From: a phage | Direction: 5' to 3' (one strand) | DNA: 64,000 nucleotides | Assembly: GCA_024875585.1 (NCBI GenBank) | Contig: GCA_024875585.1_4107.1 | Part shown: piece by piece, positions 1 to 64,000 of the stretch | Layout: each line of letters starts with the position of its first letter | Position numbering within the stretch: position 1 is the stretch's first letter | Translations under genes and position numbers: made by a program | Notes under the pieces: generated by a model | Seen by the model: the letters and a program-made list of their open reading frames with translations, nothing else | Database searches by the model: none | What the model was told of the DNA's origin: nothing

Positions 1-49
1 CGCGATTGAGGATGTTTAAAGTATTTTTGCAAAAAGTAATAAAAAGTAC

Positions 50-77
50 TTGCACGATTAAGAGATTAGAGTATAAT
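50..77 (+). promoter_or_regulatory. sigma70-type promoter, class I (AAAAAGTACTTGCA...TATAAT)
   Basis: -35-like TTGCAC, ~16 nt spacer, -10 TATAAT; module recurs >10x in window. Confidence 0.6.
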
Positions 78-122
78 TAATTACATCAAGACAAGACACC
101 TTAACTAACTGAGGATATAAAG

Positions 123-275
123 ATGAATACTTATGAACTGGATTGTTTTACTTTACAAGTAATGTCAGTATGCAGTAAAAAAGATTGGTCATCAAAGGAA
201 TTTAAAGCAGTTATTGCGTGTGCAAAACACGGCAAGACTATCAATGAAACGGCATCAATCATTGATAAACTTTAA
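123..275 (+). CDS. hypothetical small protein (50 aa)
   Basis: ATG with GAGG SD downstream of class I promoter; below ORF-track size cutoff. Confidence 0.5.
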   Translation: MNTYELDCFTLQVMSVCSKKDWSSKEFKAVIACAKHGKTINETASIIDKL

Positions 276-283
276 AAAATAGT

Positions 284-312
284 TTGACAATAGTTTTAAG
301 TACTGCGATAAT
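284..312 (+). promoter_or_regulatory. sigma70-type promoter, class II (TTGACA-N17-GATAAT)
   Basis: TTGACA 284-289, GATAAT 307-312; AGTACTG immediately upstream of -10. Confidence 0.6.
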
Positions 313-345
313 ACATACATCAACTACTGAATAGGAATAAAAACA

Positions 346-573
346 ATGGCTATCGTAATCACTCGCGTAACTGGTACTACTGGCACTGCTTCAACTGTTG
401 CTGTAATTACTAATAAGAAAGGTGCAGAATTACATTTTGCAATGGATAAATGGGCCGTTAATGAGTTTGGTCAGTGGGCAAGTGTAGAATACATTGAAAC
501 CTATCAAGTGCCATCGATTAGCTTAACTGATTTAGGTGTAGAACGTATCCTTTGTCTGGATGAATTAAATTAA
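346..573 (+). CDS. hypothetical protein (75 aa)
   Basis: ORF with SD AGGAATAAAAACA-ATG after class II promoter. Confidence 0.7.
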   Translation: MAIVITRVTGTTGTASTVAVITNKKGAELHFAMDKWAVNEFGQWASVEYIETYQVPSISLTDLGVERILCLDELN

Positions 574-581
574 AAAAGTAC

Positions 582-609
582 TTGCAAAGTAAATCGAATA
601 AAGTATAAT
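582..609 (+). promoter_or_regulatory. sigma70-type promoter, class I
   Basis: TTGCAA / TATAAT, 16-nt spacer. Confidence 0.6.
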
Positions 610-621
610 ACATTACATCAA

Positions 622-642
622 GGGGAGAAAATGGTTCTCCCC
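622..642 (+). promoter_or_regulatory. 5' leader hairpin (GGGGAGAA-loop-TTCTCCCC)
   Basis: perfect 8-bp inverted repeat between promoter and SD; same structure in >10 leaders with compensatory changes. Confidence 0.6.
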
Positions 643-660
643 ACTAAGAGGAAACTAAAA

Positions 661-804
661 ATGAAAACTTGTCAATGTGGTAAAAAATCTATTACTGGTT
701 TGAAACGGGGCGTTTCACTTTGCCAGTACCATTATAATTTACAAGTATGGGGTAAAGAATGGGCCGACCAGGTTGAAGCATCAAAGAAAGCAAAAAGTAA
801 GTAA
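661..804 (+). CDS. hypothetical small Cys-containing protein (47 aa)
   Basis: ATG after SD AAGAGGAAA; MKTCQCGKK...; below track cutoff. Confidence 0.55.
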   Translation: MKTCQCGKKSITGLKRGVSLCQYHYNLQVWGKEWADQVEASKKAKSK

Positions 805-823
805 AATTATTATCACAGTACTA

Positions 824-852
824 TTGACATAGATTGATAGTACTGGCATAAT
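824..852 (+). promoter_or_regulatory. sigma70-type promoter, class III (TTGACA-N17-CATAAT inside CAGTACTA/TAGTACTG palindrome)
   Basis: TTGACA 824-829, CATAAT 847-852; flanked by inverted AGTACT hexamers. Confidence 0.6.
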
Positions 853-885
853 AGATTTTATCAAGACAACTAAGAGGAAATTAAA

Positions 886-1098
886 ATGGCTATCATTATT
901 AAAAACAAAGTTAATAAGACTATCGTTAAACTGGCAGAAGTGAAAGAAGGTTATAAAGTATCTTGGGAGGGTTTTTATCGGACGTTTACTGATATTGACG
1001 ATGCAATCAATTACTACACTGATACGGTTAAAAACTTTGTTCGTGCTGATGTGGTTATGGCAGTGGCAACATATAAAGCATCAAAAGAAAGTAAGTAA
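886..1098 (+). CDS. hypothetical protein (70 aa); paralog of 3841..4020
   Basis: ORF, SD AAGAGGAAA; N-terminus MAII shared with 3841 ORF. Confidence 0.7.
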   Translation: MAIIIKNKVNKTIVKLAEVKEGYKVSWEGFYRTFTDIDDAINYYTDTVKNFVRADVVMAVATYKASKESK

Positions 1099-1118
1099 AA
1101 AATATTATCACAGTACTA

Positions 1119-1147
1119 TTGACATAGATTGATAGTACTGGCATAAT
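1119..1147 (+). promoter_or_regulatory. sigma70-type promoter, class III (second copy)
   Basis: near-identical to 806-870 module. Confidence 0.6.
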
Positions 1148-1180
1148 AGATTTTATCAAGACAACTAAGAGGAAATTAAA

Positions 1181-1525
1181 ATGGCTAACATCAATACTAT
1201 AGCAGCACAAAATATCAACCTGTCTTCTGTTGAAGTTGTACACATTGCCGCCCGGCGTTGGTTCCAGGCGTCTTATGGTAATACGTATTTCTCTTTAACG
1301 GTAGATGTTGAAATCAATGGCGAATTTATTGAAGTAGTAAACGTGCCGTTCCAATATGGCTACGGGGATCATTTTGACACTGTAGCAATGGAAGAATTAA
1401 GCAAGGTTATTAATATGGAAGGTAAAGAGTTTTTACGCGGTTCTTATCTTTCCCGTTTTTGCCGTGATAATAATATTACTGTTTATAGTTCTGTTAGTGA
1501 TGTTAAACGCAAAAAAGATCTTTAA
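1181..1525 (+). CDS. hypothetical protein (114 aa); paralog of 7222..7545
   Basis: ORF+SD; shares YGYG core and C-terminal VKRKKD with 7222 ORF. Confidence 0.7.
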   Translation: MANINTIAAQNINLSSVEVVHIAARRWFQASYGNTYFSLTVDVEINGEFIEVVNVPFQYGYGDHFDTVAMEELSKVINMEGKEFLRGSYLSRFCRDNNITVYSSVSDVKRKKDL

Positions 1526-1539
1526 TTAGCTTTACTTTA

Positions 1540-1566
1540 TGCAGATACTTTGATACAGTGTCTGCA
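1540..1566 (+). repeat. inverted repeat TGCAGATACTT...CAGTGTCTGCA
   Basis: ~10-bp stem with one wobble; no T-tract, so regulatory/processing site rather than clear terminator. Confidence 0.35.
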
Positions 1567-1605
1567 TAGGGGAAAGAAATTAAATCAACTTAAGAGGATA
1601 GTAAA

Positions 1606-1875
1606 ATGAAAAATATCAGTACTTTAATCGATGCAGGTACACATGTTCGTCGGTCTATGGTTGCAACCAGTTCTACAAAACAAGTAGCGAGCGGTTATCT
1701 TGTATTTGTGCACGATGGTAAACTCCTGGAACGTTCAATCAATTTTGATGTTAAAAACAATTGCCGTTTTATTATCTTTAAGCGTGAGCAATATAAAATT
1801 GATTTACCAGCGAAGCCCATTAGTGGGGCGTACAACGTTCAATCATTGTTTGAGCGTCAACCATACACCTATTAA
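1606..1875 (+). CDS. hypothetical protein (89 aa)
   Basis: ORF with SD AAGAGGATAG. Confidence 0.65.
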   Translation: MKNISTLIDAGTHVRRSMVATSSTKQVASGYLVFVHDGKLLERSINFDVKNNCRFIIFKREQYKIDLPAKPISGAYNVQSLFERQPYTY

Positions 1876-1926
1876 TCAAAACAACGTTAGCGGTCGATTT
1901 AGGCCGCTTATACTGGGGATTATATA

Positions 1927-2199
1927 ATGAATACTAATCAAGTACTGAATGAGATTGAAAGCATCATTAAACCGATGAAGCGTACTGATGCTATGTTAAC
2001 ACCGGAAGAATGCCGCCTTTATGAGCGTTACAGCGTCGAACAAGTCCAGGCAATGGCTATGGCTACCCCAGCCGTTAAACAGCCTGAGAACGCGTTACAG
2101 GACGTTACAGGGGATTATATCATCAATCCAGTACTAGGGAAGATGGAAGCAATCACCGAAGAACAAAAAGACTACTTAAGCCAGTACTTAAAAGGTTAA
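1927..2199 (+). CDS. hypothetical protein (90 aa)
   Basis: ORF; weak SD. Confidence 0.55.
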   Translation: MNTNQVLNEIESIIKPMKRTDAMLTPEECRLYERYSVEQVQAMAMATPAVKQPENALQDVTGDYIINPVLGKMEAITEEQKDYLSQYLKG

Positions 2200-2204
2200 T
2201 TAAT

Positions 2205-2414
2205 ATGCTTACTGTACAGGATAAGATCGACATCTTAAAGGTTAATATGTATGTGATTGATGCAGATCCTGAAAAAGTATTTGCATACGATGATTCTAAT
2301 CGTAGTCCTTTTTATTGTAGTCATGTAGTTGGATATGTGCCGTTATCGTATGTTATCGAAAGAGTGGTTGATTCAGCATACAAACATTTTTTAGAAAATA
2401 GTACTTGCAATTAG
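2205..2414 (+). CDS. hypothetical protein (69 aa)
   Basis: ORF 5 nt after previous stop; SD AAAGG. Confidence 0.55.
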   Translation: MLTVQDKIDILKVNMYVIDADPEKVFAYDDSNRSPFYCSHVVGYVPLSYVIERVVDSAYKHFLENSTCN

Positions 2415-2432
2415 TTTTTAGTACTGTATAAT
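2405..2432 (+). promoter_or_regulatory. sigma70-type promoter, class I
   Basis: TTGCAA / TATAAT; followed by leader hairpin 2446-2464. Confidence 0.6.
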
Positions 2433-2482
2433 GTTTTACATGAAGGGGGGAAATGATTCTCCCCAATAACAGGAGAAACAAA

Positions 2483-2635
2483 ATGAAACAATACAACGCT
2501 CGGTTTGATGTTACTATCGGCAACGGCAAAGGTCAATTCTCTTTCAGTACTCGTAAGAGTTATACAGAAAACTTCTTGCGTAATTGTGCACTGACCGCCG
2601 CACAAATTAAACATTATTTTCAGGCTAAAAAATGA
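2483..2635 (+). CDS. hypothetical protein (50 aa)
   Basis: start moved from track 2453 (ATG inside leader hairpin) to ATG after SD AGGAGAAACA. Confidence 0.6.
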   Translation: MKQYNARFDVTIGNGKGQFSFSTRKSYTENFLRNCALTAAQIKHYFQAKK

Positions 2636-2721
2636 AATCATTAGCTTATTATAGCTCGGCCCTGGTCGGTGCATTGATCGCGGCATTGTTAGTAGCTTAT
2701 CTATTCTTTATGGTGATTTAA
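2632..2721 (+). CDS. small hydrophobic membrane peptide (29 aa)
   Basis: ATGA stop/start overlap; MKSLAYYSSALVGALIAALLVAYLFFMVI. Confidence 0.45.
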   Translation: MKSLAYYSSALVGALIAALLVAYLFFMVI

Positions 2722-2859
2722 ATGAATCCTAACGGTATAATTTACAGTACTCCTAAAACGAAAGCAGATAAAGCGGAAGCACGTAAAGCGAAAGTAAAGG
2801 AGTACATCAAGCAAGGTATGACACGAAAGGCGGCGATTCTAAAAGCTAAAAATAAATGA
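2722..2859 (+). CDS. small basic protein (45 aa)
   Basis: ATG one nt after previous stop; Lys/Ala-rich. Confidence 0.45.
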   Translation: MNPNGIIYSTPKTKADKAEARKAKVKEYIKQGMTRKAAILKAKNK

Positions 2860-2955
2860 AAAAAAGTGGTTGACTTCGGTCAGCCATTTTGCTATTATAT
2901 ATTCATTGAGAGATAGCTCACTAGCCCACAGGGTGCGGGAGTGTATCTATTATAT
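2860..2955 (+). repeat. repeated intergenic element copy 1 (terminator hairpin + embedded TTGACT-N17-TATTAT + conserved tail)
   Basis: ~95-bp sequence repeated at 6270, 9275, 11565; hairpin GGTTGAC-TTCG-GTCAGCC then T-run. Confidence 0.65.
2867..2890 (+). terminator. rho-independent terminator
   Basis: stem GGTTGAC/GTCAGCC, TTCG loop, ATTTTG tail. Confidence 0.6.
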
Positions 2956-3002
2956 AAGTATTGAGTACTGAAAACTATTTTAAAAGTACATGTAGAAAGT
3001 AC

Positions 3003-3030
3003 TTGTAAACTATGTTTAAAGGCGTATAAT
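3003..3030 (+). promoter_or_regulatory. sigma70-type promoter, class I
   Basis: TTGTAA / TATAAT; leader hairpin GGGAAACGGTTTCCC follows. Confidence 0.55.
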
Positions 3031-3082
3031 GTTTTACATCGAGAGCGGGAAACGGTTTCCCCTAGTAATAAGGAATAAAATC

Positions 3083-3424
3083 ATGACTATTGCAATTGTA
3101 CAATCTAACTTTGAAAACGAAATCATCGCCCAAGCACTGCGTTTAAATGATGGTCGGGCCGAAATTAATTACGGTTTCAATTCAGGCGGTTGTGAAAAAT
3201 ATCAGTACTTTATAACTGCTGATGGCGGTGTCCTGGGTATTAATACAGTTATTGTAAACATTCAGAAAATTAATTTCAATGATCCAGACGATAGCCAGTT
3301 TTACATTGTAGGCGTAGACGTGAACTATGAGGATGACTCACTAACTGATGATTACACTGGCGAGAAGTTAGAAAGTGCATACGGTGAAGATGATTATCAG
3401 TCAGTACCGGAAGATTTTGAATAA
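3083..3424 (+). CDS. hypothetical acidic protein (113 aa)
   Basis: start moved from track 3029 to ATG after SD AAGGAATAAAATC. Confidence 0.65.
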   Translation: MTIAIVQSNFENEIIAQALRLNDGRAEINYGFNSGGCEKYQYFITADGGVLGINTVIVNIQKINFNDPDDSQFYIVGVDVNYEDDSLTDDYTGEKLESAYGEDDYQSVPEDFE

Positions 3425-3438
3425 TATTAAAAAATAGT

Positions 3439-3466
3439 TTGACAATAGATTATAGTACTGTATAAT
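3439..3466 (+). promoter_or_regulatory. sigma70-type promoter (TTGACA-N16-TATAAT)
   Basis: TTGACA 3439-3444, TATAAT 3461-3466. Confidence 0.6.
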
Positions 3467-3485
3467 AGTTTACATCAAGGGCGAC

Positions 3486-3528
3486 GGGAAGTTTTAAAAA
3501 CTTCCCTATAGGGAGAATAGTTCTCCCC
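3486..3528 (+). promoter_or_regulatory. tandem 5' leader hairpins (GGGAAGTTT-TAAAA-AACTTCCC and GGGAGAA-TAG-TTCTCCC)
   Basis: two perfect inverted repeats in leader; same pair at 5580-5623 and 9763-9804. Confidence 0.6.
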
Positions 3529-3548
3529 ACTAACAGAGAGAAAACAAA

Positions 3549-3761
3549 ATGGCTAATATCTGCACTGTACTGAAAAATGCAAAACAAGTTTTATTTTCTG
3601 ATCACGATCATTTAAACAAGGATATTACTGGCGTTCGGAATATCAAAGATGTAAAACGTGTTATGGGTATCTATTGCAATATGAAACGTGTCGGCACGTT
3701 CGGTAATAAATTTCTATACCAGGCGGGGGATTACAATTTTACACTGACTATCATTAACTAA
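3549..3761 (+). CDS. hypothetical protein (70 aa)
   Basis: ORF+SD after structured leader. Confidence 0.7.
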   Translation: MANICTVLKNAKQVLFSDHDHLNKDITGVRNIKDVKRVMGIYCNMKRVGTFGNKFLYQAGDYNFTLTIIN

Positions 3762-3780
3762 AAATATTATCACAGTACTA

Positions 3781-3809
3781 TTGACATAGATTGATAGTAC
3801 TGGCATAAT
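3781..3809 (+). promoter_or_regulatory. sigma70-type promoter, class III (third copy)
   Basis: TTGACA 3781-3786, CATAAT 3804-3809. Confidence 0.6.
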
Positions 3810-3840
3810 AGATTTTATTAAAACAACTGAGGAAATTAAA

Positions 3841-4020
3841 ATGGCTATCATCGCAAAAACTGAAATCATCGGCCTGGATTCTATCATCATGACGTTTGAA
3901 GATCAAAAAGGTATGTATGTAGTTTCCTATGGTGATTATGTTCGGGAGTATGAAACGGTAGACGAAGCCTTTGAAAGTTACATTCGCCAGGTGAATAAAG
4001 CATACGACGATTACCGCTAA
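3841..4020 (+). CDS. hypothetical protein (59 aa); paralog of 886..1098
   Basis: ATG after SD GAGGAAATTAAA; below track cutoff. Confidence 0.6.
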   Translation: MAIIAKTEIIGLDSIIMTFEDQKGMYVVSYGDYVREYETVDEAFESYIRQVNKAYDDYR

Positions 4021-4047
4021 AATATATTACCAGTACTATCAAAGCTA

Positions 4048-4075
4048 TTGACAACGTTTGATAGTACTGTATAAT
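4048..4075 (+). promoter_or_regulatory. sigma70-type promoter (TTGACA-N16-TATAAT)
   Basis: TTGACA 4048-4053, TATAAT 4070-4075. Confidence 0.55.
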
Positions 4076-4121
4076 AAGTTTTATCAACTGTAGTTAACTT
4101 AACAAAAGAGAGAGAAACAAA

Positions 4122-4265
4122 ATGATCGCACTGGATTCATTCATCGATGCAGTTCTGGCAAAAACTGGCGAGGATCTGACCGCAGAACAATACGCAATGA
4201 TCGAGCAATGCCAGCAAGACGGTAAATCGGTGAAAGATACTGTTAAGATTATCCGCAAGATGTAA
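4122..4265 (+). CDS. hypothetical small acidic protein (47 aa)
   Basis: ATG after SD AAGAGAGAGA; below cutoff; hairpin follows. Confidence 0.55.
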   Translation: MIALDSFIDAVLAKTGEDLTAEQYAMIEQCQQDGKSVKDTVKIIRKM

Positions 4266-4371
4266 GATTATAAGCCCATTAGTTAACGCTGGTGGGCTTT
4301 AATCATTTACCCTATACAATGCCAGTACTAAACCGTTTATCTCGTTAGAATGCATTACAGGACGTTTGACA

Positions 4372-4569
4372 ATGATTAGCATGAAATCAGTACAAAAACA
4401 AATAGAAACATTATCAAAAATTAAACGTAAACAGTACTCATTAGAATATAATATCAATGGTAACTATCATCTAATGAAAGAGAATAATTTTATCGTCATT
4501 GATGAATCATTGCAAATTATTAGTATAGTACTGAAAGCATTAATTAATGATAGAAAAAGGTTAAAATAA
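4372..4569 (+). CDS. hypothetical protein (65 aa)
   Basis: track ORF starts at TTG 4366; first ATG used; start uncertain. Confidence 0.4.
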   Translation: MISMKSVQKQIETLSKIKRKQYSLEYNINGNYHLMKENNFIVIDESLQIISIVLKALINDRKRLK

Positions 4570-4826
4570 TGGCAGTAGGATTCGCGAAAGATGGAGCCGA
4601 GCAAGATGAGATTAACGCAGTTATTCAAGCCGCCGTTAACCACGCTAGAAAGCAAATTAACGCACAAATAGAATCACTGATACATTGCCTCGACTGCGGC
4701 GATAAAATCCCTGAGAATCGCCGACAGGCTGTTAAGGGATGTAAGTACTGCATAACCTGCCAGGAAGATCATGATAGTACTTTTAAAAGAGATCCGCGTA
4801 ATTGTTGGCATAGATCTATGAGATAA
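4569..4826 (+). CDS. DksA/TraR-family C4 zinc-finger protein
   Basis: CLDCGDKIPENRRQAV-x5-CITCQ, the CxxC-x17-CxxC spacing of TraR/DksA proteins. Confidence 0.65.
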   Translation: MAVGFAKDGAEQDEINAVIQAAVNHARKQINAQIESLIHCLDCGDKIPENRRQAVKGCKYCITCQEDHDSTFKRDPRNCWHRSMR

Positions 4827-4833
4827 AAAGTAA

Positions 4834-4861
4834 TTGACAGTACTGAAAGATAGTGTATAAT
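4834..4861 (+). promoter_or_regulatory. sigma70-type promoter
   Basis: TTGACA 4834-4839, TATAAT 4856-4861. Confidence 0.55.
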
Positions 4862-4890
4862 GTTTTATATCTTAACTGAGGATAGAAATC

Positions 4891-5247
4891 ATGGGAATAC
4901 AACATATCACGCGGACCACTGACAATGGCGAGATCACTGGTTATCAAGTACAGGGCAAAGTAGCACAATTGCAGTACTGGTTTGTTAAACGTGGAATCAT
5001 TGCACCGGATCTTGATTATGACCGTGTAGCGTTTATTGATTCTCTTTATGTTGATCCTGATAGTCGGGGCAATGGTGAAGGTAACGAATTAATGAATGCC
5101 TTTATTGATGCTGCCGATGATTCAGATTGTATCATTTTAGAATGCGATACGGGAGAAGATAACGCCTTCAATCTTAAAGAATGGTACGAAGGTTTCGGAT
5201 TCGAAGTACTGATCGATAGTGAATATCCTATCATGATTTTATCATAG
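4891..5247 (+). CDS. GNAT-family N-acetyltransferase (putative)
   Basis: FIDSLYVDPDSRGNGEGNELMNAFID resembles GNAT motif A (acetyl-CoA binding loop). Confidence 0.5.
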   Translation: MGIQHITRTTDNGEITGYQVQGKVAQLQYWFVKRGIIAPDLDYDRVAFIDSLYVDPDSRGNGEGNELMNAFIDAADDSDCIILECDTGEDNAFNLKEWYEGFGFEVLIDSEYPIMILS

Positions 5248-5261
5248 TACTAAAAAAGTAA

Positions 5262-5289
5262 TTGACAGTACTATCAGATAGTGTATAAT
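5262..5289 (+). promoter_or_regulatory. sigma70-type promoter
   Basis: TTGACA / TATAAT; leader hairpin GGGGAAACATCTTCCCC 5302-5318. Confidence 0.55.
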
Positions 5290-5330
5290 GTTTTACATAG
5301 AGGGGAAACATCTTCCCCTACTAAGAGGAA

Positions 5331-5525
5331 ATGAAAATGGAAAAATTATCAAGTATTTTAGTACAAGATGATTTTGGTAATCCTGGAAGTGCTATCATTG
5401 TTCGGGGTAATAAAGCAACGTTTGTTATTGCTGGTGGACCTGTACAGCGTAGCATTAAAAACAATGCTGTTACTATTAATAATGTACGCTATCGCTTAGA
5501 TAAAGAATTGATTCATAAACTTTAA
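5331..5525 (+). CDS. hypothetical protein (64 aa)
   Basis: ORF+SD TAAGAGG. Confidence 0.65.
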   Translation: MKMEKLSSILVQDDFGNPGSAIIVRGNKATFVIAGGPVQRSIKNNAVTINNVRYRLDKELIHKL

Positions 5526-5532
5526 AAAGTAC

Positions 5533-5560
5533 TTGCAATTAGTTTTTAGTACTGTATAAT
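5533..5560 (+). promoter_or_regulatory. sigma70-type promoter, class I
   Basis: TTGCAA / TATAAT; two leader hairpins 5580-5623. Confidence 0.6.
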
Positions 5561-5640
5561 AGTTTACATGAAAGGCAACGGGAAGTTTAAAAACTTCCCT
5601 AAAGGGGGAAATGATTCTCCCCACTAAGAGGAAAGAAAAA

Positions 5641-5853
5641 ATGCAAGGTCAACTAATCGTTCGTAAATGGTCTGATACTAATGAAAAACCGTGGGATGTA
5701 CAATACATCGGACCGGATGGGGTATCACGTTATCAGCCAGGCGTAACGCATAGTACTGAGCAATATGCCGCCGCTCATCGTGAACGCCTGTTAGAATCTA
5801 TGCAACAGGGTTTAGGTGAAAAATTCATTCAAGATCATTGGCTGAAAGATTAA
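5641..5853 (+). CDS. hypothetical protein (70 aa)
   Basis: start moved from 5611 (inside hairpin) to ATG after SD AAGAGGAAAG. Confidence 0.65.
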   Translation: MQGQLIVRKWSDTNEKPWDVQYIGPDGVSRYQPGVTHSTEQYAAAHRERLLESMQQGLGEKFIQDHWLKD

Positions 5854-5860
5854 AAAGTAC

Positions 5861-5888
5861 TTGTGTAGTATAGAAAATAAAGTATAAT
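5861..5888 (+). promoter_or_regulatory. sigma70-type promoter, class I
   Basis: TTGTGT / TATAAT; leader hairpin 5902-5918. Confidence 0.55.
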
Positions 5889-5939
5889 GTTTAATACAGG
5901 AAGGGGAATAGTTCCCCTCCTAACAAAAAGGAAAGTAAC

Positions 5940-6113
5940 ATGATTCATGTAGAATTGTCAGTACTGAGAGATTTGTTTTATCGGATGGGTACTACTGGCG
6001 AATATCCGAAGGGTGATACTGCAAAACTTTTTGTATCTCTCGACTTATGGCAACGCGAACAATTAGTAATGTCGTGGCGTAAAGGTAAAGCAGATCGCGA
6101 GGTGAAAGCATGA
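5940..6113 (+). CDS. hypothetical protein (57 aa)
   Basis: ATG after SD AAAAGGAAAG; below cutoff. Confidence 0.5.
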   Translation: MIHVELSVLRDLFYRMGTTGEYPKGDTAKLFVSLDLWQREQLVMSWRKGKADREVKA

Positions 6114-6259
6114 AAGAATTTTTATTCGAAGTAGTTTTTATTGGTGTAAGTAGTCACCAATTGATTCGCTCAAGTGGTTATAATGTTTGCCAGGCATGGA
6201 ATAACATTAAACAAATGTACCCGAACGCTATCACATATCGCAACCCAAAACAAGTTTAA
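6110..6259 (+). CDS. hypothetical protein (49 aa)
   Basis: ATGA overlap with previous ORF; below cutoff. Confidence 0.4.
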   Translation: MKEFLFEVVFIGVSSHQLIRSSGYNVCQAWNNIKQMYPNAITYRNPKQV

Positions 6260-6269
6260 AAATAATTAA

Positions 6270-6362
6270 AAAAAGGATTGACTTCGGTCAGTCCTTTTTG
6301 CTATTATATATTCATTGAGAGATAGCTCACTGACCCATAGGGTGCGGAAGTGTATCTATTAT
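6270..6362 (+). repeat. repeated intergenic element copy 2
   Basis: hairpin GGATTGAC-TTCG-GTCAGTCC carries a compensatory pair change relative to copy 1. Confidence 0.65.
6274..6299 (+). terminator. rho-independent terminator
   Basis: stem + TTTTTG. Confidence 0.6.
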
Positions 6363-6412
6363 ATGCTGGTGGGTGTATTATCTAGTACTGAAAACTATTT
6401 GATAAAAAGTAC

Positions 6413-6440
6413 TTGCATTGTACTTAGAATCAAGTATAAT
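6413..6440 (+). promoter_or_regulatory. sigma70-type promoter, class I, with no ORF downstream
   Basis: TTGCAT / TATAAT; followed by ~80 nt without ORF before the next promoter. Confidence 0.5.
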
Positions 6441-6446
6441 GTTTTA

Positions 6447-6525
6447 CATCAGGACGGGGAACGAAATAAGTAAATCCCTGTTAAGTAGCCCAGGAGTAAG
6501 GCATACGAAAAACTCCCCTGATAAA
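6447..6525 (+). ncRNA. candidate small RNA or leader-only transcript
   Basis: promoter-driven ORF-free segment with GGGGA...TCCCC pairing potential. Confidence 0.25.
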
Positions 6526-6530
6526 ATAGT

Positions 6531-6559
6531 TTGACAATAATTTTAAGTACTGATAAAAT
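6531..6559 (+). promoter_or_regulatory. sigma70-type promoter, class II (second copy)
   Basis: TTGACA 6531-6536, A/T-rich -10. Confidence 0.5.
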
Positions 6560-6591
6560 AATCACATCAACTACTGATAAGGAAACATAAA

Positions 6592-6867
6592 ATGCGGGTT
6601 CTTCTGACAGCTAACGAAATCGAGCAAGTACTTACTACTAACCTGGAACAATGGAAACGTGAAGCAGATATCCAGGCGGTTCAATTGTTAAATGAGAAGT
6701 TAACGCCGGATGATTTAAGTAAGATTGTAGATCCTCAATTCTACGAAGATATTCACGACACCGCGTTAAGCGTCGAGGATGTACTAGATAAGCACTACAT
6801 TGATACTAATTTACAGGGTTACGGTCGTAAAAATTTTATTACTATTCACGACATTTACAATAATTAA
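6592..6867 (+). CDS. hypothetical protein (91 aa)
   Basis: ORF+SD TAAGGAAACA. Confidence 0.7.
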   Translation: MRVLLTANEIEQVLTTNLEQWKREADIQAVQLLNEKLTPDDLSKIVDPQFYEDIHDTALSVEDVLDKHYIDTNLQGYGRKNFITIHDIYNN

Positions 6868-6870
6868 GTA

Positions 6871-6898
6871 TTGACAAAGTATCTTAGTACTGTATAAT
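6871..6898 (+). promoter_or_regulatory. sigma70-type promoter, class IV (GTATTGACAAAGTATCTTAGTACTGTATAAT)
   Basis: TTGACA / TATAAT; leader hairpin 6913-6931. Confidence 0.6.
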
Positions 6899-6952
6899 AG
6901 TTTACATCAAGTGAGGGGAATGGTTCCCCTCCTAACAAAGAGAGAAATAAAA

Positions 6953-7135
6953 ATGGCTAAGTGCACTATCTGTAAGAAAGAAATCGTATTAGTTCCAAGT
7001 GCCCGTGAGCGTGCCGCTCGGTTCGGTGGCAAAGCGTCAGACTATACAAAAATGTTTACTACTCATGCAAATTGCCAGGTAGCAAAACGTTCACAAGAAA
7101 GCGTAGAATTAATGCGTAAACTTTCCAAAAAATAA
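6953..7135 (+). CDS. small Cys-containing protein (60 aa), possible zinc-binding
   Basis: start moved from 6911; MAKCTICKK...HANCQ. Confidence 0.6.
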   Translation: MAKCTICKKEIVLVPSARERAARFGGKASDYTKMFTTHANCQVAKRSQESVELMRKLSKK

Positions 7136-7138
7136 GTA

Positions 7139-7166
7139 TTGACAAAGTATCTTAGTACTGTATAAT
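7139..7166 (+). promoter_or_regulatory. sigma70-type promoter, class IV (second copy)
   Basis: near-identical to 6868-6900; leader hairpin 7181-7200. Confidence 0.6.
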
Positions 7167-7221
7167 AGTTTACATCAAGTGAGGGGAAACGGTTCCCCTC
7201 CTAACAAAGAGAGAAATAAAA

Positions 7222-7545
7222 ATGACTATGATCCTTGCCCAGAAAGTAGAACTGAAAATTGTAACTTCCTTTGACATTAAAGTTAATCGCTGGACTGATC
7301 GGAACGGTAATACTTACCACTCTTGCTACGTGTCTGCATTGATTGGTGATCGTTGGGAAGACTTGGGACACGAAACCTTTACATACGGTTATGGTACGCA
7401 AGGCGAATACACTGGTTTGGAGATCATTAAAGAAACCGTTATAGGTTTCAACCCGAAAGAAAAAGTTATTCACCGCATCGAAAAAGAGATTAACAAAGAA
7501 ATAACAGTTCGCTACTACGATGTAAAACGTAAGAAAGACATGTAA
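7222..7545 (+). CDS. hypothetical protein (107 aa); paralog of 1181..1525
   Basis: ORF+SD; FTYGYG and C-terminal VKRKKD shared. Confidence 0.7.
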   Translation: MTMILAQKVELKIVTSFDIKVNRWTDRNGNTYHSCYVSALIGDRWEDLGHETFTYGYGTQGEYTGLEIIKETVIGFNPKEKVIHRIEKEINKEITVRYYDVKRKKDM

Positions 7546-7567
7546 TAGAATCCATTTAAAGTACTAT

Positions 7568-7596
7568 TTGACATTACACAGATAGTACTTTATAAT
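7568..7596 (+). promoter_or_regulatory. sigma70-type promoter
   Basis: TTGACA-N17-TATAAT. Confidence 0.55.
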
Positions 7597-7640
7597 AGAC
7601 TCTAACTTGTAGTACTAACTTAACTAATAGGATGTATACC

Positions 7641-8036
7641 ATGATTACTAAATTCTACGCTACCCGTGAAGCTGCCCGTATTGTTGCACGCGAGGAAGGA
7701 GCGGCATTTAAAGACATGGGCAAAGATGCACCGAAAGGCCAACGCTGGAGCGTACAGTTCAAAGAAATCTCTGATATTGTGAATTCACCTGAACCAGTAC
7801 TGACAGCAGCAGAACAGAAGAAAGCTGATGAACTGGCGGCAATTCTTAACGCTCAAGATGAATTCGTCGAGGGTGCTGATATCCAGGTTGTAGTAAATTC
7901 GAATGCATGGACTCACGCGGATCATCTGGCTAACCTGAAGCGTCCAAGCGTACTGATTCGCAACCAGAAAGAGATCCGTCATGACCGTAAGGGTAATCGT
8001 GTAACAGTATACAGTAAACGCCGCCAGGTTATCTAA
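7641..8036 (+). CDS. hypothetical protein (131 aa), GC-richer than neighbours
   Basis: ORF; start ATG 7641 or 7632; host-like codon usage by eye. Confidence 0.6.
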   Translation: MITKFYATREAARIVAREEGAAFKDMGKDAPKGQRWSVQFKEISDIVNSPEPVLTAAEQKKADELAAILNAQDEFVEGADIQVVVNSNAWTHADHLANLKRPSVLIRNQKEIRHDRKGNRVTVYSKRRQVI

Positions 8037-8058
8037 TAACTTGCAGTTCTAACAACAC

Positions 8059-8083
8059 GGCGGGATCTGTTCCCGCCTTTTTT
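8059..8083 (+). terminator. rho-independent terminator
   Basis: GGCGGGA-TCTGT-TCCCGCC then TTTTTT. Confidence 0.75.
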
Positions 8084-8098
8084 ACAGGATAAACTAAA

Positions 8099-8353
8099 AT
8101 GATTAAGGTAAAACTATCTAAAGATAATATCTTGCGGGTACACTATAAAGCCCCTCAGAGAATCATCACAAAGGCCGTACAGCTTGCGAATGAGTTTATT
8201 AATGGTAATCTATTACCTAGGAAGTTAAGCAACGGAAAACTGCGTGTAATCGATGTAGACACTAACAACAGAATAGTAATAGAGAATACCGGAAAGATAA
8301 ACCTATATGAACACCAACAATATAATAAGAAAATAAAACTAATTAGTCGTTGA
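8099..8353 (+). CDS. hypothetical protein (84 aa)
   Basis: ORF+SD AGGATAAACTAAA. Confidence 0.65.
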   Translation: MIKVKLSKDNILRVHYKAPQRIITKAVQLANEFINGNLLPRKLSNGKLRVIDVDTNNRIVIENTGKINLYEHQQYNKKIKLISR

Positions 8354-8378
8354 CAGTACTCAAATGTTTTAGTACTAT
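8350..8378 (+). promoter_or_regulatory. sigma70-type promoter (TTGACAGTACTCAAAT...TACTAT)
   Basis: TTGACA-N17-TACTAT. Confidence 0.5.
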
Positions 8379-8407
8379 ATATCTATACCAACACGGAGAG
8401 AAACAAA

Positions 8408-8626
8408 ATGAAATTATCTAAAATCGAAAAGAAAACTATTGACGTAGCTATCCAACATGGTTACACATTTCGTAATGATTTACATTTTACCAATTTTCAA
8501 CAAGGGTATCGTACTATTAAAAAACTAATTGACAAAGGTTTATTAGTTAAAGTAGACAACGGCAACGGCGTTGAATATCAACCAACACAGGACGCATTTA
8601 ATTTTAAGAAATATAATATTATCTAA
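8408..8626 (+). CDS. hypothetical protein (72 aa)
   Basis: ORF+SD CGGAGAGAAACA. Confidence 0.65.
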   Translation: MKLSKIEKKTIDVAIQHGYTFRNDLHFTNFQQGYRTIKKLIDKGLLVKVDNGNGVEYQPTQDAFNFKKYNII

Positions 8627-8655
8627 TTGACAGTACTCAAATATTTTAGTACTAT
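8627..8655 (+). promoter_or_regulatory. sigma70-type promoter (copy of 8350 module)
   Basis: TTGACAGTACTCAAAT...TACTAT. Confidence 0.5.
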
Positions 8656-8682
8656 ATCTATACCAACACAGGAAAAAACAAA

Positions 8683-9267
8683 ATGCGTAATTATACTAAA
8701 TTCATCCGTACACTGTCAGAAATGGAAACCAACAAAGAGATCTTGACAGCTTGTCGGTTAGCTGGTCTGGAGATCATCGGTGCGGGGTCTTCCCGTATTG
8801 TATTCGCTTTAAATGATCGGTTAGTGATTAAGGTCGCGAATTGTGATGCAGGTGTAGAACAAAATGAAACAGAATGTAAAGTATGGAATTTTTTAGATTA
8901 TGACCGCCCTCAGTTGAAACAGTTCTTTGCTAAAGTACATATGCATTTAAGCGATCCTGATAATATGTTTATTGTTATGGATCGGTTGAGTACTGCAAGT
9001 AAAGGCAGTGTAAAGCACGTTAATGCGTGCAACGAATTAAAGTACAATATTAAACGTAATGCCATTGAACGCCAACACCGCTTTGCTGATGCACTACAAC
9101 ACGTAGATGATACATTATCAACACTAACGATTAGAGATATCAGAAAACAGAATATCGGCCAGGATCGAAATGGACTGATTAAAGTACTTGATTATGGTTT
9201 AACCCGCAATATCTGGAATCAGTACTATAAAAAGCGTGATGTAGCAGCAAGTAAGGTAACACGATAA
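8683..9267 (+). CDS. putative protein kinase-like protein (194 aa)
   Basis: IGAGSSRIVF...VIKVA (Gly-loop + Lys), RDIRKQNIG (catalytic-loop-like), LDYGL (DFG-like); from memory, unverified. Confidence 0.4.
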   Translation: MRNYTKFIRTLSEMETNKEILTACRLAGLEIIGAGSSRIVFALNDRLVIKVANCDAGVEQNETECKVWNFLDYDRPQLKQFFAKVHMHLSDPDNMFIVMDRLSTASKGSVKHVNACNELKYNIKRNAIERQHRFADALQHVDDTLSTLTIRDIRKQNIGQDRNGLIKVLDYGLTRNIWNQYYKKRDVAASKVTR

Positions 9268-9274
9268 AAAAGAT

Positions 9275-9372
9275 TAAAAAAGGGATTGACTCCGGTCAGT
9301 CCCTTTGCTATTATATATTCATTGAGAGATAACTCACTGACCCATAGGGTGCGGGAGTGTATCTATTATATA
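9275..9372 (+). repeat. repeated intergenic element copy 3
   Basis: hairpin GGGATTGAC-TCCG-GTCAGTCCC + conserved tail. Confidence 0.65.
9282..9307 (+). terminator. rho-independent terminator
   Basis: stem + TTTG. Confidence 0.55.
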
Positions 9373-9407
9373 AGTATTGAGTACTGAAAACTATTTTTAA
9401 AAAGTAC

Positions 9408-9435
9408 TTGCAATGTACTTAGAATCAAGTATAAT
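9408..9435 (+). promoter_or_regulatory. sigma70-type promoter, class I
   Basis: TTGCAA / TATAAT; leader hairpin 9450-9468. Confidence 0.6.
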
Positions 9436-9489
9436 GTTTTATATCGAGAGGGGGAAATGGTTCTCCCCAATACAATAAGGAATAAAATC

Positions 9490-9711
9490 ATGACTACAAT
9501 GACTTGCATTTACGCTTCCAATCTTCTGAATGATGCGGCCTTTAATGTTGATTCAGAATATCAATGTTATCGGGATGAAAATAAAAAAGTTTTTGTAGTT
9601 GATAATAATGGTTTCCATATTGAATTGCAATCCGGCTTCACTGGCGTTGATGGTAAATCAGTATGGGGCGTACAGGATGATAAAGGTACATATCATTTTA
9701 AACGTAATTAA
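9490..9711 (+). CDS. hypothetical protein (73 aa)
   Basis: start moved from 9457 to ATG after SD TAAGGAATAAAATC. Confidence 0.65.
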   Translation: MTTMTCIYASNLLNDAAFNVDSEYQCYRDENKKVFVVDNNGFHIELQSGFTGVDGKSVWGVQDDKGTYHFKRN

Positions 9712-9714
9712 GTA

Positions 9715-9742
9715 TTGACAAAGTATCTTAGTACTGTATAAT
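9715..9742 (+). promoter_or_regulatory. sigma70-type promoter, class IV
   Basis: TTGACA / TATAAT; two leader hairpins 9763-9804. Confidence 0.6.
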
Positions 9743-9826
9743 AGTTTACATCAAGGGCAACGGGAAGTTTTTAAAACTTCCCTATAGGGAGAATAGATCT
9801 CCCCGATACTAAAAGGAAACAAAAAT

Positions 9827-10099
9827 ATGTCTAGCTACTCCGCTACTATGATCATTAAAGATATGAACGGTAATCCTACTGCTGCTGGTGGATCATTTGG
9901 AAACATTAACTTAGATGGTCGGTTAACCATGCAATCAGCCATCAATGCAGCGAAAGAAGTTTTTAAGAATGAATGCACTGTAAGTAAGCTGGATTATATG
10001 GGATTCGCTATCGAGAAAACTAATCGTTTTGTGAACTACAAAAATCCACTGATGATTGATACCAACCTGAAAGCTAACGAAGTGGAATACTTATTATGA
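9827..10099 (+). CDS. hypothetical protein (90 aa)
   Basis: ORF+SD AAAAGGAAACA. Confidence 0.7.
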   Translation: MSSYSATMIIKDMNGNPTAAGGSFGNINLDGRLTMQSAINAAKEVFKNECTVSKLDYMGFAIEKTNRFVNYKNPLMIDTNLKANEVEYLL

Positions 10100-10287
10100 C
10101 AGTTGAAGAAGTTAAAAAAGTACTGGCAGTTCTACGCTATCATAATCATTGCAAGGTGAAGAATGATCCTGATTATCTTGATTCATCCCTTGAGGAAGAC
10201 ACATTAAACGCAATAAGCTATATGCAAACATTATTAAAACGTATGACCGAAAAGAATAGACCGGACTATATCGGAAATAAAATTTAA
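10096..10287 (+). CDS. hypothetical protein (63 aa)
   Basis: ATGA overlap with upstream gene. Confidence 0.55.
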   Translation: MTVEEVKKVLAVLRYHNHCKVKNDPDYLDSSLEEDTLNAISYMQTLLKRMTEKNRPDYIGNKI

Positions 10288-10294
10288 AAAGTAC

Positions 10295-10322
10295 TTGCAT
10301 TGTAGTTAGATTAACGTATAAT
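10295..10322 (+). promoter_or_regulatory. sigma70-type promoter, class I
   Basis: TTGCAT / TATAAT; leader hairpin 10337-10353. Confidence 0.6.
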
Positions 10323-10373
10323 GTTTTATATCGAGAGGGGAAATGGTTTCCCCTCAAGTCCAGGAGATACACA

Positions 10374-10637
10374 ATGAACACTATCGAAATCACTATCAAT
10401 GCTCACGTATACGACAACGTAGTACTGCAAACTACTATGACCGCTAATGATACCAGAACTTTGCGGAATACTGTTATAAGTGCCGTATGTGCTGCAATTG
10501 GTGATGTATCCCTGGAAAATGCAGAACATATCAACAACGGTTTCACTATGTGCAAACGTGATAACGCAAAACATATCATCGTAGAAGGTTACGGCGGTGT
10601 AGAATATAATCTTTATATGAAAAAAGTACTTGCATAG
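10374..10637 (+). CDS. hypothetical protein (87 aa)
   Basis: ORF+SD CAGGAGATACACA. Confidence 0.7.
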   Translation: MNTIEITINAHVYDNVVLQTTMTANDTRTLRNTVISAVCAAIGDVSLENAEHINNGFTMCKRDNAKHIIVEGYGGVEYNLYMKKVLA

Positions 10638-10657
10638 TAACTAAAACAAAGTATAAT
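10629..10657 (+). promoter_or_regulatory. sigma70-type promoter, class I (overlaps 3' end of previous CDS)
   Basis: TTGCAT / TATAAT; leader hairpin GGGGGAG-ATATC-CTCCCCC. Confidence 0.55.
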
Positions 10658-10704
10658 GTTTTGCATAGGGGGAGATATCCTCCCCCACTAAAAGGAGTAC
10701 TAAA

Positions 10705-10929
10705 ATGGCTAACTTTGATGAACTGATGCGGGAAGTAGCTACCCTGGCAGAAGAGAAGAAATCATTTGATTCTATCTATAACACCTCTTACCGTGATTCA
10801 GTACTGGCATGTAACCAGGATCAAAAAGATGAACTAATCGCCACCTATCATGAAGCGTGGAAGTATTACCGCCAATGGGAGAAAGAAGAAAGTGAGTCTA
10901 CCATTGACGGCCTCAATAATCTAATCTAA
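10705..10929 (+). CDS. hypothetical acidic protein (74 aa)
   Basis: ORF+SD AAAAGGAGTAC. Confidence 0.7.
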   Translation: MANFDELMREVATLAEEKKSFDSIYNTSYRDSVLACNQDQKDELIATYHEAWKYYRQWEKEESESTIDGLNNLI

Positions 10930-10947
10930 AGTTTTATTTCAGTACTA

Positions 10948-10976
10948 TTGACATAGATTGATAGTACTGATATGAT
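10948..10976 (+). promoter_or_regulatory. sigma70-type promoter, class III variant
   Basis: TTGACATAGATTGATAGTACTGA-TATGAT. Confidence 0.55.
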
Positions 10977-11004
10977 AACTTTACTAACTACAAGGGGAAA
11001 CATC

Positions 11005-11262
11005 ATGGAACAATTCACACAATATCGGGTAAATCCTCAAGCTATGGCATACGTAGAAGACCATAAAACGTTACCAGTACAAACACCAATTAAAGGCCAT
11101 ATCTATCGTGCAATGTCATGGAATCCGGCCCAGGATGGCTATAAAACCGTAGCCGTGGGTATGTACTGCGGTAATGGTGAATGGTTTGATCCTAACAATC
11201 CGATTGCACTTGATAGTACTGAAAAAATGAAATGGGCCGACTACATCGAAGATATTTCATAA
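11005..11262 (+). CDS. hypothetical protein (85 aa)
   Basis: start moved from 10972 to ATG after SD CAAGGGGAAACATC. Confidence 0.6.
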   Translation: MEQFTQYRVNPQAMAYVEDHKTLPVQTPIKGHIYRAMSWNPAQDGYKTVAVGMYCGNGEWFDPNNPIALDSTEKMKWADYIEDIS

Positions 11263-11268
11263 AAATTA

Positions 11269-11297
11269 TTTGACAGTACTAACCAGTAATGTATAAT
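11269..11297 (+). promoter_or_regulatory. sigma70-type promoter
   Basis: TTGACA-N17-TATAAT; leader hairpin with covarying GCGGGGG/CTCCCGC. Confidence 0.6.
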
Positions 11298-11352
11298 GTT
11301 TTACATAGAGCGGGGGAATAGTTCTCCCGCCAATAGTTTGGAGTAAAACATT

Positions 11353-11553
11353 ATGTCTATCGCTATCGCCCTGGTCGAAGTACTGAAAGAAGCTAAAGCC
11401 AACCTTATCGATGTACAGATTAAGGAATTGCAAAATGGCTTAATCGGCTGTACTTGTACCGCTGGTGGCCCGTCAGACTATCGGGAATTCGAATCACTTG
11501 AATCGATGGTCCGTTATCTTACAATCATCGTAGAAGATTGGAGAATCATCTAA
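11353..11553 (+). CDS. hypothetical protein (66 aa)
   Basis: ORF+SD TTTGGAGTAAAACATT. Confidence 0.65.
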   Translation: MSIAIALVEVLKEAKANLIDVQIKELQNGLIGCTCTAGGPSDYREFESLESMVRYLTIIVEDWRII

Positions 11554-11564
11554 CAAAAAAAAAG

Positions 11565-11660
11565 AATAAAAAGGGATTGACTCCGGTCAGTCCCTTTGCT
11601 ATTATATACGCATAGACAAAAACTAGCCCACAGGGTGCATAGGTGTATCTAAAATATATA
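11565..11660 (+). repeat. repeated intergenic element copy 4 (diverged tail)
   Basis: same hairpin as copy 3; downstream half partly diverged. Confidence 0.55.
11573..11598 (+). terminator. rho-independent terminator
   Basis: GGGATTGAC-TCCG-GTCAGTCCC + TTTG. Confidence 0.55.
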
Positions 11661-11716
11661 GTTAATAACGGTGAGTAACCATCTGCTGGTGGAGTGAAAA
11701 CTATTAATAAAAAGTA

Positions 11717-11746
11717 TTGACAAAGTATATCAGTACTGCAATAATG
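11717..11746 (+). promoter_or_regulatory. sigma70-type promoter
   Basis: TTGACA, AGTACTG, A/T-rich -10. Confidence 0.45.
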
Positions 11747-11799
11747 TATCTCGTAGGGCGGCAATGGTGCGACGGCCCACAAAGTTAGGAGATACACAA

Positions 11800-12132
11800 A
11801 TGAGTACTTCAATCGCTATCGTTAAAGCTTTCATCCGTACCAACGTTTCATCTGTATTCATTGACGGATTGGATCGGGAAGTAGAATACTCAATCATTAT
11901 CGCACAAACGGCAAACGGTGCTCGGTACATCCTTAATGATAGTGAAGCAAATCACTACTACTTCACTAAAGCCACTGGCTTTAAACGCATCGATGCTGAT
12001 GTAGTATACGCTAAGATGAATAAGCTGGTAGATAAGATTAACACTAAAGGTACTATCGATTTACAGTACTGGACCGAAACCGATCCAGAATATGGATCTC
12101 ACCGCTACCTGAATCCAGGTATTAAAATGTAA
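11800..12132 (+). CDS. hypothetical protein (110 aa)
   Basis: start moved from 11764 to ATG after SD TTAGGAGATACACAA. Confidence 0.65.
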   Translation: MSTSIAIVKAFIRTNVSSVFIDGLDREVEYSIIIAQTANGARYILNDSEANHYYFTKATGFKRIDADVVYAKMNKLVDKINTKGTIDLQYWTETDPEYGSHRYLNPGIKM

Positions 12133-12138
12133 AAAGTA

Positions 12139-12167
12139 CTTGTGTAGCACTTAGATTTAAGTATAAT
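12139..12167 (+). promoter_or_regulatory. sigma70-type promoter, class I
   Basis: TTGTGT / TATAAT; leader hairpin 12182-12200. Confidence 0.6.
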
Positions 12168-12221
12168 GTTTTTCATAGAGAGGGGGAAATGGTTCTCCCT
12201 CATAAATTAAGGAGTTTTATC

Positions 12222-12623
12222 ATGACCTTCTCAATCACTTCCTTCGCTGACGTTTTAGTACTGGCTCGGACTTTTGGCAAAGCTGGCCTTGAGCACGCTG
12301 TAAGTAATGGTTATATGCACCCGGAATATTGCCGCATTATCGGTAGCTGCAAACGTTGGGCCGTGTCCCGTAATATTGAGATTGAAAACTTCAATGATGG
12401 TAACAACGAATATACAGTTGATGCAGTATTCGAATCCGTTGATCTCGGCGGTATCTATAACACTAACCTGAATGATGTGCGTATCGTTCGCACGGGGTTC
12501 GGTGCTTATGATGTATCTATCCGTGAAGCGATGGACAAGGGATACATTAGCAAGGATCAGTTAGCTTACATTATGCAGCAGACTAAAGAGCGTAATGAAG
12601 CACGCACTATCTTAGGTCTGTAA
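12222..12623 (+). CDS. hypothetical protein (133 aa)
   Basis: start moved from 12189 to ATG after SD TAAGGAGTTTTATC. Confidence 0.65.
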   Translation: MTFSITSFADVLVLARTFGKAGLEHAVSNGYMHPEYCRIIGSCKRWAVSRNIEIENFNDGNNEYTVDAVFESVDLGGIYNTNLNDVRIVRTGFGAYDVSIREAMDKGYISKDQLAYIMQQTKERNEARTILGL

Positions 12624-12648
12624 GCATTACACATCACTAAACATCATA

Positions 12649-12666
12649 GGCCGCTCTCTAGCGGCC
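12649..12666 (+). repeat. palindrome GGCCGCT-CTCT-AGCGGCC
   Basis: perfect 7-bp inverted repeat, GC-rich, no T-tract. Confidence 0.35.
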
Positions 12667-12691
12667 TTAACTATATCAGGAGTACATACAC

Positions 12692-12901
12692 ATGATCTAT
12701 ACAGTATACAGCGTTCTAGGCACTATTGCAGGTGTACACGATAACGTCGATGATACTATGAGTACAGTACTGCAACAGGTTCCACTAAAGCCTAAGACAG
12801 TTAAGAAGATGACCGCACGACTAACCAGGGCGACGGCTGGCGTGGAAGTATGGCAGGACTACGGGGATACACAGGTAATCGTAAGCGTAACGAGGGATTA
12901 A
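12692..12901 (+). CDS. hypothetical protein (69 aa)
   Basis: ORF+SD CAGGAGTACATACAC. Confidence 0.6.
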   Translation: MIYTVYSVLGTIAGVHDNVDDTMSTVLQQVPLKPKTVKKMTARLTRATAGVEVWQDYGDTQVIVSVTRD

Positions 12902-12929
12902 TACGTAAAATGATTTAGTACTGATTCAG

Positions 12930-12995
12930 AAAAAAGTCAAGGCGTTTTTAAAATTATGCGTTAAAAAAATGCATAGGTAATCCCTTGACTTTTTT
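12930..12995 (+). repeat. large inverted repeat AAAAAAGTCAAGG...CCTTGACTTTTTT
   Basis: 13-nt arms ~40 nt apart enclosing smaller palindromes; sits between early module and Family A array. Confidence 0.5.
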
Positions 12996-13150
12996 GAAAT
13001 AAAAGGGATTGGACTATGGCAAAATGCGTAGGGGGGCTAAAGTGCGGGTAACTTAGCGGCTTCGATAAAGGGGTATTACGAATAAAATGTTATTGACTTT
13101 TTATATAAATCGTATAAAATATGATTGATAATAATTTTAAGGGAGTCCCT

Positions 13151-13348
13151 GTGCGTATTTTAACTCAAGCAGAACACCACGAAAGACTTATCAATAACAT
13201 GGCTATGATAATGTATAAGTCCCATGACCGTGGTATTGCCTATAAGCGTGAATTAGTACTGGAACTATTCATTGGAACTAACTTTCAGGAAAGGTATGTC
13301 AACGATTGGATTTGGTATTTAATTGAAGATATAACGAGTAAACTATGA
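13151..13348 (+). CDS. Family A small paralog (LGTNYQE-motif protein)
   Basis: motif FIGTNFQERYV; start set to GTG after SD AAGGGAG (track 13121) by alignment to paralogs. Confidence 0.55.
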   Translation: MRILTQAEHHERLINNMAMIMYKSHDRGIAYKRELVLELFIGTNFQERYVNDWIWYLIEDITSKL

Positions 13349-13539
13349 TCATTTTAAATAAAGAAGAATATCAAGAACTGTTACGTAAAAACTTTGTAAA
13401 GATTTATAATACAGACACACACGTAGAACGAATGGAGTTATACCTTTTGATTACATTGGGAACTAACTATCAGGAAAGATGGGTGATTCAATATATGGAT
13501 ACATTGAAAAATAAAATATTGTCCACGAGGAAACAATGA
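13345..13539 (+). CDS. Family A small paralog
   Basis: LGTNYQERWV; ATGA overlap. Confidence 0.65.
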   Translation: MIILNKEEYQELLRKNFVKIYNTDTHVERMELYLLITLGTNYQERWVIQYMDTLKNKILSTRKQ

Positions 13540-13745
13540 AAACTATAACACGAACCCAATCATACGGACTTATCTTGAAATACATGGACTTAATGGTGGA
13601 TATCAGCAAAGACCTGCCTAAAACTGCAATTGAAGTTGCAAGAGCAGAGATCCGCATGTTGGCTGTACTGAACACAAACCATCAGGAAGAGTATGTTGAC
13701 GATTGGATTCGATTTTTAATAGAAGATATTAAGAGTAAACTATGA
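13536..13745 (+). CDS. Family A small paralog
   Basis: LNTNHQEEYV; ATGA overlap. Confidence 0.65.
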   Translation: MKTITRTQSYGLILKYMDLMVDISKDLPKTAIEVARAEIRMLAVLNTNHQEEYVDDWIRFLIEDIKSKL

Positions 13746-13954
13746 TTATATTAACACCTGAAGAATATAAGAAACGTTTTAATTCTGTCCAGACTGAAAT
13801 ATTACTTATATACCTTTCAAATGCAGATCTTAACTTATCAAGGGTAATGGAGAAGGATTTACTTATGGGTGCATTTTTGGATACAGACTTTCAGGAGTAT
13901 TATGTAGGGGAATACTTTATTGCACTTCAGAACCACATTAAGAGTAAACTATGA
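13742..13954 (+). CDS. Family A small paralog
   Basis: FLDTDFQEYYV; ATGA overlap. Confidence 0.65.
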   Translation: MIILTPEEYKKRFNSVQTEILLIYLSNADLNLSRVMEKDLLMGAFLDTDFQEYYVGEYFIALQNHIKSKL

Positions 13955-14166
13955 TTATTCTAGAAAAATCATATCAATATACTGAACGCATCGCTGCCAG
14001 ACAACTTGAAATCCTCATAATATACGAAGAGACTTCTGATTTAAACTTAGCCGAGGTATTGGAAAATGAAATACTTTTGGGTGCATTCTTGGGAACAGAC
14101 TATCAGGAGTATTATGAGGAAAAGTATTTGTCATCTCTTGAGAAATACGTCAGGAGCAAACTATGA
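13951..14166 (+). CDS. Family A small paralog
   Basis: FLGTDYQEYYE; ATGA overlap. Confidence 0.65.
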   Translation: MIILEKSYQYTERIAARQLEILIIYEETSDLNLAEVLENEILLGAFLGTDYQEYYEEKYLSSLEKYVRSKL

Positions 14167-14390
14167 AACATTTAAGTAATATAGAGAAGAATAAAATTAT
14201 CATTGCTGTAATAAACAAATATTTTACACTTCCACAAAAAGAATGTTTATCTATAAGGGAACACAGGATAAACACCACCGAGATTCGCATGTTGGCTGTA
14301 CTGGGGACTAACTTCCAAGAAGGCTATGTTCATGAGCACATCGTTGCACTCACTAATTACATAATGGACAAATGTAATGAACATCATTAA
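14163..14390 (+). CDS. Family A small paralog
   Basis: LGTNFQEGYV; ATGA overlap. Confidence 0.65.
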   Translation: MKHLSNIEKNKIIIAVINKYFTLPQKECLSIREHRINTTEIRMLAVLGTNFQEGYVHEHIVALTNYIMDKCNEHH

Positions 14391-14601
14391 TAACTTTGAA
14401 TACGAGGCCCGTGCTAAGAGTGCCAGAAAAAAAGAGAACACCATTTACTTCACTATGATGTACTTACAATGGACTGAAATTGAAGAAAAGGTTGCTGAAG
14501 TATGGATGTTGGAATTCATGGGGACGCAGTATCAGAATAGGTTTGCGGGTGAGTATATCAATGTTCTTATGAAACAAATAGAAAGGAAGGAAAAGAACTA
14601 A
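14377..14601 (+). CDS. Family A small paralog
   Basis: MGTQYQNRFA. Confidence 0.6.
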   Translation: MNIINNFEYEARAKSARKKENTIYFTMMYLQWTEIEEKVAEVWMLEFMGTQYQNRFAGEYINVLMKQIERKEKN

Positions 14602-14690
14602 TGGAGGGATGCTGTACTTTATTGGAACTTTTATATATTCATGAACACATAGTTGCCCTCACAAATCTAATAAAGGATAAATGTAAATGA
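14601..14690 (+). pseudogene. internally deleted Family A remnant (29-codon mini-ORF)
   Basis: MEGCCTLLELLYIHEHIVALTNLIKDKCK matches N-terminal bit plus C-terminal helix of the 14163 member; keeps stop/start overlaps on both sides. Confidence 0.5.
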
Positions 14691-14944
14691 AACACTTGAC
14701 TGATGATGAACATGAAACTATAATTCGTAAACTAACCCCCATCACAAGGATAGTCTACGGTGATCCCAGCCTCACATGGAACCAAATGCGAGCTAAAGTT
14801 AATGAGCTATGGTTGCTGTACTTTATGGGGACTCAATATCAAGATAAGTTTTGCACAGAATATATCGAACAATTAACGAATGTTATACAGGATAAACTAA
14901 ATGAACGAATTGTGGAAAAATATGAAAACTTTATCAAGCATTGA
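14687..14944 (+). CDS. Family A small paralog
   Basis: MGTQYQDKFC. Confidence 0.6.
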   Translation: MKHLTDDEHETIIRKLTPITRIVYGDPSLTWNQMRAKVNELWLLYFMGTQYQDKFCTEYIEQLTNVIQDKLNERIVEKYENFIKH

Positions 14945-15173
14945 GTATCAGACTGCCCTCTTCTCTCTTCTAAACACCCTCCGCACGAACAATAAACTTT
15001 ATAATTCCCGTGAAGCTGATATTGTCAACGCTGATGTATATCTTAATAAATTTATAGGGACTAACTATCAAGAACTGTTTGTTTTACGATATATCTCTGC
15101 ACTAAGAAACGAAATATCAGATAAAACCCGCCAAGCCAGAAGAGAATGGAAGAGACAATGCAACAAAGACTAA
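14901..15173 (+). CDS. Family A small paralog
   Basis: FIGTNYQELFV; start uncertain (overlaps previous ORF). Confidence 0.55.
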   Translation: MNELWKNMKTLSSIEYQTALFSLLNTLRTNNKLYNSREADIVNADVYLNKFIGTNYQELFVLRYISALRNEISDKTRQARREWKRQCNKD

Positions 15174-15409
15174 ATCACAAAATGTATTGTAAACTATTAC
15201 AGAATCTAGGACAAAAACACTATGATACAGTATCTGAAATATTACCCTATGATATCATGCGTTTAATTCATAGTGAGGCAGAGATGCTTGTACTGATGAC
15301 CGGTACTGATAAAACAGCAATCACCAGATCGATAGAGCAATATATTGATGCACACTGTCAATGTATTAGAACTGAGATATGGAGGCGAGTAAATGAAAGT
15401 ACTGAATGA
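15146..15409 (+). CDS. Family A small paralog (divergent)
   Basis: degenerate motif MTGTDKTAIT; start uncertain. Confidence 0.5.
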   Translation: MEETMQQRLNHKMYCKLLQNLGQKHYDTVSEILPYDIMRLIHSEAEMLVLMTGTDKTAITRSIEQYIDAHCQCIRTEIWRRVNESTE

Positions 15410-15608
15410 GTATCAGTATCATTGGAGGTTACAAACTATAAGAGGGAAAGTTGTTAGTATTTCTTTAGATAAGTCTATTGCACAAGAGGACAAATGTGTT
15501 ATAATAGCTGAAATGAAGTTGGGTGTATTTGTAGGAACAAACTATCAAAACATCTACACTGACGTATTATTAAGTGCCTTACGCAACAAGGTGTTATCCA
15601 GAGAATGA
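15393..15608 (+). CDS. Family A small paralog
   Basis: FVGTNYQNIYT. Confidence 0.6.
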   Translation: MKVLNEYQYHWRLQTIRGKVVSISLDKSIAQEDKCVIIAEMKLGVFVGTNYQNIYTDVLLSALRNKVLSRE

Positions 15609-15823
15609 GAAAATTAATAGGTTACGAATATGTTAAGCTTCTGAAAACCTGTAGTATTAGCAGGGTAAAGATTCAATCTGATAAGAGTATTCCTGTTGAA
15701 CTAAAGTACGCAATGATGGCTGAACTTTATGTAGGTGCACTATTGGGGACAAACTATCAACAAATGTATGTAGACCTATGGGTTGACGCACTACTGAAAG
15801 AGGTCCAAAGTAAATGCAAATGA
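15605..15823 (+). CDS. Family A small paralog
   Basis: LLGTNYQQMYV; ATGA overlap. Confidence 0.65.
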   Translation: MRKLIGYEYVKLLKTCSISRVKIQSDKSIPVELKYAMMAELYVGALLGTNYQQMYVDLWVDALLKEVQSKCK

Positions 15824-16035
15824 TTCATTTATCTTACTATGAATATCAAAAACGTTTAAATGCATCAAGGGATATAAGGATTAAAATCTACAATAACAAA
15901 AGATTGAAATCTGAAGCCAAAAAAATCAAAATGATAGAAGCTGAATTATGCAACTTCCTTGGGACGAACTATCAGGATGATAAGGTAACAAACTATCTTA
16001 GAGAACTAATGATTAGTATCAAGAGTAAATGTTAG
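15814..16035 (+). CDS. Family A small paralog
   Basis: FLGTNYQDDKV. Confidence 0.6.
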   Translation: MQMIHLSYYEYQKRLNASRDIRIKIYNNKRLKSEAKKIKMIEAELCNFLGTNYQDDKVTNYLRELMISIKSKC

Positions 16036-16039
16036 GCAG

Positions 16040-16297
16040 ATGTACATGAAAATGATTAAATTATCTCAAGCAAAATATAAAGAACGCCTGGTGAAAATTG
16101 CACCTAGACTTAATGAAATCCATCACGGAGAAGTCATTAAACACGGAAATAAGATGATTATGAAACTTGAGTTAAAGGTGGGTGCATTCATAGGAACAAA
16201 CTATCAGGAGTATTATGTAGATGAATACATAATCGCACTTAAGAGATACATTGGAAGAAAACTATATCTACAAACTAAAGAATTGTATTGCAAATAA
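16040..16297 (+). CDS. Family A small paralog
   Basis: FIGTNYQEYYV. Confidence 0.6.
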   Translation: MYMKMIKLSQAKYKERLVKIAPRLNEIHHGEVIKHGNKMIMKLELKVGAFIGTNYQEYYVDEYIIALKRYIGRKLYLQTKELYCK

Positions 16298-16578
16298 ATG
16301 CAAGGATAATGAATATGAAAATGATCAATTTAAGTAAAGATGAATATACCGAGCGTATGACAAAAATTACGCACAAACGTAATACAATCTATCACAACCC
16401 AGAAATTCAACACAGTAAGAAAATGATTATGATGCGTGAGTTAAAGATGGGTGTATTCTTAGGAACAAACTATCAAGATACAGAAGTAAATCGCTTAATC
16501 GCGGAGTTACTACTGGAAATCAGAGGTAAGCTGTACTTTCATCAAATGACCCAACCACTGAGGTGTACTAAGAAATGA
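16288..16578 (+). CDS. Family A small paralog
   Basis: FLGTNYQDTEV; start among several nearby ATGs. Confidence 0.55.
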   Translation: MQINARIMNMKMINLSKDEYTERMTKITHKRNTIYHNPEIQHSKKMIMMRELKMGVFLGTNYQDTEVNRLIAELLLEIRGKLYFHQMTQPLRCTKK

Positions 16579-16790
16579 TCAACATCACATTGCAAGAAAG
16601 ATTCATCCGAATCAACTATGCAATTACCAAATTAGATGCTACTATAGGATTCCAAAGTCTACCGTTCCAAACAAGAATGATATTAGAGTGCGAAGCTAAA
16701 TTGGGTGTACTGTTAGGAACGCAACACCAACAACGATATGTGGAAATCTGGATTGATCTTTTAACCCAAAATGTACATGAGAAAATGTAA
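16575..16790 (+). CDS. Family A small paralog
   Basis: LLGTQHQQRYV; ATGA overlap. Confidence 0.65.
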   Translation: MINITLQERFIRINYAITKLDATIGFQSLPFQTRMILECEAKLGVLLGTQHQQRYVEIWIDLLTQNVHEKM

Positions 16791-17027
16791 ATGAAAAATG
16801 AAATGATATACTTAACGAATGAAGAGTTTCAAGAGAAGATGTTAAAAATCTATGATAATACTCTTGAGTACGTTCCAAATCAATCAATATATGAAGTGTC
16901 TGCGAATGTATTATTTCAGAAGCTACCATACGTTCTTGGAACGGATAAACAAGAATTTATGGTCAAAAATATGATTGAACATCTTATGATGAGTATTAAG
17001 GAAAAAGTGAATGCAAAAGAAAAATGA
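16791..17027 (+). CDS. Family A small paralog
   Basis: VLGTDKQEFMV. Confidence 0.6.
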   Translation: MKNEMIYLTNEEFQEKMLKIYDNTLEYVPNQSIYEVSANVLFQKLPYVLGTDKQEFMVKNMIEHLMMSIKEKVNAKEK

Positions 17028-17274
17028 AATGATATACTTAACACCTGCTGAGTTAACAGAAAGACTAGTTAAATCCAGAAGATATACAAATCAACTTCCT
17101 CACAACCCAAATCAAACCCCAGCGGAAAGGAGTGCAGAAGTTTTATTCCAATCACTACCATACCTTCTTGGAACTAATAGACAAGAGTATCATATCGAAC
17201 GTATAATTAAATATCTTAAAATTACTATTAAGGAAAAAGTAAATGCTCAAGAATTTAAAAATCCTAACAGTTAA
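17011..17274 (+). CDS. Family A small paralog
   Basis: LLGTNRQEYHI; near-duplicate N-terminus of the 16791 member. Confidence 0.6.
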   Translation: MQKKNEMIYLTPAELTERLVKSRRYTNQLPHNPNQTPAERSAEVLFQSLPYLLGTNRQEYHIERIIKYLKITIKEKVNAQEFKNPNS

Positions 17275-17485
17275 TGAATATCATAAGATTGTAATGAAAA
17301 CTAATAGTGCAATTTCTAAAAAATCAAACCCAAAGTACATACTGGAACACACATTTGAAGAACGTCAATTAGCTTTAGTTGAAGCAAAACTTCTTGCACT
17401 ATTAGGAACAAACTATCAGGAAGAATACATCAGAAAACTAATATACCTTTTAACTAAACACATCAGGAAAAGAAAAAAAGCATGA
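17243..17485 (+). CDS. Family A small paralog
   Basis: LLGTNYQEEYI. Confidence 0.6.
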   Translation: MLKNLKILTVNEYHKIVMKTNSAISKKSNPKYILEHTFEERQLALVEAKLLALLGTNYQEEYIRKLIYLLTKHIRKRKKA

Positions 17486-17712
17486 AGCACTTGACAGATG
17501 ATGAACATGGGCTTATAGTAATGGATGTAATCAACATCGAATACAAAAAGTTGATACGCTATCGTTGTTATGAAGATAAGCAACTAGTTCTAGCAGAACA
17601 GAAGTTGTTTCGACTCTTAAACACAAACTTCCAAGCACAATACGAAGAATCGTATATGTACCTTTTGGCGAGGAAAGCAAAAAGAGATTATGAAAATTTT
17701 AAGCAAAGGTGA
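17482..17712 (+). CDS. Family A small paralog
   Basis: LLNTNFQAQYE; N-terminus MKHLTDDEH shared with 14687 member. Confidence 0.6.
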   Translation: MKHLTDDEHGLIVMDVINIEYKKLIRYRCYEDKQLVLAEQKLFRLLNTNFQAQYEESYMYLLARKAKRDYENFKQR

Positions 17713-17911
17713 TTCAGTAATATTACTTATAGAGAGTTCAAATAAATTCTTAAACATAACACTGTCTGATATAGATGAAGATGATAAAGAAGTACTGAGA
17801 GCAGATTTAAGAGTACTGTTACATCTCGGAACAAACCTACAAGAAGAATATGTAGAGTACTACATTGATGAACTTAAAGAATCAGTACTGAGAAGATGCA
17901 AATGCGAATGA
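17690..17911 (+). CDS. Family A small paralog
   Basis: HLGTNLQEEYV. Confidence 0.6.
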   Translation: MKILSKGDSVILLIESSNKFLNITLSDIDEDDKEVLRADLRVLLHLGTNLQEEYVEYYIDELKESVLRRCKCE

Positions 17912-18123
17912 TTACCGACGAAGAATACCTAACAATTATAAATGGATTGTTTTTGAAGTTGTTTGTTATTAACACATCAGATATACCAGATATGGATAAA
18001 ATTATTAAGAGAAATGAAATCTATGTTCTAGCTACCCTGGGAACTAACTATCAAGAATGCAATATTAATGATTATATTAATACACTTAAAGGAGCGATTG
18101 AACTAAAATGCCAAAACCACTAG
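17896..18123 (+). CDS. Family A small paralog
   Basis: TLGTNYQECNI. Confidence 0.6.
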   Translation: MQMRMITDEEYLTIINGLFLKLFVINTSDIPDMDKIIKRNEIYVLATLGTNYQECNINDYINTLKGAIELKCQNH

Positions 18124-18323
18124 GAACAGCAGAATACATTGAACTCATGGGATTACACTTCTCATCCTTTCAGAAACTTATGCGAGAATCAAAGAATGAT
18201 TTAGAATATACCATCAGAGGTTCAGATTTAAGAATGCTTCTCACCCTAGACACAGATTCCCAAGAGAGATTTGTCAATGAGCATATTAGAGCACTTTTAA
18301 TGGAAATTAAAAGTAAACTATGA
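18108..18323 (+). CDS. Family A small paralog
   Basis: TLDTDSQERFV. Confidence 0.6.
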   Translation: MPKPLGTAEYIELMGLHFSSFQKLMRESKNDLEYTIRGSDLRMLLTLDTDSQERFVNEHIRALLMEIKSKL

Positions 18324-18535
18324 AGGTAATATCAAACCAAGAGTACTTGGCACTATTCAGGAAGAATAATCACAAATATATGGCACTTGATTCAAGAACT
18401 GATATAGGGGAACTTGAAAAAAATCTTTTGCGTTCAGAGATGATAGTACTGACACTCTTAGGAACACAACATCAAGAGAGAACTGTTGATTCATATATTG
18501 AGATTCTTAAGAAGCTTATACAGGAAAAACTATGA
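18320..18535 (+). CDS. Family A small paralog
   Basis: LLGTQHQERTV; ATGA overlap. Confidence 0.65.
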   Translation: MKVISNQEYLALFRKNNHKYMALDSRTDIGELEKNLLRSEMIVLTLLGTQHQERTVDSYIEILKKLIQEKL

Positions 18536-18762
18536 GAATCATAACACAAACAGACATATTTAAGTTAGCAAGGGAACATACATCTGAAATTGATGCTATA
18601 GTATCAAAAAGTTACAATGACCCTTATACACAAGATGTGCACTACAATGAATTATGGGTGTATATACTTTTAGGTACAAATTATCAAGAGCAAGCAGTAC
18701 AGAAGTATTTGGCAGCTTTAAGTACTGCTACTGCTAATAGTATAGGTATTAAAAAATGCTAG
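18532..18762 (+). CDS. Family A small paralog
   Basis: LLGTNYQEQAV; ATGA overlap. Confidence 0.65.
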   Translation: MRIITQTDIFKLAREHTSEIDAIVSKSYNDPYTQDVHYNELWVYILLGTNYQEQAVQKYLAALSTATANSIGIKKC

Positions 18763-18992
18763 TACTGACAGAACTAGAAATGTATCATAGATTTAATAAG
18801 TACTATCATTTACTTAAGCCTATACAGAGGATTAAATGTCCATTTGAAGAGAAACAGGTATTAATTTATGAGCATAAGTTATTTGTATCATTAGGTACGA
18901 ATGAACAAGAGTATTATTTGAAGTTGTACTTAATTACTTTAATTGAATTGATTAATCACAAAACACAGAAAGCTAAGAAATCTAAAAAATGA
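18756..18992 (+). CDS. Family A small paralog
   Basis: SLGTNEQEYYL. Confidence 0.6.
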   Translation: MLVLTELEMYHRFNKYYHLLKPIQRIKCPFEEKQVLIYEHKLFVSLGTNEQEYYLKLYLITLIELINHKTQKAKKSKK

Positions 18993-19327
18993 AAACTAAT
19001 ATTCAACTCAAGGTATACATATCTTATGAATCTATATACATCAAATGCAGTCTATGTAAAGATGTAATGGATTATAAAGGTAAGCCATTCACAATTACTT
19101 ACAGTCTAACAGGAGGCTTTTATATATCTTTTGTTGATTACGAAAATAAAATATACAAGCACATTGATATTAAAGATTTAAGTACCTTGTCAGATGAGGA
19201 ATACTTTCAAGAATCATTAGTATGGGATTTAGAGTTTCCTATGACATTAGTACACAAAATGATAGTACTAATGAAAGAAACTAAACCTGAGCCGAGTGGT
19301 TATGAAGAATTCATTATTGAGTATTAA
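18989..19327 (+). CDS. Family B paralog (E-E-x-F-Q-x-S-L-V-x-D motif protein)
   Basis: motif EEYFQESLVWD; first Family B member, embedded in Family A array. Confidence 0.6.
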   Translation: MKTNIQLKVYISYESIYIKCSLCKDVMDYKGKPFTITYSLTGGFYISFVDYENKIYKHIDIKDLSTLSDEEYFQESLVWDLEFPMTLVHKMIVLMKETKPEPSGYEEFIIEY

Positions 19328-19339
19328 GAGTACTGATAT

Positions 19340-19555
19340 ATGAAAAGATTATCATACAAAGATTACAGTAAACTTATCAGTACTTTACAACCAGAAATTA
19401 GAAGAATTAATTATCTTCCTATACCCAACGAAGAACGTGTAGTACTGAAAAATGAGTTAATATTAAAACGCACAGTAGGTACTAACTATCAAGATAATAG
19501 TGTTTGCGATTTAATTAGAGGGTTAATGATCACAATAAAGGCCAAGTGCTATTGA
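19340..19555 (+). CDS. Family A small paralog
   Basis: TVGTNYQDNSV. Confidence 0.6.
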   Translation: MKRLSYKDYSKLISTLQPEIRRINYLPIPNEERVVLKNELILKRTVGTNYQDNSVCDLIRGLMITIKAKCY

Positions 19556-19561
19556 CAGTAC

Positions 19562-19590
19562 TTGACGGAGCTTTTCATTACTGATATAGT
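19562..19590 (+). promoter_or_regulatory. sigma70-type promoter (TTGACG-N17-TATAGT)
   Basis: TTGACG 19562-19567, TATAGT 19585-19590, TG at -15/-14. Confidence 0.5.
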
Positions 19591-19619
19591 ACACTAACGT
19601 TAATCATAGGGTAGAAATT

Positions 19620-19865
19620 ATGTTAAAATTTTTAAATTTCCTTATCGTCTTGTGTATTGTTCTTGGGATTGCACCGTTTGTACTGGTGTATATGGATTCA
19701 GATGAAATGCAAAAGATGAATTGCACAAAGACGGGACAGAGTAGAGAAGAGACGATTCTTATGCCTGTTACTGTTATTGTTAATAATATGCCCATTACAA
19801 ACATGGTCCCTACCCTAACGACAACGTACCAGTACTCTTGTACAGACGGGGAGAGGTGGAGATGA
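19620..19865 (+). CDS. small membrane protein (81 aa)
   Basis: N-terminal hydrophobic helix FLNFLIVLCIVLGIAPFVLVY. Confidence 0.5.
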   Translation: MLKFLNFLIVLCIVLGIAPFVLVYMDSDEMQKMNCTKTGQSREETILMPVTVIVNNMPITNMVPTLTTTYQYSCTDGERWR

Positions 19866-20182
19866 AATTTAATATAGCAAAAACATCGAATGTATGTATA
19901 TTTGGTTATGCAGAAGAGTTAGGTGATATTGACATTCTTTTGTACAAAAAGGATGGTGTTATGCATTTCAAGTACCAGGATGAAGAGGCAGACAATTATC
20001 TTTTGCCTAATTTAGTACAAATGCAGGAAGAGGAATTATTCCAGTACAGCTTAGTATATGACATTGATATTTGCACGATGCCAGTACTAATTAATATTCA
20101 AAAAGTGATGCTCGATGTGTTTGATAGGCTAATACAAGGCACACAAGGAAGAACCATATATGTCAATGTACAAGACAATTAA
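19862..20182 (+). CDS. Family B paralog
   Basis: EELFQYSLVYD; start moved to ATG after SD GAGGTGGAG (track 19838). Confidence 0.6.
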   Translation: MKFNIAKTSNVCIFGYAEELGDIDILLYKKDGVMHFKYQDEEADNYLLPNLVQMQEEELFQYSLVYDIDICTMPVLINIQKVMLDVFDRLIQGTQGRTIYVNVQDN

Positions 20183-20375
20183 TCAAGAATGGAAGAATCA
20201 AAAGTACAGAGAATTCAATAGGAATTTTACAAAAGACGAATTGAATATAAAAACAACAGAATTTGATATGTTTATTTTTCTCGGAACACGTTCTCAGGAG
20301 CAATTTGTTCATTATTATATAAATTCGTTGCGAGCGGAGATAGTATGCAAAACAAAGGGTATTATAAAAAGGTAA
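20160..20375 (+). CDS. Family A small paralog
   Basis: FLGTRSQEQFV. Confidence 0.55.
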   Translation: MSMYKTINQEWKNQKYREFNRNFTKDELNIKTTEFDMFIFLGTRSQEQFVHYYINSLRAEIVCKTKGIIKR

Positions 20376-20611
20376 ACCAACATTTGTACGCTACAAAGTA
20401 CAGGGATTTTTGTTTAAAGGGTGGTGATGAAGATTTTTCTTTGCGATTATCAGAATTTAATCTGTTATTTTATCTTGGTACATCGGAACAAGAAGAAATG
20501 GCACAGAAATTTCTCAATCACCTTGTACAAAAAATTAATATGCAAATTTTGATGCTTAAGTTACAGGATGAGATAAATGAATATGAACCCAACAATAGTA
20601 CAGGATCTTAA
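20345..20611 (+). CDS. Family A small paralog
   Basis: YLGTSEQEEMA. Confidence 0.55.
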   Translation: MQNKGYYKKVNQHLYATKYRDFCLKGGDEDFSLRLSEFNLLFYLGTSEQEEMAQKFLNHLVQKINMQILMLKLQDEINEYEPNNSTGS

Positions 20612-20972
20612 ACAAGTAATATTCCTTTTGAATACAAGAAGTGAATTGTATACAGAGTTTAAAGAGATTAATGCATTTTATCAGAATTTTGTAATTCAAG
20701 AGTTCAGTGATTTAATTACAGATGCATTATTTGAATTATCGGAAAAATACAAAGGAACAGAGTTCAGTGTTAAAAATGTATTACGTTCTTTATCAACGCG
20801 TATAATAAAATTAGATCATTTCAAATTTGAAAATAAAGATTTATTCAGTCACAATCCAAGTACAGCTTTATATTTTATTCCTGATTCAGACAAAAATCAT
20901 CCTATTCATTACGGATGGATTTTGTCGTACATAGTACAAGGAAAGGAGTATCCTATTAAATGGAACGATTAG
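20577..20972 (+). CDS. hypothetical protein (131 aa)
   Basis: ORF; no family motif recognised. Confidence 0.5.
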   Translation: MNMNPTIVQDLKQVIFLLNTRSELYTEFKEINAFYQNFVIQEFSDLITDALFELSEKYKGTEFSVKNVLRSLSTRIIKLDHFKFENKDLFSHNPSTALYFIPDSDKNHPIHYGWILSYIVQGKEYPIKWND

Positions 20973-21120
20973 GGCGATTAGATTATTACACAATTAATAC
21001 AAATTATTTGTTGCGTAATATAAAATCCGATTACAAAATATGGATAAAGAACAGAGATAGCATGTGTTATGAATTTTATTTAGATTATGCTATCAAACGA
21101 TTTTTAAGAGAAGAACATTA

Positions 21121-21324
21121 GTGCAAAATAGTAATACGATAACATTAAATGCATTACAGGATTCATTATTAGATAGTATTAAGATGTATTACAATATACA
21201 TTTGAGGGGTGGCATTGATGATTATAATTATTATTTGAGTTTAATTGTAATTGAGCACCTTTCAGTACAGGACAGGATTTTACATCCTACAAATCCTAGG
21301 TATCCATCGATAGGTAAATTATGA
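21121..21324 (+). CDS. hypothetical protein (67 aa)
   Basis: track ORF with non-ATG start; weak. Confidence 0.35.
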   Translation: MQNSNTITLNALQDSLLDSIKMYYNIHLRGGIDDYNYYLSLIVIEHLSVQDRILHPTNPRYPSIGKL

Positions 21325-21878
21325 ATGAGATAGAGTTATTAGCACACAAGATAAGTACAATAATGCTTATCCTCAATAACAACCATCCTATATCGCAGAT
21401 AGATGGAATCCTGAGTCAGAGGACAGGTGGTAGTTTATATTTGTCCCTAAACGCAAATATCGCAAGGAAATACATTGACATTGGTGATGTTGATGCTGAA
21501 ATCGAATGTGATACAACTGGAATTGTTGATGTAGGTGCATTAATCAGTTCAAATCCTGTATCAGTATCCCCGTTGACCAAAGGTGTTAGTACAGGATTCG
21601 AAGGATATTTGTGGTATAATGCTAATGATAATTATTTTATATATCAGCATTCTAATACAAATTATGATGAAGATAAATTTGAGTTCATTGACCCTTATGA
21701 TGAAGCTGGAGTATTTCAACAATCATTAATCACAAAACCACATCAAATGATGTATCTAATGTTATTCAGTACAATGAATTTGAATCCATTAATTAATGGT
21801 TTAAAGTTTTATATTCAATTGAATTTGGTTCATGTAGTTTATGATTTATTAATGCAAGGATATAGTTATGAAGTATAA
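21321..21878 (+). CDS. Family B paralog
   Basis: AGVFQQSLITK; ATGA overlap. Confidence 0.6.
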   Translation: MNEIELLAHKISTIMLILNNNHPISQIDGILSQRTGGSLYLSLNANIARKYIDIGDVDAEIECDTTGIVDVGALISSNPVSVSPLTKGVSTGFEGYLWYNANDNYFIYQHSNTNYDEDKFEFIDPYDEAGVFQQSLITKPHQMMYLMLFSTMNLNPLINGLKFYIQLNLVHVVYDLLMQGYSYEV

Positions 21879-22170
21879 AATGATGTATACTCCAGATATG
21901 ATTTATGTTGAATTAGAAGACGATGACGACGGCTGGAATTTGATTTATTCAATTAGTTCAGGTTGGTACATGGCACATTTAAATGATAACAAAGTTACAG
22001 ATTATTTTGTAGATTTCAACACCTTATCCGATGAAGAATTGTTTCAACAACAATTAGTGATTGATACAGGTGGTTATGATGTGTTATTATTAAAAAAGAT
22101 ACAGAAAGCTGTTATTGATTTTAAGCCCAATATGTTGCAAAGGAAATATTATGACATCGAAGTACAATAA
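21868..22170 (+). CDS. Family B paralog
   Basis: EELFQQQLVID. Confidence 0.6.
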   Translation: MKYKMMYTPDMIYVELEDDDDGWNLIYSISSGWYMAHLNDNKVTDYFVDFNTLSDEELFQQQLVIDTGGYDVLLLKKIQKAVIDFKPNMLQRKYYDIEVQ

Positions 22171-22504
22171 TGTATTTGATATTAAGAAATTAAAAGAATG
22201 GGTTTATAGTATTGAAATTGAAGCAATTCCTTATCATAGATACAAACAATATGATTTATGTAATATAGATATTCGTGAGTTGTACGCATATTATCAGAGT
22301 GCATTAGAGATGCATAAGATATTTTTGAGTTCAAATTACATGACACGTTGTAATGATGCTTTTAAAGAATTTAATAATTATAATTTAGTACAAAAATATG
22401 TCGTATCAAAGTACATGTACAATCAAGGAATTAAAGGTTGTATTGAATTCAATTCGGTCTTTGCTTTAGTTGAGATAATTTTATGCAGTACATGTCTGAT
22501 TTAG
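22151..22504 (+). CDS. hypothetical protein (117 aa)
   Basis: start moved to ATG after SD AAAGGA (track 22115); no clear family motif. Confidence 0.45.
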   Translation: MTSKYNNVFDIKKLKEWVYSIEIEAIPYHRYKQYDLCNIDIRELYAYYQSALEMHKIFLSSNYMTRCNDAFKEFNNYNLVQKYVVSKYMYNQGIKGCIEFNSVFALVEIILCSTCLI

Positions 22505-22980
22505 AGTTTAGTTTAGATGCTGCTTTTAAATTTGTACACAAGATAGAAACAATATATCGTACATTATGTGCAATACGATTAGTAACATCTGAACTTGATG
22601 TTGGTAAAAGGTATCAGGTATGGAATAACACATTTCTAGACAAAGAGCGTTGTTCAACTGGGTTTAATATTTTATCATTTAATCCAAGTAATTGTTACCC
22701 AGAGAAGCATGAGCGTTATCCGAATGATGACATGTGGTTTGAGTACAAAGAAGATGGTGATATGTCGTTCATTGAAGTTCCTGATGATTTTAATGCACAA
22801 GATTTAACAGAAGAATGGTGGTTCCAGCAGAATTTAGTCCACGATGATATTGATTTATTTTTTTATGTAGTATTTAAAATGCTTTATCACAACAAGATAG
22901 TACAAGATAGTGTATTTTTTTCATGTCTATATATTGATGATTTGTACAATGAAATTCAAATCAACATGCCTGTATCGTAA
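22483..22980 (+). CDS. Family B paralog
   Basis: EWWFQQNLVHD. Confidence 0.6.
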   Translation: MQYMSDLEFSLDAAFKFVHKIETIYRTLCAIRLVTSELDVGKRYQVWNNTFLDKERCSTGFNILSFNPSNCYPEKHERYPNDDMWFEYKEDGDMSFIEVPDDFNAQDLTEEWWFQQNLVHDDIDLFFYVVFKMLYHNKIVQDSVFFSCLYIDDLYNEIQINMPVS

Positions 22981-23005
22981 GATATGGGCTTTTTTTGTTT
23001 TGGTA

Positions 23006-23034
23006 TTGACATAGAAGTACAAAACTGTTATCAT
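23006..23034 (+). promoter_or_regulatory. sigma70-type promoter (TTGACA-N17-TATCAT)
   Basis: internal promoter in Family B array; strong SD AAAGGAGG follows. Confidence 0.55.
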
Positions 23035-23060
23035 GGGTAATCATTTTAAAGGAGGAATTT

Positions 23061-23594
23061 ATGGCGAGTTTTATGGTTCCAAGTACATACGAAGATGCAT
23101 CAAGTGCAGTGCATAAGGTTCATCATATTTTTAATTTAATTATTAATGCATCAAAAAATAAAATGTATGCACCTCTAGTGAAATTTAATAAAAATGAGGA
23201 AATTTTTGTTAGTACAGAACAAACGATTTTTCCATATTTCAATAAAGATAGATTATGGTTCATGCATTCAGTTGCATTACAAAGATATAATATAACAAGA
23301 TCCAACGAAAATCATAATCCAGGATATTTGCATATATCGTTATACCATCCCGATATTGGAGAGGATGTATATTTTCAGTACAGCACAGTACACTGCCATG
23401 AAGATATCTTTGCTGCTATGCTTATTGCTAAACTGAACACCGTTGATTTGGAGTACCACAAATACAATAATAAATCATTTAAGATCATAATCCCTGCATT
23501 CATAGCTCTTTATGATTATGTGGTGCATAACAAAAAAGATGATACATATGCTTTCAATGAAGAGTATTTGGATTTTTTTAAGGAGAACATATGA
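23061..23594 (+). CDS. Family B paralog
   Basis: DVYFQYSTVHC; SD AAAGGAGG. Confidence 0.65.
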   Translation: MASFMVPSTYEDASSAVHKVHHIFNLIINASKNKMYAPLVKFNKNEEIFVSTEQTIFPYFNKDRLWFMHSVALQRYNITRSNENHNPGYLHISLYHPDIGEDVYFQYSTVHCHEDIFAAMLIAKLNTVDLEYHKYNNKSFKIIIPAFIALYDYVVHNKKDDTYAFNEEYLDFFKENI

Positions 23595-24136
23595 GCAGTA
23601 CAACAGTACAGAAAGCAATGACATTCAATGAAATTGGTGCATTTAAAGATAAGATTATTGATAGTATTGAATATTTGATTTGTTGTAACATCAATAAGAT
23701 AGATGTATATAACAAGGTAAATGGTTCATATCACACAATGTACATGACAAACAACAATGGAACTATTCCATTTATTTCGGATAGTACAATATGGTACGCA
23801 TGTGATACAACAAAATACACAGCAGGTTCGTATGTGTTAGGGACACATAAGGAATTAATTATTCCTGAGCATTGTATACAAGAAGAAGAATATTTTCAAA
23901 TGCAGTTAGTACACGCACCATTAGAGATGGTTGCTTTATATATGATACCTTATATCTCTAAATGTGTTCATGAGAATAAAGCTCCATGGAATCATGAATT
24001 TGGTTCGTTGAAGTTATTGTATAATGTTTTAGCACAATATTATGATTACAGACACGAGGGTACAATCAGCGATGTATGGGATTTTGAATCACTAAGGGTG
24101 AAAACATACACAGGTGAATTATATGTCCAGAATTAA
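23591..24136 (+). CDS. Family B paralog
   Basis: EEYFQMQLVHA; ATGA overlap. Confidence 0.65.
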   Translation: MSSTTVQKAMTFNEIGAFKDKIIDSIEYLICCNINKIDVYNKVNGSYHTMYMTNNNGTIPFISDSTIWYACDTTKYTAGSYVLGTHKELIIPEHCIQEEEYFQMQLVHAPLEMVALYMIPYISKCVHENKAPWNHEFGSLKLLYNVLAQYYDYRHEGTISDVWDFESLRVKTYTGELYVQN

Positions 24137-24737
24137 AATGTGTGATTTGATGCAGTACAGTAAAATTGCAATTCCAGTACTTAATAAAGTTCTTGATGCA
24201 TTCATTGCAAAATACCCTGAGAATTCAGAATTACGTATTCCGTTTCGTGTACCAGACATAGATGATACATTCTATGTAAATGTCAGTACACGTGGTATTA
24301 CATTGCAGCAGAAATACAGGGATACAGAATACTATGGAATAAAGTTGGATTCGGGGCAGGGTTCTAAATCATCCTATGATTTTTTTGTTCCTAATAATAT
24401 AGAGTCATGGGAAACAAACATTTCAAAGAAAGATGAAAATGATGTTCCTATTAGTGGTGAATTAAGCAATAAAGTTTTTTATTATTACGAAACTGATAAA
24501 TTCCCTGAAGAGTTATATTACAATTCAGAAATGAGTGAAGATGTAGATGCATTCATGTTTCAATTATCTTTAGTACAGGATATAATTAATGTTCAAGAGT
24601 TAAGAGCAGAAATCAATTTAGCTAAAGAGTTGTCGGACATGTTGCCACCGTTTAGTATGATTTTTTGTGAAGGAGGTTATTTTACAAAAGAAGTGTTTGA
24701 ACATTTCGTAGATGTTGTAAAAGGGTTGGATATATAG
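24123..24737 (+). CDS. Family B paralog
   Basis: DAFMFQLSLVQD; start moved to first ATG (track 24114 GTG). Confidence 0.6.
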   Translation: MSRIKMCDLMQYSKIAIPVLNKVLDAFIAKYPENSELRIPFRVPDIDDTFYVNVSTRGITLQQKYRDTEYYGIKLDSGQGSKSSYDFFVPNNIESWETNISKKDENDVPISGELSNKVFYYYETDKFPEELYYNSEMSEDVDAFMFQLSLVQDIINVQELRAEINLAKELSDMLPPFSMIFCEGGYFTKEVFEHFVDVVKGLDI

Positions 24738-24738
24738 T

Positions 24739-24969
24739 ATGCTTACTGATGATATTAAACAAAAATACCGTAAGTTTGATTGGTTCACCGACAGTTTCCA
24801 GCTTGAATTACTGTATTTGAATATAAGTGAGACATTATGTGCAGAAACACAAGATGAATTTGATGACAGAGTTCTTAACATAGTAATGCTTTCTTGCTTT
24901 AAACACTTTGGTTATTTTTCGAACAGGATTAAGGTACAAAATGCATCAACACAAGCATCATTCATATGA
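24739..24969 (+). CDS. hypothetical protein (76 aa)
   Basis: ORF immediately after previous stop. Confidence 0.45.
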   Translation: MLTDDIKQKYRKFDWFTDSFQLELLYLNISETLCAETQDEFDDRVLNIVMLSCFKHFGYFSNRIKVQNASTQASFI

Positions 24970-25456
24970 TTTTGCAATTAACATTATGAAGTTCATTCGA
25001 GCGTTGGAGGATGGGAAGCTTAGTCATAAGTACAGGAAAGAGGGTAACAATTGGTTCAGAAATGATTCCGAGTTCAGGAGTCATAACATCGTGTATAGCA
25101 ATCAGTACAGTGCTAATTACCTACAAGATGTAGTGATGTGTTTTGAATATGTATTGCAGTTCAGGGGTACAATCCAGAATGAATTAATGGATCACATGTA
25201 CATCCGATACCTTCCAATGCATAAAGATGAAAATGCATTATTAGGTTCAATATACCAACGAGTAAGGGAAATTGAGTGCAGGGATATATTAGATACAGAA
25301 GAATCGTATTTCCAGCAATCTCTTATTACTGCACCTGATTCATTACAGGCACATAATTTGTTTAATACATTACGTCAGAACATCAGTACAGACATATTTT
25401 TGTCATTATTGGATTATGATACATTTGTCAAAGATTTAGAGGAAATAGGTTTATGA
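24908..25456 (+). CDS. Family B paralog
   Basis: ESYFQQSLITA. Confidence 0.6.
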   Translation: MVIFRTGLRYKMHQHKHHSYDFAINIMKFIRALEDGKLSHKYRKEGNNWFRNDSEFRSHNIVYSNQYSANYLQDVVMCFEYVLQFRGTIQNELMDHMYIRYLPMHKDENALLGSIYQRVREIECRDILDTEESYFQQSLITAPDSLQAHNLFNTLRQNISTDIFLSLLDYDTFVKDLEEIGL

Positions 25457-25809
25457 GTATATTTTCGGTTTATATAGTAAACGTCCACAACGATGGTAGT
25501 TTAATTGAATTTGATCTAGTTGATAACGATGATAATGCATATGGTATTAAAGTGCAGGGAGATGAAGTGCAGTTCACTACAAGAACAAATTTTGAAAATC
25601 CAGTCCAAGTTCCTAATTTCATAGAAGATGAAGCTGCACGATTCCAATACGAAACGATATACGAGAATGTACATATGCATACTGTTATGCAACAAAGTTT
25701 AGTTCAATTAGTTCCTTTGTTTAAACAAAATATATATGTACATGAATTGTCGATTAATGACGTTCGCAGTTCCGTTTTGTTCGGTTCCAGGGATACCGAT
25801 GATATGTAA
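25453..25809 (+). CDS. Family B paralog (degenerate motif)
   Basis: HTVMQQSLVQL; ATGA overlap. Confidence 0.55.
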   Translation: MSIFSVYIVNVHNDGSLIEFDLVDNDDNAYGIKVQGDEVQFTTRTNFENPVQVPNFIEDEAARFQYETIYENVHMHTVMQQSLVQLVPLFKQNIYVHELSINDVRSSVLFGSRDTDDM

Positions 25810-25818
25810 GGAAGTGTT

Positions 25819-26367
25819 ATGAGTTTATTAGATACATTAGAAAAAGACCGAAGTGCAATTAAACGATTAAAAAAGCAAATTCAAAAGATTGTATACAACG
25901 TTGATAAGTTTGAGGTTCCTGGGAGAGTAGGTGATATTTCCCATACTGAGATCAAATCCCTTAAGTCAGATTTGTTGGTTAAAAATAAAAATGAGTTGAT
26001 TTTAGTTTTGAGTTCAGATATGATGGGGGTAAGATATGGTTTTAATTCAGTATCAGTGCATCCTAAGAGTGAAGGGATATATCTATCACAGGGTTTCAAT
26101 AGCAACGAGCAGAAGTGTTTTTACGATGCTGTACATGAACCTTTGAAGTTTACGAGAAGTGAAGCTCAAGCGTTATTAGAGCTATCAGACGAGAGTTTGT
26201 TTCAGTACAGTACAATGTACGACAATGACAAGCTTCGTTGTATGTACGCAGTGAAGCATTATGCACATGAGTTCTCTGGATTTGAATACCTTTTAGTTAG
26301 AACCAATACAATGTATCTTGATATGTTAGAAGAATACATCGATAAAGTTGTTAATGAGTATCACTAA
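25819..26367 (+). CDS. Family B paralog
   Basis: ESLFQYSTMYD. Confidence 0.6.
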   Translation: MSLLDTLEKDRSAIKRLKKQIQKIVYNVDKFEVPGRVGDISHTEIKSLKSDLLVKNKNELILVLSSDMMGVRYGFNSVSVHPKSEGIYLSQGFNSNEQKCFYDAVHEPLKFTRSEAQALLELSDESLFQYSTMYDNDKLRCMYAVKHYAHEFSGFEYLLVRTNTMYLDMLEEYIDKVVNEYH

Positions 26368-26528
26368 TGAAAGAGTTATTTGAAGATCAGTTCAATACCT
26401 ATGTGGATAATATTCTTTATTCCAATCGTGCCAGTCAACGAGGAAATCGTGCTTACAATATTGATTACCTATTAGTGGTACTGAGTTCACAGTACACACA
26501 CGCTGTACAGAGGATGTATTATGAATAG
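26367..26528 (+). CDS. hypothetical small protein (53 aa)
   Basis: TAATG-coupled ORF below cutoff. Confidence 0.35.
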   Translation: MKELFEDQFNTYVDNILYSNRASQRGNRAYNIDYLLVVLSSQYTHAVQRMYYE

Positions 26529-26724
26529 TTATCACGATATTGCAAAGGAGAAGTTGGAGTGTAGTTTAGATTACGGTTTAAATAATTTTCTTACATGCAC
26601 AATGTACAGGGATGAAGATTATGAACAATCCGTAATTTCGTTGCATAGATATTTCGAAATAATTTACGCAAGATATCTTAGAAGGTTAAACGGGATAGGG
26701 GATTGGAATTATGATTACGTTTGA
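26521..26724 (+). CDS. hypothetical protein (67 aa)
   Basis: ORF. Confidence 0.45.
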   Translation: MNSYHDIAKEKLECSLDYGLNNFLTCTMYRDEDYEQSVISLHRYFEIIYARYLRRLNGIGDWNYDYV

Positions 26725-26965
26725 AGAACCAGAAACAATGAGTCCATATACGATGAAAGGTTTTGAATTCATGATGGATTCGATTTTGAAGAATTCGTGT
26801 TTAGTACACAATCCTGGATGTGCTACAGTGAGGGAATATCAGGACAATGCATTGCATCGTGTAATGAATATGTACAGGAATACGAGCCGTAAGCTTTGTG
26901 CGATTAAAAGGATTAAAGAAATCAAGGCTTCTAAGATGAATAAAATCAATCCGTGTGATTTTTGA
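26711..26965 (+). CDS. hypothetical protein (84 aa)
   Basis: ORF. Confidence 0.45.
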   Translation: MITFEEPETMSPYTMKGFEFMMDSILKNSCLVHNPGCATVREYQDNALHRVMNMYRNTSRKLCAIKRIKEIKASKMNKINPCDF

Positions 26966-27001
26966 AATCTTCGTATTCATATATCATAAGGTTTAATAAA
27001 A

Positions 27002-27730
27002 ATGAAATATAAAGAATTTTGTATAAAAACATGGATGTACACTGGTGAATTGCTTACGTGCTGTAATTTGTACAAGCGTGATGTAAACTTCACAAAGGAC
27101 AAAGTTATCAAGTATGAAAATTCTCAATTTTATTTGATGGATTTTAGTACTGGGTTTCATGGTAAATCAACCGAGATGCTGGATTATACATTAATGGATG
27201 AGGCGGCACTATTTCAAGAATCATTAGTATTTGATAAGAAGTACATCTGTACATTAGAAGAGATGATTGAAATTCAGAATAAAATTAAATGTGTTCACAG
27301 GGAATGTATTGATAAATGGTGTAAAACGGGTGAAACTGATTTTAGTAATCATTTTAATCTAGGAGAAAGAGTGATGGAATTTGATTTTTTAATATCAGTG
27401 CATACATTCAAGAATACACATCAGTACTTTTGTAATTTAAACAAAGGTGATTTAATGCACAGTGCGAATGAGTATATTCATTTTATGGATGGTAAATTCA
27501 CATTCATTGATTACAGTTCATTACAATATCCACATCAAGATATGCCGGACTATACAATAATGAATGAGGCTGAACTATTTCAAGCTTCATTAGTATTTGA
27601 CAAGAAGTACATCTGTACATTTGAAGAAGTAATTACTATACAAAATGAAATGAAGGAGTATGCATCTTTGAATAAACCCAATGAAGGTATTAATCAAGAA
27701 TACAAATTCAATATAGAGATTCCAAAATGA
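27002..27730 (+). CDS. Family B paralog with internal tandem duplication (two motif modules)
   Basis: MDEAALFQESLVFDKKYICTLEE and MNEAELFQASLVFDKKYICTFEE in one ORF. Confidence 0.6.
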   Translation: MKYKEFCIKTWMYTGELLTCCNLYKRDVNFTKDKVIKYENSQFYLMDFSTGFHGKSTEMLDYTLMDEAALFQESLVFDKKYICTLEEMIEIQNKIKCVHRECIDKWCKTGETDFSNHFNLGERVMEFDFLISVHTFKNTHQYFCNLNKGDLMHSANEYIHFMDGKFTFIDYSSLQYPHQDMPDYTIMNEAELFQASLVFDKKYICTFEEVITIQNEMKEYASLNKPNEGINQEYKFNIEIPK

Positions 27731-28086
27731 CATATGATTACTCTATGTACTATTATAAGTTACCTAAAGGATGGGACTTGTGCTGTAATCTTATTAAGGG
27801 AGACTCGGAACATGAGTTGAATTTATATATGCACTACAAAGATTCTTGTTTTAAATTTATTCATGTATCACATGATGACTATGACTATGAATCTGAGAGT
27901 CTTATAGATTATACAGTACTGGACGATGGCGAACTATTTCAGGAAGCATTAGTGTTTGATAAGAATAAGTACTCCTGTACATTTGAAGAAATGGTTTCTT
28001 TGCAAACTGAAATGAAGAGATTTGAAAAAGAAAACGTATTTAATCCATCCCCATCAAGAACGAATAATTATTATTTCAATATATGA
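27727..28086 (+). CDS. Family B paralog
   Basis: GELFQEALVFDKN; ATGA overlap. Confidence 0.6.
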   Translation: MTYDYSMYYYKLPKGWDLCCNLIKGDSEHELNLYMHYKDSCFKFIHVSHDDYDYESESLIDYTVLDDGELFQEALVFDKNKYSCTFEEMVSLQTEMKRFEKENVFNPSPSRTNNYYFNI

Positions 28087-28095
28087 GATTATAAA

Positions 28096-28578
28096 ATGAC
28101 ATTACAGAGTTCATTGGAAAAAGCAAAGAAGATCCATGAGTACATGAATATGGCAAAAGAAGGTTCAGTTTACGGTGTTTTCAAAGACACAAGTACTCAA
28201 TATTTTGTGCCGGATAACCTCCTTTATAATGACTACTCAGATACAGAAACGTGCGTACTGGATACCGACCCTAAAGATTATGAATGTTTCATTGATATGC
28301 ATTATGAGTACATGGTCTATATTAATGATGCAGATATTACCATCTACAGTACTGACTGCAATTCCGATGATATTATAATTCCTAGTGAAGTTCTGAATGG
28401 CCCGTGGGATAGTGAAGAGTATTACTTCCAACAAAGTACTGTATACAATGAAGAAGTACTTGATGTTATTATAATTATGTGGTACTTTAAAAATATTGGT
28501 TCTGATAACTTCTATTTCGATTACAGATACGTAAAGAAAGCTATAGATAACGATATTAATAAACCACACGGGGGTTGA
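28096..28578 (+). CDS. Family B paralog, subfamily B1
   Basis: EYYFQQSTVYNEE...IIMWYFKNI; N-terminus MTLQSSLEKAKKIHEY. Confidence 0.65.
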   Translation: MTLQSSLEKAKKIHEYMNMAKEGSVYGVFKDTSTQYFVPDNLLYNDYSDTETCVLDTDPKDYECFIDMHYEYMVYINDADITIYSTDCNSDDIIIPSEVLNGPWDSEEYYFQQSTVYNEEVLDVIIIMWYFKNIGSDNFYFDYRYVKKAIDNDINKPHGG

Positions 28579-28579
28579 A

Positions 28580-29050
28580 ATGAGTTTAGAAAGAGCATTA
28601 GAGATTGCGAAGTTAATTGATTTATGCAGCAAAGAAATTGTATCAAATTGTCTCAATGGATATCTATTCAAGGAAGGTAAATCATATTGTCGAATGAGAT
28701 ACGATGACAGTAGTGAGTATATTCACATGTATGAAGAAGACCTTGATGATTCCGAAATAACACTGAATGGGTGTGATGTTAATCTGGAAGATAATTACAT
28801 TTACTTCAGTCGTGGTGCTGATATTTTAATACAAGAAACATCAATTCAACATGTGAATCCAGATGTATATCTTCCATATTCAGTACTGGATAATGACTGG
28901 GGAAGTGAAGAGGTTTACTTTCAGCATAATACTATCTACGATGAAGATGTGCTTGACAAGCTTGTCATTCTGTGGTACTTTAAGAACACTGATACTCCCA
29001 ACTTCTATATGGATTTGGATCTACTACGAGTTATAAAAGAGGATATATGA
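28580..29050 (+). CDS. Family B paralog, subfamily B1
   Basis: EVYFQHNTIYDED...ILWYFKNT. Confidence 0.65.
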   Translation: MSLERALEIAKLIDLCSKEIVSNCLNGYLFKEGKSYCRMRYDDSSEYIHMYEEDLDDSEITLNGCDVNLEDNYIYFSRGADILIQETSIQHVNPDVYLPYSVLDNDWGSEEVYFQHNTIYDEDVLDKLVILWYFKNTDTPNFYMDLDLLRVIKEDI

Positions 29051-29490
29051 GTTTAGCAAGTGCACTTAAACTGGCACACAAAATACATCACTTCCACGAT
29101 AACATAAAAAGTGGGTTCTATGGTGATAAAGTAAGTGCATTGGGTAATGAGTATTATCTATCAGGTATAAAGACATACTCTGATGATATTTTACTTATGG
29201 GACATGATAAAGACAATACTATACAGTACTCTTCATGTAGTCAATATACTAGTTTTATGGTATATATTCCAGGTACTAAGATTACGTTTGACACATCAAA
29301 TTCACCTGTTGACTTCGGGGTACTTGATGGCCCGTGGGGTACTGAAGAGTATTACTTCCAACAGAGTCTTATTTTCAACCAAGAAATTCTTGATTCCTTG
29401 GTTGTTTTGTGGTACTTTAAGGAATTGAATTTTGAACCATTCTTTCTTGACTGGGGAGCATGTGAGTATTTAAGTACAGGGGATTTGTAA
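29047..29490 (+). CDS. Family B paralog, subfamily B1
   Basis: EYYFQQSLIFNQE...VLWYFKEL. Confidence 0.65.
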   Translation: MSLASALKLAHKIHHFHDNIKSGFYGDKVSALGNEYYLSGIKTYSDDILLMGHDKDNTIQYSSCSQYTSFMVYIPGTKITFDTSNSPVDFGVLDGPWGTEEYYFQQSLIFNQEILDSLVVLWYFKELNFEPFFLDWGACEYLSTGDL

Positions 29491-29978
29491 TGTCGTTACA
29501 AAGTGCATTAAAAGAAGCAAAGAAAATCCATGAGTACATGATTATGGTACAAGAAGGTTCAGTCCCAGGTGTGTATAAAACATCTGATACTGAATTTTTT
29601 GTAAAAGACCGTGACGATTATGATGAGTCAGAGATATGTGCAGAAACGTTAGTACTGCACACTGATACTGGTGATAGTGATAACTGTGAATATCATATGT
29701 ACAATCAGTACATTAGTTATTGCCGTAATGAAGATATTACCATCTACAACACAGATATTGATGCTGATGACACTATCATTCCGTATTCAGTACTGGAAGG
29801 TCCGTGGGATAGTGAAGGGTATTACTTTCAGAATAGTACTATCTACAATGAAGAAGAACTGGATGTTATTGTGATTATGTGGTACTTTAAAAGTATTGAC
29901 TCCAGTAGTTTCTATTTTGATTATGAATATGTAGAGAATACAGTAGGAGAAGGTAATGTCATTACAAAGTGCTCTTGA
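29490..29978 (+). CDS. Family B paralog, subfamily B1
   Basis: GYYFQNSTIYNEE...IMWYFKSI. Confidence 0.65.
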   Translation: MSLQSALKEAKKIHEYMIMVQEGSVPGVYKTSDTEFFVKDRDDYDESEICAETLVLHTDTGDSDNCEYHMYNQYISYCRNEDITIYNTDIDADDTIIPYSVLEGPWDSEGYYFQNSTIYNEEELDVIVIMWYFKSIDSSSFYFDYEYVENTVGEGNVITKCS

Positions 29979-30402
29979 AAAAGCAAAAGAAATACATGGA
30001 TACTTTGAAGATATAAAGGCAGGAAAGTTCAAAGAAGTATACAAAGCCGAGAACGGTAACTACTACAAAGATGAAATATATAATAATTCCGTTGGTGTAA
30101 GGGTTATTCTTGAGTTGAATTCCAATAGTCCTGTGTCGTTTTCTGAATACAATAGAGATGCAGAATTCATTAGTTATGTTGAAAATGGTAGCATTCGTTT
30201 TATTAATAGACAAAAACCATTAATTTTGAATTATGAAGTTCTGGATGGTCAGTGGGATAATGAAGAGTATTACTTCCAAAACAGTACTGTATACGACGAT
30301 GAAGTACTTGAAGCATTAGTTATTATGTGGTACTTCAAGAGTATTAACTGTCCTCGATTTTATTTGGATTTCGAAGAACTTGGTAAAGATCCAGAGGTAT
30401 AG
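29956..30402 (+). CDS. Family B paralog, subfamily B1
   Basis: EYYFQNSTVYDDE...IMWYFKSI. Confidence 0.65.
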   Translation: MSLQSALEKAKEIHGYFEDIKAGKFKEVYKAENGNYYKDEIYNNSVGVRVILELNSNSPVSFSEYNRDAEFISYVENGSIRFINRQKPLILNYEVLDGQWDNEEYYFQNSTVYDDEVLEALVIMWYFKSINCPRFYLDFEELGKDPEV

Positions 30403-30403
30403 A

Positions 30404-30718
30404 ATGAAAAACTTATTCAGTGTTCAGTACGTTCCAGGTGAAATTAGTTTATTGTATCTCTTTGACCATGATAATTCATTATTACTAGTAGTAAAGAAAT
30501 GTCAAGCTAGTTCGTTTGTTGAATACATTCACGATAATGAATATATACCTGATTTTTTAGAGTGCGATTATTACGATGATCATGAATCATTTATTTTTCA
30601 GGAATCGCTAGTATGGGACAAATCGATTAACTTCTTTACGTTAATTGAATTACAAAAGCAAGTGAAGTATCATTGGGATTATTTAATTACACAGGATTAC
30701 ATTGAGATAGAAATATAA
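30404..30718 (+). CDS. Family B paralog
   Basis: SFIFQESLVWD; start moved to ATG after SD GAGGT (track 30380). Confidence 0.55.
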   Translation: MKNLFSVQYVPGEISLLYLFDHDNSLLLVVKKCQASSFVEYIHDNEYIPDFLECDYYDDHESFIFQESLVWDKSINFFTLIELQKQVKYHWDYLITQDYIEIEI

Positions 30719-30960
30719 TGACTAAAAATGAATTTGATTCACTTTGTACTGTTTATAATTCATTAACAGAAATACCTAACTTTATTAGTTATATTTCAGC
30801 TTTAAATCACATTATGCATAGTTTTGAACAATCGTTTGAAGAGAAATATGCTGGAAGAAAAGTTCTATGTCATATGCCAATGTACTTAGGAGATGGTGAG
30901 CCTTACACTACAAGTACTACATGTGAAATAAAAAATATAATATATTATTGGGTACTATAG
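30718..30960 (+). CDS. hypothetical protein (80 aa)
   Basis: ATGA-type overlap; no family motif. Confidence 0.45.
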   Translation: MTKNEFDSLCTVYNSLTEIPNFISYISALNHIMHSFEQSFEEKYAGRKVLCHMPMYLGDGEPYTTSTTCEIKNIIYYWVL

Positions 30961-31021
30961 AATTCACAGTATCCAATGGCGGTAGTTATATGTACTTTAG
31001 AGATGGAGTGGTTGAATTATT

Positions 31022-31471
31022 ATGAGTTACGAAAGTGCAATCAAGAAAGCAAATGATATTCTACGCGTCGTTCAATTCTTCAAAGAAAATCCTGAATACG
31101 TAGATGATAAAAACCAAGAGCACGATGAGAGATTGAGACGAAAAATTATCTCTTTATTTGACACTAATAAAGATAATTGGAGTCTAATTGAGTTAGCATA
31201 CGATTATATTTCATTGAACCGAAATGATGATGTAGTTAAGATAGAAAGGCATGAGTCAGAAGAATCTTTTAGAATTTCAGATATTTTATCCCTGAGTACT
31301 GAAGAAGGGTACTTCCAGGGTAGCACTCTTTATAATGAAGAAACACTTGACAATCTATGCACATTCAGTGTAATATATCAGAAATCTGTACTAGATATAT
31401 TTTATCTTGACACTGCTGAACTGCATACCCTAACCAATTTTGTTACTACCGAAGAGGCTACATTCGAGTGA
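31022..31471 (+). CDS. Family B paralog (B1-like)
   Basis: EGYFQGSTLYNEE; N-terminus MSYESAIKKAND. Confidence 0.6.
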   Translation: MSYESAIKKANDILRVVQFFKENPEYVDDKNQEHDERLRRKIISLFDTNKDNWSLIELAYDYISLNRNDDVVKIERHESEESFRISDILSLSTEEGYFQGSTLYNEETLDNLCTFSVIYQKSVLDIFYLDTAELHTLTNFVTTEEATFE

Positions 31472-32004
31472 TGAAAGTTAACATTAATGACTTTGATGCA
31501 TTACAAGATTTATCAAAAAAGATTCGCACCATCGTACCAGTACTTAAAAAATGCAGTACTGGTTTAATCGATCCTAGTTCTGTTGTCAATGAGAAGTACA
31601 ATTTTCATCGTGTATTACAGGGGACAGGTGCATTTCAGAAGTGTGAGGTACGTGAGAAACATGTAATTGATACATCGTTGTTTTCTATTGGTGCACCTGT
31701 GTCAAACAATACTATTTTCCTGGATGCCGCTGGAAATATTCAACAATTAACATTTAAGAAAAGGAAAAAGAATAATAACATTGGTGTGTACGAGATGAAG
31801 TGGGGACAGCCAGAGTTGATGCGTGACATTCACATTCCTAAGTACAATTTCAATGCATTTGAAGAACAGTGTTTTCAACTTTCTTGTACTGACCCTGACT
31901 ATGCTATCATTCAATTCTATATGGAATTGCAGATTGCATTTAATAGTAATTTGTATATTAACTTATTGGCAATGAACATAGATGAAGTATTCAAAAACAT
32001 TTAA
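31471..32004 (+). CDS. Family B paralog (divergent)
   Basis: EEQCFQLSCTD; start at ATG overlapping previous stop. Confidence 0.5.
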   Translation: MKVNINDFDALQDLSKKIRTIVPVLKKCSTGLIDPSSVVNEKYNFHRVLQGTGAFQKCEVREKHVIDTSLFSIGAPVSNNTIFLDAAGNIQQLTFKKRKKNNNIGVYEMKWGQPELMRDIHIPKYNFNAFEEQCFQLSCTDPDYAIIQFYMELQIAFNSNLYINLLAMNIDEVFKNI

Positions 32005-32200
32005 TCGAATTGAATACATGAGAACTGTGAGAGCGGTGTGGAATATATGGTACACTACTAAACCAAAAATGGATTACCATGATTTTAAGCTCTTGTTCTT
32101 TGTTGGCTCTAACAAACAGGATGTTGCAATGAAGGGTTATATTCAGCACTTACAGGAACTAATCCAGAAGAGAATATATGAAAATAATAGACCAAAATGA
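31982..32200 (+). CDS. Family A small paralog (displaced into Family B array)
   Basis: FVGSNKQDVAM. Confidence 0.5.
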   Translation: MKYSKTFNRIEYMRTVRAVWNIWYTTKPKMDYHDFKLLFFVGSNKQDVAMKGYIQHLQELIQKRIYENNRPK

Positions 32201-32369
32201 CATTGCTAAACTATTCAATATATATTCTACTAGAATGATGCAAACAGATTCATATAGTACTAAATTCAAAGAGTTGAAAGTACTGATGTACTTGGGAACA
32301 CAATATCAGGAACAAGTTATTTTAGAATATATTAATTCATTAAAGAAGGATATCCGTGATGTACGATGA
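32178..32369 (+). CDS. Family A small paralog (displaced into Family B array)
   Basis: YLGTQYQEQVI. Confidence 0.55.
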   Translation: MKIIDQNDIAKLFNIYSTRMMQTDSYSTKFKELKVLMYLGTQYQEQVILEYINSLKKDIRDVR

Positions 32370-32919
32370 TTTAGATCTTGCGTTTGAACGCATGAAAATT
32401 TTAATGCAATGCAATGAAATGCATGAGACAATCCGTCGCACCAAAGGGATTGAATATACAAGTAAACTATTCTCATACGAAAGTCGTCGAGGGATGGATC
32501 ATTTTTACTGCACTGATTGTTCAAAGTTTTCAGTACTGAAATATTATCATCCTACTGTTTCCAATAATAGTTTAATATCCACATATGACGGTGATCTGTT
32601 TAGTGTAATGTATGACACATTACATCCATCAATTTCAATATATAAAGATTGCGATAGTAGTCTATCGTATATAATTGAAGATTACTTATCTCCTAATACT
32701 GAAGAGAATATATTTCAAAACAGTGTATTGCATGATGAATTAAGTATAAAATGCATCTATATGTTCAATAAGTTAAAAGAATACGTTGATAATAATTACT
32801 TAATTGATGAGTTAGCTGTGTTTTCGGTTTCAGTTTTCAATACAAATGATGTTGATATGAAATACTATAACGAAATTTGTAAAGTACATAACATGTATAA
32901 GGAACTCTTATGCTACTAA
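32359..32919 (+). CDS. Family B paralog
   Basis: ENIFQNSVLHD; start at ATG (track GTG 32356). Confidence 0.55.
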   Translation: MYDDLDLAFERMKILMQCNEMHETIRRTKGIEYTSKLFSYESRRGMDHFYCTDCSKFSVLKYYHPTVSNNSLISTYDGDLFSVMYDTLHPSISIYKDCDSSLSYIIEDYLSPNTEENIFQNSVLHDELSIKCIYMFNKLKEYVDNNYLIDELAVFSVSVFNTNDVDMKYYNEICKVHNMYKELLCY

Positions 32920-33512
32920 ATGCCAATAAATGTTGTAGTGCAAATGTGCATTTGTTTTTTAAGAAATTGGCAAATGATATTATATATATGCAGGAAATGA
33001 TTTACCACAAACGAACAGATTTAGAAAAAGCATTAGGACAGTTCTCATTTATGCTTGATGGTGATATATTTCTACATGGTGATACATTGCGAACAGTACT
33101 GGACGGAAATTCAAATAGAAGTTTCATTTGTACAAATAATAAATTTTCTTCCCCGATGTGCCGTACTTTTTATAATCCTGATTCGGACTTATATCAAGTG
33201 TCGTATTCTAAAGGTGCAATTGAATCATCATATTGTGATAGTTCAGCTTTAGGTAAAAGTCGTCCATATATGCAATCATTTGAAATTGAACTCATCAGTA
33301 CTGATGAAGATGCAATGTTCACAAATGATATAACGATGGATCGTGAATCGGCAATGATATATATTACAAATTCTATGCATACATTCTTTCAACGATTAGA
33401 ATTTGATAATGTATATATATCAAATGTAAATATTTTCAATGATCTGTGTCAGTACTTGAAAAGTGTTTGTGATTTTGATGAAAGCTATTGTAAGCTTTAT
33501 ACTGAGGTATAA
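32910..33512 (+). CDS. hypothetical protein (200 aa), possibly divergent Family B
   Basis: ORF+SD; motif not clear. Confidence 0.5.
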   Translation: MLLNANKCCSANVHLFFKKLANDIIYMQEMIYHKRTDLEKALGQFSFMLDGDIFLHGDTLRTVLDGNSNRSFICTNNKFSSPMCRTFYNPDSDLYQVSYSKGAIESSYCDSSALGKSRPYMQSFEIELISTDEDAMFTNDITMDRESAMIYITNSMHTFFQRLEFDNVYISNVNIFNDLCQYLKSVCDFDESYCKLYTEV

Positions 33513-33517
33513 AACAA

Positions 33518-33880
33518 ATGAACACATTAAGTATTACATACTATACAACTAAAAAATTAGTTACTTGTTTAATATCATTGAAGTCAAAAAATGATGATAT
33601 GTTTGATATGGCTGCATATGAATTAGAATTATCAGAAGATGGTTTCAAGATCTATGAAGTATATAGCTATGTTCGTGAAGATGTAATTGACACTACACTA
33701 ATGCAAGAGGATGAGTTATTCCAAGAAAGTTTAGTATGGGATAATAAGTACGATTGTAACTTTGATTTCTTATGTTTAATCCAAAAAGAAATGAAAAGAA
33801 TCTTTGATAATTATCCAATCAAACGTTTCAGTACTGCACCTGAGCAATATAAAAGGATTATATTCACCTATGAAGATTGA
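33518..33880 (+). CDS. Family B paralog
   Basis: DELFQESLVWD. Confidence 0.6.
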   Translation: MNTLSITYYTTKKLVTCLISLKSKNDDMFDMAAYELELSEDGFKIYEVYSYVREDVIDTTLMQEDELFQESLVWDNKYDCNFDFLCLIQKEMKRIFDNYPIKRFSTAPEQYKRIIFTYED

Positions 33881-34247
33881 ATTTGAAGTTATTACATATA
33901 GTATAGGTGATGGTATCCGTTGCTACGTACAAGCAAGGCATATTGTTCCTGATGATAAACTGTCACCCAAAAGTTTCCTTATTACACAAGAACTCTTAGA
34001 TATTAACAGAGAGAACAAGTATACATATTATCTCACTAAGGGTTATTGTGGTTCGCGTGGATTTAATATTGTAGCTGTTTCTAGAGATGAAATTGATGAT
34101 TTAACTGAGTACGGTGAAGAAGAGATGTTCCAGTACAGTACTGTTTTTAATGAACTGGATGTGTTTCTGTTACGAAAAATACAACACATTATGCAAGAAT
34201 GTTTGCATCATAAGAGAGGTATTGTATGCGACGTGAATCTGAATTAG
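33870..34247 (+). CDS. Family B paralog
   Basis: EEMFQYSTVFN; start moved to ATGA-overlapping ATG (track 33804). Confidence 0.55.
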   Translation: MKIEFEVITYSIGDGIRCYVQARHIVPDDKLSPKSFLITQELLDINRENKYTYYLTKGYCGSRGFNIVAVSRDEIDDLTEYGEEEMFQYSTVFNELDVFLLRKIQHIMQECLHHKRGIVCDVNLN

Positions 34248-34567
34248 TTAAAGTAATGTACGCTACTCATATTAAACTACTACTTGTGAAATTTGATTAT
34301 AATATAAAACATAATGATTTCTATACGTTGATTCGTGATGAAAATTCATTCTCATTGCGATGCAACAATATACAGTGGACGATAAGTGATTTTACTTCAC
34401 TTGACGAGGGTGAATTATTTCAAGAATCATTAGTTTTTAATAGTAATATAAAAGTTGATATAGAAGCAATTAAACAGTATCAAATATTATTAAACAAAAT
34501 TATTGATTGTTATCCATGTGAAATAGGTGGTCATATGCAGTTCAAATCAAAAATGTACGAGTTATGA
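34226..34567 (+). CDS. Family B paralog
   Basis: GELFQESLVFN. Confidence 0.6.
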   Translation: MRRESELVKVMYATHIKLLLVKFDYNIKHNDFYTLIRDENSFSLRCNNIQWTISDFTSLDEGELFQESLVFNSNIKVDIEAIKQYQILLNKIIDCYPCEIGGHMQFKSKMYEL

Positions 34568-34574
34568 GGTCTTT

Positions 34575-35111
34575 ATGTTAGATAAAAAAATGAACACTGG
34601 AACTCTATACAATCATCTTAAGTTGGATACTTTCGAATCAGCTATCAGTACTGCACAAGATATTATCGATATTATTAAGTACATTAAAGAAAATAAGTTA
34701 AAATGTGTGAAAACACCCGAACGTACAATGTATAAAGATGACTGTATTCACGTATCTGTTGTTAATCCAAAAGATAAGGATGGTAATAGAGATTTCTATA
34801 ATAACAGTGAGCAGTTCGAATGTGAATATGATCCAGAATTCAGAGGTGGTTTCATGTGTTACAGTATGAAGGATACCTCACACATTGAGATACGTTCATC
34901 TAAAGGTGGCATACGTACATTAGAGTTCATTGATATAGTTTTAAATCAGGAATACTACTTTCAACTATCATTATTGTTTCCTGCATACGATTTAGGAGTT
35001 CTATTCATGTATAAGTACTTTCATGAGCACTGGAATGAAGACTTCTATCTGGACTTAGAAGATTACCAATTAGTTTGGGAAGAAATGGTAGAACTTCGCA
35101 ACCACTCTTGA
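34575..35111 (+). CDS. Family B paralog
   Basis: QEYYFQLSLLF; start moved to ATG after SD (track 34527). Confidence 0.55.
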   Translation: MLDKKMNTGTLYNHLKLDTFESAISTAQDIIDIIKYIKENKLKCVKTPERTMYKDDCIHVSVVNPKDKDGNRDFYNNSEQFECEYDPEFRGGFMCYSMKDTSHIEIRSSKGGIRTLEFIDIVLNQEYYFQLSLLFPAYDLGVLFMYKYFHEHWNEDFYLDLEDYQLVWEEMVELRNHS

Positions 35112-35137
35112 CACCCACCGATTTTTTGTGATATAAT
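35108..35137 (+). promoter_or_regulatory. promoter with TGTGATATAAT extended -10
   Basis: TTGACA 35108-35113, ~18-nt spacer, TATAAT; leader hairpin CCCTTTA...TAAAGGG 35138-35160. Confidence 0.5.
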
Positions 35138-35170
35138 CCCTTTATATTAATTTTAAAGGGTTATAACACA

Positions 35171-35647
35171 ATGTCCAACGAACTCACATTCACCAATGCA
35201 CAAAAAATAGCAAAAGACATTATCAGGGTTTATAAATTCCTTGCGAATGTTACTGAAGATTTTTTAATTGATAAAAATAAAGTTATTAAGCGAAATGGAT
35301 ACCTTTCCTTTATGGATGGGTTGCTCTATAGTTCAGATGAGTCAGCTTGTAGTATTAGAGTACTTGATACTGTACCAAGTGGTGATTTTATTTCATACCA
35401 TTTTCCAAGTTCAGATAAGTTCAAATACTACAATAGTATTCTCATAGCAGAAGACTTTGATACGATTGTAATTAACACTGAAGAAGAGTTCTTCCAGTAC
35501 AGTACTGTGTACCCAGAGAGGATTGTTTTCAGTTCAGTGATTTACACTACCCTTAAAAATGAACTAAATTCCGATAGTGATCATTTCTACTTGGACCTGA
35601 ATAATATCGATTGTATTATTGAGTACATGGAGAAAAATGGTTTATGA
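35171..35647 (+). CDS. Family B paralog
   Basis: EEFFQYSTVYP. Confidence 0.6.
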   Translation: MSNELTFTNAQKIAKDIIRVYKFLANVTEDFLIDKNKVIKRNGYLSFMDGLLYSSDESACSIRVLDTVPSGDFISYHFPSSDKFKYYNSILIAEDFDTIVINTEEEFFQYSTVYPERIVFSSVIYTTLKNELNSDSDHFYLDLNNIDCIIEYMEKNGL

Positions 35648-36147
35648 TTACTACAGAATATGATTACAATAGTGTCCTTGAATTTGCAGAAAATATATAT
35701 CGTATTGCAAAGGAGTTCAGAAGTCCTGAGCCGTTTGGTGGTATGTTCGAATACGATGAGTTTAGTTCATCAAAAGGAAGACTTGCATTTACTAATGGTA
35801 GAGGTAATCAAATCTACACAGAGTACTTTGATGACAATGACTTTCATCACAAAGCCGAATACATTTCATATTGCCCTGGGTCTGATTTGAAGATTCATAT
35901 TGAAAGAGATATAGAAAATGTATTTGTTCCATATACTGATTTAGTCTTCATGTCAGAGGAAATGTACTTTCAGGAATCATTGATTCATGATACAAAAGTA
36001 CTTAATACTATATTATTATATGGTACACTACTTAATCATTACAAATACAATCAAAGATTCTTTTTAGATTTAGTAGTATACCATCAATGTGTGGATTATT
36101 TGAATGCAAAATCAGACAACAATTCAGTACATGACCGATGGTTCTGA
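35644..36147 (+). CDS. Family B paralog
   Basis: EEMYFQESLIHD; ATGA overlap. Confidence 0.6.
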   Translation: MITTEYDYNSVLEFAENIYRIAKEFRSPEPFGGMFEYDEFSSSKGRLAFTNGRGNQIYTEYFDDNDFHHKAEYISYCPGSDLKIHIERDIENVFVPYTDLVFMSEEMYFQESLIHDTKVLNTILLYGTLLNHYKYNQRFFLDLVVYHQCVDYLNAKSDNNSVHDRWF

Positions 36148-36466
36148 ATACTTTGTTTCAAGATATGTAATAAATCACAACCATTATGTAACCTATATTC
36201 CAGAGTACAATCAATTTTATATCCAGATTTATCAACATAATGGAAAGAGAAATGATATATATTCAGAAATAAAAATCCCTGATTATAGTTCTTTATCAGA
36301 AGAGGAATTGTTTCAGGAGAGCACTATCAGTACTGAAGATGTGTACGAAATAATGGAGTACCAGAAGGTACTTAAACATTTTCATGAAACAAATGATATA
36401 CAAATAGATATTGTTAAACCGTGGTGTTACAATACATATGAGGTAAATTATGTTAGAAATGATTAA
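36104..36466 (+). CDS. Family B paralog
   Basis: EELFQESTIST; start uncertain. Confidence 0.55.
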   Translation: MQNQTTIQYMTDGSEYFVSRYVINHNHYVTYIPEYNQFYIQIYQHNGKRNDIYSEIKIPDYSSLSEEELFQESTISTEDVYEIMEYQKVLKHFHETNDIQIDIVKPWCYNTYEVNYVRND

Positions 36467-36863
36467 AATTATGCAACGCTGTCTTATTGACAAATACGGG
36501 ATATATGGATATCGTTTAAGTGCTCCTATTGACAAAAATAAAACAACCTATGTAAGCTATAATGCTGTACAAGGGTTTGATATATTCATTAGTACTAATT
36601 ATCAAATCAAACAAGCTAAAGATGTGTCTATAATGACCCCTGATGAGTTATTTCAGTACAGCTTAGTTCTTCCTACATGTATCGATTTACAACGTCTAGG
36701 AGCGATACAGAAGGTTTTACGCGAACATAAAGTACAACCCAATAAAGTCACGCACATTCCAGAAACAATCTTCAAAACTATAGAAGTAGAAACCCCTGAT
36801 TATATGTTAAGTGATGATGAATTCTACGAGAAGCACTTCCCTGGTAAAGTTTGGAGAGACTAA
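36450..36863 (+). CDS. Family B paralog
   Basis: DELFQYSLVLP. Confidence 0.6.
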   Translation: MLEMIKIMQRCLIDKYGIYGYRLSAPIDKNKTTYVSYNAVQGFDIFISTNYQIKQAKDVSIMTPDELFQYSLVLPTCIDLQRLGAIQKVLREHKVQPNKVTHIPETIFKTIEVETPDYMLSDDEFYEKHFPGKVWRD

Positions 36864-37345
36864 TGAACCGAAAGTACAGAGAAACTATGAAGTTCGCTAA
36901 GGAGTGTTTAGAGACATTTGATTTCATTTTCGATAACAAAGACTCACTTGGTCATTACTTCGTAATTACAAAAAAAGAAGATGAGAGATACAAGTGTCAA
37001 AGATTAGGATACAGTATTGAGTTATCCTTAATGAGTGATGGTATGATAAACTCCATATATGAATCTGGTAAGACAGATTACATTTCATTTAGATCATGGA
37101 GTGATAATATAATGTTCTTGAGTCCTAATGGAAGTAAATATCCATTCATTAATGATTTATCAGAAGAAAGTTACTTTCAAAACAGTTTAATTTATACAGA
37201 AAAAGAACTCAAAATGTTATTCATAATGTCGTACTTTAAAAAGTACTGTAAATTTAAATCATTATCTTTTGAGATTTCTGCGATGAAAGTATTCATTAAA
37301 AATGTAAAAGAATTAAAGAGGGCTTTTAATGTACATAGAAAATGA
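36863..37345 (+). CDS. Family B paralog
   Basis: ESYFQNSLIYT; start at TAATG overlap (track 36851 TTG). Confidence 0.55.
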   Translation: MNRKYRETMKFAKECLETFDFIFDNKDSLGHYFVITKKEDERYKCQRLGYSIELSLMSDGMINSIYESGKTDYISFRSWSDNIMFLSPNGSKYPFINDLSEESYFQNSLIYTEKELKMLFIMSYFKKYCKFKSLSFEISAMKVFIKNVKELKRAFNVHRK

Positions 37346-37871
37346 GAATGTAAAATGCATCACTGACATTTGTATAAAATTAATGAAAATTTTCATTAAC
37401 CCAAAATACAAGACTCGTTCTTTACGTCATAATATTGATGAGCATTGTACCATTAATATCCTAGGTAGTATTCTTGATGTAAAATATGATGGTAAACTGT
37501 TATTCGGTATAAGAGAAGAGAAAATGGATGATGCATTCTTTTCTTGTAAAGATAAATTTGAACCTTCTGATTATAAAGTAATTATTCGTGATGATAGCAT
37601 CTATATTAGTAGTGATTATTCAAATTACTTCGATAAAATATACACTGAAAACGTTGATTACCATTATGAAATGCTAGATTTACCAGTAACAGACATTGAT
37701 ATGGAGAGAATCAAATTTTCATTATCAGATAATGAGTACTTAGGTATACAAACATATTATTCACTACAAGGAAAGATTCCACCTGCTATGTATATAAGGA
37801 TTGAGATTGGTAATGTATTCAATGATAAGGTTATATCAATTGCTGATAAAATATTGAGGGTTGAATTATGA
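37329..37871 (+). CDS. hypothetical protein (180 aa), possibly divergent Family B
   Basis: ORF+SD AAAGAGGG; motif not clear. Confidence 0.5.
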   Translation: MYIENENVKCITDICIKLMKIFINPKYKTRSLRHNIDEHCTINILGSILDVKYDGKLLFGIREEKMDDAFFSCKDKFEPSDYKVIIRDDSIYISSDYSNYFDKIYTENVDYHYEMLDLPVTDIDMERIKFSLSDNEYLGIQTYYSLQGKIPPAMYIRIEIGNVFNDKVISIADKILRVEL

Positions 37872-38431
37872 ATGGCCATGATTACCAATTCCATAGACTA
37901 GAATTTAGACACTGTGTTGCATATGCAAAAACATTAATGTGCATCATTGACACTCTTTCATCCGAACAATTTTGTAAGGATAATGATTTATTGCTGAAAA
38001 AAGGTCGTATAACATCATCCGATATCGGTATTGAACTATTTGTTGAAATCAGTGTTGATACCGGAGACAGTACAAGGGCTGGTTGTATAGGTCATATTGG
38101 TACACATTGTTTCACATGGAATCCAAATACAAGTCAAGTTAGAATTGATTATAGAAATTCACGTTGGGTTGATCTTAGTACTGAATCAGATTTAGAATCA
38201 GTTATGTTCCAGCTAAGTTTAATTCACGATCCTAATGAACTTCTTTATATTATTACTTTCAGTTATCTGTTACAAAACTACGATAGTCCATCAGGGTTTT
38301 TCATAGAATCAGATATAGATGAAATTATGGAAGAGATTCCTAGTTTAAAGAATATTCTGGAAGAAAAAGATTTCTATAAGGACTTCAGAGATTTATACGA
38401 CATGCACTTGGAGTTATTTAAGAATGGATAA
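37868..38431 (+). CDS. Family B paralog
   Basis: SVMFQLSLIHD; ATGA overlap. Confidence 0.6.
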   Translation: MNGHDYQFHRLEFRHCVAYAKTLMCIIDTLSSEQFCKDNDLLLKKGRITSSDIGIELFVEISVDTGDSTRAGCIGHIGTHCFTWNPNTSQVRIDYRNSRWVDLSTESDLESVMFQLSLIHDPNELLYIITFSYLLQNYDSPSGFFIESDIDEIMEEIPSLKNILEEKDFYKDFRDLYDMHLELFKNG

Positions 38432-38942
38432 AGATGATATTCTAATTAGACTAGTTCAGAGTTTGATAAAGTTCGCAAATAATGATATCAATACATACAA
38501 AGTAGGTGATATTGAATTCAAATCATTTGGTATGTACGGTGATGACGAAACATATTATGCTTCAATGAAATTTCAAGAATTTCACGAGATGTTAATATCG
38601 TTATCATACGAAGATGTTGACCCAAGATGGAGTTCCAGTATTTCACTATCGAGAATGGTAATTCGTAGTAAGCATCGTTACATTTCGTCAAAGAATACTC
38701 CTAACTTGATTAATATTGTGTTGAATGAAAATACAAACCCCCTATCTAAACATGATATCGTACCTTTAACCGATGAAGCAATTTTTCAATTGCGTACTAT
38801 TTGTGATGAAGATGTGATATCATGTATGAAAATTTATGAGAAAGTTGGGGGTGATATTCCCATGAACTATTACCTAACTATAGATGAAACGTATCTCCAA
38901 GATGATGTTCTGGCGTACATTGACAGTGTTTTACCAAAATAA
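38424..38942 (+). CDS. Family B paralog
   Basis: EAIFQLRTICD. Confidence 0.55.
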   Translation: MDKDDILIRLVQSLIKFANNDINTYKVGDIEFKSFGMYGDDETYYASMKFQEFHEMLISLSYEDVDPRWSSSISLSRMVIRSKHRYISSKNTPNLINIVLNENTNPLSKHDIVPLTDEAIFQLRTICDEDVISCMKIYEKVGGDIPMNYYLTIDETYLQDDVLAYIDSVLPK

Positions 38943-38964
38943 AGACCCGTTATGGGTCTTTTTG
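38943..38964 (+). terminator. rho-independent terminator
   Basis: AGACCCG-TTA-TGGGTCT then TTTTTG. Confidence 0.7.
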
Positions 38965-38974
38965 TGTTTATGGC

Positions 38975-39003
38975 TTTACAAGAGCATTCAGGTGTGTTAT
39001 ACT
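38975..39003 (+). promoter_or_regulatory. sigma70-type promoter (TTTACA-N17-TATACT)
   Basis: follows terminator; SD GGAGG downstream. Confidence 0.45.
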
Positions 39004-39030
39004 TGATTTCAAATAGAGTTGGAGGAATAT

Positions 39031-39594
39031 ATGAGTACTGAATTAATTAAAGAAGTTACCTTACTTCTGAAGCATTGTTTTAAGTTCATTCCTGATACTG
39101 GTTCACGCCAGTACATTAAAGTTAATGAGAAATATAACATCAATATCCTTGTATCTGAAACTGCGAGCAGCTATGCTAACATTGAGTTGGATTCTGAAGA
39201 AAAATATACAGTATTACAAATCATAGCAGATGTACAACGTAAACAAGATTATCGTTCTTCATTTGACAACGATTATCTGTGTGTTTGCTCAAACTTCAGT
39301 GAGAATAAAATTGTGTATAAGAATTTATACACACATGAAGTGATTGATACATATAATTATAAAATTTCATCTGATGAATACAATGTTCTAATGTTCAACG
39401 CAAACCTTTTGTATGATGCCAGTACTGTACGCTGTTTAGAGTTAGCATATAAAATTCCAAAGATCATGGAAAGAAAAGATTTGATTCACTTTAAAACTAT
39501 TTTAAAATACAGTACAAAAGAATTAGAAGATTTAGTACAGGCTCTTAAGAATTTCATTAATGAACATGTACCTGTTAAATTAGAGGACTTATAA
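39031..39594 (+). CDS. Family B paralog (degenerate motif)
   Basis: YNVLMFNANLLYD; start at ATG after SD GGAGG (track TTG 39019). Confidence 0.55.
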   Translation: MSTELIKEVTLLLKHCFKFIPDTGSRQYIKVNEKYNINILVSETASSYANIELDSEEKYTVLQIIADVQRKQDYRSSFDNDYLCVCSNFSENKIVYKNLYTHEVIDTYNYKISSDEYNVLMFNANLLYDASTVRCLELAYKIPKIMERKDLIHFKTILKYSTKELEDLVQALKNFINEHVPVKLEDL

Positions 39595-40178
39595 TGCAAG
39601 TTGAACACATTCAAATTATGAAATTGATGCATGACATTGCGGAACTATCTGATAAGTACGATATTACTGTTCATGAGCCTATTGGAAATTATCGACTTAA
39701 AATTGAAAACAAATCACCACATCGTTTTGGTTCTGTAACTCTTGAATATTATAAAGTTTACGGTTATGAAACGGCAAAAAAAGGTTTCTGGGATACTATG
39801 GCAATGTATATCCGTACATCAAGACGTAGAGAACAAATCGGTTCAATCACGCCACATATGATATTTGTCAATGCTGTACACAGTGATATTAATCGAATTG
39901 TTGAATCTAATTTTGGTGACGTTGAGAACGATACATATTTAGAAATTCCACCAGAACTAGATCAATGTGAAGACATTCGTGAAGCATACATTTTCCAGAG
40001 ATCATTACTTGACAACTTCAATGAGTTTGAGTACTTGATGCTTTGCTATGAAACTGCAAAAGCTATTAAGACTGGGGAATTGGTAATGTATAATAATTTC
40101 ATTAACTGCAAATCCGATACACTTAAAGAGTTACACACTGCCATAAAAAACATCAAGGATACATATGAACGCTTATAG
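39594..40178 (+). CDS. Family B paralog
   Basis: EAYIFQRSLLD. Confidence 0.55.
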   Translation: MQVEHIQIMKLMHDIAELSDKYDITVHEPIGNYRLKIENKSPHRFGSVTLEYYKVYGYETAKKGFWDTMAMYIRTSRRREQIGSITPHMIFVNAVHSDINRIVESNFGDVENDTYLEIPPELDQCEDIREAYIFQRSLLDNFNEFEYLMLCYETAKAIKTGELVMYNNFINCKSDTLKELHTAIKNIKDTYERL

Positions 40179-40743
40179 TTACATGACAGAACGTCATCAG
40201 ATATTATATGATATCAGTACTAAAATGTTATCAATTGTTAGTAGTGCGAAAGAAATTGAAAAACAATACCTCATCCGTGATGTAGCAATTTCATCTAAAT
40301 GTTGGTCCAATGAATATTACGATCATGGTATTCTTACTATTTCTGGGGCTAGAAATATTTGTATTGTAAAAAATAAGAAAAAATGCAATGAAGAGTGTGA
40401 GATTAGTTCTGATATCCAAATAAAGGATGATGGAAGCTTTTCTCATCATCCATTCCATATTAGTACTATTGGTGTTTTATATAATATTAAAGTACTATTC
40501 GGTGATGAAGAGTATGTGTTAAAAGCTATCAATCCAGAATCAAGTACAGTTGAAGAAGAACTGTTCCAGATGAGCACGGTTATACCTGAAGAGGTTCTTA
40601 GTACTGTTATTTTTTGTAGTTTAATTTATCATGAATACAAAAAGAACCAGTTCGATTTCCACATGTTAGGAACGTACATCTTCAATAATTTGAGCGTAGA
40701 TCGTTTAAAAGCATTAAATTCAGCGATGGATAAGGTTCTATAA
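40165..40743 (+). CDS. Family B paralog
   Basis: EELFQMSTVIP. Confidence 0.6.
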   Translation: MNAYSYMTERHQILYDISTKMLSIVSSAKEIEKQYLIRDVAISSKCWSNEYYDHGILTISGARNICIVKNKKKCNEECEISSDIQIKDDGSFSHHPFHISTIGVLYNIKVLFGDEEYVLKAINPESSTVEEELFQMSTVIPEEVLSTVIFCSLIYHEYKKNQFDFHMLGTYIFNNLSVDRLKALNSAMDKVL

Positions 40744-41171
40744 TGACAAGAGATGATTGTTTGTACATATGGGATGTAGTTGAAAATACACTTTCAAATC
40801 CAGAAAATTATAAAACACAAAAAAGACAGCGACACAAAACATGGATAGATTTGTTCGTTGAGGACATACATGCAGTGACTATTTGGGATTCACCGAGGGC
40901 ATCAGCATCTACTCTATTGGACAATGAATGCATTGATTGCATTAATTCCACTTTTCATCTACACGGTTCTACAATTTTTGGTACATTTCTGGATATTGAA
41001 AATAAAGATGATATTGATTCACTTGCGTTACAATATCAAGTACTGTATAATACTAAATTAATTTACGATTTAGTACTAGCTTCTTATGTGTATAAATTAA
41101 TGATGAAATATAATCACATTTCAGTATCAGTTTATACCAAGGATATTCTTTCATTAAGAGACAAAACATGA
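40743..41171 (+). CDS. hypothetical protein (142 aa), possibly divergent Family B
   Basis: degenerate DSLALQYQVLYN. Confidence 0.45.
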   Translation: MTRDDCLYIWDVVENTLSNPENYKTQKRQRHKTWIDLFVEDIHAVTIWDSPRASASTLLDNECIDCINSTFHLHGSTIFGTFLDIENKDDIDSLALQYQVLYNTKLIYDLVLASYVYKLMMKYNHISVSVYTKDILSLRDKT

Positions 41172-41677
41172 GTTTATTAAATGCACGAGAATTAGTTGAG
41201 ATGTATGAGATCTTATCTTCATATAAAAATTCCCCAAAAGATGTAATTCTCAACAAAAAGTTCCATGTCAATGTTGATCATATGAAAAATATAGATATGA
41301 TTTCTTTAGTGGAAAGTAGTAAATCGGGTCTTGAGCGTGATATCATGCGTTTGATTTATATTACCAAACCATCATATACCAATGATAGTTCAATTAGTAA
41401 TGAGACGTTTTTGTACACTCCTTATACTGATTGTACTTTAGTTTCAGTGTCTAATCAGAAACAAGATAATTTCCAATTCATCTATACCAGTACTGACAAC
41501 ATTGAAGAAGTTGAATTCCAAAACAATACATTAAGTCCATGTGGTAGTGTTATAACTTTTATGTCGTATCTATGGTCATCTAAAACAAGTGCAATTGTAT
41601 ATAGTTCTAATTACACACAAGATAGTATTGTTGAATCATATAAAGCTCTGAAGGAATACTATGAAAATAACAAATGA
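41168..41677 (+). CDS. Family B paralog
   Basis: EVEFQNNTLSP; ATGA overlap. Confidence 0.55.
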   Translation: MSLLNARELVEMYEILSSYKNSPKDVILNKKFHVNVDHMKNIDMISLVESSKSGLERDIMRLIYITKPSYTNDSSISNETFLYTPYTDCTLVSVSNQKQDNFQFIYTSTDNIEEVEFQNNTLSPCGSVITFMSYLWSSKTSAIVYSSNYTQDSIVESYKALKEYYENNK

Positions 41678-42242
41678 TTTTTTTAAATGTTTAGTACACC
41701 CTATGCTTAGTGTTATGAAAAAATTACAGAATCTACCGGAAGACAACGATTACAAGTTTAATCGTTTTGATTCAGATGTGTTTTGTATTGAAATGGAAAT
41801 TAATAATAATCGTAATTTGCATTTAAAATTCAAAGAATCGTCAAGTCCGTATTACAACTTTGATATGAATTTTAAAATAGATACTGACATTGAAGAAAAC
41901 GTAATATCAAATCATACTAGCAAAAATGGTTTTAAGCATAGAACTACTATGTACAATAATAAAAATAGTATTATATCTAAATGGTTTCACCAATTCACCA
42001 AAATTGGTGAAATTGAATATAGTGATTTTGGTGAAGAGCAATACTTTCAGTTGAGTACAATTCATGAACTTCCACCATATGATTATGTTAAAACATGGTT
42101 TGATATTCATAATATAATTGATGATGCAATCAAACTTCCATTTGGGGTATCAATATCATATACTGCTCCTAAAACATTTGTTTTTACGGAAGATATGATT
42201 ATGAAAAAGATATGGGCAATTATCCCACTTATGATGGATTAA
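41661..42242 (+). CDS. Family B paralog
   Basis: EQYFQLSTIHE; start uncertain. Confidence 0.55.
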   Translation: MKITNDFFKCLVHPMLSVMKKLQNLPEDNDYKFNRFDSDVFCIEMEINNNRNLHLKFKESSSPYYNFDMNFKIDTDIEENVISNHTSKNGFKHRTTMYNNKNSIISKWFHQFTKIGEIEYSDFGEEQYFQLSTIHELPPYDYVKTWFDIHNIIDDAIKLPFGVSISYTAPKTFVFTEDMIMKKIWAIIPLMMD

Positions 42243-42248
42243 ATTTAT

Positions 42249-42274
42249 ACCAGGGGTTGACTCTGGTATTTTTG
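42249..42274 (+). terminator. weak terminator hairpin overlapping TTGACT promoter-like box
   Basis: ACCAG-loop-CTGGT then ATTTTTG. Confidence 0.35.
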
Positions 42275-42303
42275 TATGATACATTATCCTAAAGGAGAAT
42301 TTT

Positions 42304-42855
42304 ATGAACTACAATCATGATCTTTTTACATTATGTGCATCAAAATGTGTTGATGGTTGGGCAGATAAAATCAATACCATAATTCATCGATATCTCGTCT
42401 TTAGTTCCCGTGCACGAAGTGAGGGGGCTATGGATTTCAAATATACACTATCTATTGATGGTGTAACTATCCATGCAGACGAAGAACGTCTGAGCATTAA
42501 TTTGTATGATTCCTGTGTATTTGCTATTCACCAAAAGATGGGGAAAGGATGGGGTTGTAATAACATTAACTCCAAAGCTATCTTTTGGGTTGGTCACCAT
42601 CAGACAGTACTTGATCCTTCAATTAAATCTAATCTTTTATCCGATAATATGGTTTATGATTTATTGTACTCCGAAGAACAACATTTTCAATTAAGTACAT
42701 TGCATGATCTGGCACAGTACGAGGATTGTTACAAAACATTAGAACTATGCCATTCCCTTGAACTCAAAGATAAATTGATACAAGTTTACCCTTCATTCTT
42801 TCATGAAGAAGTACAATGCACACTAGAACATATTTTATATGGGTACGACAAATGA
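42304..42855 (+). CDS. Family B paralog
   Basis: EQHFQLSTLHD; SD AAAGGAGA. Confidence 0.65.
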   Translation: MNYNHDLFTLCASKCVDGWADKINTIIHRYLVFSSRARSEGAMDFKYTLSIDGVTIHADEERLSINLYDSCVFAIHQKMGKGWGCNNINSKAIFWVGHHQTVLDPSIKSNLLSDNMVYDLLYSEEQHFQLSTLHDLAQYEDCYKTLELCHSLELKDKLIQVYPSFFHEEVQCTLEHILYGYDK

Positions 42856-43454
42856 GAAAAAGTTATCAAGAAACTATTGACCTAATTAGAGAAGTTATTA
42901 AAGTGGCTCCTGGTGCGATAGCATTCAAGAAGTCCCTATATAAAAAGTATGGCTCCATGTCAAATATGTGTTGTCAAAAGAAACGTAGTAAATTCACTAC
43001 GCAGTACTGGCATGATTCTATTATCCTTAGTAATGAACATCAGCGTATTTTAACACTAGAATCTGAACCTAATGAGTACGAGGAAGGAAACATTTGTGTA
43101 CCTGATTATGATGAAATTAACTTCAACTGCGGTGATTTTGAAACAACATTATTACTTCACGAGGGTTATCCAGAAGGTGATGTATTAGCTGAGTACAATC
43201 CAAAAACTAAAATTCTCAAAAGAGGAATCCAGTTCACTATTAATAACAAAGATGATGTTGAAGCAGCACTAATGCAACTGAGTACAAGTGAACCTATTAC
43301 TATTAGTGTAGAAGAGTTATGGGGAATTATTTCAGTCCTCAATGAATGCTACAAAGTAAAATCATTGCGTAATCACACCCTTATATTGCATACTAATATG
43401 GCAAATATAAAATGTAAGCACATTCAAGAAATGGCGGTTCCAGATGGACTTTAA
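42852..43454 (+). CDS. Family B paralog (degenerate motif)
   Basis: AALMQLSTSEP; start at ATGA-overlapping ATG (track 42816). Confidence 0.5.
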   Translation: MRKSYQETIDLIREVIKVAPGAIAFKKSLYKKYGSMSNMCCQKKRSKFTTQYWHDSIILSNEHQRILTLESEPNEYEEGNICVPDYDEINFNCGDFETTLLLHEGYPEGDVLAEYNPKTKILKRGIQFTINNKDDVEAALMQLSTSEPITISVEELWGIISVLNECYKVKSLRNHTLILHTNMANIKCKHIQEMAVPDGL

Positions 43455-44037
43455 AGAAATTGAAAGTAAATTAAAGTACTTCAAAGATATCAAACTTCTT
43501 TGGGAAAAGTATAAAATTGATTACAAATTCAGTGATGATGAGACAATAAAATCCATTGATATTAATATCAAAATCAAGTTCAAGAATAATAATTATGGTG
43601 AAGTAAGCTTAAATCATACTGGTGTATCACTCAGGGACTATGATGGTTCAACACTCGCATATTTCGACTTCATTCCAGAACCAGGTGAAACACTACTTAG
43701 TGAGATAAATTCCTATGATATGGAAATATTCGGCGGGAATCCGTTACTGTTCCGACTGTCTGAAGAGTGGAGTGAAGAATACTACACTTACAAAGATGGT
43801 GTAGTACTTGACATTAATGGAGAAGTTGTGAATGACTTGGAAGAACGTTTGTTCCAAGAATTGTGTGTTTCAAATACTTCATATGCATACAATCATATCC
43901 TTGACATGTTTGATTTATATAGTAAAATAGATGCTGAAATGAATGCACATGGTATTCATTACCTTACAATTAACGACTATGCACAACTCGAAACCGCTGT
44001 GACAGCATTGTCTAAAGTACTGAAAATAGGAACGTAA
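43444..44037 (+). CDS. Family B paralog
   Basis: ERLFQELCVSN. Confidence 0.55.
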   Translation: MDFKEIESKLKYFKDIKLLWEKYKIDYKFSDDETIKSIDINIKIKFKNNNYGEVSLNHTGVSLRDYDGSTLAYFDFIPEPGETLLSEINSYDMEIFGGNPLLFRLSEEWSEEYYTYKDGVVLDINGEVVNDLEERLFQELCVSNTSYAYNHILDMFDLYSKIDAEMNAHGIHYLTINDYAQLETAVTALSKVLKIGT

Positions 44038-44038
44038 T

Positions 44039-44452
44039 ATGAAACTGTACCATGCGAGTACTGTAAAAATTGATAACTTTTATATCCCGTATGGTGGCCT
44101 TCATATGGGAGGCAAACATAGTGCTTTGGAAGCTGCATTACGCAAGCTAAGAAGCCCACTGAACGTTGTTGATGCTGATACAGTATACTTGCATACCTTA
44201 GAAGTGGACATTGATAACGTGCTTCTGTGTGAAGATTTAGGTAGTGATGATGAGTGGCGTTCACTTATTGAGAATTGCACTGCTCAAGGTTATGATGCTG
44301 TTCAGTACAAAAATGATTACGAGCCAGACAATGTTCCTAGCTTTATGATTTGGGATGCATCTAAAGTTCGCATCATTGAAGTTGATGCTATGCATATGGA
44401 TGATGCTGAAATGATTATCGAAGATTTTCTTGATGAATATGAAGGTGTATAA
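44039..44452 (+). CDS. hypothetical acidic protein (137 aa)
   Basis: ORF; no family motif. Confidence 0.55.
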   Translation: MKLYHASTVKIDNFYIPYGGLHMGGKHSALEAALRKLRSPLNVVDADTVYLHTLEVDIDNVLLCEDLGSDDEWRSLIENCTAQGYDAVQYKNDYEPDNVPSFMIWDASKVRIIEVDAMHMDDAEMIIEDFLDEYEGV

Positions 44453-44988
44453 TGTCTGACCCGATGGTAGCACTGGCACGTACTAAATTACTATTAAAGA
44501 TTGGTGAGATATTCACAGATCTTCTGTGCAATAAAATTGATATTACCGAGCTAGATATTAAGCAACCGTGGGAAGTGAGTATGTTCTCGGCGTTTCACCG
44601 ATTGTCATATAAAGGTGAAAGTGTTCTTGATTTTAACCCCAAAGCTAAATTCATAGATTATGCCGCGTTGTACAGAGCATTGCACCGAAATAGTTATTCA
44701 GGTTGTATAACAAATAACTTTGAACGAATTCAAGTTCAAACTGCATCACATGAGTTCAATGATTTACTCTATCCAGAATTTAATCTAACTGAAGAATTAC
44801 TTTTTCAGTACTCGTTAATTCTCACAAATCTAGAATCACTCGAGTACTACACAAAGTTAGTAGATATTTTTATGAATACACGACTTTCAAAAGATATTGT
44901 GATATTCTGGTATACAGAGCATGTTACGGAGGAATTGCTTACTGAATTTCTTCTAAATATGACAGCTATAAAGGAGAAGTTATGTTAG
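44452..44988 (+). CDS. Family B paralog
   Basis: ELLFQYSLILT; ATGA-type overlap. Confidence 0.6.
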   Translation: MSDPMVALARTKLLLKIGEIFTDLLCNKIDITELDIKQPWEVSMFSAFHRLSYKGESVLDFNPKAKFIDYAALYRALHRNSYSGCITNNFERIQVQTASHEFNDLLYPEFNLTEELLFQYSLILTNLESLEYYTKLVDIFMNTRLSKDIVIFWYTEHVTEELLTEFLLNMTAIKEKLC

Positions 44989-45455
44989 ATATTTTAGGAA
45001 ACATCGATACTGCAAATTATTTTATCCAAGACGCACTGTTTAATACACTACAAAAAGGTTTAGAAGTTCGTCACAATGTATACCAAGGTGATGGTTATTT
45101 CGTTGATATTGTTGAGGCACGAAAGAATACGTTTAATCTTAACATTACGACGCTTGGAAGACAGAACATTGCACGAATTTTAGTAAGTAAAGATGAAATA
45201 GTACTGAGATACAGTGCTAAGTTTATGTTGACGTACAAGAAAAAAACTGACATGTTCAGTACTAATTTATTTGATGAGCCATTTGACCTTGAAGATATTG
45301 AAGCTACCTTCTTTACTCAAAGTACTATGGTAAAATACACTGATGTTCAATTTTCATCAGACGTTATGTCTGAAACATTACAAATGATCAAGGTATTATT
45401 TTATGCATTTGAGCAATTCAGAGAAGAAAGAAATAAGGTTAACAACCACAGATGA
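44982..45455 (+). CDS. Family B paralog
   Basis: EATFFTQSTMVK. Confidence 0.55.
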   Translation: MLDILGNIDTANYFIQDALFNTLQKGLEVRHNVYQGDGYFVDIVEARKNTFNLNITTLGRQNIARILVSKDEIVLRYSAKFMLTYKKKTDMFSTNLFDEPFDLEDIEATFFTQSTMVKYTDVQFSSDVMSETLQMIKVLFYAFEQFREERNKVNNHR

Positions 45456-45816
45456 ACTAATAGAGGCGATCACTAAGGATTCAAAATACCATAAAGGTAT
45501 TCGTCTATACTTTATAGATAATGGTTCGATGGAAGGTACATACATTTATGGTTCACAATCATTGTCTTATGATGCAATGCCAGATAAACATGTTAAAATC
45601 TTTCTAGGTTCAAGTAATAAAACTTTCTTGACAATTAATGATAACAGTGTTATTATGAATTCCCTGGGTCATGACAAAGTAGAAATTGACCTAAACACAT
45701 TAGAAGAAATGGATTTTTTTCAATACGAGTGTTTAGGCGTTGACTTACATGGTATCAGTAGTGATATGATAAAATCATTAATTAAATATTTCGAAGGTGT
45801 TTATAAATGTATCTAA
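45403..45816 (+). CDS. Family B paralog
   Basis: EMDFFQYECLG; overlaps previous ORF by ~50 nt, start uncertain. Confidence 0.5.
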   Translation: MHLSNSEKKEIRLTTTDELIEAITKDSKYHKGIRLYFIDNGSMEGTYIYGSQSLSYDAMPDKHVKIFLGSSNKTFLTINDNSVIMNSLGHDKVEIDLNTLEEMDFFQYECLGVDLHGISSDMIKSLIKYFEGVYKCI

Positions 45817-46313
45817 CTAAATCGATGAAAAATTCATTAGATAATATAAAGAGTGTAATTAGTGGTGAGTATATTGCTAGTGTAACACAAACTGCTGACC
45901 AGATACAAAGTAGTTCTAGTGATTGTACTGTGATTCTCGGTTTACACAGTCTACGTTTATCAATAGTAAATAATATTGACAACACTGCTATTGTAATCAC
46001 ACCATGTCATATTCAAAATGAGAATGGTGTATATCTTCATCACATGGGAACAGTATTTTACATTTTCAATACAAACAATACACTCGAAACAATTATCAAA
46101 GAATATAATACACTTAACATTGATCCGGGTGAATTATTTCAGATGAGTACGTTGTATTCATGTGATTTTACAGATACCTCACATATTTTACCATTTTTCT
46201 TGGAAATTCTAAAGAAAATGGAAAAATTAAATCGTGAATACAATAAAAAAATGGTTCCAGAAGCTATATTAAATATTACTGATGCTATGAAAAAATATAA
46301 AGCAGTGCCTTAA
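45807..46313 (+). CDS. Family B paralog
   Basis: GELFQMSTLYS. Confidence 0.6.
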   Translation: MYLTKSMKNSLDNIKSVISGEYIASVTQTADQIQSSSSDCTVILGLHSLRLSIVNNIDNTAIVITPCHIQNENGVYLHHMGTVFYIFNTNNTLETIIKEYNTLNIDPGELFQMSTLYSCDFTDTSHILPFFLEILKKMEKLNREYNKKMVPEAILNITDAMKKYKAVP

Positions 46314-46357
46314 TAAAAAAACGCACATGGAGTGCATATGAAGATCAAGGATAGATC

Positions 46358-46831
46358 ATGGAGATTAAAACTGTTGAAAATGGGAAAATTGATGACATTT
46401 TAGACTTGGACGCATTCAAAGTTCATGATATAATGTTTAATGTGAAGGACATTATTCAATGTCTGTTTTTATGCAGCAAGACTATGCATGATTTTTTTCA
46501 CAACCCGAATACTAATGTTTTTATACTTACAATCAGTACTGAAAACTCGTTCATCATGGGTATGCCCATGAGTACAAATGAACAGTATATTGATTGTGTT
46601 ATTCGCAATAATGATTGTATTACCCCACAATCTGAAGTTCGCAAAAAGAAAAACACTTACACAATCAAAGATGATAAAATCATGATGTGTTGCAGTAAAG
46701 GATTTATATTGGACAATTTCATCGTCAAAGATAGTTATCATGACTTTAAAATTTCCGAAAATCAATCCAATGTAGTTCTTTATGCTAGTGATATCGAAAG
46801 TTTAACAGTCAAAGATCCTAGTTTGGAGTAA
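46358..46831 (+). CDS. hypothetical protein (157 aa)
   Basis: ORF; no family motif. Confidence 0.55.
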   Translation: MEIKTVENGKIDDILDLDAFKVHDIMFNVKDIIQCLFLCSKTMHDFFHNPNTNVFILTISTENSFIMGMPMSTNEQYIDCVIRNNDCITPQSEVRKKKNTYTIKDDKIMMCCSKGFILDNFIVKDSYHDFKISENQSNVVLYASDIESLTVKDPSLE

Positions 46832-46833
46832 GT

Positions 46834-46965
46834 ATGGCTAAGAAAGTAAACAATTTCGTACAGAAACACATGAATGAGTTTAACAAGCCTCAGACACATG
46901 TGGATCGTAAAAAAGAAATGAAAAATGGTAAAGTAAAACACAAGTCGAGATTTATTCTCGACTAA
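46834..46965 (+). CDS. small basic protein (43 aa)
   Basis: ATG after SD GGAG; MAKKVNNFVQKHM...; terminator hairpin overlaps 3' end. Confidence 0.45.
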   Translation: MAKKVNNFVQKHMNEFNKPQTHVDRKKEMKNGKVKHKSRFILD

Positions 46966-46971
46966 TTTTTT
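46944..46971 (+). terminator. rho-independent terminator
   Basis: GTCGAGA-TTTAT-TCTCGAC then TAATTTTTTG. Confidence 0.5.
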
Positions 46972-46994
46972 GTCTAAATTTTTGAGGATTGTAT

Positions 46995-47843
46995 ATGTTG
47001 GACATTTCAGATTTTCTTAATTTTAAAAAGTATTCAGTACTTGAACATATCAACGAATTTCTGAATTCCCCAACACCATTTGGTATCAGTACATCAGATT
47101 CATACGATGGATATAGAATCTTCCCATGCAATGACTTTCAAATTTCTGTCAAAAAAGGTTTTACAAAAGAAGTTGCAATTCGTGATGTAGTAATGTATAG
47201 CGATTCTTCTATTTCTTACTGTCATGATGTGAACAATTTTGAATCTCTTTCAACACCTAATTGTTCATACTACAAATCCCATGACACGATGATGTATAAA
47301 GAACAACATATCAATGGTGTTTCGTTCTACAAAACTAGCAGTGATAAATCATATACATCTAGAGATGATTTTGGAAAATACACATGTACTATGCACACGG
47401 ATAATGAAAAAACAAATTACACTCATTCATTCGAGTCCAAATTCCAAGAGAGTGAAGTTTCAAATATCACTATACAAGAACAGGTTTCAGAAGGCATTGT
47501 ATATCGTAGTACTGCATTCTTTCGCATGAAAGATGTTGCCACAGGCAGACCAATGATGTACAATATTGACATATACATGAAAGGTGATATATCAGAAGTA
47601 GTGATTAGTACTGGTTATCGTGAAAAATATACAGTTACAATGGAATCACCAGATGCATCGTTAGTTCACCTCTTTAACAATTTATATACATTCCAATTCG
47701 AACTTAGTTTAGACTACAATGAATATCAAATATTCGATATATTAAAAAGTAATATTATTAATAAGTTAGAATATTACTACAAGTTAGGTGGTAAGATGTG
47801 CATAGTTAATACTATGTTACATAACATAAAAGAAACATTATAA
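46995..47843 (+). CDS. hypothetical protein (282 aa), possibly divergent Family B
   Basis: start at ATG after SD GAGGA (track TTG 46989); C-terminal YTFQFELSLDY. Confidence 0.55.
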   Translation: MLDISDFLNFKKYSVLEHINEFLNSPTPFGISTSDSYDGYRIFPCNDFQISVKKGFTKEVAIRDVVMYSDSSISYCHDVNNFESLSTPNCSYYKSHDTMMYKEQHINGVSFYKTSSDKSYTSRDDFGKYTCTMHTDNEKTNYTHSFESKFQESEVSNITIQEQVSEGIVYRSTAFFRMKDVATGRPMMYNIDIYMKGDISEVVISTGYREKYTVTMESPDASLVHLFNNLYTFQFELSLDYNEYQIFDILKSNIINKLEYYYKLGGKMCIVNTMLHNIKETL

Positions 47844-47859
47844 ATCTGGAGGATTTGGT

Positions 47860-48153
47860 ATGGATACTAAATTCAAAATTATTTTTAAAACTAAGCCGTA
47901 TATTCCACATACAGCAGAACGTTTTATACCACATGATGCAGAGGAAATTATTCATCAAGATGGTACAAAGTTATATCTAGTGCCATGTTCATATGAACGT
48001 GCAGTAGAAATGTTACTCATGAATTCTAAATTATGTACAAACAAGTACATTAGTTACTTATATAATGAACATATTTTAGATTTTAATGATGAAAATATGT
48101 TTATTCTGGCAATTGAAGATTTTAATAATTGGTACAACATTATTAAAATCTGA
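47860..48153 (+). CDS. hypothetical protein (97 aa)
   Basis: ORF+SD GGAGGA. Confidence 0.65.
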   Translation: MDTKFKIIFKTKPYIPHTAERFIPHDAEEIIHQDGTKLYLVPCSYERAVEMLLMNSKLCTNKYISYLYNEHILDFNDENMFILAIEDFNNWYNIIKI

Positions 48154-48160
48154 TAAAATA

Positions 48161-48190
48161 TTGTGAACATATTAAATCTTTATGATATAA
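48161..48190 (+). promoter_or_regulatory. promoter with TGATATAAT -10 inside inverted repeat GTGAACAT...ATGTTCAC
   Basis: TTGTGA, ~18 nt, TATAAT; 8-bp inverted repeat flanks the -10; T-run follows. Confidence 0.45.
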
Positions 48191-48223
48191 TGTTCACATC
48201 TTTTTTTGATAATGGAGATATAG

Positions 48224-48610
48224 ATGAATACAAGTTCAATCCTAAAAGCAATTGGTGGTGTTTTACTTATTGAAGTGAAAGGTGAACCAAAACTGTGCTG
48301 TTTGGAAGATATGAAGAATACAAAACACTTCAGTACTGGTCAGATTTTTAATGCCATTCGTGTTCTAAATGATAAATCAATCGCTGATTATGGTAAAGTT
48401 TGGCCTGTATATCAAAACGCAGATGGTGATATCAGTTCTGACTGGAAAACCATTGAAGCAGTCCGACAAAGTTGTGATAGCGACTGGGACTTCATTGTAG
48501 AAGTATGTGACCAACTTCAAGAAGATGTACCAGAAATTGTGGAACGAAAGGAAGTTCTGGCAAATCTAGAAAAGTTCCGTCATGGAACACTACCATATGA
48601 TACAATCTAA
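48224..48610 (+). CDS. hypothetical protein (128 aa)
   Basis: ORF+SD AATGGAGATA. Confidence 0.65.
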   Translation: MNTSSILKAIGGVLLIEVKGEPKLCCLEDMKNTKHFSTGQIFNAIRVLNDKSIADYGKVWPVYQNADGDISSDWKTIEAVRQSCDSDWDFIVEVCDQLQEDVPEIVERKEVLANLEKFRHGTLPYDTI

Positions 48611-48660
48611 TCTACTTATTAAAAAATAGCTAGTTAACATTATATAAAAAGGAATTTAAA

Positions 48661-48966
48661 ATGGAAGATAATGGAATGAAATTTGATATGTTTGAGGGTG
48701 TACCTGAGTTTGATTTTAACAAACTAGAAAATGGTGAAGAGTCAGAACTCGTTAGTGTTACACTTAAAGCAGATTCTAAAAAGAAATATTCATCAACGGT
48801 ACGTTCACGTTCACAAGAAGAATATGAATCTTTCATTGAAAGTATTCATTATGAAACATTATATCATAAAGATGGAACTCCATATGAAGTACGTGTAACA
48901 GTACTGAAGCCTGAAGTGAATCCAATGGAAAATCTACGTCCTGTTTACTGCTGGGCAAGTCACTAA
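48661..48966 (+). CDS. hypothetical protein (101 aa)
   Basis: ORF+SD AAAAGGAAT. Confidence 0.65.
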   Translation: MEDNGMKFDMFEGVPEFDFNKLENGEESELVSVTLKADSKKKYSSTVRSRSQEEYESFIESIHYETLYHKDGTPYEVRVTVLKPEVNPMENLRPVYCWASH

Positions 48967-48975
48967 TAAACCAAT

Positions 48976-49004
48976 GGACGGGATTTCATATCTCGTCCTT
49001 TTTT
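48976..49004 (+). terminator. rho-independent terminator
   Basis: GGACGGGA-loop-TCTCGTCC then TTTTTTAT. Confidence 0.65.
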
Positions 49005-49017
49005 ATATGGAGATTTT

Positions 49018-49872
49018 ATGAAACTTTATCTAATAGTTGACTATAATAAAGAATATGCTGGAAATTTTTCTGAAGATTCAGAAGGACATTGTACCTCTAC
49101 TAATGTTAATGTGCGTTCCAGTAATACACATGAGCATGAATCAATTACTAATCTAAAAAATTTCATCACATATCGAGCCTTTGAAACCAATTTTTGTCGT
49201 TCGAGATATTCTAAGTTTGAGTACCCATTAATTGATGTTCCTGATGAATTGATGTTCCAGCTAATGTTAACTGGAGTTCAAGATTATGATTATATTGCTT
49301 ATAATCACATAACAAAGAAGATTTACATTGGAACATCAGTACACGATACTTCCATGTATGCATCATGCCCAGATGATCGAATGAAGCATAGAAATTCATA
49401 CTATAGTGGATCAGTTGGTTCAAATAATTCATCAAATAAAAATTCATTCTTTGAGTACGTGTATGATTACCATCACGAGAAAAAAGAACGTGAAGATTAC
49501 TGTATAGAGATTGATAGTACTAATGGATATGAAGACGTAAAAGAAGCTCTTATGCCATACATTATAGAAAAATACTACAAAGATTTTCAGTACTGTAGTA
49601 ATTTTCTAATCAGAAATTCTATTCAAATCGGTCGTCAATCCACTGCATACGCTATGTACTACAGTGATTCTCCAGTTGTAGCAGGAAATGAAAGGGGTGA
49701 TATCCTACCAATTCCACGTGAAGATATGACATTCATTTTTACATCTTTTATTGAGGATGATGAATTGTACGTTAAAAATAAGCATCGTTTCATGCCAAGT
49801 AAAATTGAGATTATTAGAAGCATCAGTGTTGATATATTAACCAATTTTACTGAAAAAACTGAATATAACTGA
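49018..49872 (+). CDS. Family B-related protein (284 aa)
   Basis: DELMFQLMLTG motif near N-terminal third; SD ATGGAG. Confidence 0.6.
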   Translation: MKLYLIVDYNKEYAGNFSEDSEGHCTSTNVNVRSSNTHEHESITNLKNFITYRAFETNFCRSRYSKFEYPLIDVPDELMFQLMLTGVQDYDYIAYNHITKKIYIGTSVHDTSMYASCPDDRMKHRNSYYSGSVGSNNSSNKNSFFEYVYDYHHEKKEREDYCIEIDSTNGYEDVKEALMPYIIEKYYKDFQYCSNFLIRNSIQIGRQSTAYAMYYSDSPVVAGNERGDILPIPREDMTFIFTSFIEDDELYVKNKHRFMPSKIEIIRSISVDILTNFTEKTEYN

Positions 49873-49902
49873 GACAAAATAGAAGTTAATGATATAATGT
49901 GA

Positions 49903-49931
49903 GGTGACAGTATATACTGTCACCTTTTTTT
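49903..49931 (+). terminator. rho-independent terminator
   Basis: GGTGACAGTATATACTGTCACC then TTTTTTT; preceded by TGATATAAT box. Confidence 0.7.
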
Positions 49932-50500
49932 AATCCTGAAAGGTTCCTATAAGGAAATGATTAAAAGCCTAATCCACTCGAAAATGTAGAGGGTAGATGA
50001 GTAGTCCTTTCAGTACGAACAGCAGATGAAACCCGTTAGATGATGGCATAGTTTGAACCACTCACGGCAATGCGGCTGTATAAAGAACTCCAATAGGATA
50101 AAGAGAGTTCCTAGATAGACATATAAGGATCGCACCTTACCAATTATCTAAGGGAGATTTCATAAGAAATATGCGGTCGGAATTATACAATATAGTTGCG
50201 TCCAAATTTTGTGAAATCAAATACAAGTACTGGTCATATGGTATTTGTATTATGTGTCGGGATGTTTAAGACCGACGACCGTTGCTACAAGAACCGCGAT
50301 AGAGAGAAACAGAGCAACCCGCTTTCGTCTCGTAAGAGAATTCGTGATATGAACTATGTGAAGGCCACCAGCGTCAAACTTTTTTGTTCTTTCCCCTGCG
50401 GGGGGGGATGAAATATGCTCAAGCAAACCTCGTCAATATTAATTAAAAGACTTTATAATACTTGTAGAATTGTACATGCACCGCATGGAGAATTCTACTG
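49932..50500 (+). ncRNA. candidate structured non-coding RNA / ORF-free GC-richer region
   Basis: ~570 bp with no RBS-preceded ORF, visibly higher GC than flanks, several local hairpins; identity unknown. Confidence 0.3.
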
Positions 50501-51097
50501 ATGTTGATTACATCAACATCACGTATATTCATTGATGTTTCCATAGGAATAATGATGGCATTTATTAAAAAAGAAAAAACTATTACTTATAAAACTTTGA
50601 ATTTTGATGATTGTATTAATCAATCACAGGACGAAAATATTTTTACTGGATATGTGGTTATTAAAGAAAAAGGATGCATTTCTTATATAAAGGAATTGCA
50701 AAATGGCATTGAAGTCACTTCAGTTAAATTACTTCCTACACAAAAACCAACAATATCAAAAGCCCAGTACGGTAATTATTTCGAGGAAAGATACAGTAAT
50801 AATTTAATAAGTGTTAAAGCTCATATTGTAAAAGGAGAACTAGAAGGAGAATATAGAAAATTCAACCCACAAGGAAAATGTGTTTGGGTTAAATACTACA
50901 ATTCAGGTGTTGATATAACATCTGAAATTATAGAGTTCTTAGGGTTGTCATGTACACCTGAAACTCTTCATGACTACAAATTTAATACTGAAGAAGAGTT
51001 TAATCTGATGATGCGTTATGGATCACATTTTAAATTTTTATATGAATATAACGTTGACAGTAGTATTTTTGATAAAATAGTACATAACTGTCTATAA
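50501..51097 (+). CDS. hypothetical protein (198 aa), possible MORN/YwqK-like repeats
   Basis: ORF+SD GGAGAA; GEYRKFNPQGKCVWVKYYNSG repeat-like segment. Confidence 0.55.
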   Translation: MLITSTSRIFIDVSIGIMMAFIKKEKTITYKTLNFDDCINQSQDENIFTGYVVIKEKGCISYIKELQNGIEVTSVKLLPTQKPTISKAQYGNYFEERYSNNLISVKAHIVKGELEGEYRKFNPQGKCVWVKYYNSGVDITSEIIEFLGLSCTPETLHDYKFNTEEEFNLMMRYGSHFKFLYEYNVDSSIFDKIVHNCL

Positions 51098-51113
51098 CAA
51101 AAGGATTTATATA

Positions 51114-51635
51114 ATGTCGAAGAAGGATACTTCGAATAAGCACTCAGTTCATTTCAGTACTGGAAAAGATAACTGGACAACCCCAAAAGATTTTTTTGAA
51201 GATTTAGATGAGTTATGGGGATTTACACTTGATGCTGCTTGTGTAGATGAGACTGCATTGTGTGATAATTTTTTCACTCCAGAAGATGATTCACTGTCAC
51301 AGGATTGGGGAAATAATATAGTTTGGTTGAATCCACCATATAGTGACTTAAAAACATGGTTATCTAAAGCTGTAGATGCATATAATAACGGAGCAACTGT
51401 AGTTATTCTTGTACCCTCAAGAACCGATACAATTGCTTTTCAGGATTATGCTGCTAAAATATGTGATTGTATTTGTTTTATTAAGGGAAGATTGCGATTT
51501 GGTATACCAGAAGAACCCGATAAGAAAACTGATTCAGCACCATTTCCTTCGTGTCTGATAGTTCTGGATAAGTACTTAACCACTGCTAAAATCAATTGTC
51601 TTAAATCTCTCGGATTGGTGATGAAGAATTTATGA
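51114..51635 (+). CDS. dam: DNA N6-adenine methyltransferase (phage Dam family)
   Basis: WTTPKDFF...FTLDAAC...VWLNPPYS: catalytic NPPY motif and upstream blocks typical of the small phage Dam family. Confidence 0.8.
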   Translation: MSKKDTSNKHSVHFSTGKDNWTTPKDFFEDLDELWGFTLDAACVDETALCDNFFTPEDDSLSQDWGNNIVWLNPPYSDLKTWLSKAVDAYNNGATVVILVPSRTDTIAFQDYAAKICDCICFIKGRLRFGIPEEPDKKTDSAPFPSCLIVLDKYLTTAKINCLKSLGLVMKNL

Positions 51636-52165
51636 AAGAAACATGTATATTATCATTTATGAGATGTAACCCAGTCCACAATGGACATGGTTTAGTTTTT
51701 GAAAAGGCCAAAACATTACAAGAACAGTACAATGCTGATTTAAAAATTTATCTAAGCACTAGTACTGACAATATAAAAAACCCACTACCACCTGAACTAA
51801 AAATGTATTATACAGAGGGATTCTATCCTTCAGTGCAAGAGAACATCTACACAGAGGACAATCTATTTGATATAATGAGAGAACTGGATGGAAAGTACTT
51901 AGATGTTCTCTTCATATGTGGTTCTGACCGTATTGATTCTTTTCAGAAAACCCTTGACACTTACAATGGGAAGTTGTATAATTTTTGTAATATAAAAGTA
52001 ATTCAAGCAGGTATTGACCGCCAATCAAGTCGATATAGCTCAACACAAATGCGTAAGTTTGCCAAAAATGAAGATTTTGATAGTTTTCGTGAGTTTTTGC
52101 CTGGAAATGACGAGAACTTAAAAATTCAATTATTTGAAGATGTTATAAAATACATGAGGAAATAA
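51632..52165 (+). CDS. nucleotidyltransferase, NMN/NaMN adenylyltransferase-like
   Basis: N-terminal HNGH (HxGH) and C-terminal SSTQMR (SxTxxR) motifs of cytidylyltransferase-fold enzymes; ATGA overlap with dam. Confidence 0.55.
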   Translation: MKETCILSFMRCNPVHNGHGLVFEKAKTLQEQYNADLKIYLSTSTDNIKNPLPPELKMYYTEGFYPSVQENIYTEDNLFDIMRELDGKYLDVLFICGSDRIDSFQKTLDTYNGKLYNFCNIKVIQAGIDRQSSRYSSTQMRKFAKNEDFDSFREFLPGNDENLKIQLFEDVIKYMRK

Positions 52166-52167
52166 TT

Positions 52168-52461
52168 ATGTCAGTACTGTTCAAAACTAATCCAGTACTT
52201 TGGGAACAAAATGAACAATCAGGATTTCGTTCCATCCATGTTGAATACAAAGGTAATACAGTAGTTGCAATTATTGCTAACAAAACTCTAGGAAAATGGA
52301 CCGCACAGGTTGTTCCTATGGGCTATTCTTATACATCTGATGAGGTTCAATTTTTAGCTGAACTTTATCGTCAAGTTCCTTTTATTATTAATGTGTTAGA
52401 AGGCAATGATACATTATCACATGAAGATGTGATTGATTTTCTTGGAAACTTACATGTGTGA
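52168..52461 (+). CDS. hypothetical protein (97 aa)
   Basis: ORF 3 nt after previous stop. Confidence 0.6.
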   Translation: MSVLFKTNPVLWEQNEQSGFRSIHVEYKGNTVVAIIANKTLGKWTAQVVPMGYSYTSDEVQFLAELYRQVPFIINVLEGNDTLSHEDVIDFLGNLHV

Positions 52462-52741
52462 TGAAATAAATCTTACAGGATATTTTTTACAAGAATCTAT
52501 GATCAAATTTAGTGAACATTTCCCAGTACTGGATGGTATCGAAATGTGGCATGTCAAACCACTGTTTCACACTTTCAGTAAAGAGCACAAAATGTTATTG
52601 ACTGAAGCGAGTAAATCAAATAACATATGTGAAATCAAAATTGGTGTAAATGTCTATAAAGGGATGGTTATCTTTTTTGACAATAACAGCAACTACTTTT
52701 ATATTGTTAAGGAGCAATACGTTGACAAATACAAATACTAA
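52454..52741 (+). CDS. hypothetical protein (95 aa)
   Basis: first ATG of track ORF 52433. Confidence 0.45.
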   Translation: MCDEINLTGYFLQESMIKFSEHFPVLDGIEMWHVKPLFHTFSKEHKMLLTEASKSNNICEIKIGVNVYKGMVIFFDNNSNYFYIVKEQYVDKYKY

Positions 52742-53330
52742 TACATACTTCCGTTATCTTCGTTTAGGTCTTTCCCTTCGACCAATCCGTGGAAAGTGTG
52801 ATTCACTCGCAGACCTTGACTATGCATATGCATTACATCATGAGGGTGTACAGTATGTATTGGGTGATTATGGTGAATTTGAAGAAACAAATGACAGTAC
52901 TGGAATTAATGCTGGTGTAGAAAATCTCAACAACATTGCAAACAGTTCGCGTCATGATATTGTGTTACAGATTCAAAACTTTATTGAGCAACACACTGGT
53001 AAACGTGTTTGGTGTTATGTCGGAACTGATGCACAAATGTCTATTTCATTCGGTAATGATGACGGATATGTCGCACAGCTAATTATGGATTTTGAATCTG
53101 AAGAGAAGTTTTTAGAATTTAAAGATAAAATCATCAAATCACTCGTTGATATGGGTATCCCAGAAGATAAAATGCCAGAAGTTCAAAACATTGATGAATT
53201 TGTTTTGATTCCATCTGATGAGAAATACGATGCTATGTTTTCTGCTCTTAATATTCCAGGAGTCATTGTGGAGTACTTTGATGATGGTGATGATAGCATC
53301 TATATCGATTTAGATGACGATGATGAATAA
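52722..53330 (+). CDS. acidic protein with poly-Asp C-terminus (~202 aa)
   Basis: candidate TTG start 7 nt after AAGGAG (track 52650); ends DLDDDDE. Confidence 0.45.
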   Translation: MTNTNTNTYFRYLRLGLSLRPIRGKCDSLADLDYAYALHHEGVQYVLGDYGEFEETNDSTGINAGVENLNNIANSSRHDIVLQIQNFIEQHTGKRVWCYVGTDAQMSISFGNDDGYVAQLIMDFESEEKFLEFKDKIIKSLVDMGIPEDKMPEVQNIDEFVLIPSDEKYDAMFSALNIPGVIVEYFDDGDDSIYIDLDDDDE

Positions 53331-53335
53331 TATAT

Positions 53336-53362
53336 AGCCCGACATAAGTTCGGGCTATTTTT
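53336..53362 (+). terminator. rho-independent terminator
   Basis: AGCCCGA-CATAAGT-TCGGGCT then ATTTTTG. Confidence 0.75.
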
Positions 53363-53374
53363 GTAAGGGGAAAT

Positions 53375-53650
53375 ATGAATTATAAATTTCTACAATATAC
53401 ATACACAATATTATTTGATTTACATCACAATGGACGATATATCAACACAATACGAGAAAACACATTTACTCATATGTTATGGATTGATTACTTAGAAACG
53501 ATTCGTGCATATTTTGTTAATACTGAGATAATCATTCGTGGTAAAAAACAGAAGATTCAACATGTTAATAGTTATGGTGGTAAATTAACTCTAACATTTA
53601 CCGATAATAATACTAATGAAATATGTTGTATCGAGTTGGTGAACATATGA
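53375..53650 (+). CDS. Family C small protein
   Basis: N-terminal FLQYTYTILFDL, C-terminal GGKLTLTFTD; SD AAGGGGAAAT. Confidence 0.6.
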   Translation: MNYKFLQYTYTILFDLHHNGRYINTIRENTFTHMLWIDYLETIRAYFVNTEIIIRGKKQKIQHVNSYGGKLTLTFTDNNTNEICCIELVNI

Positions 53651-53913
53651 ATTATAAAGATTTCCAATTAACATATAAGATTATTCGCAATCTAGCACAC
53701 AGCAATAATAGCCCTAGTCTAGAAGACACATGCACAGAAATGATCCATACGATTCGTGCAAAGATTGAAGAAAATTTCAGTACTGTTATTATTAATGATG
53801 ACCATGCAGAATTTTCTGATATAATCATTAGACGTGATGGTAAAGTTGAGGTTCAGTACTACACTGATTTTGGATTTACAAGTGTACCGTTGGAGATATT
53901 CCCTTGGGATTAA
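53647..53913 (+). CDS. Family C small protein
   Basis: MNYKDFQLTYKII; start at ATGA overlap (track 53623). Confidence 0.55.
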   Translation: MNYKDFQLTYKIIRNLAHSNNSPSLEDTCTEMIHTIRAKIEENFSTVIINDDHAEFSDIIIRRDGKVEVQYYTDFGFTSVPLEIFPWD

Positions 53914-54215
53914 ATTTAAATGATATACAATTCACTTATAAGGTACTATATGATTTGTATGATGCATACCTTGTTAGTAACAAAATAGGTTCACATAACC
54001 CAACCAAAGAACAATCATTTATTGATTTATATATTGAGTACTTAGATTCTATTGAAAACTATCTCAAAAAGAATTACAGTACTTTTATCGATGGAAATGA
54101 TACATTCGATTTCTATGGTGTGCAATCATATGATGGTATAATCCATGTTCAATTTCAGGAAAGAACCGATAGGGAATTTATCGAAATTAAAGTTGTGAAG
54201 TTGGTGAATTTATAA
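53904..54215 (+). CDS. Family C small protein
   Basis: LNDIQFTYKVLYDLY; non-ATG (TTG) start, uncertain. Confidence 0.45.
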   Translation: MGLNLNDIQFTYKVLYDLYDAYLVSNKIGSHNPTKEQSFIDLYIEYLDSIENYLKKNYSTFIDGNDTFDFYGVQSYDGIIHVQFQERTDREFIEIKVVKLVNL

Positions 54216-54225
54216 GAGGTTACAT

Positions 54226-54537
54226 ATGTTATTAAATGATATACAATTTACATACAAATTTTTGTATATCCAATTCGCAACGGTTGATGCTGGTGAATAT
54301 ATCTACAGTGAAGTTTATCGTTCGATATGGATAAAGTTTTTAGATGAATTACATGAATATTACCATGATTTGCGTATAGTTCGTAATAATAAAATATACA
54401 AATTCCGCGATATTGTTAGTCATAGCGGTAAGCTACGATTGGAATTAAGTACTGATAGTGATGTTGATTGGATTGGTGTAAATTTACTGGAGTTGGAGAA
54501 TGAAAAGCAACTTAAAGGAAATACAAGTATTTTATAA
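54226..54537 (+). CDS. Family C small protein
   Basis: MLLNDIQFTYKFLY. Confidence 0.6.
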   Translation: MLLNDIQFTYKFLYIQFATVDAGEYIYSEVYRSIWIKFLDELHEYYHDLRIVRNNKIYKFRDIVSHSGKLRLELSTDSDVDWIGVNLLELENEKQLKGNTSIL

Positions 54538-54784
54538 ATTCTTATACTTGTCATATGTTAAAGATGAGTACTATGAAAGTGTGTATTATTTTTTATGGCA
54601 ACATTACCGTACTATAGTAAGAGATTTATATCTAGGAAAATCTATCATATACAATGGTGAAAAATGTACATGTACGGATGTAGTTAGTTTTAATGGTTCT
54701 TTAACACTGTGTTTCAGATGCGATAATAATAGTGGGTCATTTTCATTAAACGTATATCAGTTAGAAGGAATAAATTTTGAATAA
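54500..54784 (+). CDS. Family C small protein
   Basis: LKEIQVFYKFLY; SD GGAGA. Confidence 0.55.
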   Translation: MKSNLKEIQVFYKFLYLSYVKDEYYESVYYFLWQHYRTIVRDLYLGKSIIYNGEKCTCTDVVSFNGSLTLCFRCDNNSGSFSLNVYQLEGINFE

Positions 54785-54977
54785 GTGTCCATATTGTAAC
54801 AGTACTCAATTAGCTCGTTTCCGTTTAGATTCAGACTGGGCAACTGGTGCTGGGGATTTCTTCCCTATTAATGATGATGCGGAATACACCGAAGAACAAC
54901 ACAAAGATTTTGATAAATCATGGCGACCGGACATTGAGTGCATTTATTGCCTTAATTGTGAGCGTGTCCATGACTAA
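54777..54977 (+). CDS. small zinc-ribbon protein (66 aa)
   Basis: CPYC-x44-CIYCLNC; TTG start, uncertain. Confidence 0.4.
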   Translation: MNKCPYCNSTQLARFRLDSDWATGAGDFFPINDDAEYTEEQHKDFDKSWRPDIECIYCLNCERVHD

Positions 54978-55233
54978 AGCTGAACTAATAGTTCATACAT
55001 ATAAAATGATATCAAGTACTGAGTTATCATATAGTGAAGATAATCCGGTACTGGATTATTTTGTGGAATTATTGAAAGACCATTATATTGGTAAATCACT
55101 GAATCTTAATAATATTAATTTCACTGTAAAGGATGTAGCACCAGGTAAAAACGTACTAATAGTATGTGTTACTTCATCTGATAACCCAGTATACCCAATA
55201 TCAATAACTTTTGAGATATTAGGGGATGTATGA
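54970..55233 (+). CDS. Family C-like small protein (87 aa)
   Basis: start moved to ATG 54970 (track 54847); MTKAELIVHTYKMI. Confidence 0.5.
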   Translation: MTKAELIVHTYKMISSTELSYSEDNPVLDYFVELLKDHYIGKSLNLNNINFTVKDVAPGKNVLIVCVTSSDNPVYPISITFEILGDV

Positions 55234-55520
55234 ATATCATTTTAATACAAAAAACATATACTCTACTAATGAAAGAATATGCTAATACTTATGATGAAAG
55301 GTGTAGTGCAATTCATAATATGTATGAATTTATTACTCAAGAGTACAGGGATTATATATATGCTGCGTTAGTGGGTAGATATTTCAGTACTAGAAAATAC
55401 CCAAAACTTCAAATAGTTGATGTTTCTTTTTATTTCAATGGTCATATTACTATTCATAGTTTAGACCAAGATTCAACAACGTACTTAAACTTTTCATTTG
55501 ATGAGGTAACATTTTTATGA
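55230..55520 (+). CDS. Family C small protein
   Basis: LIQKTYTLLMKEY; ATGA overlap. Confidence 0.55.
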   Translation: MNIILIQKTYTLLMKEYANTYDERCSAIHNMYEFITQEYRDYIYAALVGRYFSTRKYPKLQIVDVSFYFNGHITIHSLDQDSTTYLNFSFDEVTFL

Positions 55521-55699
55521 GAACAGTATTTTTTATCTGGAGTCTTTTTTCATTGGCAGTACTGACAGTTTCAGGTGCTTATTCATTTTTAACAATGAAC
55601 ACATGGTATGTTAATTTACTATTCCCAATTGTTGGTGTTGGTTTAGGATTTAGTTTACATAGTGTATGTAAGGATTACAATGACAAATACAACAAATGA
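55517..55699 (+). CDS. small membrane protein (60 aa, two predicted TM helices)
   Basis: FFIWSLFSLAVLTVSG and LLFPIVGVGLGFSL hydrophobic runs. Confidence 0.5.
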   Translation: MRTVFFIWSLFSLAVLTVSGAYSFLTMNTWYVNLLFPIVGVGLGFSLHSVCKDYNDKYNK

Positions 55700-55964
55700 A
55701 GTTCTTATTGCTGAAACAATGAAGATGATTTACTTTATTACTACGGCACAGGATTTGTCTTATCCAGTGAAATCGTTACTTAGGTCAATGTATCTTGATA
55801 TTGTAAAAGAATATTATAAATCTAAACACAGAAGCATTATTAGTGTTTATCGTGATTATGAAAGGATTCGTATTTTATTCTGGAACAAGAATCGAGTACG
55901 TTCTGAATGTGATCTAGTAGATTTTAAATTAGAGAATCTTTATTGCTATAAACAGGAACAATAG
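55680..55964 (+). CDS. hypothetical protein (94 aa)
   Basis: start moved to ATG after SD AAGGA (track 55662). Confidence 0.5.
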   Translation: MTNTTNEVLIAETMKMIYFITTAQDLSYPVKSLLRSMYLDIVKEYYKSKHRSIISVYRDYERIRILFWNKNRVRSECDLVDFKLENLYCYKQEQ

Positions 55965-55973
55965 TTTAATTCA

Positions 55974-55982
55974 TGATATAAT
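55974..55982 (+). promoter_or_regulatory. TGATATAAT extended -10 box
   Basis: same 9-mer as at 35129, 48183, 49892, 63747; no clear -35. Confidence 0.35.
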
Positions 55983-56022
55983 AAAGGGTAAGGAACAATA
56001 ATTAACACAAGGAGTGTGTGAA

Positions 56023-56751
56023 ATGCTTGACCGTATCCGTTTCGCTACAGAGATGGCGAATGAATTAAACATGGCAAATTTCCAAATGTTAACATCAGTA
56101 ATGGCTGAACATGCATGTGCTTATTCTGTAAGTGGTGTGCAGTGTGGTCAGGAGAATATGTTAGCAGATGTTTATAGTGAAGTACAAAGTAAGCAATATA
56201 GTGTAAAGACTTACAAGGACAAGTTTGTAAGTCTTTACATGAATGAAGATATTAAAGAAGATCGTAAATTCACTGATTTTATTATTGAACGTCGAGTATC
56301 GGGTGTATCTAATCCTAATGCATCAAGTGATGAAGTCTTTGCGGAAGTACTTCAAGATATATATGAAAATGAATTGAAAAGTAAGAATCATTACAATGTA
56401 CGTGAAACTAGCACAGTGCTCTTGGGATATGATGAAGACGAACAATATTATTATTTCCGTATGACTGAAGTTCCATTTGAATATAAATCACCAAACACCA
56501 CATCAGTTAAAGAATTTACTGAAAAAAGTAAAAATTACATGAAACATGAAGGTAATCGCTGTAGTGTGAATGGTTATGATGAAAATGGTGTTCATGTTTA
56601 CGAGTGGATTCATCCTAACTGTCAGACATACACCCGTTGCTTGAAAAAACGTTATAATTTAGAAGAGCATGACTCATTCTATTTTAAGGTAAAGAAACAA
56701 GATTACCGTCGCCCTGATGATTCTGAATTAATGGGGATGGTCTATTTCTAA
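56023..56751 (+). CDS. hypothetical protein (242 aa)
   Basis: ATG 8 nt after SD AAGGAG (track GTG 56014). Confidence 0.65.
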   Translation: MLDRIRFATEMANELNMANFQMLTSVMAEHACAYSVSGVQCGQENMLADVYSEVQSKQYSVKTYKDKFVSLYMNEDIKEDRKFTDFIIERRVSGVSNPNASSDEVFAEVLQDIYENELKSKNHYNVRETSTVLLGYDEDEQYYYFRMTEVPFEYKSPNTTSVKEFTEKSKNYMKHEGNRCSVNGYDENGVHVYEWIHPNCQTYTRCLKKRYNLEEHDSFYFKVKKQDYRRPDDSELMGMVYF

Positions 56752-56761
56752 AGGAATCGTC

Positions 56762-57046
56762 ATGGATTTATACTCACATGCTTGGACATTCGAACAGTAT
56801 ATTTCATTATATAATGAAATTTACAATACTGATATGTCATACTGCAATTATTTTCGCAATATGATCGATGAATATTCAAAGGAATTTAATAGTTTATACC
56901 TTTATGTTAATAAAGAAGTTACACATAAGACTATGAATAAAACAGGTACAATTGATGAAATTTCATTTGATTCCTATGGTGTGTATTTCTATATTACATT
57001 TTCTGATGATACTTTAGGTATACACACTTATAGTGAGTTAAAATAA
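56762..57046 (+). CDS. Family C-like small protein
   Basis: C-terminal DSYGVYFYITFSDD. Confidence 0.55.
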   Translation: MDLYSHAWTFEQYISLYNEIYNTDMSYCNYFRNMIDEYSKEFNSLYLYVNKEVTHKTMNKTGTIDEISFDSYGVYFYITFSDDTLGIHTYSELK

Positions 57047-57053
57047 AAATATA

Positions 57054-57077
57054 GGCCAGCGTTTGCTGGTCTTTTTT
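57054..57077 (+). terminator. rho-independent terminator
   Basis: GGCCAGC-GTTT-GCTGGTC then TTTTTT. Confidence 0.7.
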
Positions 57078-57090
57078 CGCAGGTACAAAG

Positions 57091-57393
57091 ATGATCAGTA
57101 TAGATTTAATTGATAGTACTATAAAAATGTTGGCTGATTTAGTGAGACAATCCAATGAAACTTTATACCAATCAATGTATAAAATGTTTGACCGATACAT
57201 CAAGGATTGTAACATATCATTATATGGACTTGCTGTTGATATAGACGATTACTATGGTATTAATACTTCATATGAAACAGGAATTTTAATTGGTATTAAT
57301 ATAAAGATGGGATATTATCCTTATTACTGTATAGGATTACCAGATAATACGTTGGTAGAATATCCAGCCAGTACTATTAAATTAAGAGGATAA
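57091..57393 (+). CDS. hypothetical protein (100 aa)
   Basis: ORF after terminator. Confidence 0.55.
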   Translation: MISIDLIDSTIKMLADLVRQSNETLYQSMYKMFDRYIKDCNISLYGLAVDIDDYYGINTSYETGILIGINIKMGYYPYYCIGLPDNTLVEYPASTIKLRG

Positions 57394-57400
57394 AACTAAA

Positions 57401-57979
57401 ATGAATGTATTAGAATTAAGTACGAAGCTGATTAGTATGCGTAACGAGTGGTACGATTGGTTTTATAATGGTACTGATATGGATTTTTCAAAATATCCAT
57501 TTATGGAATCAGGATGTGATTCAAGATACCGCTGGTTGAGCAAAAGTGGTTCTGGTTTATTCATTCGTGTTGATGATAGTGGTCGAGGAATTATAAAAGA
57601 TTTCATTCAAGTTGAAGAACTCGTCTATGATAATTGGGGTGATAACGATCCATACCTTGGAAATATGATTTATGTAAGTGAAAATGATTGCATATTCGTT
57701 ATCCAGCGTCATGGTGATTCTATGTTTTATGTAGCGGACAACAATACACCTGACGGTGCAGCAGCCGATGGACTTATGCCTAAGATTGATATATTGGAAT
57801 TTGGATTACCTGAGCATTTTCAGATTAGTACTTTATACGATATCCCACCACTTGAGTTCTTTGAAGAATTTAAATTATACTACAATGAACTTCAAAAATT
57901 GAGTTCTGAACATCGAATTGAAATAACAGTCAAGTACATAGATGGGACAAAATTAACCGATACGGGGATAGAATTTTGA
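57401..57979 (+). CDS. Family B paralog (distal copy)
   Basis: PEHFQISTLYDIPP. Confidence 0.55.
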   Translation: MNVLELSTKLISMRNEWYDWFYNGTDMDFSKYPFMESGCDSRYRWLSKSGSGLFIRVDDSGRGIIKDFIQVEELVYDNWGDNDPYLGNMIYVSENDCIFVIQRHGDSMFYVADNNTPDGAAADGLMPKIDILEFGLPEHFQISTLYDIPPLEFFEEFKLYYNELQKLSSEHRIEITVKYIDGTKLTDTGIEF

Positions 57980-58665
57980 TTAAAGATTTAGATAGAATTT
58001 TATATGTACTAAGGGGTGTAATTACATTACATCCACACATCAATCGAATTGAAAGTACATTTCAGTTGGAGTCAAGAGAAACTCAATATTCACATATATC
58101 AAATGTAGTTGGCTCACTTAGTACTGAAGACTCGCCTTACGATATTTGTGTATGTGAAGTACAACCAAGTTCGGATCTTGGATTTGCTATTTTTGATAAA
58201 AATCAAAATCTCATTAGTATGTTTCAGTGCAATAATCCTTTTTGGAAAACATGCCTGTATCCAGAGTGGGCTATGCTTGATCCAACCAAGAGCACCATTA
58301 AAGTTTATGACTCTAAAAATGATGAAGTCGTTATTGATTTGGATGAGTCAATGTCCGAGGAAGAACACTTTCAGCTAATGATGATGCGTGCTATGCCTGA
58401 ATACAATGCAATGATTAACACTGTGCAATACATTAAGGATACCATGCCATCATTGCGTACACATGAGTTTTGTCATCCGGTATTGTATGAACATTTAGAT
58501 TTAGATTTCAGTACTATTAAATTTAAAGATAGTGTCATTGAGTATATCCAAGAGGTTACTAAATTCGATTTCATTAGTACAATGAATAATAACCCTGAAA
58601 CAAATTTCAGACGACAATACAATGAATCTTTGTCTAATGGACGTGATACAAGTTGGTGGAAATAA
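57976..58665 (+). CDS. Family B paralog (distal copy)
   Basis: EEHFQLMMMRA; ATGA overlap. Confidence 0.55.
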   Translation: MIKDLDRILYVLRGVITLHPHINRIESTFQLESRETQYSHISNVVGSLSTEDSPYDICVCEVQPSSDLGFAIFDKNQNLISMFQCNNPFWKTCLYPEWAMLDPTKSTIKVYDSKNDEVVIDLDESMSEEEHFQLMMMRAMPEYNAMINTVQYIKDTMPSLRTHEFCHPVLYEHLDLDFSTIKFKDSVIEYIQEVTKFDFISTMNNNPETNFRRQYNESLSNGRDTSWWK

Positions 58666-58666
58666 T

Positions 58667-58930
58667 ATGAATATTCAAGATAGATTACAATTACTATACA
58701 CTATTGAACAGGCTGCTTTTGAACTTGTTAATAAAATCTCCGAAGAACTTCCCAAAGGAACTATAGTTCGTGTACGTGAGAGGGATTATGAATCTGGAGA
58801 AATTGAAGAACTAGTACTGACCGTGAATAAAGTAACATACTATGAATCTGAGTTGGCTATCCAATGTAGATCGGAAGATGGTAAAATATACTATTATGAC
58901 ACTGGTGTAGATATAGAGGTAATAAAATGA
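58667..58930 (+). CDS. hypothetical small protein (87 aa)
   Basis: start moved to ATG after SD GGTGGA (track 58622). Confidence 0.55.
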   Translation: MNIQDRLQLLYTIEQAAFELVNKISEELPKGTIVRVRERDYESGEIEELVLTVNKVTYYESELAIQCRSEDGKIYYYDTGVDIEVIK

Positions 58931-60069
58931 CCCTTTTGCAAATATATGAAGATTTAATGCACTTGTGCAATACAAACGATGCGTTCTTTTATGTGGATCA
59001 TAAAAGTCCTGCTGGTGGAACGTATCGTGTATTCAGTTATCGTCTAGCATCATATACTGATTTCATGCAACCCAATGCATTAGAAACCCGTGGATCTATG
59101 TGGGAAATTGATGAAGAAGGTAATATGATTCGTTGTGCTGCTCGTACTATGAAAAAGTTCTTTAATGCTTACGAGAATCCTGCTACAATGTTCCCTGCTA
59201 ACACCACATGCGATGACATTGCAGTAGTGATGCCTAAATTGGATGGTTCAGTGATCAGTACTTACCGTGACAATGATGGTGAGATTCGTTGTAAATCACA
59301 TACTGCATTGTATTCTGACCATGCGATTAACAGTACTCGACTTATTAACGAGAACCAGAATCTATATCAGTACATCGATGAAGCTGAACGTTTAGGTTAC
59401 ACAGTTAATATGGAGTATACAAGCCCAGAGTACCGAATTGTATTACCGTATCAGGTAGAACAATTGTTTGTGCTGAACGTTCGTCATCGTGTAAGTGGTG
59501 AGTTGCTATGTGGTAAAGCATTACGTGATAAGTTTCCATGTCTTTCACAGTACAGCACTAATATGACAGGAAAAGATATTCATCACACTTTTCCTGTGCG
59601 AAATTCATTCCGTGAAAGCGTTGATGAAGTTCATAAAATGCTTGACATTGAGGGTTTTGTTTGCATTTTAAAAGATGGGACAATGTGTAAAATAAAGACT
59701 GACTGGTACAGTTCATTACATCTTACAAAAGATAGTATTATTATTGATTCTCATTTATATGAAGCTGTATTAAATGGTTCAAGTGATGATTTAAAACAAT
59801 TGTTCAGTTCTGACGAATATGCTATGCAAAAGATATTAAGAATGGAACAGTTGGTTTTTTCGTGCTATAATGCATTACAAGATGAAGTAGAAAGCTTCGT
59901 CAATGAACACAAGCACTTAGAGCGAAAGGAATTCGCATTGAAGGTTCAGACGTGCTTATCTAGTGAACTGAATCGTCAGGGCTTGGCATTTGCAATGTAT
60001 AATAATAAGAAAGTTGATTACAAAGATACACTTATCAAATACATGAAAATTATACTAAAAGATTTTTAG
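58927..60069 (+). CDS. rnlA: RNA ligase 1 (T4 Rnl1-like, ATP-dependent)
   Basis: FFY.D..S..G.TYR.FSY..ASY N-terminal block, nucleotidyl-lysine motif PKLDGS, and overall colinearity with T4 Rnl1 from memory. Confidence 0.85.
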   Translation: MTLLQIYEDLMHLCNTNDAFFYVDHKSPAGGTYRVFSYRLASYTDFMQPNALETRGSMWEIDEEGNMIRCAARTMKKFFNAYENPATMFPANTTCDDIAVVMPKLDGSVISTYRDNDGEIRCKSHTALYSDHAINSTRLINENQNLYQYIDEAERLGYTVNMEYTSPEYRIVLPYQVEQLFVLNVRHRVSGELLCGKALRDKFPCLSQYSTNMTGKDIHHTFPVRNSFRESVDEVHKMLDIEGFVCILKDGTMCKIKTDWYSSLHLTKDSIIIDSHLYEAVLNGSSDDLKQLFSSDEYAMQKILRMEQLVFSCYNALQDEVESFVNEHKHLERKEFALKVQTCLSSELNRQGLAFAMYNNKKVDYKDTLIKYMKIILKDF

Positions 60070-60099
60070 TACTAACTAGCCTAAGCACAAGGAGAAGTG

Positions 60100-60354
60100 A
60101 TGGCTAAACCTAAGTATAAAAATGACGGTTCCCTTTCTCCAACTGAGTTCAGGAAAATACAACAAGAAATCGATGAATTACAGCACAAACGCTCAATGAA
60201 AGGTGTGAAGATAAGTAAGAAGAGAATCGAGAATACTTTCGGATGTAGTAGTACTGAATATAAGAAGAAAAGGAAACCGAAGGGTGTTAAGCCGAGAATA
60301 CATGATGTAACTCGCTATACATCAAAACGTGAAAATAAATTTGATCCACTATAA
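60100..60354 (+). CDS. small basic protein (84 aa)
   Basis: ATG after SD AAGGAGAAG; Lys/Arg-rich. Confidence 0.55.
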   Translation: MAKPKYKNDGSLSPTEFRKIQQEIDELQHKRSMKGVKISKKRIENTFGCSSTEYKKKRKPKGVKPRIHDVTRYTSKRENKFDPL

Positions 60355-60363
60355 GGAGTTCAT

Positions 60364-60594
60364 ATGAAAGTTGAAGTTCAGCATAGTATTGTTCAAGATA
60401 TGTCTGTAGTTAAATTTCTTTCATTAAAAGATTACTTTAGATGTATCAAGTTCCTAGAAGAATCTCATTTAAAATGGACTCCATTAAAGTACAGTTCATC
60501 CAAAGACACTGCTAGTATTCGTTGTGATGAAGCTGTACTCGTAAAAATCTCTAAAAGATTTGGGATAGGTAAAGTGAATGAGCACAGTAAATGA
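60364..60594 (+). CDS. hypothetical protein (76 aa)
   Basis: ORF+SD AAGGAG. Confidence 0.6.
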   Translation: MKVEVQHSIVQDMSVVKFLSLKDYFRCIKFLEESHLKWTPLKYSSSKDTASIRCDEAVLVKISKRFGIGKVNEHSK

Positions 60595-60832
60595 ACTAAA
60601 ATACTACAACAAAATTGCGGATACGTTTATTACTCATTTATATGAAGAATTCAGTAGTATCCGCAAGGAATATACAGGTAAATGTATTTTATATAGTTCT
60701 TATCTTAGTGGAAGAATTGAACGTGCTTACATTACTAAAGTGAAGTTTTCTGATGATTATCAATTACTATTTGAATTGGATGATTGTTTAGTCATTGAAG
60801 CTGATTTAATAGTAGATGTGCTGAACAATTGA
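60578..60832 (+). CDS. hypothetical protein (84 aa)
   Basis: ORF overlapping upstream gene by 17 nt. Confidence 0.5.
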   Translation: MSTVNELKYYNKIADTFITHLYEEFSSIRKEYTGKCILYSSYLSGRIERAYITKVKFSDDYQLLFELDDCLVIEADLIVDVLNN

Positions 60833-60838
60833 GGACAT

Positions 60839-61153
60839 ATGAATAAAGAACTTGCATATAAGGGTATCGAAAAGCTAAAGTTCGTTGAAAAGGAACTAAT
60901 AGAATCAGTTGAAACAATGGTTGAAGATTACGTTTTTGATTTTAAGAAAACATTAATTGGATGTAAAGTCAAATGCTGGGATCATACCATTAGAGAATGG
61001 TTCAGTGCTATAATTCTTGATGTTAAAGTATCTCGAACTGGTATTGGTAACTTAGTAAATGGTGAATGCTTTGTATACACTGAATACAATAACGGTACAA
61101 GACACCTTTCAAAAGGATGGCACAATCTCGAAGATGTAGAATTCATTGAGTAA
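60839..61153 (+). CDS. hypothetical protein (104 aa)
   Basis: ORF+SD GAGGACAT. Confidence 0.6.
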   Translation: MNKELAYKGIEKLKFVEKELIESVETMVEDYVFDFKKTLIGCKVKCWDHTIREWFSAIILDVKVSRTGIGNLVNGECFVYTEYNNGTRHLSKGWHNLEDVEFIE

Positions 61154-61165
61154 CAAGGAGTAATA

Positions 61166-62098
61166 ATGCCAACTATCACCTTAACAATTGGGTTGCCTGG
61201 GTGTGGTAAAACTACATGGGCAGTGCAAGAGATTAAAAACGCCAAATCTAAGACTATCAACATCAACCGTGATGATATTCGTGAATCTATGGCGGGGTCA
61301 CATGATGCTTACAAATTCAACGATGCTAATGAGCAGTACGTAACTACTTTACAGTTCAGTGCAGCAAATTTAGCAGCAGAGAATGGTTGGAACATCATCA
61401 TATCCGATACGAACCTTAAACAACATTTCCGTGATCTCTGGAAAGTATGGGCTAAAGATAATGATTATGATTACAAAGAAAAGAACTTCTATGATGATTT
61501 TGTACCTAATGAAGACCGTGGTGCAGATGTTCATGAATTCTTTAAGATTAAAGAGTTCGTAAAACTTTGTAAGAAATATAACCGCCAGCGTGAGCGTTCA
61601 GTACAAGATAATATCATTGACACTATGGCAGATACTTACTATTATAGTAAAGCAATGCACATTGGTTACTATGGTAATTCAAGAGAAGCCGCTGTTATCG
61701 TTGATATTGACGGAACTCTTGCTCATAAATGGGGTCGTAATCCTTACGATGAAAGTACTGTACTACAAGATACACCAGATGAAGAAGTTATTTTGTCTAT
61801 TATCGCTGAAGCAGTTTTCCATAAACGTAAGATTATTGTAATGAGTGGGCGTACTGAAGGGTGTCGTGCAGACACAGAACAGTGGCTTAAGAATTGGGGT
61901 GTTCCTTACGATGCATTGTTTATGCGAGGCATCGATGATAAACGACCCGATGATGTGGTAAAATATGAGTTGTATATGAATAACGTCGTGCATCATTACG
62001 ATGTTAAAAAAGTATACGATGACAGATCACAAGTCGTATTCATGTGGCGTAAACTACTTGGATTAAAAGTGATGCAAGTTGCAGAAGGAAATTTCTGA
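61166..62098 (+). CDS. pseT: polynucleotide 5'-kinase / 3'-phosphatase (T4 Pnk-like)
   Basis: P-loop GLPGCGKTT, NINRDD, and HAD-phosphatase motif DIDGTLA; colinear with T4 Pnk from memory. Confidence 0.85.
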   Translation: MPTITLTIGLPGCGKTTWAVQEIKNAKSKTININRDDIRESMAGSHDAYKFNDANEQYVTTLQFSAANLAAENGWNIIISDTNLKQHFRDLWKVWAKDNDYDYKEKNFYDDFVPNEDRGADVHEFFKIKEFVKLCKKYNRQRERSVQDNIIDTMADTYYYSKAMHIGYYGNSREAAVIVDIDGTLAHKWGRNPYDESTVLQDTPDEEVILSIIAEAVFHKRKIIVMSGRTEGCRADTEQWLKNWGVPYDALFMRGIDDKRPDDVVKYELYMNNVVHHYDVKKVYDDRSQVVFMWRKLLGLKVMQVAEGNF

Positions 62099-62105
62099 CA
62101 CAAAA

Positions 62106-62129
62106 GGGATCAATGTATGATCCCTTTTT
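62106..62129 (+). terminator. rho-independent terminator
   Basis: GGGATCA-ATGTA-TGATCCC then TTTTTC. Confidence 0.75.
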
Positions 62130-62147
62130 CTTTTAAGGTATATTATA

Positions 62148-62324
62148 ATGAATGTAAAAACACAGATGTTATTACAAAAAGAATACTTAGAAAATATAGA
62201 AATGTTCTATAGATTGTCTTTATACGAAAATAAACATAAAAAATATAACTTTTCTAAACAACTAACCACAAGTACTAATGATTATCTATTTTCATCAATG
62301 TTTTATGTGAGAGGTTTATTATAA
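62148..62324 (+). CDS. hypothetical small protein (58 aa)
   Basis: ORF below cutoff; TAATG overlap with next gene. Confidence 0.4.
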   Translation: MNVKTQMLLQKEYLENIEMFYRLSLYENKHKKYNFSKQLTTSTNDYLFSSMFYVRGLL

Positions 62325-62581
62325 TGGATAAATTTCACACAGATATAACACAGATAGGTAATCTTATCAATAGTCTAATTACTGATTTAGAAGAAAAGTA
62401 CTTAGGTCGAAATGTATACGTTGAAATGTATGAAACATATGGTGTTATTGATATGATTTATTACAGTGCATTGAAGTGTGAAATACGTTTAACAGTATGT
62501 TTGTTTGAAAAAGATACATTCAACAGAAGTACTGCAATTCGTCAGGTTGGTGTAGATGACATTGAATTATATGAGGAATAA
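62324..62581 (+). CDS. hypothetical small protein (85 aa)
   Basis: ORF; resembles neighbours (KYLGRNVYVEMY). Confidence 0.55.
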   Translation: MDKFHTDITQIGNLINSLITDLEEKYLGRNVYVEMYETYGVIDMIYYSALKCEIRLTVCLFEKDTFNRSTAIRQVGVDDIELYEE

Positions 62582-62835
62582 TGATGTTTGAACAGGACGT
62601 AGAGCTATTCAAAAGACATATTGAATATTTGACTGTTTTAGAGAATGATTTAACCACAAAATACAAAGGAATTAGAGTCCAGTGTTGGTATGATGACTGG
62701 GATTATAAAAGGGAACTTACTATTGACCGAATTTATTTCAGTGATGGTGTACTGAATGTACATGGTGTAAATGATTTTGGTCATTCATATACATATTCTA
62801 ATAATGCTAAATTTAAAAGGATCTGCAATGAATGA
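62581..62835 (+). CDS. hypothetical small protein (84 aa)
   Basis: ORF; KYKGIRVQCWY resembles neighbours. Confidence 0.55.
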   Translation: MMFEQDVELFKRHIEYLTVLENDLTTKYKGIRVQCWYDDWDYKRELTIDRIYFSDGVLNVHGVNDFGHSYTYSNNAKFKRICNE

Positions 62836-63130
62836 ATATTATCATAATTTATTCGATTACATAAAACTAATAGATGATCTTTCTTTTGAATTTCTCAGTA
62901 CTGAAAAAGTTGATGAACCTCTCTATTATGATTGTATTAGTTCACTGTGTTTAGATGAAAAAGAGATATTAGCAAATAACTTACCATCCACGGTCTGTGT
63001 AATCAATGGTTCCAAGGCTGTGGTGTCTGAGGTTAATTTTCATAAATCACTTAATACAATTGTTTACAAGTTCGATAACACTTGGTTTAATCACGTAACT
63101 AGTAATATTAAATCTGTGAGATTTTTATGA
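62828..63130 (+). CDS. hypothetical protein (100 aa)
   Basis: start moved to first ATG (track 62771). Confidence 0.5.
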   Translation: MNEYYHNLFDYIKLIDDLSFEFLSTEKVDEPLYYDCISSLCLDEKEILANNLPSTVCVINGSKAVVSEVNFHKSLNTIVYKFDNTWFNHVTSNIKSVRFL

Positions 63131-63423
63131 ATATAAAAAAATTATTTGAACAAGTAAATTTATTGTACTTGTGTTCAGACGGCTCAGATAAGGAATATAG
63201 TGAAGTTTATTTAGAACTATTTAGAACTGAAATACATCTAATTCGAAGATACCTAATTGATAACAAAACTGAAGTAAAAGTTAGATACCATAATGGTACT
63301 TTAAAGAATGGTATAATTATTGGATTGATAGTTACAAGAATGTCCAGTAATATTAAAGTTGCAGTAAGATTAATGACTGATGATGGTGTCTACACAATAG
63401 AAGCTAATGAGATTATATATTAA
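63127..63423 (+). CDS. hypothetical protein (98 aa)
   Basis: ATGA overlap. Confidence 0.55.
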   Translation: MNIKKLFEQVNLLYLCSDGSDKEYSEVYLELFRTEIHLIRRYLIDNKTEVKVRYHNGTLKNGIIIGLIVTRMSSNIKVAVRLMTDDGVYTIEANEIIY

Positions 63424-63729
63424 ATGGATATACAAACATTCAATAAACTAAAGTACTATGATAATGGTTTTGTATTAATAATTAACGAACTTGATAGTAT
63501 ACCATACGAATATCATAATCAAGTAATGAATATAGTAAAAAATATATGTGAAGAACTAAAAAGTATATTTAAAAATGAATATGTTTATGATTTAGGTAAT
63601 AATAGAACAAAACTATACATAAAGAAATTCTGGGGAACACATTGTGGTTTGATGGTCGATTTGGGTTTAAGTTTAGACAATAATTTCGAATCATGTTCAT
63701 TATATTTGGACGAAATGAGAATCTCATGA
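63424..63729 (+). CDS. hypothetical protein (101 aa)
   Basis: ORF directly after previous stop. Confidence 0.55.
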   Translation: MDIQTFNKLKYYDNGFVLIINELDSIPYEYHNQVMNIVKNICEELKSIFKNEYVYDLGNNRTKLYIKKFWGTHCGLMVDLGLSLDNNFESCSLYLDEMRIS

Positions 63730-63746
63730 GACATAAGGACATTCGG

Positions 63747-63766
63747 TGATATAATTTGATTATATC
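63747..63766 (+). promoter_or_regulatory. TGATATAAT -10 box within palindrome GATATAAT-TTG-ATTATATC
   Basis: extended -10 consensus embedded in perfect 8-bp inverted repeat; SD AAGGAG follows. Confidence 0.4.
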
Positions 63767-63786
63767 ATTAATAAGGAGAGGTTGAA

Positions 63787-64000
63787 GTGAATGGGTCGTT
63801 TTTAGAAATACTAGAAAAGACAACTGGGATGCTTTCAAGTTCACTAATGCACATTTTCAGTACTAGTAATTTTTACGATTCGCGTGTGTTAGATGTAATT
63901 TGTAATAGCTATGTTGAATGTGTGTCTAATACAATATGTCCATTTAACGCTTATTCAAATGATGGTGTTGAAAAGTTTATTATATCCAAGATTCAATGTG
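63787..64000 (+). CDS. hypothetical protein (5' partial, runs off window)
   Basis: GTG 8 nt after SD AAGGAGAG; open frame to window end; adjacent ATG frame stops after 4 codons. Confidence 0.4.
   Translation, partial: MNGSFLEILEKTTGMLSSSLMHIFSTSNFYDSRVLDVICNSYVECVSNTICPFNAYSNDGVEKFIISKIQC

Follow-up and report, generated by a model that had tools for sequence, protein, structure and literature searches.

What does a phage gain from a long run of small, adjacent, same-strand genes that all carry variants of one short motif? In the window, by which we mean the whole 64,000-nucleotide stretch of phage DNA analyzed (contig GCA_024875585.1_4107.1), the initial annotation had described an array of about 50 tandem paralogs sharing only a short core motif. 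Our data confirmed that the array is real and far above chance. The loose pattern FQ.[STNQ][LTMV][LIVM] matched 37 of the 169 plus-strand open reading frames (ORFs) and none of the 36 on the minus strand, and a motif-region HMM retrieved, at convergence, 38 ORFs with 39 domains at 32 to 70 bits, against control maxima of 11.3 bits among 3,680 shuffled ORFs, 8.9 on the minus strand, and 9.5 among other plus-strand ORFs. As adjacent same-strand genes with significant mutual homology, they form a tandem multigene family, Family B. The secure members run from 18989-19327 to 57401-57979; 37 of the 38 lie within 18989-46313, where their coding sequence makes up 66% of the span, and the coding sequence of all 38 sums to 18.6 kb.

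The earlier count of 50 is best read as an upper bound, as the excess over 38 consists of some 10 to 15 additional array ORFs with a degenerate motif at the expected place that fall below significance in HMM and hhalign searches. Four of these (37329, 41168, 49018, and 57976) have outside support. Similarly, one of the two copies placed beyond the Dam block is secure, while the second is only a possible member. The array comprises the following features.

18989..19327 (+), member, short type, 112 aa, SDEEYFQESLVWD; HMM 48.7 bits
19838..20182 (+), member, short type, probably starting at ATG 19862, QEEELFQYSLVYD; HMM 48.3 bits, alignment A2
21321..21878 (+), member, long type, 185 aa, DEAGVFQQSLITK; HMM 53.2 bits
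21868..22170 (+), member, short type, 100 aa, SDEELFQQQLVID; HMM 47.8 bits
22483..22980 (+), member, long type, 165 aa, TEEWWFQQNLVHD; HMM 43.5 bits
23061..23594 (+), member, long type, 177 aa, GEDVYFQYSTVHC; HMM 38.4 bits
23591..24136 (+), member, long type, 181 aa, QEEEYFQMQLVHA; HMM 58.7 bits
24114..24737 (+), member, long type, 207 aa, VDAFMFQLSLVQD; HMM 32.0 bits, hhalign probability 97%
24908..25456 (+), member, long type, 182 aa, TEESYFQQSLITA; HMM 43.6 bits
25819..26367 (+), member, long type, 182 aa, SDESLFQYSTMYD; HMM 56.7 bits
27002..27730 (+), 242-aa ORF of two fused short-type domains, EAALFQESLVFD and EAELFQASLVFD; HMM domains E 5e-17 and 2e-17
27727..28086 (+), member, short type, 119 aa, DDGELFQEALVFD; HMM 51.0 bits
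28096..28578 (+), member, long type, 160 aa, SEEYYFQQSTVYN, modelled; HMM 69.6 bits, AlphaFold pLDDT 88.5, pTM 0.83
28580..29050 (+), member, long type, 156 aa, SEEVYFQHNTIYD; HMM 57.6 bits
29047..29490 (+), member, long type, 147 aa, TEEYYFQQSLIFN; HMM 55.1 bits
29490..29978 (+), member, long type, 162 aa, SEGYYFQNSTIYN; HMM 62.6 bits
29956..30402 (+), member, long type, 148 aa, NEEYYFQNSTVYD; HMM 63.8 bits
30380..30718 (+), member, short type, probably starting at ATG 30401, HESFIFQESLVWD; HMM 34.5 bits
31022..31471 (+), member, long type, 149 aa, TEEGYFQGSTLYN; HMM 52.8 bits
32356..32919 (+), member, long type, 187 aa, TEENIFQNSVLHD; HMM 43.0 bits
33518..33880 (+), member, short type, 120 aa, QEDELFQESLVWD, modelled; HMM 60.3 bits, AlphaFold pLDDT 83.7, pTM 0.79
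33804..34247 (+), member, short/intermediate type, start uncertain, GEEEMFQYSTVFN; HMM 52.2 bits
34226..34567 (+), member, short type, 113 aa, DEGELFQESLVFN; HMM 44.6 bits
34527..35111 (+), member, long type, start uncertain, NQEYYFQLSLLFP; HMM 53.1 bits
35171..35647 (+), member, long type, 158 aa, TEEEFFQYSTVYP; HMM 58.4 bits
35644..36147 (+), member, long type, 167 aa, SEEMYFQESLIHD; HMM 57.0 bits
36104..36466 (+), member, short type, 120 aa, SEEELFQESTIST; HMM 51.3 bits
36450..36863 (+), member, short type, 137 aa, TPDELFQYSLVLP; HMM 42.7 bits
36851..37345 (+), member, long type, 164 aa, SEESYFQNSLIYT, sole basic member (pI 9.1); HMM 59.1 bits
37329..37871 (+), probable diverged member, 180 aa, eroded motif; not significant in the window, Turkey5 reciprocal-best ortholog T5_27382_27927 HMM-significant
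37868..38431 (+), member, long type, 187 aa, LESVMFQLSLIHD; HMM 41.5 bits
38424..38942 (+), member, long type, 172 aa, TDEAIFQLRTICD; HMM 40.5 bits
39594..40178 (+), member, long type, 194 aa, REAYIFQRSLLDN; HMM 43.5 bits
40165..40743 (+), member, long type, 192 aa, VEEELFQMSTVIP; HMM 50.4 bits
41168..41677 (+), probable diverged member, 169 aa, EEVEFQNNTLSP; weak in the window (5.7 bits), Turkey5 ortholog T5_31174_31659 HMM-significant
41661..42242 (+), member, long type, 193 aa, GEEQYFQLSTIHE; HMM 45.9 bits
42304..42855 (+), member, long type, 183 aa, SEEQHFQLSTLHD; HMM 39.8 bits
44039..44452 (+), conserved non-family gene inside the array, synteny anchor; tblastn, 74 phage records
44452..44988 (+), member, long type, 178 aa, TEELLFQYSLILT; HMM 35.2 bits
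45807..46313 (+), member, long type, 168 aa, DPGELFQMSTLYS; HMM 36.9 bits
49018..49872 (+), probable member, 284 aa including a long extension at the C terminus, DELMFQLMLTGV around residue 80; HMM not significant in the window, motif kept in orthologs BF_0061 (ISDEAMFQLETLSV) and GAP32_066 (SDESMFQLETLCV)
57401..57979 (+), member beyond the Dam block, long type, 192 aa, GLPEHFQISTLYD; HMM 36.9 bits
57976..58665 (+), possible member, 229 aa, EEEHFQLMMMRA; hhalign P = 0.0015 over 69 columns, HMM E 0.002-0.03

Apart from the 242-aa two-domain ORF, members measure 100 to 207 aa and fall into two lengths, the long type having an extra N-terminal helix in the AlphaFold models. Junctions between genes are often -4 (ATGA, n = 9) or -1 (n = 5), in agreement with the overlaps reported earlier.

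The motif is positionally homologous across members, as had been proposed, lying 50 to 75% along the protein with 40 to 80 residues C-terminal of it. Its F and Q have no exceptions within the window, the FQ pair is kept in all 127 database homologs retrieved, and a set of 160 unique family sequences spanning four phage genera shows no departure from F or Q, with S (+3) and E (-4) each conserved at more than 80%. It is far from all that the members share, however, since profile alignments between them span 43 to 149 columns, and hhalign joins the short and long types (probability, 92%) across the strands N-terminal of the motif. The models predict one compact alpha/beta fold common to all members, with an antiparallel five- to six-stranded sheet first, then the motif helix/turn [ST]EEx[YL]FQxS[TL][VI][YHFW]D, another long helix, and a final strand that closes the fold. 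In one short-type and one long-type model, the motif is the highest-confidence block (pLDDT, 92 to 97). Because it sits in the best-predicted part of a shared compact fold, it would be the conserved keystone of that fold rather than a detachable signal; nor does it behave as a disordered, exposed, fold-independent linear motif, given this confidence and the alignable secondary structure on its flanks. The N-terminal regions are indeed strongly diverged, with pairwise identity at background level (0.247, versus 0.232 shuffled). The C-terminal part is loosely conserved as stated (0.282 versus 0.217), but its description as hydrophobic did not hold: members are acidic and of soluble type by computation from sequence (mean pI, 5.0; net charge, -10; negative GRAVY), and the predicted packed helices and strand likewise rule out a C-terminal membrane segment.

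As the initial annotation suspected, the family corresponds to no characterized domain. Pfam-A and NCBIfam gave no match at cutoff (best, PF24070 with 15 bits against a cutoff of 24.4), and PDB searches by sequence and by fold gave no characterized match. Among 1.84 billion representative proteins we found 86 matches, all alike in size and motif position, and Foldseek matches in BFVD were limited to proteins of Rak2-like phages. PHROGs 9317, 12674, 13866, and 15629 and about 10 singleton-like PHROGs match window members (E, 1e-47 to 1e-129); the family is thus scattered there over many unlinked groups of unknown function, with no entry for the profile, fold, and motif that unite it. This multigene family is restricted to Rak2-like jumbo phages, and its fold is previously undescribed. 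A jumbo-phage array in which a small protein recurs as tens of paralogous genes, in tandem and on the same strand, has been reported and attributed to tandem duplication (PMC7824862; PMC5646251); that array is alike in layout, but Family B has a different fold, with neither a zinc ribbon nor conserved Cys/His. The literature remark on 121Q is a single sentence giving no sequence, motif, fold, or function, and it may concern the adjacent Family A of about 70 aa rather than Family B.

The same motif occurs in syntenic arrays of Serratia BF, RaK2, and GAP32, and copy number at the syntenic locus differs between related lineages, with about 9 in BF, about 9 in GAP32, about 21 in RaK2, 33 in Turkey5, 38 in the window, and 41 in phAPEC6. 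Tandem duplication enlarged an ancestral block of about 9 to 10 genes around the conserved non-family gene, giving about 21 copies in RaK2 and at least 38 in Asteriusvirus. Homologs of that gene (44039..44452), found by tblastn in 74 phage records that span all Rak2-like genera, always have family members on their flanks; Pfam and PDB returned no match for it and lend no support to an ADP-ribosyltransferase label. The array's neighbors include Dam, a cytidylyltransferase-like gene, RnlA, and PseT.

Between close strains, purifying selection maintains the copies. Intact 1:1 orthologs of 36 of the 38 members are present in phAPEC6, with a pooled dN/dS of 0.24 (maximum, 0.70; neighboring genes, 0.20) that by segment is 0.16 in the motif, 0.28 N-terminally, and 0.24 C-terminally, and gene-wide diversifying selection is not detected at this distance. 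Over longer distances, the copies diverge several-fold faster than their neighbors and are replaced: the median identity to Turkey5 is 32% among positional orthologs but 80% among the other genes of the locus, and a reciprocal best match exists for just 17 of the 38 members, an acceleration and turnover of the kind looked for in early takeover or anti-defense proteins, although rapid long-range divergence could also mean weak constraint rather than an arms race. One array slot, at 27002-27730, is occupied by different paralogs in different strains, where phAPEC6 has two separate genes, the first a different paralog.

With respect to expression, the intergenic 4.6% of the sequence holds 10 of the 40 strong plus-strand sigma70-like sites (p = 1e-5), one of them a perfect consensus. 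Promoter-like and terminator-like features of the array include the following.

19562..19590 (+), sigma70-like promoter, TTGACG-17-TATAGT, TG-extended, in an intergenic gap
22968..22989 (+), terminator-like hairpin then T-run, directly 5' of the next promoter
23006..23034 (+), sigma70-like promoter, TTGACA-17-TATCAT, TG-extended
35108..35137 (+), perfect sigma70 consensus, TTGACA-18-TATAAT, TG-extended, in a gap
38975..39003 (+), sigma70-like promoter, TTTACA-17-TATACT, TG-extended, 3' of a hairpin and T-run

For CBB, published predictions place RpoD-like promoters in its early regions (PMC5259590), and the GAP32 record annotates such promoters as well. None of the array orthologs gp404c-466c is among the 62 proteins of the phAPEC6 virion proteome and none of the array members gp412-438 among the 54 of RaK2, both proteomes being of modest depth that could miss low-copy proteins.

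We tentatively favor, at somewhat less than an even chance, the explanation that these genes encode a diversified family of nonvirion binders, specific to Rak2-like phages, for host takeover or counterdefense. In this scenario, host sigma70 RNA polymerase would transcribe the array early; each paralog would act as a stoichiometric, nonenzymatic binder, as suggested by the invariance of F and Q only and the lack of a catalytic-type constellation; and the variable sheet and tails may recognize a different host or competitor target in each paralog. The copies would jointly form an arsenal, by analogy with multigene families known from large DNA viruses of eukaryotes. These include ASFV MGF360/505/110 and the poxvirus host-range families, several members of which have demonstrated roles in immune evasion. 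In both cases, nonstructural proteins built on one scaffold are encoded in arrays of diverged paralogs that evolve fast and vary in copy number from strain to strain, but those viruses have eukaryotic hosts, whereas Family B belongs to a phage with a bacterial host, has no sequence or fold kinship with them, and has a proposed role. An arsenal had already been suggested in the initial annotation, and it fits the promoters in gaps, the absence from virions, the acidic nonenzymatic character, the faster divergence than neighbors, and the Dam/RnlA/PseT neighborhood; its "one docking motif," which the models place inside the fold, is not supported, and neither is gene-wide diversifying selection between close strains.

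Docking could nevertheless be rescued if the invariant EE-FQ-S patch attached all paralogs to one common partner, with the variable part picking the cargo, an adaptor role that we regard as unlikely but not negligible. Candidate partners are a host hub (sliding clamp, RNA polymerase, or protease) or the embedded non-family gene, which the array always encloses. The F-Q invariance across four genera exceeds what would be expected if the pair were only structural, and a binding function common to all paralogs would fit it too; the motif is also the most constrained segment. Q-x-S-[LT]-[VI]-[aromatic] loosely resembles the bacterial clamp-binding motif QL[SD]LF. However, the motif is predicted in a packed helix/turn rather than in a disordered tail, its F, [TL] at +4, and [VI] at +5 have the look of core positions, T replaces L at the key hydrophobic position in half of the members, and the enzymatic label of the embedded gene lacks support.

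Less probable still is that the copies are largely functionless and drifting, tandem duplication having inflated the genome after capsid enlargement, a ratchet idea reportedly put forward by Hua et al. in 2017. Quick long-range divergence and turnover would suit it, but the intact phAPEC6 orthologs with dN/dS the same as that of neighbors, the maintenance of motif and fold over four genera, and the intact reading frames with tightly coupled junctions argue against it.

T4 internal proteins carry an N-terminal, cleaved capsid-targeting sequence that delivers them into the head, and they too are small polymorphic phage proteins with a common short conserved segment. The motif is superficially like protease sites, as E-x-x-Y-F-Q-[GS] is the TEV protease site and S-x-E is similar to jumbo-phage prohead protease sites. 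Even though the phAPEC6 capsid contains an inner body (PMC7247149), virion-packaged or injected proteins sharing such a targeting or cleavage signal, the other early proposal, are disfavored and very improbable, since the motif is internal and predicted to be folded rather than terminal and cleaved, members are missing from both virion proteomes, and the genes lie among sigma70-type, not late, promoters.

In conclusion, an E. coli jumbo phage devotes about 19 kb to a tandem array in which one small acidic fold is encoded at least 38 times. In a bolder version of the binder explanation, which we consider distinctly unlikely, a single rigid, previously unseen scaffold would present about 40 recognition surfaces, all docking via EE-FQ-S onto one partner, either the embedded gene or a host hub. 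If true, the array would let the phage direct one and the same activity, in modular fashion, at dozens of different host or defense proteins.

Our data confirmed that the stretch carries an array of tandem paralogs, Family B, whose small proteins share an E-E-x-[YF]-F-Q-x-S-[LT]-[VI]-x-D core motif. An HMM seeded with the motif region converged after one round on 38 ORFs (39 domains), which score 32-70 bits with the HMMER filters off, while under the same setting the top scores were 11.3 bits for shuffled ORFs (n=3,680), 8.9 for minus-strand ORFs and 9.5 for non-member plus-strand ORFs. Because the scores are cleanly bimodal, we regard the family as real. A loose core regex, FQ.[STNQ][LTMV][LIVM], matched 37 of 169 plus-strand ORFs and none of the 36 minus-strand ORFs; the window has a GC content of 30-34%, and all its long ORFs are plus-strand. 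Thirty-seven members fall within 18989-46313, where they cover 66% of the span, and the 38 together amount to 18.6 kb of coding sequence, or about 5% of the 358-kb phage genome. The frequent ORF overlaps noted in the initial annotation were recovered as nine -4 (ATGA) and five -1 junctions. At 27002-27730, two domains of the short type described below are fused in frame, with the RBS and ATG of the second gene still in place.

The number of copies, previously put at about 50, had to be adjusted. In about 15 more array ORFs, a degenerate motif occurs where it would be expected along the protein. None of the 15 was significant with a broader HMM, built from window, RaK2, BF and database homologs, or with hhalign against the long-type alignment; in hhalign, 11 of them match exactly at the motif columns, against random placement of the controls. 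Since outside evidence rescues four of these candidates, we count 38 secure and about 42 probable members, with about 50 as an upper bound. Likewise, of two copies claimed at 57401-58665, the first is secure and the second only possible. The outlying member and the four rescued candidates are as follows.

57401-57979, plus strand: Family B member outlying the main span, found by HMM
37329, plus strand: probable member; its ortholog in Turkey5, a more distant coliphage, is an HMM-significant member
41168, plus strand: probable member; its Turkey5 ortholog is an HMM-significant member
49018, plus strand: probable member; a clear motif is kept in its BF and GAP32 orthologs
57976, plus strand: possible member; hhalign P = 0.0015

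Between 27000 and 37000, the stretch is 98.1% identical to Escherichia phage UE-S1 and 91-93% identical to 121Q, PBECO4, phAPEC6, G17 and other Asteriusvirus jumbo coliphages (320-386 kb); the RnlA/PseT block downstream has the same relatives, plus weaker matches in Klebsiella, Serratia, Erwinia, Yersinia and Cronobacter jumbo phages. The motif had been recognized in no characterized domain, and this held for Family B in Pfam (no match at cut-off), NCBIfam (no match) and PDB profile searches (nothing better than E 0.27). In PHROGs, the members are scattered over many separate families of unknown function. Word-indexed searches of 5.8 billion proteins returned 25 and 24 matches, essentially all on ~350-kb contigs, and when 1.84 billion cluster representatives were scanned exhaustively with HMMER, 86 matched at E <=1e-3, all of 49-215 aa with the domain at an equivalent relative position. 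The motif was present in 127 of 127 retrieved homologs.

As had been described, the motif lies well into each protein (50-75% along, with 40-80 residues C-terminal of it), and its F and Q are invariant across every alignment. The logo of 160 unique family segments reads [ST] 58%, E 81%, E 75%, x, [Y 38%/L 30%], F, Q, x, S 91%, [T 50%/L 47%], [V 50%/I 28%/L 16%], [Y/H/F/W], D 48%. N-terminal regions are indeed highly diverged, their pairwise identity of 0.247 lying at the shuffled background (0.232). The C-terminal segment, taken to be loosely conserved and hydrophobic, exceeds its background identity (0.282 versus 0.217) but is not hydrophobic, the proteins being acidic and hydrophilic (mean pI 5.0, mean charge -10, 37 of 38 acidic). 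The proteins follow one of two architectures, the short type (100-147 aa) or the long type (147-207 aa), the latter carrying an additional N-terminal helix; the profiles of the two types align with 92% probability through the two strands before the motif. From paralog-plus-ortholog alignments, AlphaFold gave confident models of both types. In the short-type protein (33518-33880; pLDDT 83.7, pTM 0.79), five strands lead into helices at 64-77 (EDELFQESLVWDNK) and 82-98, and one more strand closes the fold. The long-type protein (28096-28578; pLDDT 88.5, pTM 0.83) opens with a helix spanning 3-22, followed by six strands; next come the short helix EEYYFQQ (107-113), the turn STVYN and another helix (119-133), and the chain ends with a strand and a helix. 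The motif occupies the best-predicted blocks (pLDDT 92-97); by pattern, its S/T and the two glutamates after it resemble the N terminus of a helix, and F, [TL] and [VI] would belong to the core. The signature motif is part of the fold. Foldseek against BFVD found this fold only in uncharacterized proteins of the 121Q, SP27, RaK2, GAP32, Serratia BF and Yersinia fHe-Yen9 phages.

No conserved catalytic-type residues were found among the 160 unique family segments. The members may be non-enzymatic binders, in which the variable sheet and tails would provide each paralog with its own target. The main rival is an adaptor model, wherein the invariant EE-FQ-S patch would dock all paralogs onto one partner; an F-Q pair this invariant keeps the model alive, even though the folded context of the motif speaks against a simple linear motif. 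In 31022-31471 and other long-type members, E-E-x-Y-F-Q-[G/S] reproduces the TEV protease recognition site (E-x-x-Y-x-Q-G/S) letter for letter, a match that is almost certainly coincidental and useful to know when tagging and cleaving these proteins.

The initial annotation had also considered that the members might be packaged in the virion. The phAPEC6 orthologs are gp404c-gp466c, and none of the 62 proteins detected by virion mass spectrometry of this phage lies between gp347 and gp549; the RaK2 members, gp412-gp438, are likewise missing among its 54 virion proteins. Packaging is disfavored because members are absent from both proteomes, within the sensitivity of the experiments. We reject the reading of the motif as a protease site, either of TEV or of the S-x-E prohead protease type, given its folded context and the lack of these proteins in the virions.

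A non-family gene embedded in the array (44039-44452, plus strand) provided a synteny anchor; tblastn found it in 74 phage records from every Rak2-like genus. This 137-aa protein shows 75% identity to Turkey5 and 40-60% to other genera, and it also occurs in some ~130-kb Vibrio phages; its GenBank label in phage ph0011, "putative ADP-ribosyl transferase," found no Pfam, PHROG-function or PDB support. Around the embedded gene, Serratia BF carries about nine long-type genes (motifs such as ILEEEYFQNSTRIE and YPEEWFFQQLTVQD), GAP32 about nine Family B genes and RaK2 about 21-24 (e.g., TEEGYFQGSLILD), in each case upstream of the same block:

block at 51114-52165 and 58927-62098: Dam methylase (Pfam PF05869, E 7e-32)
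same block: cytidylyltransferase-like gene (PHROG 3041; weak NMNAT similarity below cut-off)
same block: RnlA RNA ligase and PseT kinase/phosphatase

The order of this block downstream of the array is kept in RaK2, GAP32, BF and Turkey5. The search for the same arrays in other phages was therefore successful, the array being conserved in no fewer than four Rak2-like jumbo-phage genera. Its 3' part (~41.6-46.3 kb) is the ancestral core, and most of the remainder arose by expansion in Asteriusvirus. Only at 27002-28086 and 28096-31471 are there recent duplications, the remaining paralogs being no more alike than distant ones. Copy number per locus is 41 in phAPEC6, 38 in the window and 33 in Turkey5.

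Two further tandem families share the locus. Family A (13121-20611 and 31982-32369) has at least 31 ORFs of ~70 aa that share the core L-G-T-N-Y-Q-E, have a near-neutral pI and match PHROG 4148, of unknown function. Its genes alternate with those of Family B at 19340, 20160, 20345, 31982 and 32178, and they diverge fast from Turkey5 (median 42% identity). A similar [YF]-Q-x-x-x-V pattern suggested homology between Families A and B, but hhalign (probability 0.2%) finds them unrelated. Family C (53375-55964, 56762-57393 and 62324-63729) comprises ~95-aa paralogous ORFs, most without a reciprocal best match in Turkey5; the one member tested, 54226-54537, matches PHROG 21004, of unknown function. 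At 49873-50500, ~630 nt without a convincing ORF contain a TGATATAAT promoter with a strong hairpin and T7 terminator (49901-49931) directly after it; a structured stretch (fold z = -2.5) comes next. Within it, a 71-aa "ORF" (50196-50411) shows zero synonymous change relative to phAPEC6. This region, which has no Rfam match, is possibly a non-coding RNA; across the window, scans for tRNAs and Rfam families returned nothing.

Compared with phAPEC6 (dS ~0.26), 36 of the 38 Family B members have intact 1:1 orthologs, with a pooled dN/dS of 0.24 (median 0.21, maximum 0.70) versus 0.20 for 81 other genes. At this distance, gene-wide diversifying selection was not observed, the ratio being 0.28 in N-terminal and 0.24 in C-terminal segments and 0.16 in the motif. 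Rather than drifting as pseudogenes, the copies are kept by selection, and the array is unlikely to be filler DNA because of these dN/dS values. Over the longer term, Family B diverges several-fold faster than the surrounding genes. In the syntenic Turkey5 array (33 HMM members), only 17 of the 38 have reciprocal best matches (>=60% coverage), and these mostly collinear pairs are 21-58% identical (median 32%), versus a median of 80% for 46 other locus genes (embedded gene 75%, Dam 86%, RnlA 83%); Family A and the degenerate candidates resemble Family B in their low identity. Paralogs are also replaced between closely related strains, since the first slot of 27002-27730, which belongs to the fused domains in the window, holds a different paralog ending in a stop codon in phAPEC6.

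A raw promoter scan of the whole region showed no enrichment (103 sites versus 114 expected). On the plus strand, with at least 10 of 12 consensus positions required, 10 of 40 sigma70-like sites fall in 24 intergenic gaps making up 4.6% of the sequence (binomial p = 1e-5), an enrichment that appears only with restriction to these gaps. Most gap promoters have a TG-extended -10 element, several come after hairpin/T-run terminators, and one site found by the scan is perfect:

35108-35137, plus strand: sigma70-like promoter TTGACA-18-TATAAT

RpoD-like promoters have been predicted in the small-ORF early regions of CBB (PMC5259590) and are annotated in the GAP32 record; in the literature, we found no transcriptome for this phage group. 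Given the enrichment in gaps and the similar promoters in CBB and GAP32, we infer that early transcription by the host polymerase is likely.

Our search of the literature on the family and of transcriptomes and functional screens in Asteriusvirus and Rak2-like phages returned a single sentence by Hua et al. 2017 and otherwise only generic remarks on paralogs. The RaK2 and CBB papers mention paralogs generically, and a 2026 review repeats the remark of Hua et al.; none of these describes the motif, fold, cross-genus synteny, absence from virions or evolutionary rate. Giant viruses are known to expand paralogs, and Family B is an uncharacterized case of this kind, with a fold for which we found no counterpart among solved structures.

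In conclusion, Family B is a multigene family of acidic, non-virion proteins with a single fold. It is restricted to the Rak2-like jumbo phages, was amplified by tandem duplication and combines short-term purifying selection with unusually fast long-term divergence and turnover. Its genes are likely expressed early from host-type promoters, and their products would act as non-enzymatic, target-diversified binders in host takeover or counter-defense. The neighborhood, with its Dam methylase and RnlA/PseT RNA-repair pair, is compatible with this reading; in T4, the RnlA/PseT pair counters anticodon nucleases. If the members are such binders, they would rank among the largest effector sets that any phage draws from a single family, and the ~40 natural variants of one scaffold could serve as a panel for finding new host targets or defense inhibitors. 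Even with another function, the profile, fold and distribution unite dozens of scattered "hypothetical" PHROGs, and the definition of Family B provides a concrete target for deletion and interaction screens in jumbo phages.

Follow-up and report, generated by a model that had tools for sequence, protein, structure and literature searches.

A two-module gene in the tandem paralog array of an Asteriusvirus jumbo phage, very probably a recent in-frame fusion of two neighbouring genes

How does a single gene come to contain two copies of a module within a tandem array of related genes? The question is raised by an ORF at 27002-27730 (+ strand) of a stretch of phage DNA of 64 kb, part of a genome of about 350 kb, which we will call the window. 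The ORF starts with ATG and codes for 242 amino acids plus a stop. An earlier note, made from the letters of the window, had described it as an ORF with two modules, and had proposed either a fusion of two array units by loss of a stop/start junction or an intragenic duplication. The ORF does exist, and the peptides quoted for its two halves, MDEAALFQESLVFDKKYICTLEEMIEIQNK in the first and MNEAELFQASLVFDKKYICTFEEVITIQNE in the second, are both present. Very probably it is a recent in-frame fusion of two old, diverged neighbouring members of an Asteriusvirus tandem paralog array.

The array and its modules

The window is DNA of an Asteriusvirus, a jumbo coliphage of the 121Q/PBECO4 type. All its sizeable ORFs are found in the + strand, tightly packed, with 30-38% G+C. 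A megablast search with positions 26000-31000 gives 36 jumbo-phage records from Escherichia and Salmonella, all of them in the 121Q/PBECO4 group. The best match is Escherichia phage UE-S1, with 96.1% identity over 5 kb, followed by 121Q, PBECO4 and others with 83-92%. A Logan contig from SRR21187690 is identical to the window over 6.7 kb. The comparison with UE-S1 gives a mosaic, with 84-100% identity per 250 nt. Between 24000 and 30500, blocks with more than 99% identity to UE-S1 (locus L016) alternate with blocks of 84-94% every few hundred bases, a pattern which suggests that Asteriusviruses circulating together recombine often within the array.

The array, at 18989-58665 (+ strand), contains 43 ORFs of 100-284 aa with the core [ST]-E-E-x-[YL]-F-Q-x-S-[LT]-[VIL]. 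We will refer to them as the FQ-core family, which has at least 43 tandem copies in the window, the fused gene being one locus of the array. The F and the Q are invariant, both in the 43 window paralogs and in an alignment of 48 sequences. Two full motifs are found in only one of the 43 motif-bearing ORFs, the fused one. The family occupies most of 40 kb, a large share of the left arm of the Asteriusvirus genome. Its short (100-137 aa) and long (147-181 aa) subfamilies are homologous: hhalign gives a probability of 91.6% (E=8e-7) for 61 columns with the core at their centre. Five near-tandem copies of the PHROG 9317 type, with 147-162 aa, are found at 28096-30402.

Module A (aa 1-124; 27002-27373, + strand) is the ortholog of the separate genes AGC34875.1 of PBECO4, gp365 of 121Q and gp447c of phAPEC6. 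Module B (aa 125-242; 27374-27730, + strand) corresponds in the same way to AGC34874.1, gp368 and gp444c of these phages, and begins at a retained former start codon, the ATG at 27374-27376. BLASTP gives 42% identity between both modules over 92 residues (E=9e-23). The following gene (27727-28086, + strand), whose start codon forms an ATGA with the stop of the fused ORF, is a separate gene of 119 aa in the same subfamily, module C. It had been described as a third copy, and this is confirmed: it shows 39% identity to module B over its full length (E=7e-26) and matches PHROG 15629 once (E=1.6e-59). This PHROG, a profile of 121 positions with no assigned function, gives two stretches of similarity to the 242-aa protein (E=1.3e-102), of which aa 125-239 against profile positions 1-119 is the better. 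We should also note that phAPEC6 gp447c, the module A ortholog (QDF14070.1; L024 2097-2474), is annotated as 'amidohydrolase 3'; Pfam and NCBIfam searches give no support to an enzymatic assignment for the FQ-core family.

The core forms a direct DNA repeat with three copies, 82-86% identical, at a spacing of 366 and 359 nt. Copy 1 (27173-27288, + strand) contains the module A core, DYTLMDEAALFQESLVFDKKYICTLEEMIEIQNK; copy 2 (27539-27654, + strand), in module B, is 82% identical to it over 116 nt; copy 3 (27907-28017, + strand) is in module C. The central motif reads ALFQESLVF in module A and ELFQASLVF in module B. Identity among A, B and C is a mosaic: 80-93%, both in amino acids and in nucleotides, for a core of about 35 codons, and 10-35% in amino acids for the flanks. 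The identical core residues are mostly encoded by identical codons. Each repeat had been thought to end in the core, which is in fact found at about residues 60-95 of a module of some 120 aa, with a long helix and then a closing beta-strand after it.

The junction and the distribution of the fused allele

In ten relatives which we have examined (PBECO4, 121Q, SHEFM2K, EC.P1, E9.1, UB, SP27, Ecwhy_1, fEgEco12 and vB_Ec-M-J), A and B are annotated as separate genes which share one base in a TGATG stop/start overlap. Their junction is ...AATCTAGG[G/A]GAAG[A/T]GTGATGGAATTT..., with the TGA as stop codon of the upstream gene and the overlapping ATG as start codon of the downstream one. Because of this overlap, the downstream gene is one base back from the upstream frame. 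Upstream of the junction, the TGA frame is open for 127-191 codons and the ATG frame is closed within 2-8 codons. The split orthologs in PBECO4, 121Q and phAPEC6 have the same modules as the fused gene, in the same order and with the same junction sequence around the TGATG overlap, but they are separate genes, of 112-125 aa (A) and 118 aa (B), and lack one A.

The window junction, CTAGGAGAAAGAGTGATGG, is one A longer than the CTAGGAGAAGAGTGATGG found in UB and SP27. AA has become AAA at 27366-27368, in a purine-rich Shine-Dalgarno tract, 4-6 nt before the former stop. The whole junction, GGAGAAAGAGTGATG (27362-27376, + strand), thus contains the Shine-Dalgarno sequence GGAG (27362-27365), the run of three A, the former TGA (27372-27374), which is out of frame, and the former ATG (27374-27376). 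Since one extra base takes the TGA out of frame, reading continues into the downstream ATG: the frame upstream of ATG 27374 is open for 128 codons. Module A ends with NLGERV, followed by MEFDF, in the fused allele, and with NLGEE and a stop in the split alleles. In L017 (SRR32251462), a close relative in the split state, module B is identical and the junction is GGAGAATAGTGATGG. These aligned alleles show the genetic mechanism to be, at the level of the DNA, a +1 insertion of A next to the TGATG overlap. What characterizes a fusion by frameshift is found here: split neighbours in the relatives, a frame-restoring indel with remnants of the stop and the start, and the same state in independent data.

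The fused junction is present in 12 of the sequences fetched, the window and 11 other loci, which come from no fewer than 10 separate samples or assemblies. They include UE-S1, GCA_019326865.1, and Logan/ENA contigs from SRR15217871, SRR21187690, ERR14116099, SRR10499431, ERR13936577, SRR31254118, SRR31305037 and ERR10686700. In UE-S1, the hypothetical protein UES1_321 (UTS53689.1) is 100% identical to that of the window and has the same neighbourhood, with 99.7% DNA identity over 26950-28100; there is no difference at the fused locus, while the genome around it consists of blocks with only 84-99% identity. Neither the UE-S1 record nor its paper remarks on the fusion. The exact 242-aa protein is also recorded in the "E. 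coli" assembly GCA_019326865.1, in a contig of 347,726 bp, and in two Logan assemblies. Judged from these independent occurrences, the fused allele is an inherited variant, not an error.

Jumbo phages thus appear under the name of Escherichia coli. Near-complete genomes are found within assemblies labelled Escherichia coli, for example L014 (ABBLLY010000004.1, 347,726 bp, in GCA_019326865.1), and jumbo-phage proteins are named '[Escherichia coli]' (EHU8781148.1, EJR1979228.1). This suggests carrier-state infection or contamination of the sequenced isolates.

Four variants of the 242-aa protein are present in the databases, on 3, 10, 4 and 2 contigs; three of them have the conservative replacements K32R, H53R and V124M in different combinations. 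Five DNA alleles are represented among the fused sequences; of their polymorphic sites, 5 are synonymous and 2 are non-synonymous but conservative, which gives a pN/pS of about 0.08 (binomial p 0.002, or 0.04 with a transitions-only expectation). The indication of constraint on the fused ORF is suggestive rather than strong, because there are only 7 sites, all of them in module A, and recombination with split alleles may have contributed some. The fused gene is found in a block at least 99.6% identical between the window and UE-S1, from about 26750 to 28250 (about 1.5 kb), flanked by blocks of 86-94%. Such a near-identical block amid diverged backgrounds means that the allele has been kept or moved across backgrounds. 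It is a minority allele: among the 37 GenBank phage records which have the locus, the fusion is found in one. When 1.84 billion representative proteins were searched exhaustively with a profile, 92 family clusters came out, all of 50-160 aa, with no two-module protein among them. The rarity of the fused allele is equally compatible with a tolerated accident and with an advantage.

The fused protein and the alternative explanations

Module C was modelled by AlphaFold2 with the 48-sequence alignment (pLDDT 86.6, pTM 0.83). Five antiparallel strands (5-12, 15-21, 33-38, 41-47 and 54-59) are followed in the model by a helix (67-76), then by a short and a long one (the latter at 86-102), and by a closing strand (113-117). 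Helix 67-76 is the ELFQEALVF core, in the middle of the domain, in a block with pLDDT 95-98. F71, Q72 and Q93 are invariant residues. The [ST]-E-E prefix fits an N-capping box, so the family core may be read as a structural helix, predicted to pack on the sheet. The fold of the module has no convincing match in PDB or Pfam. The acidic p32 / gC1qBP / MAM33 fold was considered, and it gives no significant structural superposition.

For the 242-aa protein (pLDDT 78.7, pTM 0.52) the same order of elements is predicted twice, and only residues 123-125 have a pLDDT under 50. In this model the fused protein is two beads on a short low-confidence linker, with no confident mutual packing. With all the sets, MAFFT piled the single-module homologs onto one of the halves, and the alignment used covered almost only module A; the second half and the arrangement of the domains are therefore weakly supported. 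The earlier claim that units can be joined in one polypeptide holds for the ORF and for the predicted fold.

A simple sequence of events accounts for the fused gene. The ancestral state is two translationally coupled genes with a TGATG overlap. Insertion of a single A at 27366-27368 has shifted module A into the frame of module B, so that the TGA is skipped. Ribosomes would then translate ...NLGERV-MEFDF... without a break, giving a product of about 28 kDa with two domains; each module would fold independently, with a short flexible linker between them. GGAG and ATG are intact, with a spacing of 8 nt, so internal initiation probably still yields module B on its own too. In that case the fusion would be nearly neutral, which would explain its persistence without spread.

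A different view of this persistence is that the fusion has been favoured by selection, because the modules act together, for example as a heterodimer, and their linkage fixes a 1:1 ratio or keeps them close. We consider this unlikely. It is true that the fusion has been maintained on several backgrounds and in several allelic forms, which differ mostly by synonymous changes, and that the neighbours are already translationally coupled in the split genomes, which suits co-expression. However, its frequency among sequenced phages is low, the search of 1.84 billion representatives gives no two-module protein elsewhere in the family, and the low pTM of the fused model goes with the lack of confident inter-domain packing.

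Less likely still is that the fusion is a first step of decay, which disables module A (or B) in a gene heading to loss. The array is certainly in flux. In 121Q, SHEFM2K and phAPEC6, an insert of about 590 bp is found between A and B (L003 1871-2463, 121Q gp366-gp367; L004 974-1503, SHEFM2K; L024 2474-3003, phAPEC6). It contains a truncated module, B', of 53-75 aa, whose first 27 residues or so are B-like (gp366, with 74 aa, in 121Q; M2K_0104, with 53 aa, in SHEFM2K), together with one more member of the family, which is of the PHROG 13866 type. The junction sequence TGATGGAATTTGATTTTTTAATATCAGT is present twice in these insert-bearing genomes. There is also a metagenome-derived protein of 109 aa (P0056) whose N-terminal part corresponds to A and its C-terminal part to B, with the switch within an identical LFQESLVFDKKYICT core; it looks like the pattern expected of unequal recombination at the core. 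Truncated copies, an inserted member and a chimera might be what decay looks like, but the fused gene itself has an intact frame of 242 codons in all 12 fused sequences, its replacements are only the three conservative ones, and both halves are predicted to fold.

A sequencing or assembly artefact, where a homopolymer miscall or a collapsed repeat gives an apparent fusion, is very improbable. The difference is indeed one base in a purine run, and -1 variants of the same tract are found in TH47 (L025 1089-1583) and CMSTMSU (L011 around 1169), with CTAGGAAAGAGTGATGG and CTAGGGAAGAGTGATGG respectively. The two records carry the flag UNVERIFIED, and in CMSTMSU many ORFs are broken; in TH47, module A is four codons longer and overlaps B by 14 nt. 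These variants may be sequencing errors or a sign that the tract is prone to indels. But the run in the window has only 3 nt, the +1 state recurs in alleles which differ elsewhere in the ORF, and the 366-nt spacing of the modules and their flanks are collinear with the relatives, so nothing has been collapsed. The frameshift or collapsed repeat at the junction against which the earlier note had warned is thus rejected, as independent assemblies carry the same fused ORF.

As for the two origins proposed at the outset, the extra A and the ten split relatives speak for fusion by loss of the stop/start junction, and the chance of an intragenic duplication in the window lineage is negligible in spite of the two modules in one ORF and their similar DNA core, because each half has its own closer ortholog (about 75-99%) as a separate gene in PBECO4, 121Q and others, and the halves, only 42% identical as aligned, share no more than 10-35% of their residues outside the core, with the former stop and start still visible between them.

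The FQ-core family and the meaning of the fusion

The fused gene, read as a recent fusion of two neighbours, belongs to a family with several common features. Its proteins are acidic, with a median pI of 4.8 and a net charge down to -25. In phAPEC6, where the local array has 18 genes (gp435c-gp452c), none of their products is named in the published text on the virion proteome determined by mass spectrometry. In fEgEco12, whose ends have been mapped, the locus is at about 37 kb, about 16 kb inside the left terminal repeat of 21 kb. A scan of 26300-28700 gives no terminators, and no more promoter sites than a shuffled sequence. Acidity, absence from the published virion text, the position relative to the terminal repeat and the lack of promoter or terminator signals above chance lead us to infer that the array is a polycistronic, probably early, non-structural block. 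We have found in the literature neither transcriptome or expression data for any Asteriusvirus nor a proteome of a phage with the fused allele.

Single proteins and the 48-sequence alignment give nothing above threshold in Pfam, NCBIfam, PADLOC or the PDB sequences. Two possible functions have been discarded. The core E-E-x-Y-F-Q-x-S resembles a site for proteases of the TEV NIa or 3C type, but it is predicted with high confidence to be a helix within the domain, and P1' lacks the required S or G: after the core Q comes a variable residue (E, Y, L, Q, N, M, among others), and the conserved S is one position further. Module A also contains K-C-V-H-R-E-C-I-D-K-W-C (C-x-H-x2-C-x4-C; 27287-27325, aa 96-108), which suggested a zinc knuckle or a RING-variant domain (PF12906); the match has 14.7 bits against a Pfam cutoff of 21.6 (E=0.03). 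P0002 and P0015 have Phe instead of the first Cys, which makes a conserved zinc site unlikely.

In the literature we have found a single sentence on the family, in Hua et al. 2017 (PMC5646251), which mentions '30 very similar genes'. The modules are full-length members of PHROG 15629 and their tandem layout matches this remark; all other members of the PHROG that we have found have a single module, unlike the fused ORF. Hua et al. give no coordinates, so they could mean instead a second array, at 13.1-19.0 kb. This is a different tandem family (13121-18992), directly upstream of the FQ-core array, with about 27 consecutive genes in the + strand, of 69-96 aa, and a common C-terminal motif, L-G-T-N-Y-Q-E-x-Y-V...I..K.

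Most likely, the FQ-core proteins are non-structural, early-expressed, acidic binding modules, in which the conserved N-capped FQ helix would be the structural core and the variable sheet and tail would provide specificity. A more ambitious proposal can be made, to which we give only a small chance: the modules would be a structurally new, hyper-expanded family of early, acidic, non-virion proteins directed against the host or its defences, evolving like an accordion by duplication, core-mediated recombination, truncation and fusion, and the fused allele would be a selected single-chain pair. If so, neighbouring modules would act together on one target.

Neither the fusion nor the array is without precedent. 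Frameshift or stop loss at overlapping stop/start junctions is known to fuse coupled genes in bacteria and phages, and the event described here is of the same kind: a one-base indel beside a TGATG or ATGA overlap merges two frames. Tandem expansions are likewise known in large viruses, such as the multigene families of poxviruses and ASFV, the so-called 'gene accordions'. The FQ-core array resembles them in having dozens of diverged tandem paralogs on one strand near the genome end, with changes in copy number, chimeras and truncations between close strains, but fold and sequence are unrelated. In Bacillus phage G, about 35 copies of a zinc ribbon form a lineage-specific tandem expansion (Iyer et al. 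2021, PMC7824862).

In summary, the fusion is an ordinary event, and the FQ-core family is the more interesting object. Coupled phage genes with an overlapping stop and start are one indel away from a multi-domain protein, and both states coexist in nature. The fused and split alleles are near-isogenic natural variants, which offer a handle on the role of a very large orphan family.

Follow-up and report, generated by a model that had tools for sequence, protein, structure and literature searches.

T4 middle promoters join a MotA box, (a/t)(a/t)TGCTT(t/c)A centred at −30, to a sigma-70 −10 element and work with AsiA remodelling. A closer counterpart of the promoters considered here is 'Promoter 1' of the Pectobacterium phage CBB, a divergent RpoD-like class also reported for Cronobacter phage GAP32, which has the form TGAAACG-N13-TGNTATAAT and lies 5′ of DNA-synthesis genes and a gp55-like gene (Buttimer et al. 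2017, PMC5259590, Table S6). In the parts of that paper covered here, three promoter classes are set out for three sigma factors (host, phage sigma-70-like and gp55-like), and 'Promoter 1', predicted with MEME, is not linked to any one factor (PMC5259590). Those parts make no mention of MotA or AsiA, and the Asteriusvirus literature that we searched makes no mention of promoters.

We analysed 64,000 nucleotides of phage DNA (the window), which is DNA of a 121Q/PBECO4-like jumbo coliphage (Asteriusvirus). A sequence-only reading of this stretch had proposed that a recurrent 9-mer, TGATATAAT, marks a second class of promoters. Our analysis makes it very probable that the phage has a second, middle-type predicted promoter class, designated class M, in which the boxes at 48183, 49890, 55974 and 63747, probably 46426, and a variant, TGCTATAAT, at 59863 serve as extended −10 elements. 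The type has already been predicted in the sister phages CBB and GAP32, as far as the covered parts of the CBB paper describe it.

The 9-mer recurs above expectation and between genes

An exact search found 11 copies of TGATATAAT in the window against 3.54 expected (sd 2.1), and 0 of 100 shuffles reached 11.

Starts at 35129, 46426, 48183, 49890, 51868, 53817, 55974 and 63747, + strand: copies of TGATATAAT
2114-2122, 48858-48866 and 63759-63767, − strand: copies of TGATATAAT, the last being the second arm of a palindrome that begins at 63747

The recurrence noted earlier is real and above chance, although the original list of five copies was incomplete, and the copy placed at 49892 starts at 49890. 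All five listed copies are intergenic, and none of their sites contains AGTACT, as had been stated. Four of them end 31–33 nt 5′ of a start codon, and the fifth (49890) lies immediately 5′ of a strong terminator hairpin. In EC22.5-2 (EC22), a relative with a complete genome, there are 47 copies against ~15 expected, most facing the same way as the genes; 21 are intergenic against ~1.4 expected, a ~15-fold excess for which the intergenic/coding split is approximate, the gene map being a crude ORF call. The earlier reading had named chance frequency without intergenic bias as the outcome that would count against it. EC22 departs from that outcome on both points, and the 9-mer signal is therefore real.

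A conserved −35 word at fixed spacing defines the class

A conserved −35 word, TG(G/A)GACA, which the sequence-only reading had missed, lies exactly 13 nt 5′ of the TG. The profile 5′ of the EC22 intergenic copies (n = 21) is T14 G14 G14 G14 A17 C14 A14 at −20 to −14 from the TG, and the class M consensus is TG(G/A)GACA-N13-TG(A/C)TATAAT with an A-rich stretch 5′ of the word. A scan of EC22 with this composite returned 35 sites matching at least 14 of the 16 positions (2.05 expected), 14 matching at least 15 (0.15 expected) and 7 matching all 16 (0 expected); the corresponding scan of the window returned 7 sites at 14 or more (1.6 expected) and 3 at 15 or more (0.075 expected). The box has both parts of a sigma-70-type extended −10 element, TGn and TATAAT, with TGATATAAT exact at all sites, and the class also takes in TGCTATAAT variants such as window positions 59843-59871. 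Among the EC22 intergenic variants the base after TG is A in 21, C in 7, G in 3 and T in 2. Class M sites have the same orientation as the genes, and many of the intergenic ones in EC22 lie 28–35 nt from a gene start, a promoter-like position.

On the EC22 map, AGTACT-type early promoters cluster at 30–50 kb and class M is spread over 80–345 kb, almost entirely outside the early region. The proposal that the box marks a class distinct from the AGTACT-bearing early promoters was thus borne out, the two occupying largely separate parts of that genome. Genes 3′ of EC22 class M sites encode ClpP, a NUDIX protein, a 5′-3′ exonuclease, a gp32-like protein, a PD-(D/E)XK nuclease, a primase and a late sigma factor (phrog_12791, E = 3e-154). 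Besides genes for replication and repair and that of the gp55-like late sigma, the class stands before four copies of a structured RNA (see below). The sequence after EC22 site 317851 looks like the start of a tRNA gene, a probable assignment. The label 'middle' is an analogy, drawn only from this gene content and the comparison with CBB.

That comparison is close in layout. Class M and 'Promoter 1', as described in the covered parts of the CBB paper, share a 7-nt word, a spacing of exactly 13 nt and then TGNTATAAT, and both lie outside the early small-gene region, before genes of DNA metabolism or DNA synthesis and a gp55-like gene. For the copy that precedes the structured RNA, the CBB promoter is orthologous position for position. 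The word itself differs, being TG(G/A)GACA here and TGAAACG there, and after the TG an A is preferred in class M and a G or C in CBB. In Mimasvirus and Eneladusvirus the word of the orthologous promoters is TGAAACG or TGAAACA.

Promoter sites in the window

35108..35137, + strand: host-type promoter, TTGACA (35108-35113), 15 nt, TGATATAAT (35129-35137)
46406..46434, + strand: candidate internal promoter, TTGGACG-N13-TGATATAAT, 14/16, 48 nt inside gene 46358-46831
48163..48191, + strand: predicted promoter, GTGAACA-N13-TGATATAAT, 32 nt 5′ of the ATG at 48224
48162..48207, + strand: terminator-like hairpin (48162-48198) followed by a T7 run (48201-48207), after the upstream gene 47860-48153
49870..49898, + strand: predicted class M promoter, TGAGACA-N13-TGATATAAT, 16/16
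55954..55982, + strand: predicted class M promoter, AGGAACA-N13-TGATATAAT, 31 nt 5′ of the GTG at 56014
59843..59871, + strand: class M promoter candidate, TGGAACA-N13-TGCTATAAT, 15/16
63727..63755, + strand: predicted class M promoter, TGAGACA-N13-TGATATAAT, 16/16, 31 nt 5′ of the GTG at 63787

The five intergenic sites all keep word and box in relatives, with a drifting spacer between them. At 48163-48191 the −35 word is GTGGACA in WPEC5 and CTGGACA in A4, with the box kept and the spacer varying; at 55954-55982 the words in relatives are AGGGACA, CGGGACG and CGGGACA, with an invariant box and a variable spacer. The word and box at 63727-63755 are conserved in EC22 and WPEC5, again around a variable spacer, and the gene that starts at GTG 63787 runs off the window end. 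The candidate at 59843-59871, which is invisible to a search for the 9-mer, lies inside the 3′ end of an RNA ligase gene, 226 nt 5′ of gene 60097; its EC22 counterpart at 100661 keeps both elements with a different spacer. The internal candidate at 46406-46434 is fully conserved as far as phage A4, although the sequence around it has only 74% identity there, and protein-coding constraint could alternatively be responsible.

The site at 35129 is best read, from its elements, as an ordinary host-type extended −10 promoter. It has the canonical TTGACA in place of TG(G/A)GACA, like the paralog-array promoters at 19556, 22981, 38943 and 42243, and groups with these array promoters (TTGACN-N14-TGnTAnnnT), not with the TGRGACA class. 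It lies 33 nt 5′ of the ATG at 35171. UE-S1, EC22 and WPEC5 share its −35 element and box around a varying spacer, and a 5′ hairpin (35138-35160, −7.3 kcal/mol) follows the box.

Which factor reads the −35 word

We propose that early host-type promoters would express the phage's own sigma-70-family protein, and that this sigma would then direct E. coli core RNA polymerase to class M by way of the lineage-specific −35 word; whether the phage sigma is what reads the word we regard as an evenly balanced question. In Pfam searches the protein scored 37.7 bits for sigma region 3, above the cutoff, and just below the cutoffs for regions 2 and 4, and its best solved relatives are RpoD and SigA. The protein is present once, and its nine host-genus groups and their record counts coincide with those obtained by searching with the window DNA. 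In EC22 its gene lies ~1.6 kb 3′ of a TTGACA-N17-TATAAT promoter. The region 4.2 helix reads xRxS(I/L)HR in EC22, WPEC5 and Munch, where the word is TG(G/A)GACA, and SKATLSRR in CBB, Yen9-04 and XbC2, where it is TGAAACG or TGAAACA. The word thus co-varies with the DNA-reading helix of the sigma, so the phage sigma probably reads it, with the qualification that two deep lineage groups underlie this co-variation, which is confounded with phylogeny.

The main alternative, to which we give distinctly less weight, is that host sigma-70 reads TGnTATAAT and a phage-encoded activator/sigma-remodelling pair binds TG(G/A)GACA at about −30 to −35, as MotA and AsiA do at T4 middle promoters, leaving the phage sigma-70-like protein to serve another promoter set. 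The likeness to T4 extends to a sigma-70-like −10 with a phage-specific element at about −30 to −35, roughly the position of the MotA box, to an apparent role at replication genes after the early and before the late phase, and to the T4-like late sigma that the Asteriusvirus-type phage also has. T4 differs from this clade in having no full protein of the sigma-70 family. TGATATAAT is moreover the sigma-70 optimum, and in alignment with sigma-70 the phage protein has SS for W433/W434, Y for H455 and V for E458, residues that we take to contact −12 and the TG; an optimal −10 together with the change of several such residues favours reading of the −10 by host sigma-70. A gene for an HTH regulator also lies beside the sigma gene in CBB and XbC2. 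Against this alternative, the MotA box is absent, the profile of the EC22 intergenic copies being TGGGACA and not TGCTT of the box consensus given above. The three classes set out for three sigmas in the covered parts of the CBB paper would leave the phage sigma without a class, and the region 4.2 helix co-varies with the word.

It is improbable that, instead of a separately regulated class, we are dealing with ordinary extended −10 promoters of host sigma-70 that have a weak −35, the word being a degenerate TTGACA. A perfect TGnTATAAT can, as is established, function without a good −35, GGGACA shares GACA with TTGACA, both orientation and spacing from start codons suit E. coli extended −10 promoters, and the promoter at 35129 (with its TTGACA) and other array promoters really are of the ordinary kind. 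However, the word is lineage-specific and opens with a conserved TGG or TGA in place of TT, and the sister-genus word TGAAACG, equally conserved at the same spacing, agrees with TTGACA at only 2 of 6 bases, whichever register is taken. Class M also stays out of the early region and away from the host-type early promoters of the phage.

Against the class M reading itself, GGGACA agrees with TTGACA at 4 of 6 bases and has a 16-nt spacer, so in E. coli the host polymerase might be able to use these promoters by itself.

A class M promoter precedes a predicted structured RNA

The 49890 box is predicted to drive a structured RNA of ~540 nt.

49901..49931, + strand: predicted intrinsic terminator, a GC-rich hairpin and T7 directly after the 49870-49898 promoter (terminator scan)
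49899..50441, + strand: predicted structured non-coding RNA, paralog copy 1, ~540 nt, conserved across several genera

The order of promoter, hairpin and RNA is found in 11 of 11 phages compared, with a T-run directly after the hairpin in most, and a genus-specific word at 13-nt spacing precedes the RNA in all 11 except Hallingskeid and XaC1. The hairpin folds at −16.7 kcal/mol in full and at −10.8 if the RNA starts at G49904, and its stem sequence differs in every genus with pairing kept. The terminator lies after the promoter because the upstream gene ends inside the −35 word, whose first three bases are the TGA stop of that gene (49870-49872). It would both end upstream transcripts and form the 5′ end of the RNA begun at 49870-49898, the displaced terminator becoming the 5′ hairpin of the structured RNA.

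There is no open reading frame in 49899-50441, which has stop codons in all frames. Rfam 15 gave no match at gathering scores over the whole window and only terminator-like noise at E ≤ 1 over 49800-50600, a tRNA search gave none at 49899-50441, and the databases and sources searched held no name for the RNA. An alignment of 11 sequences supports 73 pairs, 27 of them compensatory, and one of 16 sequences supports 94 pairs, 48 with compensatory (double) changes against 9–21 in slid controls. In the latter, 94% of cells are paired against 36–45% in the slid controls; on four of five measures the observed value lies beyond every shuffle, and on the fifth 1 of 500 shuffles reaches it. Compensatory change beyond controls and the lack of an ORF are what a structured non-coding RNA would have. 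EC22 has four paralogs, each behind a class M promoter.

At about 470–560 nt the phage RNA is similar in size to ROOL, GOLLD, OLE, HEARO and group I introns, and like these large Rfam RNAs it is phage-borne and combines numerous covarying helices with single-stranded blocks that do not vary. Unlike them, it has no Rfam match even at E ≤ 1, has its own promoter and lies between genes instead of inside one, and has four paralogs in EC22, the one genome scanned completely.

In lambda PR′-tR′ a promoter is closely followed by a terminator that is read through with the Q antiterminator. The 49890 site and EC22 site 237303 resemble it in having a strong promoter and then a hairpin and T7 within ~30 nt. 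The arrangement here differs in being found in only 2 of 35 class members and in offering no Q-like factor or pause element that we could identify, and the order at 49890 follows from the position of the upstream stop codon inside the −35 word.

Inverted repeats at the boxes

The 9-mer had been described as often lying inside an inverted repeat, and both repeats cited are present: GTGAACAT (48163-48170) pairs with ATGTTCAC (48190-48197), and TGATATAAT-TTG-ATTATATCA forms a palindrome.

63747..63767, strand not applicable: 21-bp perfect palindrome of the −10 box and its downstream mirror, specific to the source strain and UE-S1, folding at −7.6 kcal/mol

As a general property the association did not hold. 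The 35 EC22 class members compared with shuffles showed no significant excess of promoter-spanning folding energy (p = 0.11) or of inverted repeats (longest repeat, p = 0.09).

It is very improbable that the palindromes are operators for a phage-encoded repressor of the class, as the same reading had suggested. Two of the five sites do have 8–9-bp inverted repeats overlapping core promoter elements. The palindrome at 63747-63767 is not conserved, however, its right arm decaying from ATTATATCA to ATTACATCA in EC22 and ATTACAACA in WPEC5. At 48163-48197, the base changes found in WPEC5 and A4 break the DNA palindrome, with symmetry lost in A4, but leave the RNA paired by way of G-U wobbles, and the T-run 3′ of the repeat is conserved in relatives; the repeat therefore behaves as a terminator hairpin. 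It is part of the 48162-48207 hairpin, which encloses the 48163-48191 promoter and whose RNA fold (48162-48198) has −10.9 kcal/mol and z = −3.5. The arms differ at every site compared, so that there is no shared operator sequence, and the repeats are not in significant excess across the class. Both 48162-48207 and 49901-49931 behave as predicted terminators, each with a hairpin and T7 (−10.9 and −16.7 kcal/mol) and with pairing kept by compensatory or wobble changes. The inverted repeats are by-products: terminator hairpins that overlap promoters, hairpins at transcript 5′ ends and one strain-specific palindrome.

Isolated copies of the 9-mer

A chance effect of AT-rich composition, which would fit the roughly 4–5 of 11 copies that are intragenic or antisense and mostly unconserved (a number matching the 3.5 expected), is effectively ruled out as the origin of the recurrence by the 0 of 100 shuffles reaching 11 copies, the ~15-fold intergenic excess in EC22 and the linked −35 word with its 7 perfect 16/16 matches against 0 expected. 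The remaining copies in the window look like chance occurrences.

51868..51876, + strand: inside a cytidyltransferase gene, lacking a −35 word at the class M spacing; replaced by TGATATTAT in phage A4
53817..53825, + strand: inside a gene; WPEC5 has AGATATAAT here
48858..48866, − strand: antisense within a gene
2114..2122, − strand: antisense within an early-region gene

In relatives, TGATATAAT is conserved at five intergenic sites and at one site inside a gene.

The box is part of a composite motif enriched between genes

At the DNA level the window shares 96.5% identity with Escherichia phage UE-S1 and ~92% with each of 121Q, PBECO4 and phAPEC6, all Asteriusvirus jumbo myoviruses with genomes of ~350 kb, and nearly all of its genes lie on the (+) strand. 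Several giant coliphages of the 121Q/PBECO4 group are under consideration for therapy. In the literature searched we found no description of the group's promoters and transcription programme, and the phAPEC6, fEgEco12, UE-S1 and RaK2 papers contain nothing on promoters.

We found that the box, the extended -10 9-mer TGATATAAT, occurs 11 times in the window against 3.5 expected, a count reached by none of 100 shuffles. The five copies picked out from sequence alone are all real, with one starting at 49890 rather than 49892, and six more had been missed, three on the (+) strand (46426, 51868 and 53817) and another three on the (-) strand. The original five are intergenic and precede a gene or terminator, as had been described; four end 31-33 nt 5' of a start codon, and the box at 49890 lies directly 5' of a strong terminator. 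For a genome-wide count, we assembled the whole EC22.5-2 genome (351,992 bp, ~91% identical to the window) from an unannotated record. It carries 47 copies versus ~15 expected under a first-order Markov model, and 21 of them are intergenic versus ~1.4 expected, on a gene map that is a crude ORF call and makes the intergenic/coding split approximate. The 9-mer is therefore above chance and preferentially intergenic, as the sequence-only reading had supposed.

Upstream of the 21 intergenic EC22.5-2 copies is an element that was not visible to a reader of the window sequence: T-G-G-G-A-C-A, occupying positions -20 to -14 relative to the TG, with each base present at 14-17 of the sites. We scanned EC22.5-2 with the 16-position composite TGGGACA-N12-14-TGATATAAT and obtained 35 sites matching at least 14/16 positions (2.05 expected), 14 matching at least 15/16 (0.15 expected) and 7 perfect matches (0 expected). 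TGAGACA, in this -35 word, and TGCTATAAT, in the box, are frequent variants. With variants allowed, the window has seven sites of at least 14/16, versus 1.6 expected.

Composite sites in the window
35109, (+): composite site, at least 14/16
46406, (+): composite site inside a gene, TTGGACG-N13-TGATATAAT, at least 14/16 (box at 46426)
48130: composite site, at least 14/16
49870, (+): composite site, 16/16
55954, (+): composite site, at least 14/16
59843, (+): composite site within the end of the RNA ligase gene, 15/16, TGCTATAAT variant
63727, (+): composite site, 16/16

In an alignment with UE-S1, EC22.5-2, WPEC5 (~85% identical) and A4 (~79%), word and box are conserved and the spacer drifts at all five intergenic sites, the footprint expected for a promoter. 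Across phages the word reads AGGAACA, AGGGACA, CGGGACG or CGGGACA at 55974 and GTGAACA, GTGGACA or CTGGACA at 48183. The gene-internal copy at 46426 is conserved as far as A4 and may be an internal promoter. The box is lost at 51868 in A4 and at 53817 in WPEC5; together with the antisense copies, these two copies account for the ~3.5 chance occurrences expected. The site at 35129 stands apart: it has a true TTGACA and resembles the other promoters of the paralog array, at 19556, 22981, 38943 and 42243, which have the form TTGACN-N14-TGnTAnnnT.

A promoter class distinct from the early promoters

The first 13 kb of the window holds ~35 strong, tightly spaced promoters with AGTACT over the -35 (AAAAGTACTTGCA) and/or immediately 5' of the -10 (TAGTACTGTATAAT); beyond 13 kb, intergenic gaps are scarce. 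A simple sigma-70 consensus scan of 45-64 kb gave 122 promoter-like sites versus 118 in shuffles, no excess; such a scan is unable to discriminate in this AT-rich DNA. In EC22, AGTACT early-type promoters are grouped at 30-50 kb, the counterpart of the first 13 kb of the window plus DNA further upstream, and composite sites are scattered over 80-345 kb, leaving the early block almost devoid of them. Immediately 3' of good EC22 sites are genes for ClpP, a NUDIX hydrolase, a 5'-3' exonuclease, a gp32-like ssDNA-binding protein, a PD-(D/E)XK nuclease, primase and a T4 gp55-like late sigma factor (phrog_12791, E = 3e-154), and the DNA 3' of site 317851 resembles the beginning of a tRNA gene. Within the window, sites of this class, which we call class M, precede a block with Dam methylase, cytidyltransferase, RNA ligase and polynucleotide kinase.

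The paper on Pectobacterium phage CBB (PMC5259590) used MEME to predict three promoter classes: RpoD-like promoters with UP elements, located where the small early genes lie; a 'divergent' class, present in GAP32 too, whose -35 is TGAAACG; and a T4-late-like class, ATAAATA. Table S6 of that paper gives the divergent class as TGAAACG-N13-TG(G/A/C)TATAAT and places a member before the CBB gp55-like gene. Its layout exactly equals that of the window class, although the -35 word differs, so class M represents, in Asteriusvirus, a class that had been predicted in sister genera. The proposal of a second promoter class was right in itself; the class had already been predicted elsewhere, and its defining -35 word had been missed. 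A T4-like late motif, TATAAATA, was set aside as a late class since its signal is too weak (10 intergenic copies versus ~5 expected per strand).

We propose that host-type early promoters would fire first, that a phage sigma-70-like factor would then act at TG(G/A)GACA-N13-TGATATAAT promoters, and that the gp55-like late sigma factor would take over last. Defining the second class makes this three-tier transcription model concrete and testable, and class M could supply portable promoter and sigma parts.

The palindromes are very unlikely to be operators

Both inverted repeats described around boxes are present in the window, where the class had been suggested to be possibly under operator control. 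The palindrome at 63747-63767 is perfect in the window and UE-S1, and its right arm has decayed in EC22 and WPEC5. The repeat at 48163-48197 folds as a hairpin of -10.9 kcal/mol (z = -3.5) followed by a U7 run; changes in WPEC5 and A4 leave G-U wobbles that retain RNA pairing and break the DNA symmetry, with conservation of the T-run. The likeliest reading is a terminator for gene 47860-48153 that happens to surround the next promoter. Across 35 class members, neither promoter-spanning folding energy (mean z -0.46, p = 0.11) nor longest inverted repeat (mean 5.1 versus 4.6 bp, p = 0.09) differed significantly from shuffles. Given the arm decay, the RNA-pairing pattern and the null inverted-repeat test, the operator idea is unsupported.

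Two 284-aa paralogs (46989-47843 and 49018-49872, the latter matching phrog_15199) lie on either side of the 48183 promoter region. They are preceded, at about 21000-46300, by a long array of ~140-210-aa ORFs, presumably the paralog array named in the sequence-only reading. The tested ORFs of 46-50 kb had no Pfam match.

A phage sigma factor as candidate reader of the -35 word

Each genome of the clade encodes one sigma-70-family protein. A search with an E. coli RpoD fragment gave the lead, and the protein was confirmed by Pfam (region 3 over its cutoff, regions 2 and 4 slightly under theirs), by PDB sequences (best solved relatives RpoD and SigA) and by published annotations. It occurs once each in nine host-genus groups, identical in groups and record counts to a search with the window DNA. 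The gene is 3' of host-type promoters: TTGACA-N17-TATAAT ~1.6 kb upstream in EC22, TTGACA-N17-TATTAT directly upstream in Munch and, in CBB, the published RpoD-like promoter Porf_510 upstream (PMC5259590).

The predicted recognition helix of region 4.2 is xR(S/T)S(I/L)HR in EC22, WPEC5 and Munch, whose word is TG(G/A)GACA; VRGTLHY in RaK2, with TTGAACA; and SKATLSRR in CBB, Yen9-04 and XbC2, with TGAAACG or TGAAACA. Munch retains the R...H helix and the TGAGACA word with a sigma only 37% identical overall to that of EC22. This pattern fits the phage sigma as reader of the word, and is confounded with phylogeny. The hosts of these lineages have, as far as is known, an essentially identical sigma-70 region 4.2; that the word varies nonetheless, and that TGAAACG is scarcely TTGACA-like, makes a phage-encoded reader likely. 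The host enzyme is favored by a -10 that is the exact host optimum and by an alignment in which the phage sigma is altered at several sigma-70 residues that contact the -12 and TG. Weighing the helix-word fit against these two points, we consider the case for the phage's own sigma reading the class M word to be evenly balanced, host sigma-70 acting with a phage activator to be unlikely, and host sigma-70 by itself to be improbable. As the word is genus-specific and tracks the recognition helix of the phage sigma, the clade is a natural experiment in sigma/promoter co-evolution.

The sigma factor was given as absent from phage Ecwhy_1 in the fEgEco12 paper. This phage is ruled out as a natural knockout, since tblastn finds the gene as a 60%-identical allele. 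The sigma gene (EC22.5-2 332205-333167; loci L021-L026) is unusually divergent inside one genus, with Asteriusvirus alleles of 99%, 83% and 60% amino acid identity in genomes about 85-96% identical to the window DNA; the 60% alleles come from ~85% genomes. Such a spread points to alleles having been exchanged at this gene or to selection for diversity.

The box at 49890 precedes a conserved structured RNA

Tracing one box to its target led to a structured RNA that is large and multi-copy. Although no plausible ORF is found in window 49873-50500, 49957-50444 shares 66-74% identity with DNA of phages of other genera, where there is no consistent annotation. In all 11 phages compared, the promoter is followed after 2-5 nt by a GC-rich hairpin, genus-specific in sequence with pairing retained, and then by ~500 nt with long invariant blocks, including CACGGCAATGCGGCT, GATAGACATATA, CGACCGTTG, CAACCCGCTT and GGGGGATGAAA. 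In most of them the -35 word is the one proper to the lineage, spaced by 13 nt, and the hairpin leads straight into a run of T5-10. In Hallingskeid the word, located by hand, is TGGGATA and the T-run is offset from the hairpin; in XaC1 the -10 is more diverged and the sole upstream TGAAACA is off the 13-nt spacing.

Structured RNA and its copies
Window 49899-50441: structured non-coding RNA, ~540 nt (family range ~470-560 nt)
EC22.5-2 143390-143928, 223198-223671 and 333256-333719: structured RNA paralogs
L022 1723-2180 and L024 1643-2105 (sigma loci): structured RNA copies

RNAalifold of the 11 orthologs gave 73 pairs, 27 with compensatory double changes, versus 4-8 double-change pairs when partners were slid; 96.3% of cells are paired versus 86.7% in shuffles, none of 500 matching the observed value. 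With paralogs added (16 sequences), 48 of 94 pairs have double changes versus 9-21 in slid controls, and paired cells reach 94% versus 36-45%. An nhmmer profile of the alignment found four paralogs in EC22, the only genome scanned in full (89956, 143390, 223198 and 333256; E from 1e-79 to 1e-147), every one directly behind a class M promoter that we had earlier listed as without a nearby gene. One copy directly follows the sigma gene in EC22, WPEC5 and RaK2. Copy 2 is placed between convergent genes and so is unlikely to be a mere 5' leader. The RNA is conserved in Asteriusvirus, Mimasvirus, Eneladusvirus, Alcyoneusvirus and unclassified relatives. An IMG/VR scan with an invariant 18-base pattern gave 21 matches, up to three per contig, all on contigs of 348-378 kb or on smaller fragments of 33-137 kb, every one of them compatible with an origin in this jumbo-phage clade.

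Its long invariant blocks, predicted to be single-stranded, hint that the RNA is catalytic or acts within a ribonucleoprotein. Rfam returned only terminator-like noise (gathering scores on the whole window; E <= 1 on 49800-50600), and tRNA/tmRNA scans of the window had no match. PA5oct ncRNA002, an RNA-seq-detected ncRNA of a related phage, was set aside as the same RNA because nhmmer finds no similarity. A catalogue from 2023 (PMC10690425) holds 10,006 viral RNA candidates without names and mentions four upstream of Dam methylase genes, and the conserved RNA may be there, unnamed. Genome annotations over the RNA are blank or hold short ORFs on inconsistent strands (Munch, L019/L023; Yen9-04, L015, g047 and g048; Hallingskeid, L016, five minus-strand ORFs; WPEC5, L011, WPEC5_CDS0568-0571), which are probably spurious gene calls. 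This large multi-copy structured RNA, predicted to be expressed from class M promoters, is the most novel by-product of the analysis. The joint reading, that the phage sigma reads class M, its helix having co-evolved with the lineage-specific word, and that its regulon includes this unnamed RNA family, is tentative, falling just short of an even chance.

The first three bases of TGAGACA at 49870 are the TGA stop codon of the upstream gene, whose terminator therefore comes after the promoter. The terminator hairpin has -16.7 kcal/mol in read-through RNA and -10.8 if the RNA starts at G49904; being weaker in box-initiated RNA, it may stop upstream transcripts more efficiently than those starting at the box. 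At EC22.5-2 237303-237370, just 5' of a protein-coding gene, a class M promoter (TGAGACA-N13-TGATACAAT) is likewise followed directly by a hairpin and T7 (-14.3 kcal/mol). Placing a terminator immediately after a promoter may be a means of regulation that this phage uses repeatedly.

Other sequence features

No other 6-bp palindrome of the window comes near the enrichment of AGTACT (200 sites versus 21 expected, a 9.4-fold excess), which has about 919 sites in the EC22.5-2 genome. It is found between genes and in all three reading frames, and 90% of its sites are conserved versus EC22, compared with 62.5% for same-composition hexamers. This frame-independence, excess and conservation argue for a DNA-level motif under genome-wide selection, beyond a promoter element alone; as speculation, a protein that packages DNA or is nucleoid-like could bind it, or it could be a site of modification. 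The window lacks the GC-containing palindromes CGATCG, CAGCTG, AGGCCT and AGCGCT, each expected ~5 times, consistent with restriction-site avoidance.

The early region has four copies of a cassette (2860-3028, 6260-6314, 9268-9456 and 11554-11763) with a hairpin, GGATTGACTTCGGTCAGTCC, and a promoter-like TTTGCTATTATATAT; three of the four add a conserved ~60 nt stretch (..GAGAGATAGCTCACTAGCCCACAGGGTGCGGGAGTGTATC..) without an ORF. The cassette may be a candidate small RNA gene family. The WPEC5 sigma gene ends with a hairpin similar to that of the cassette.
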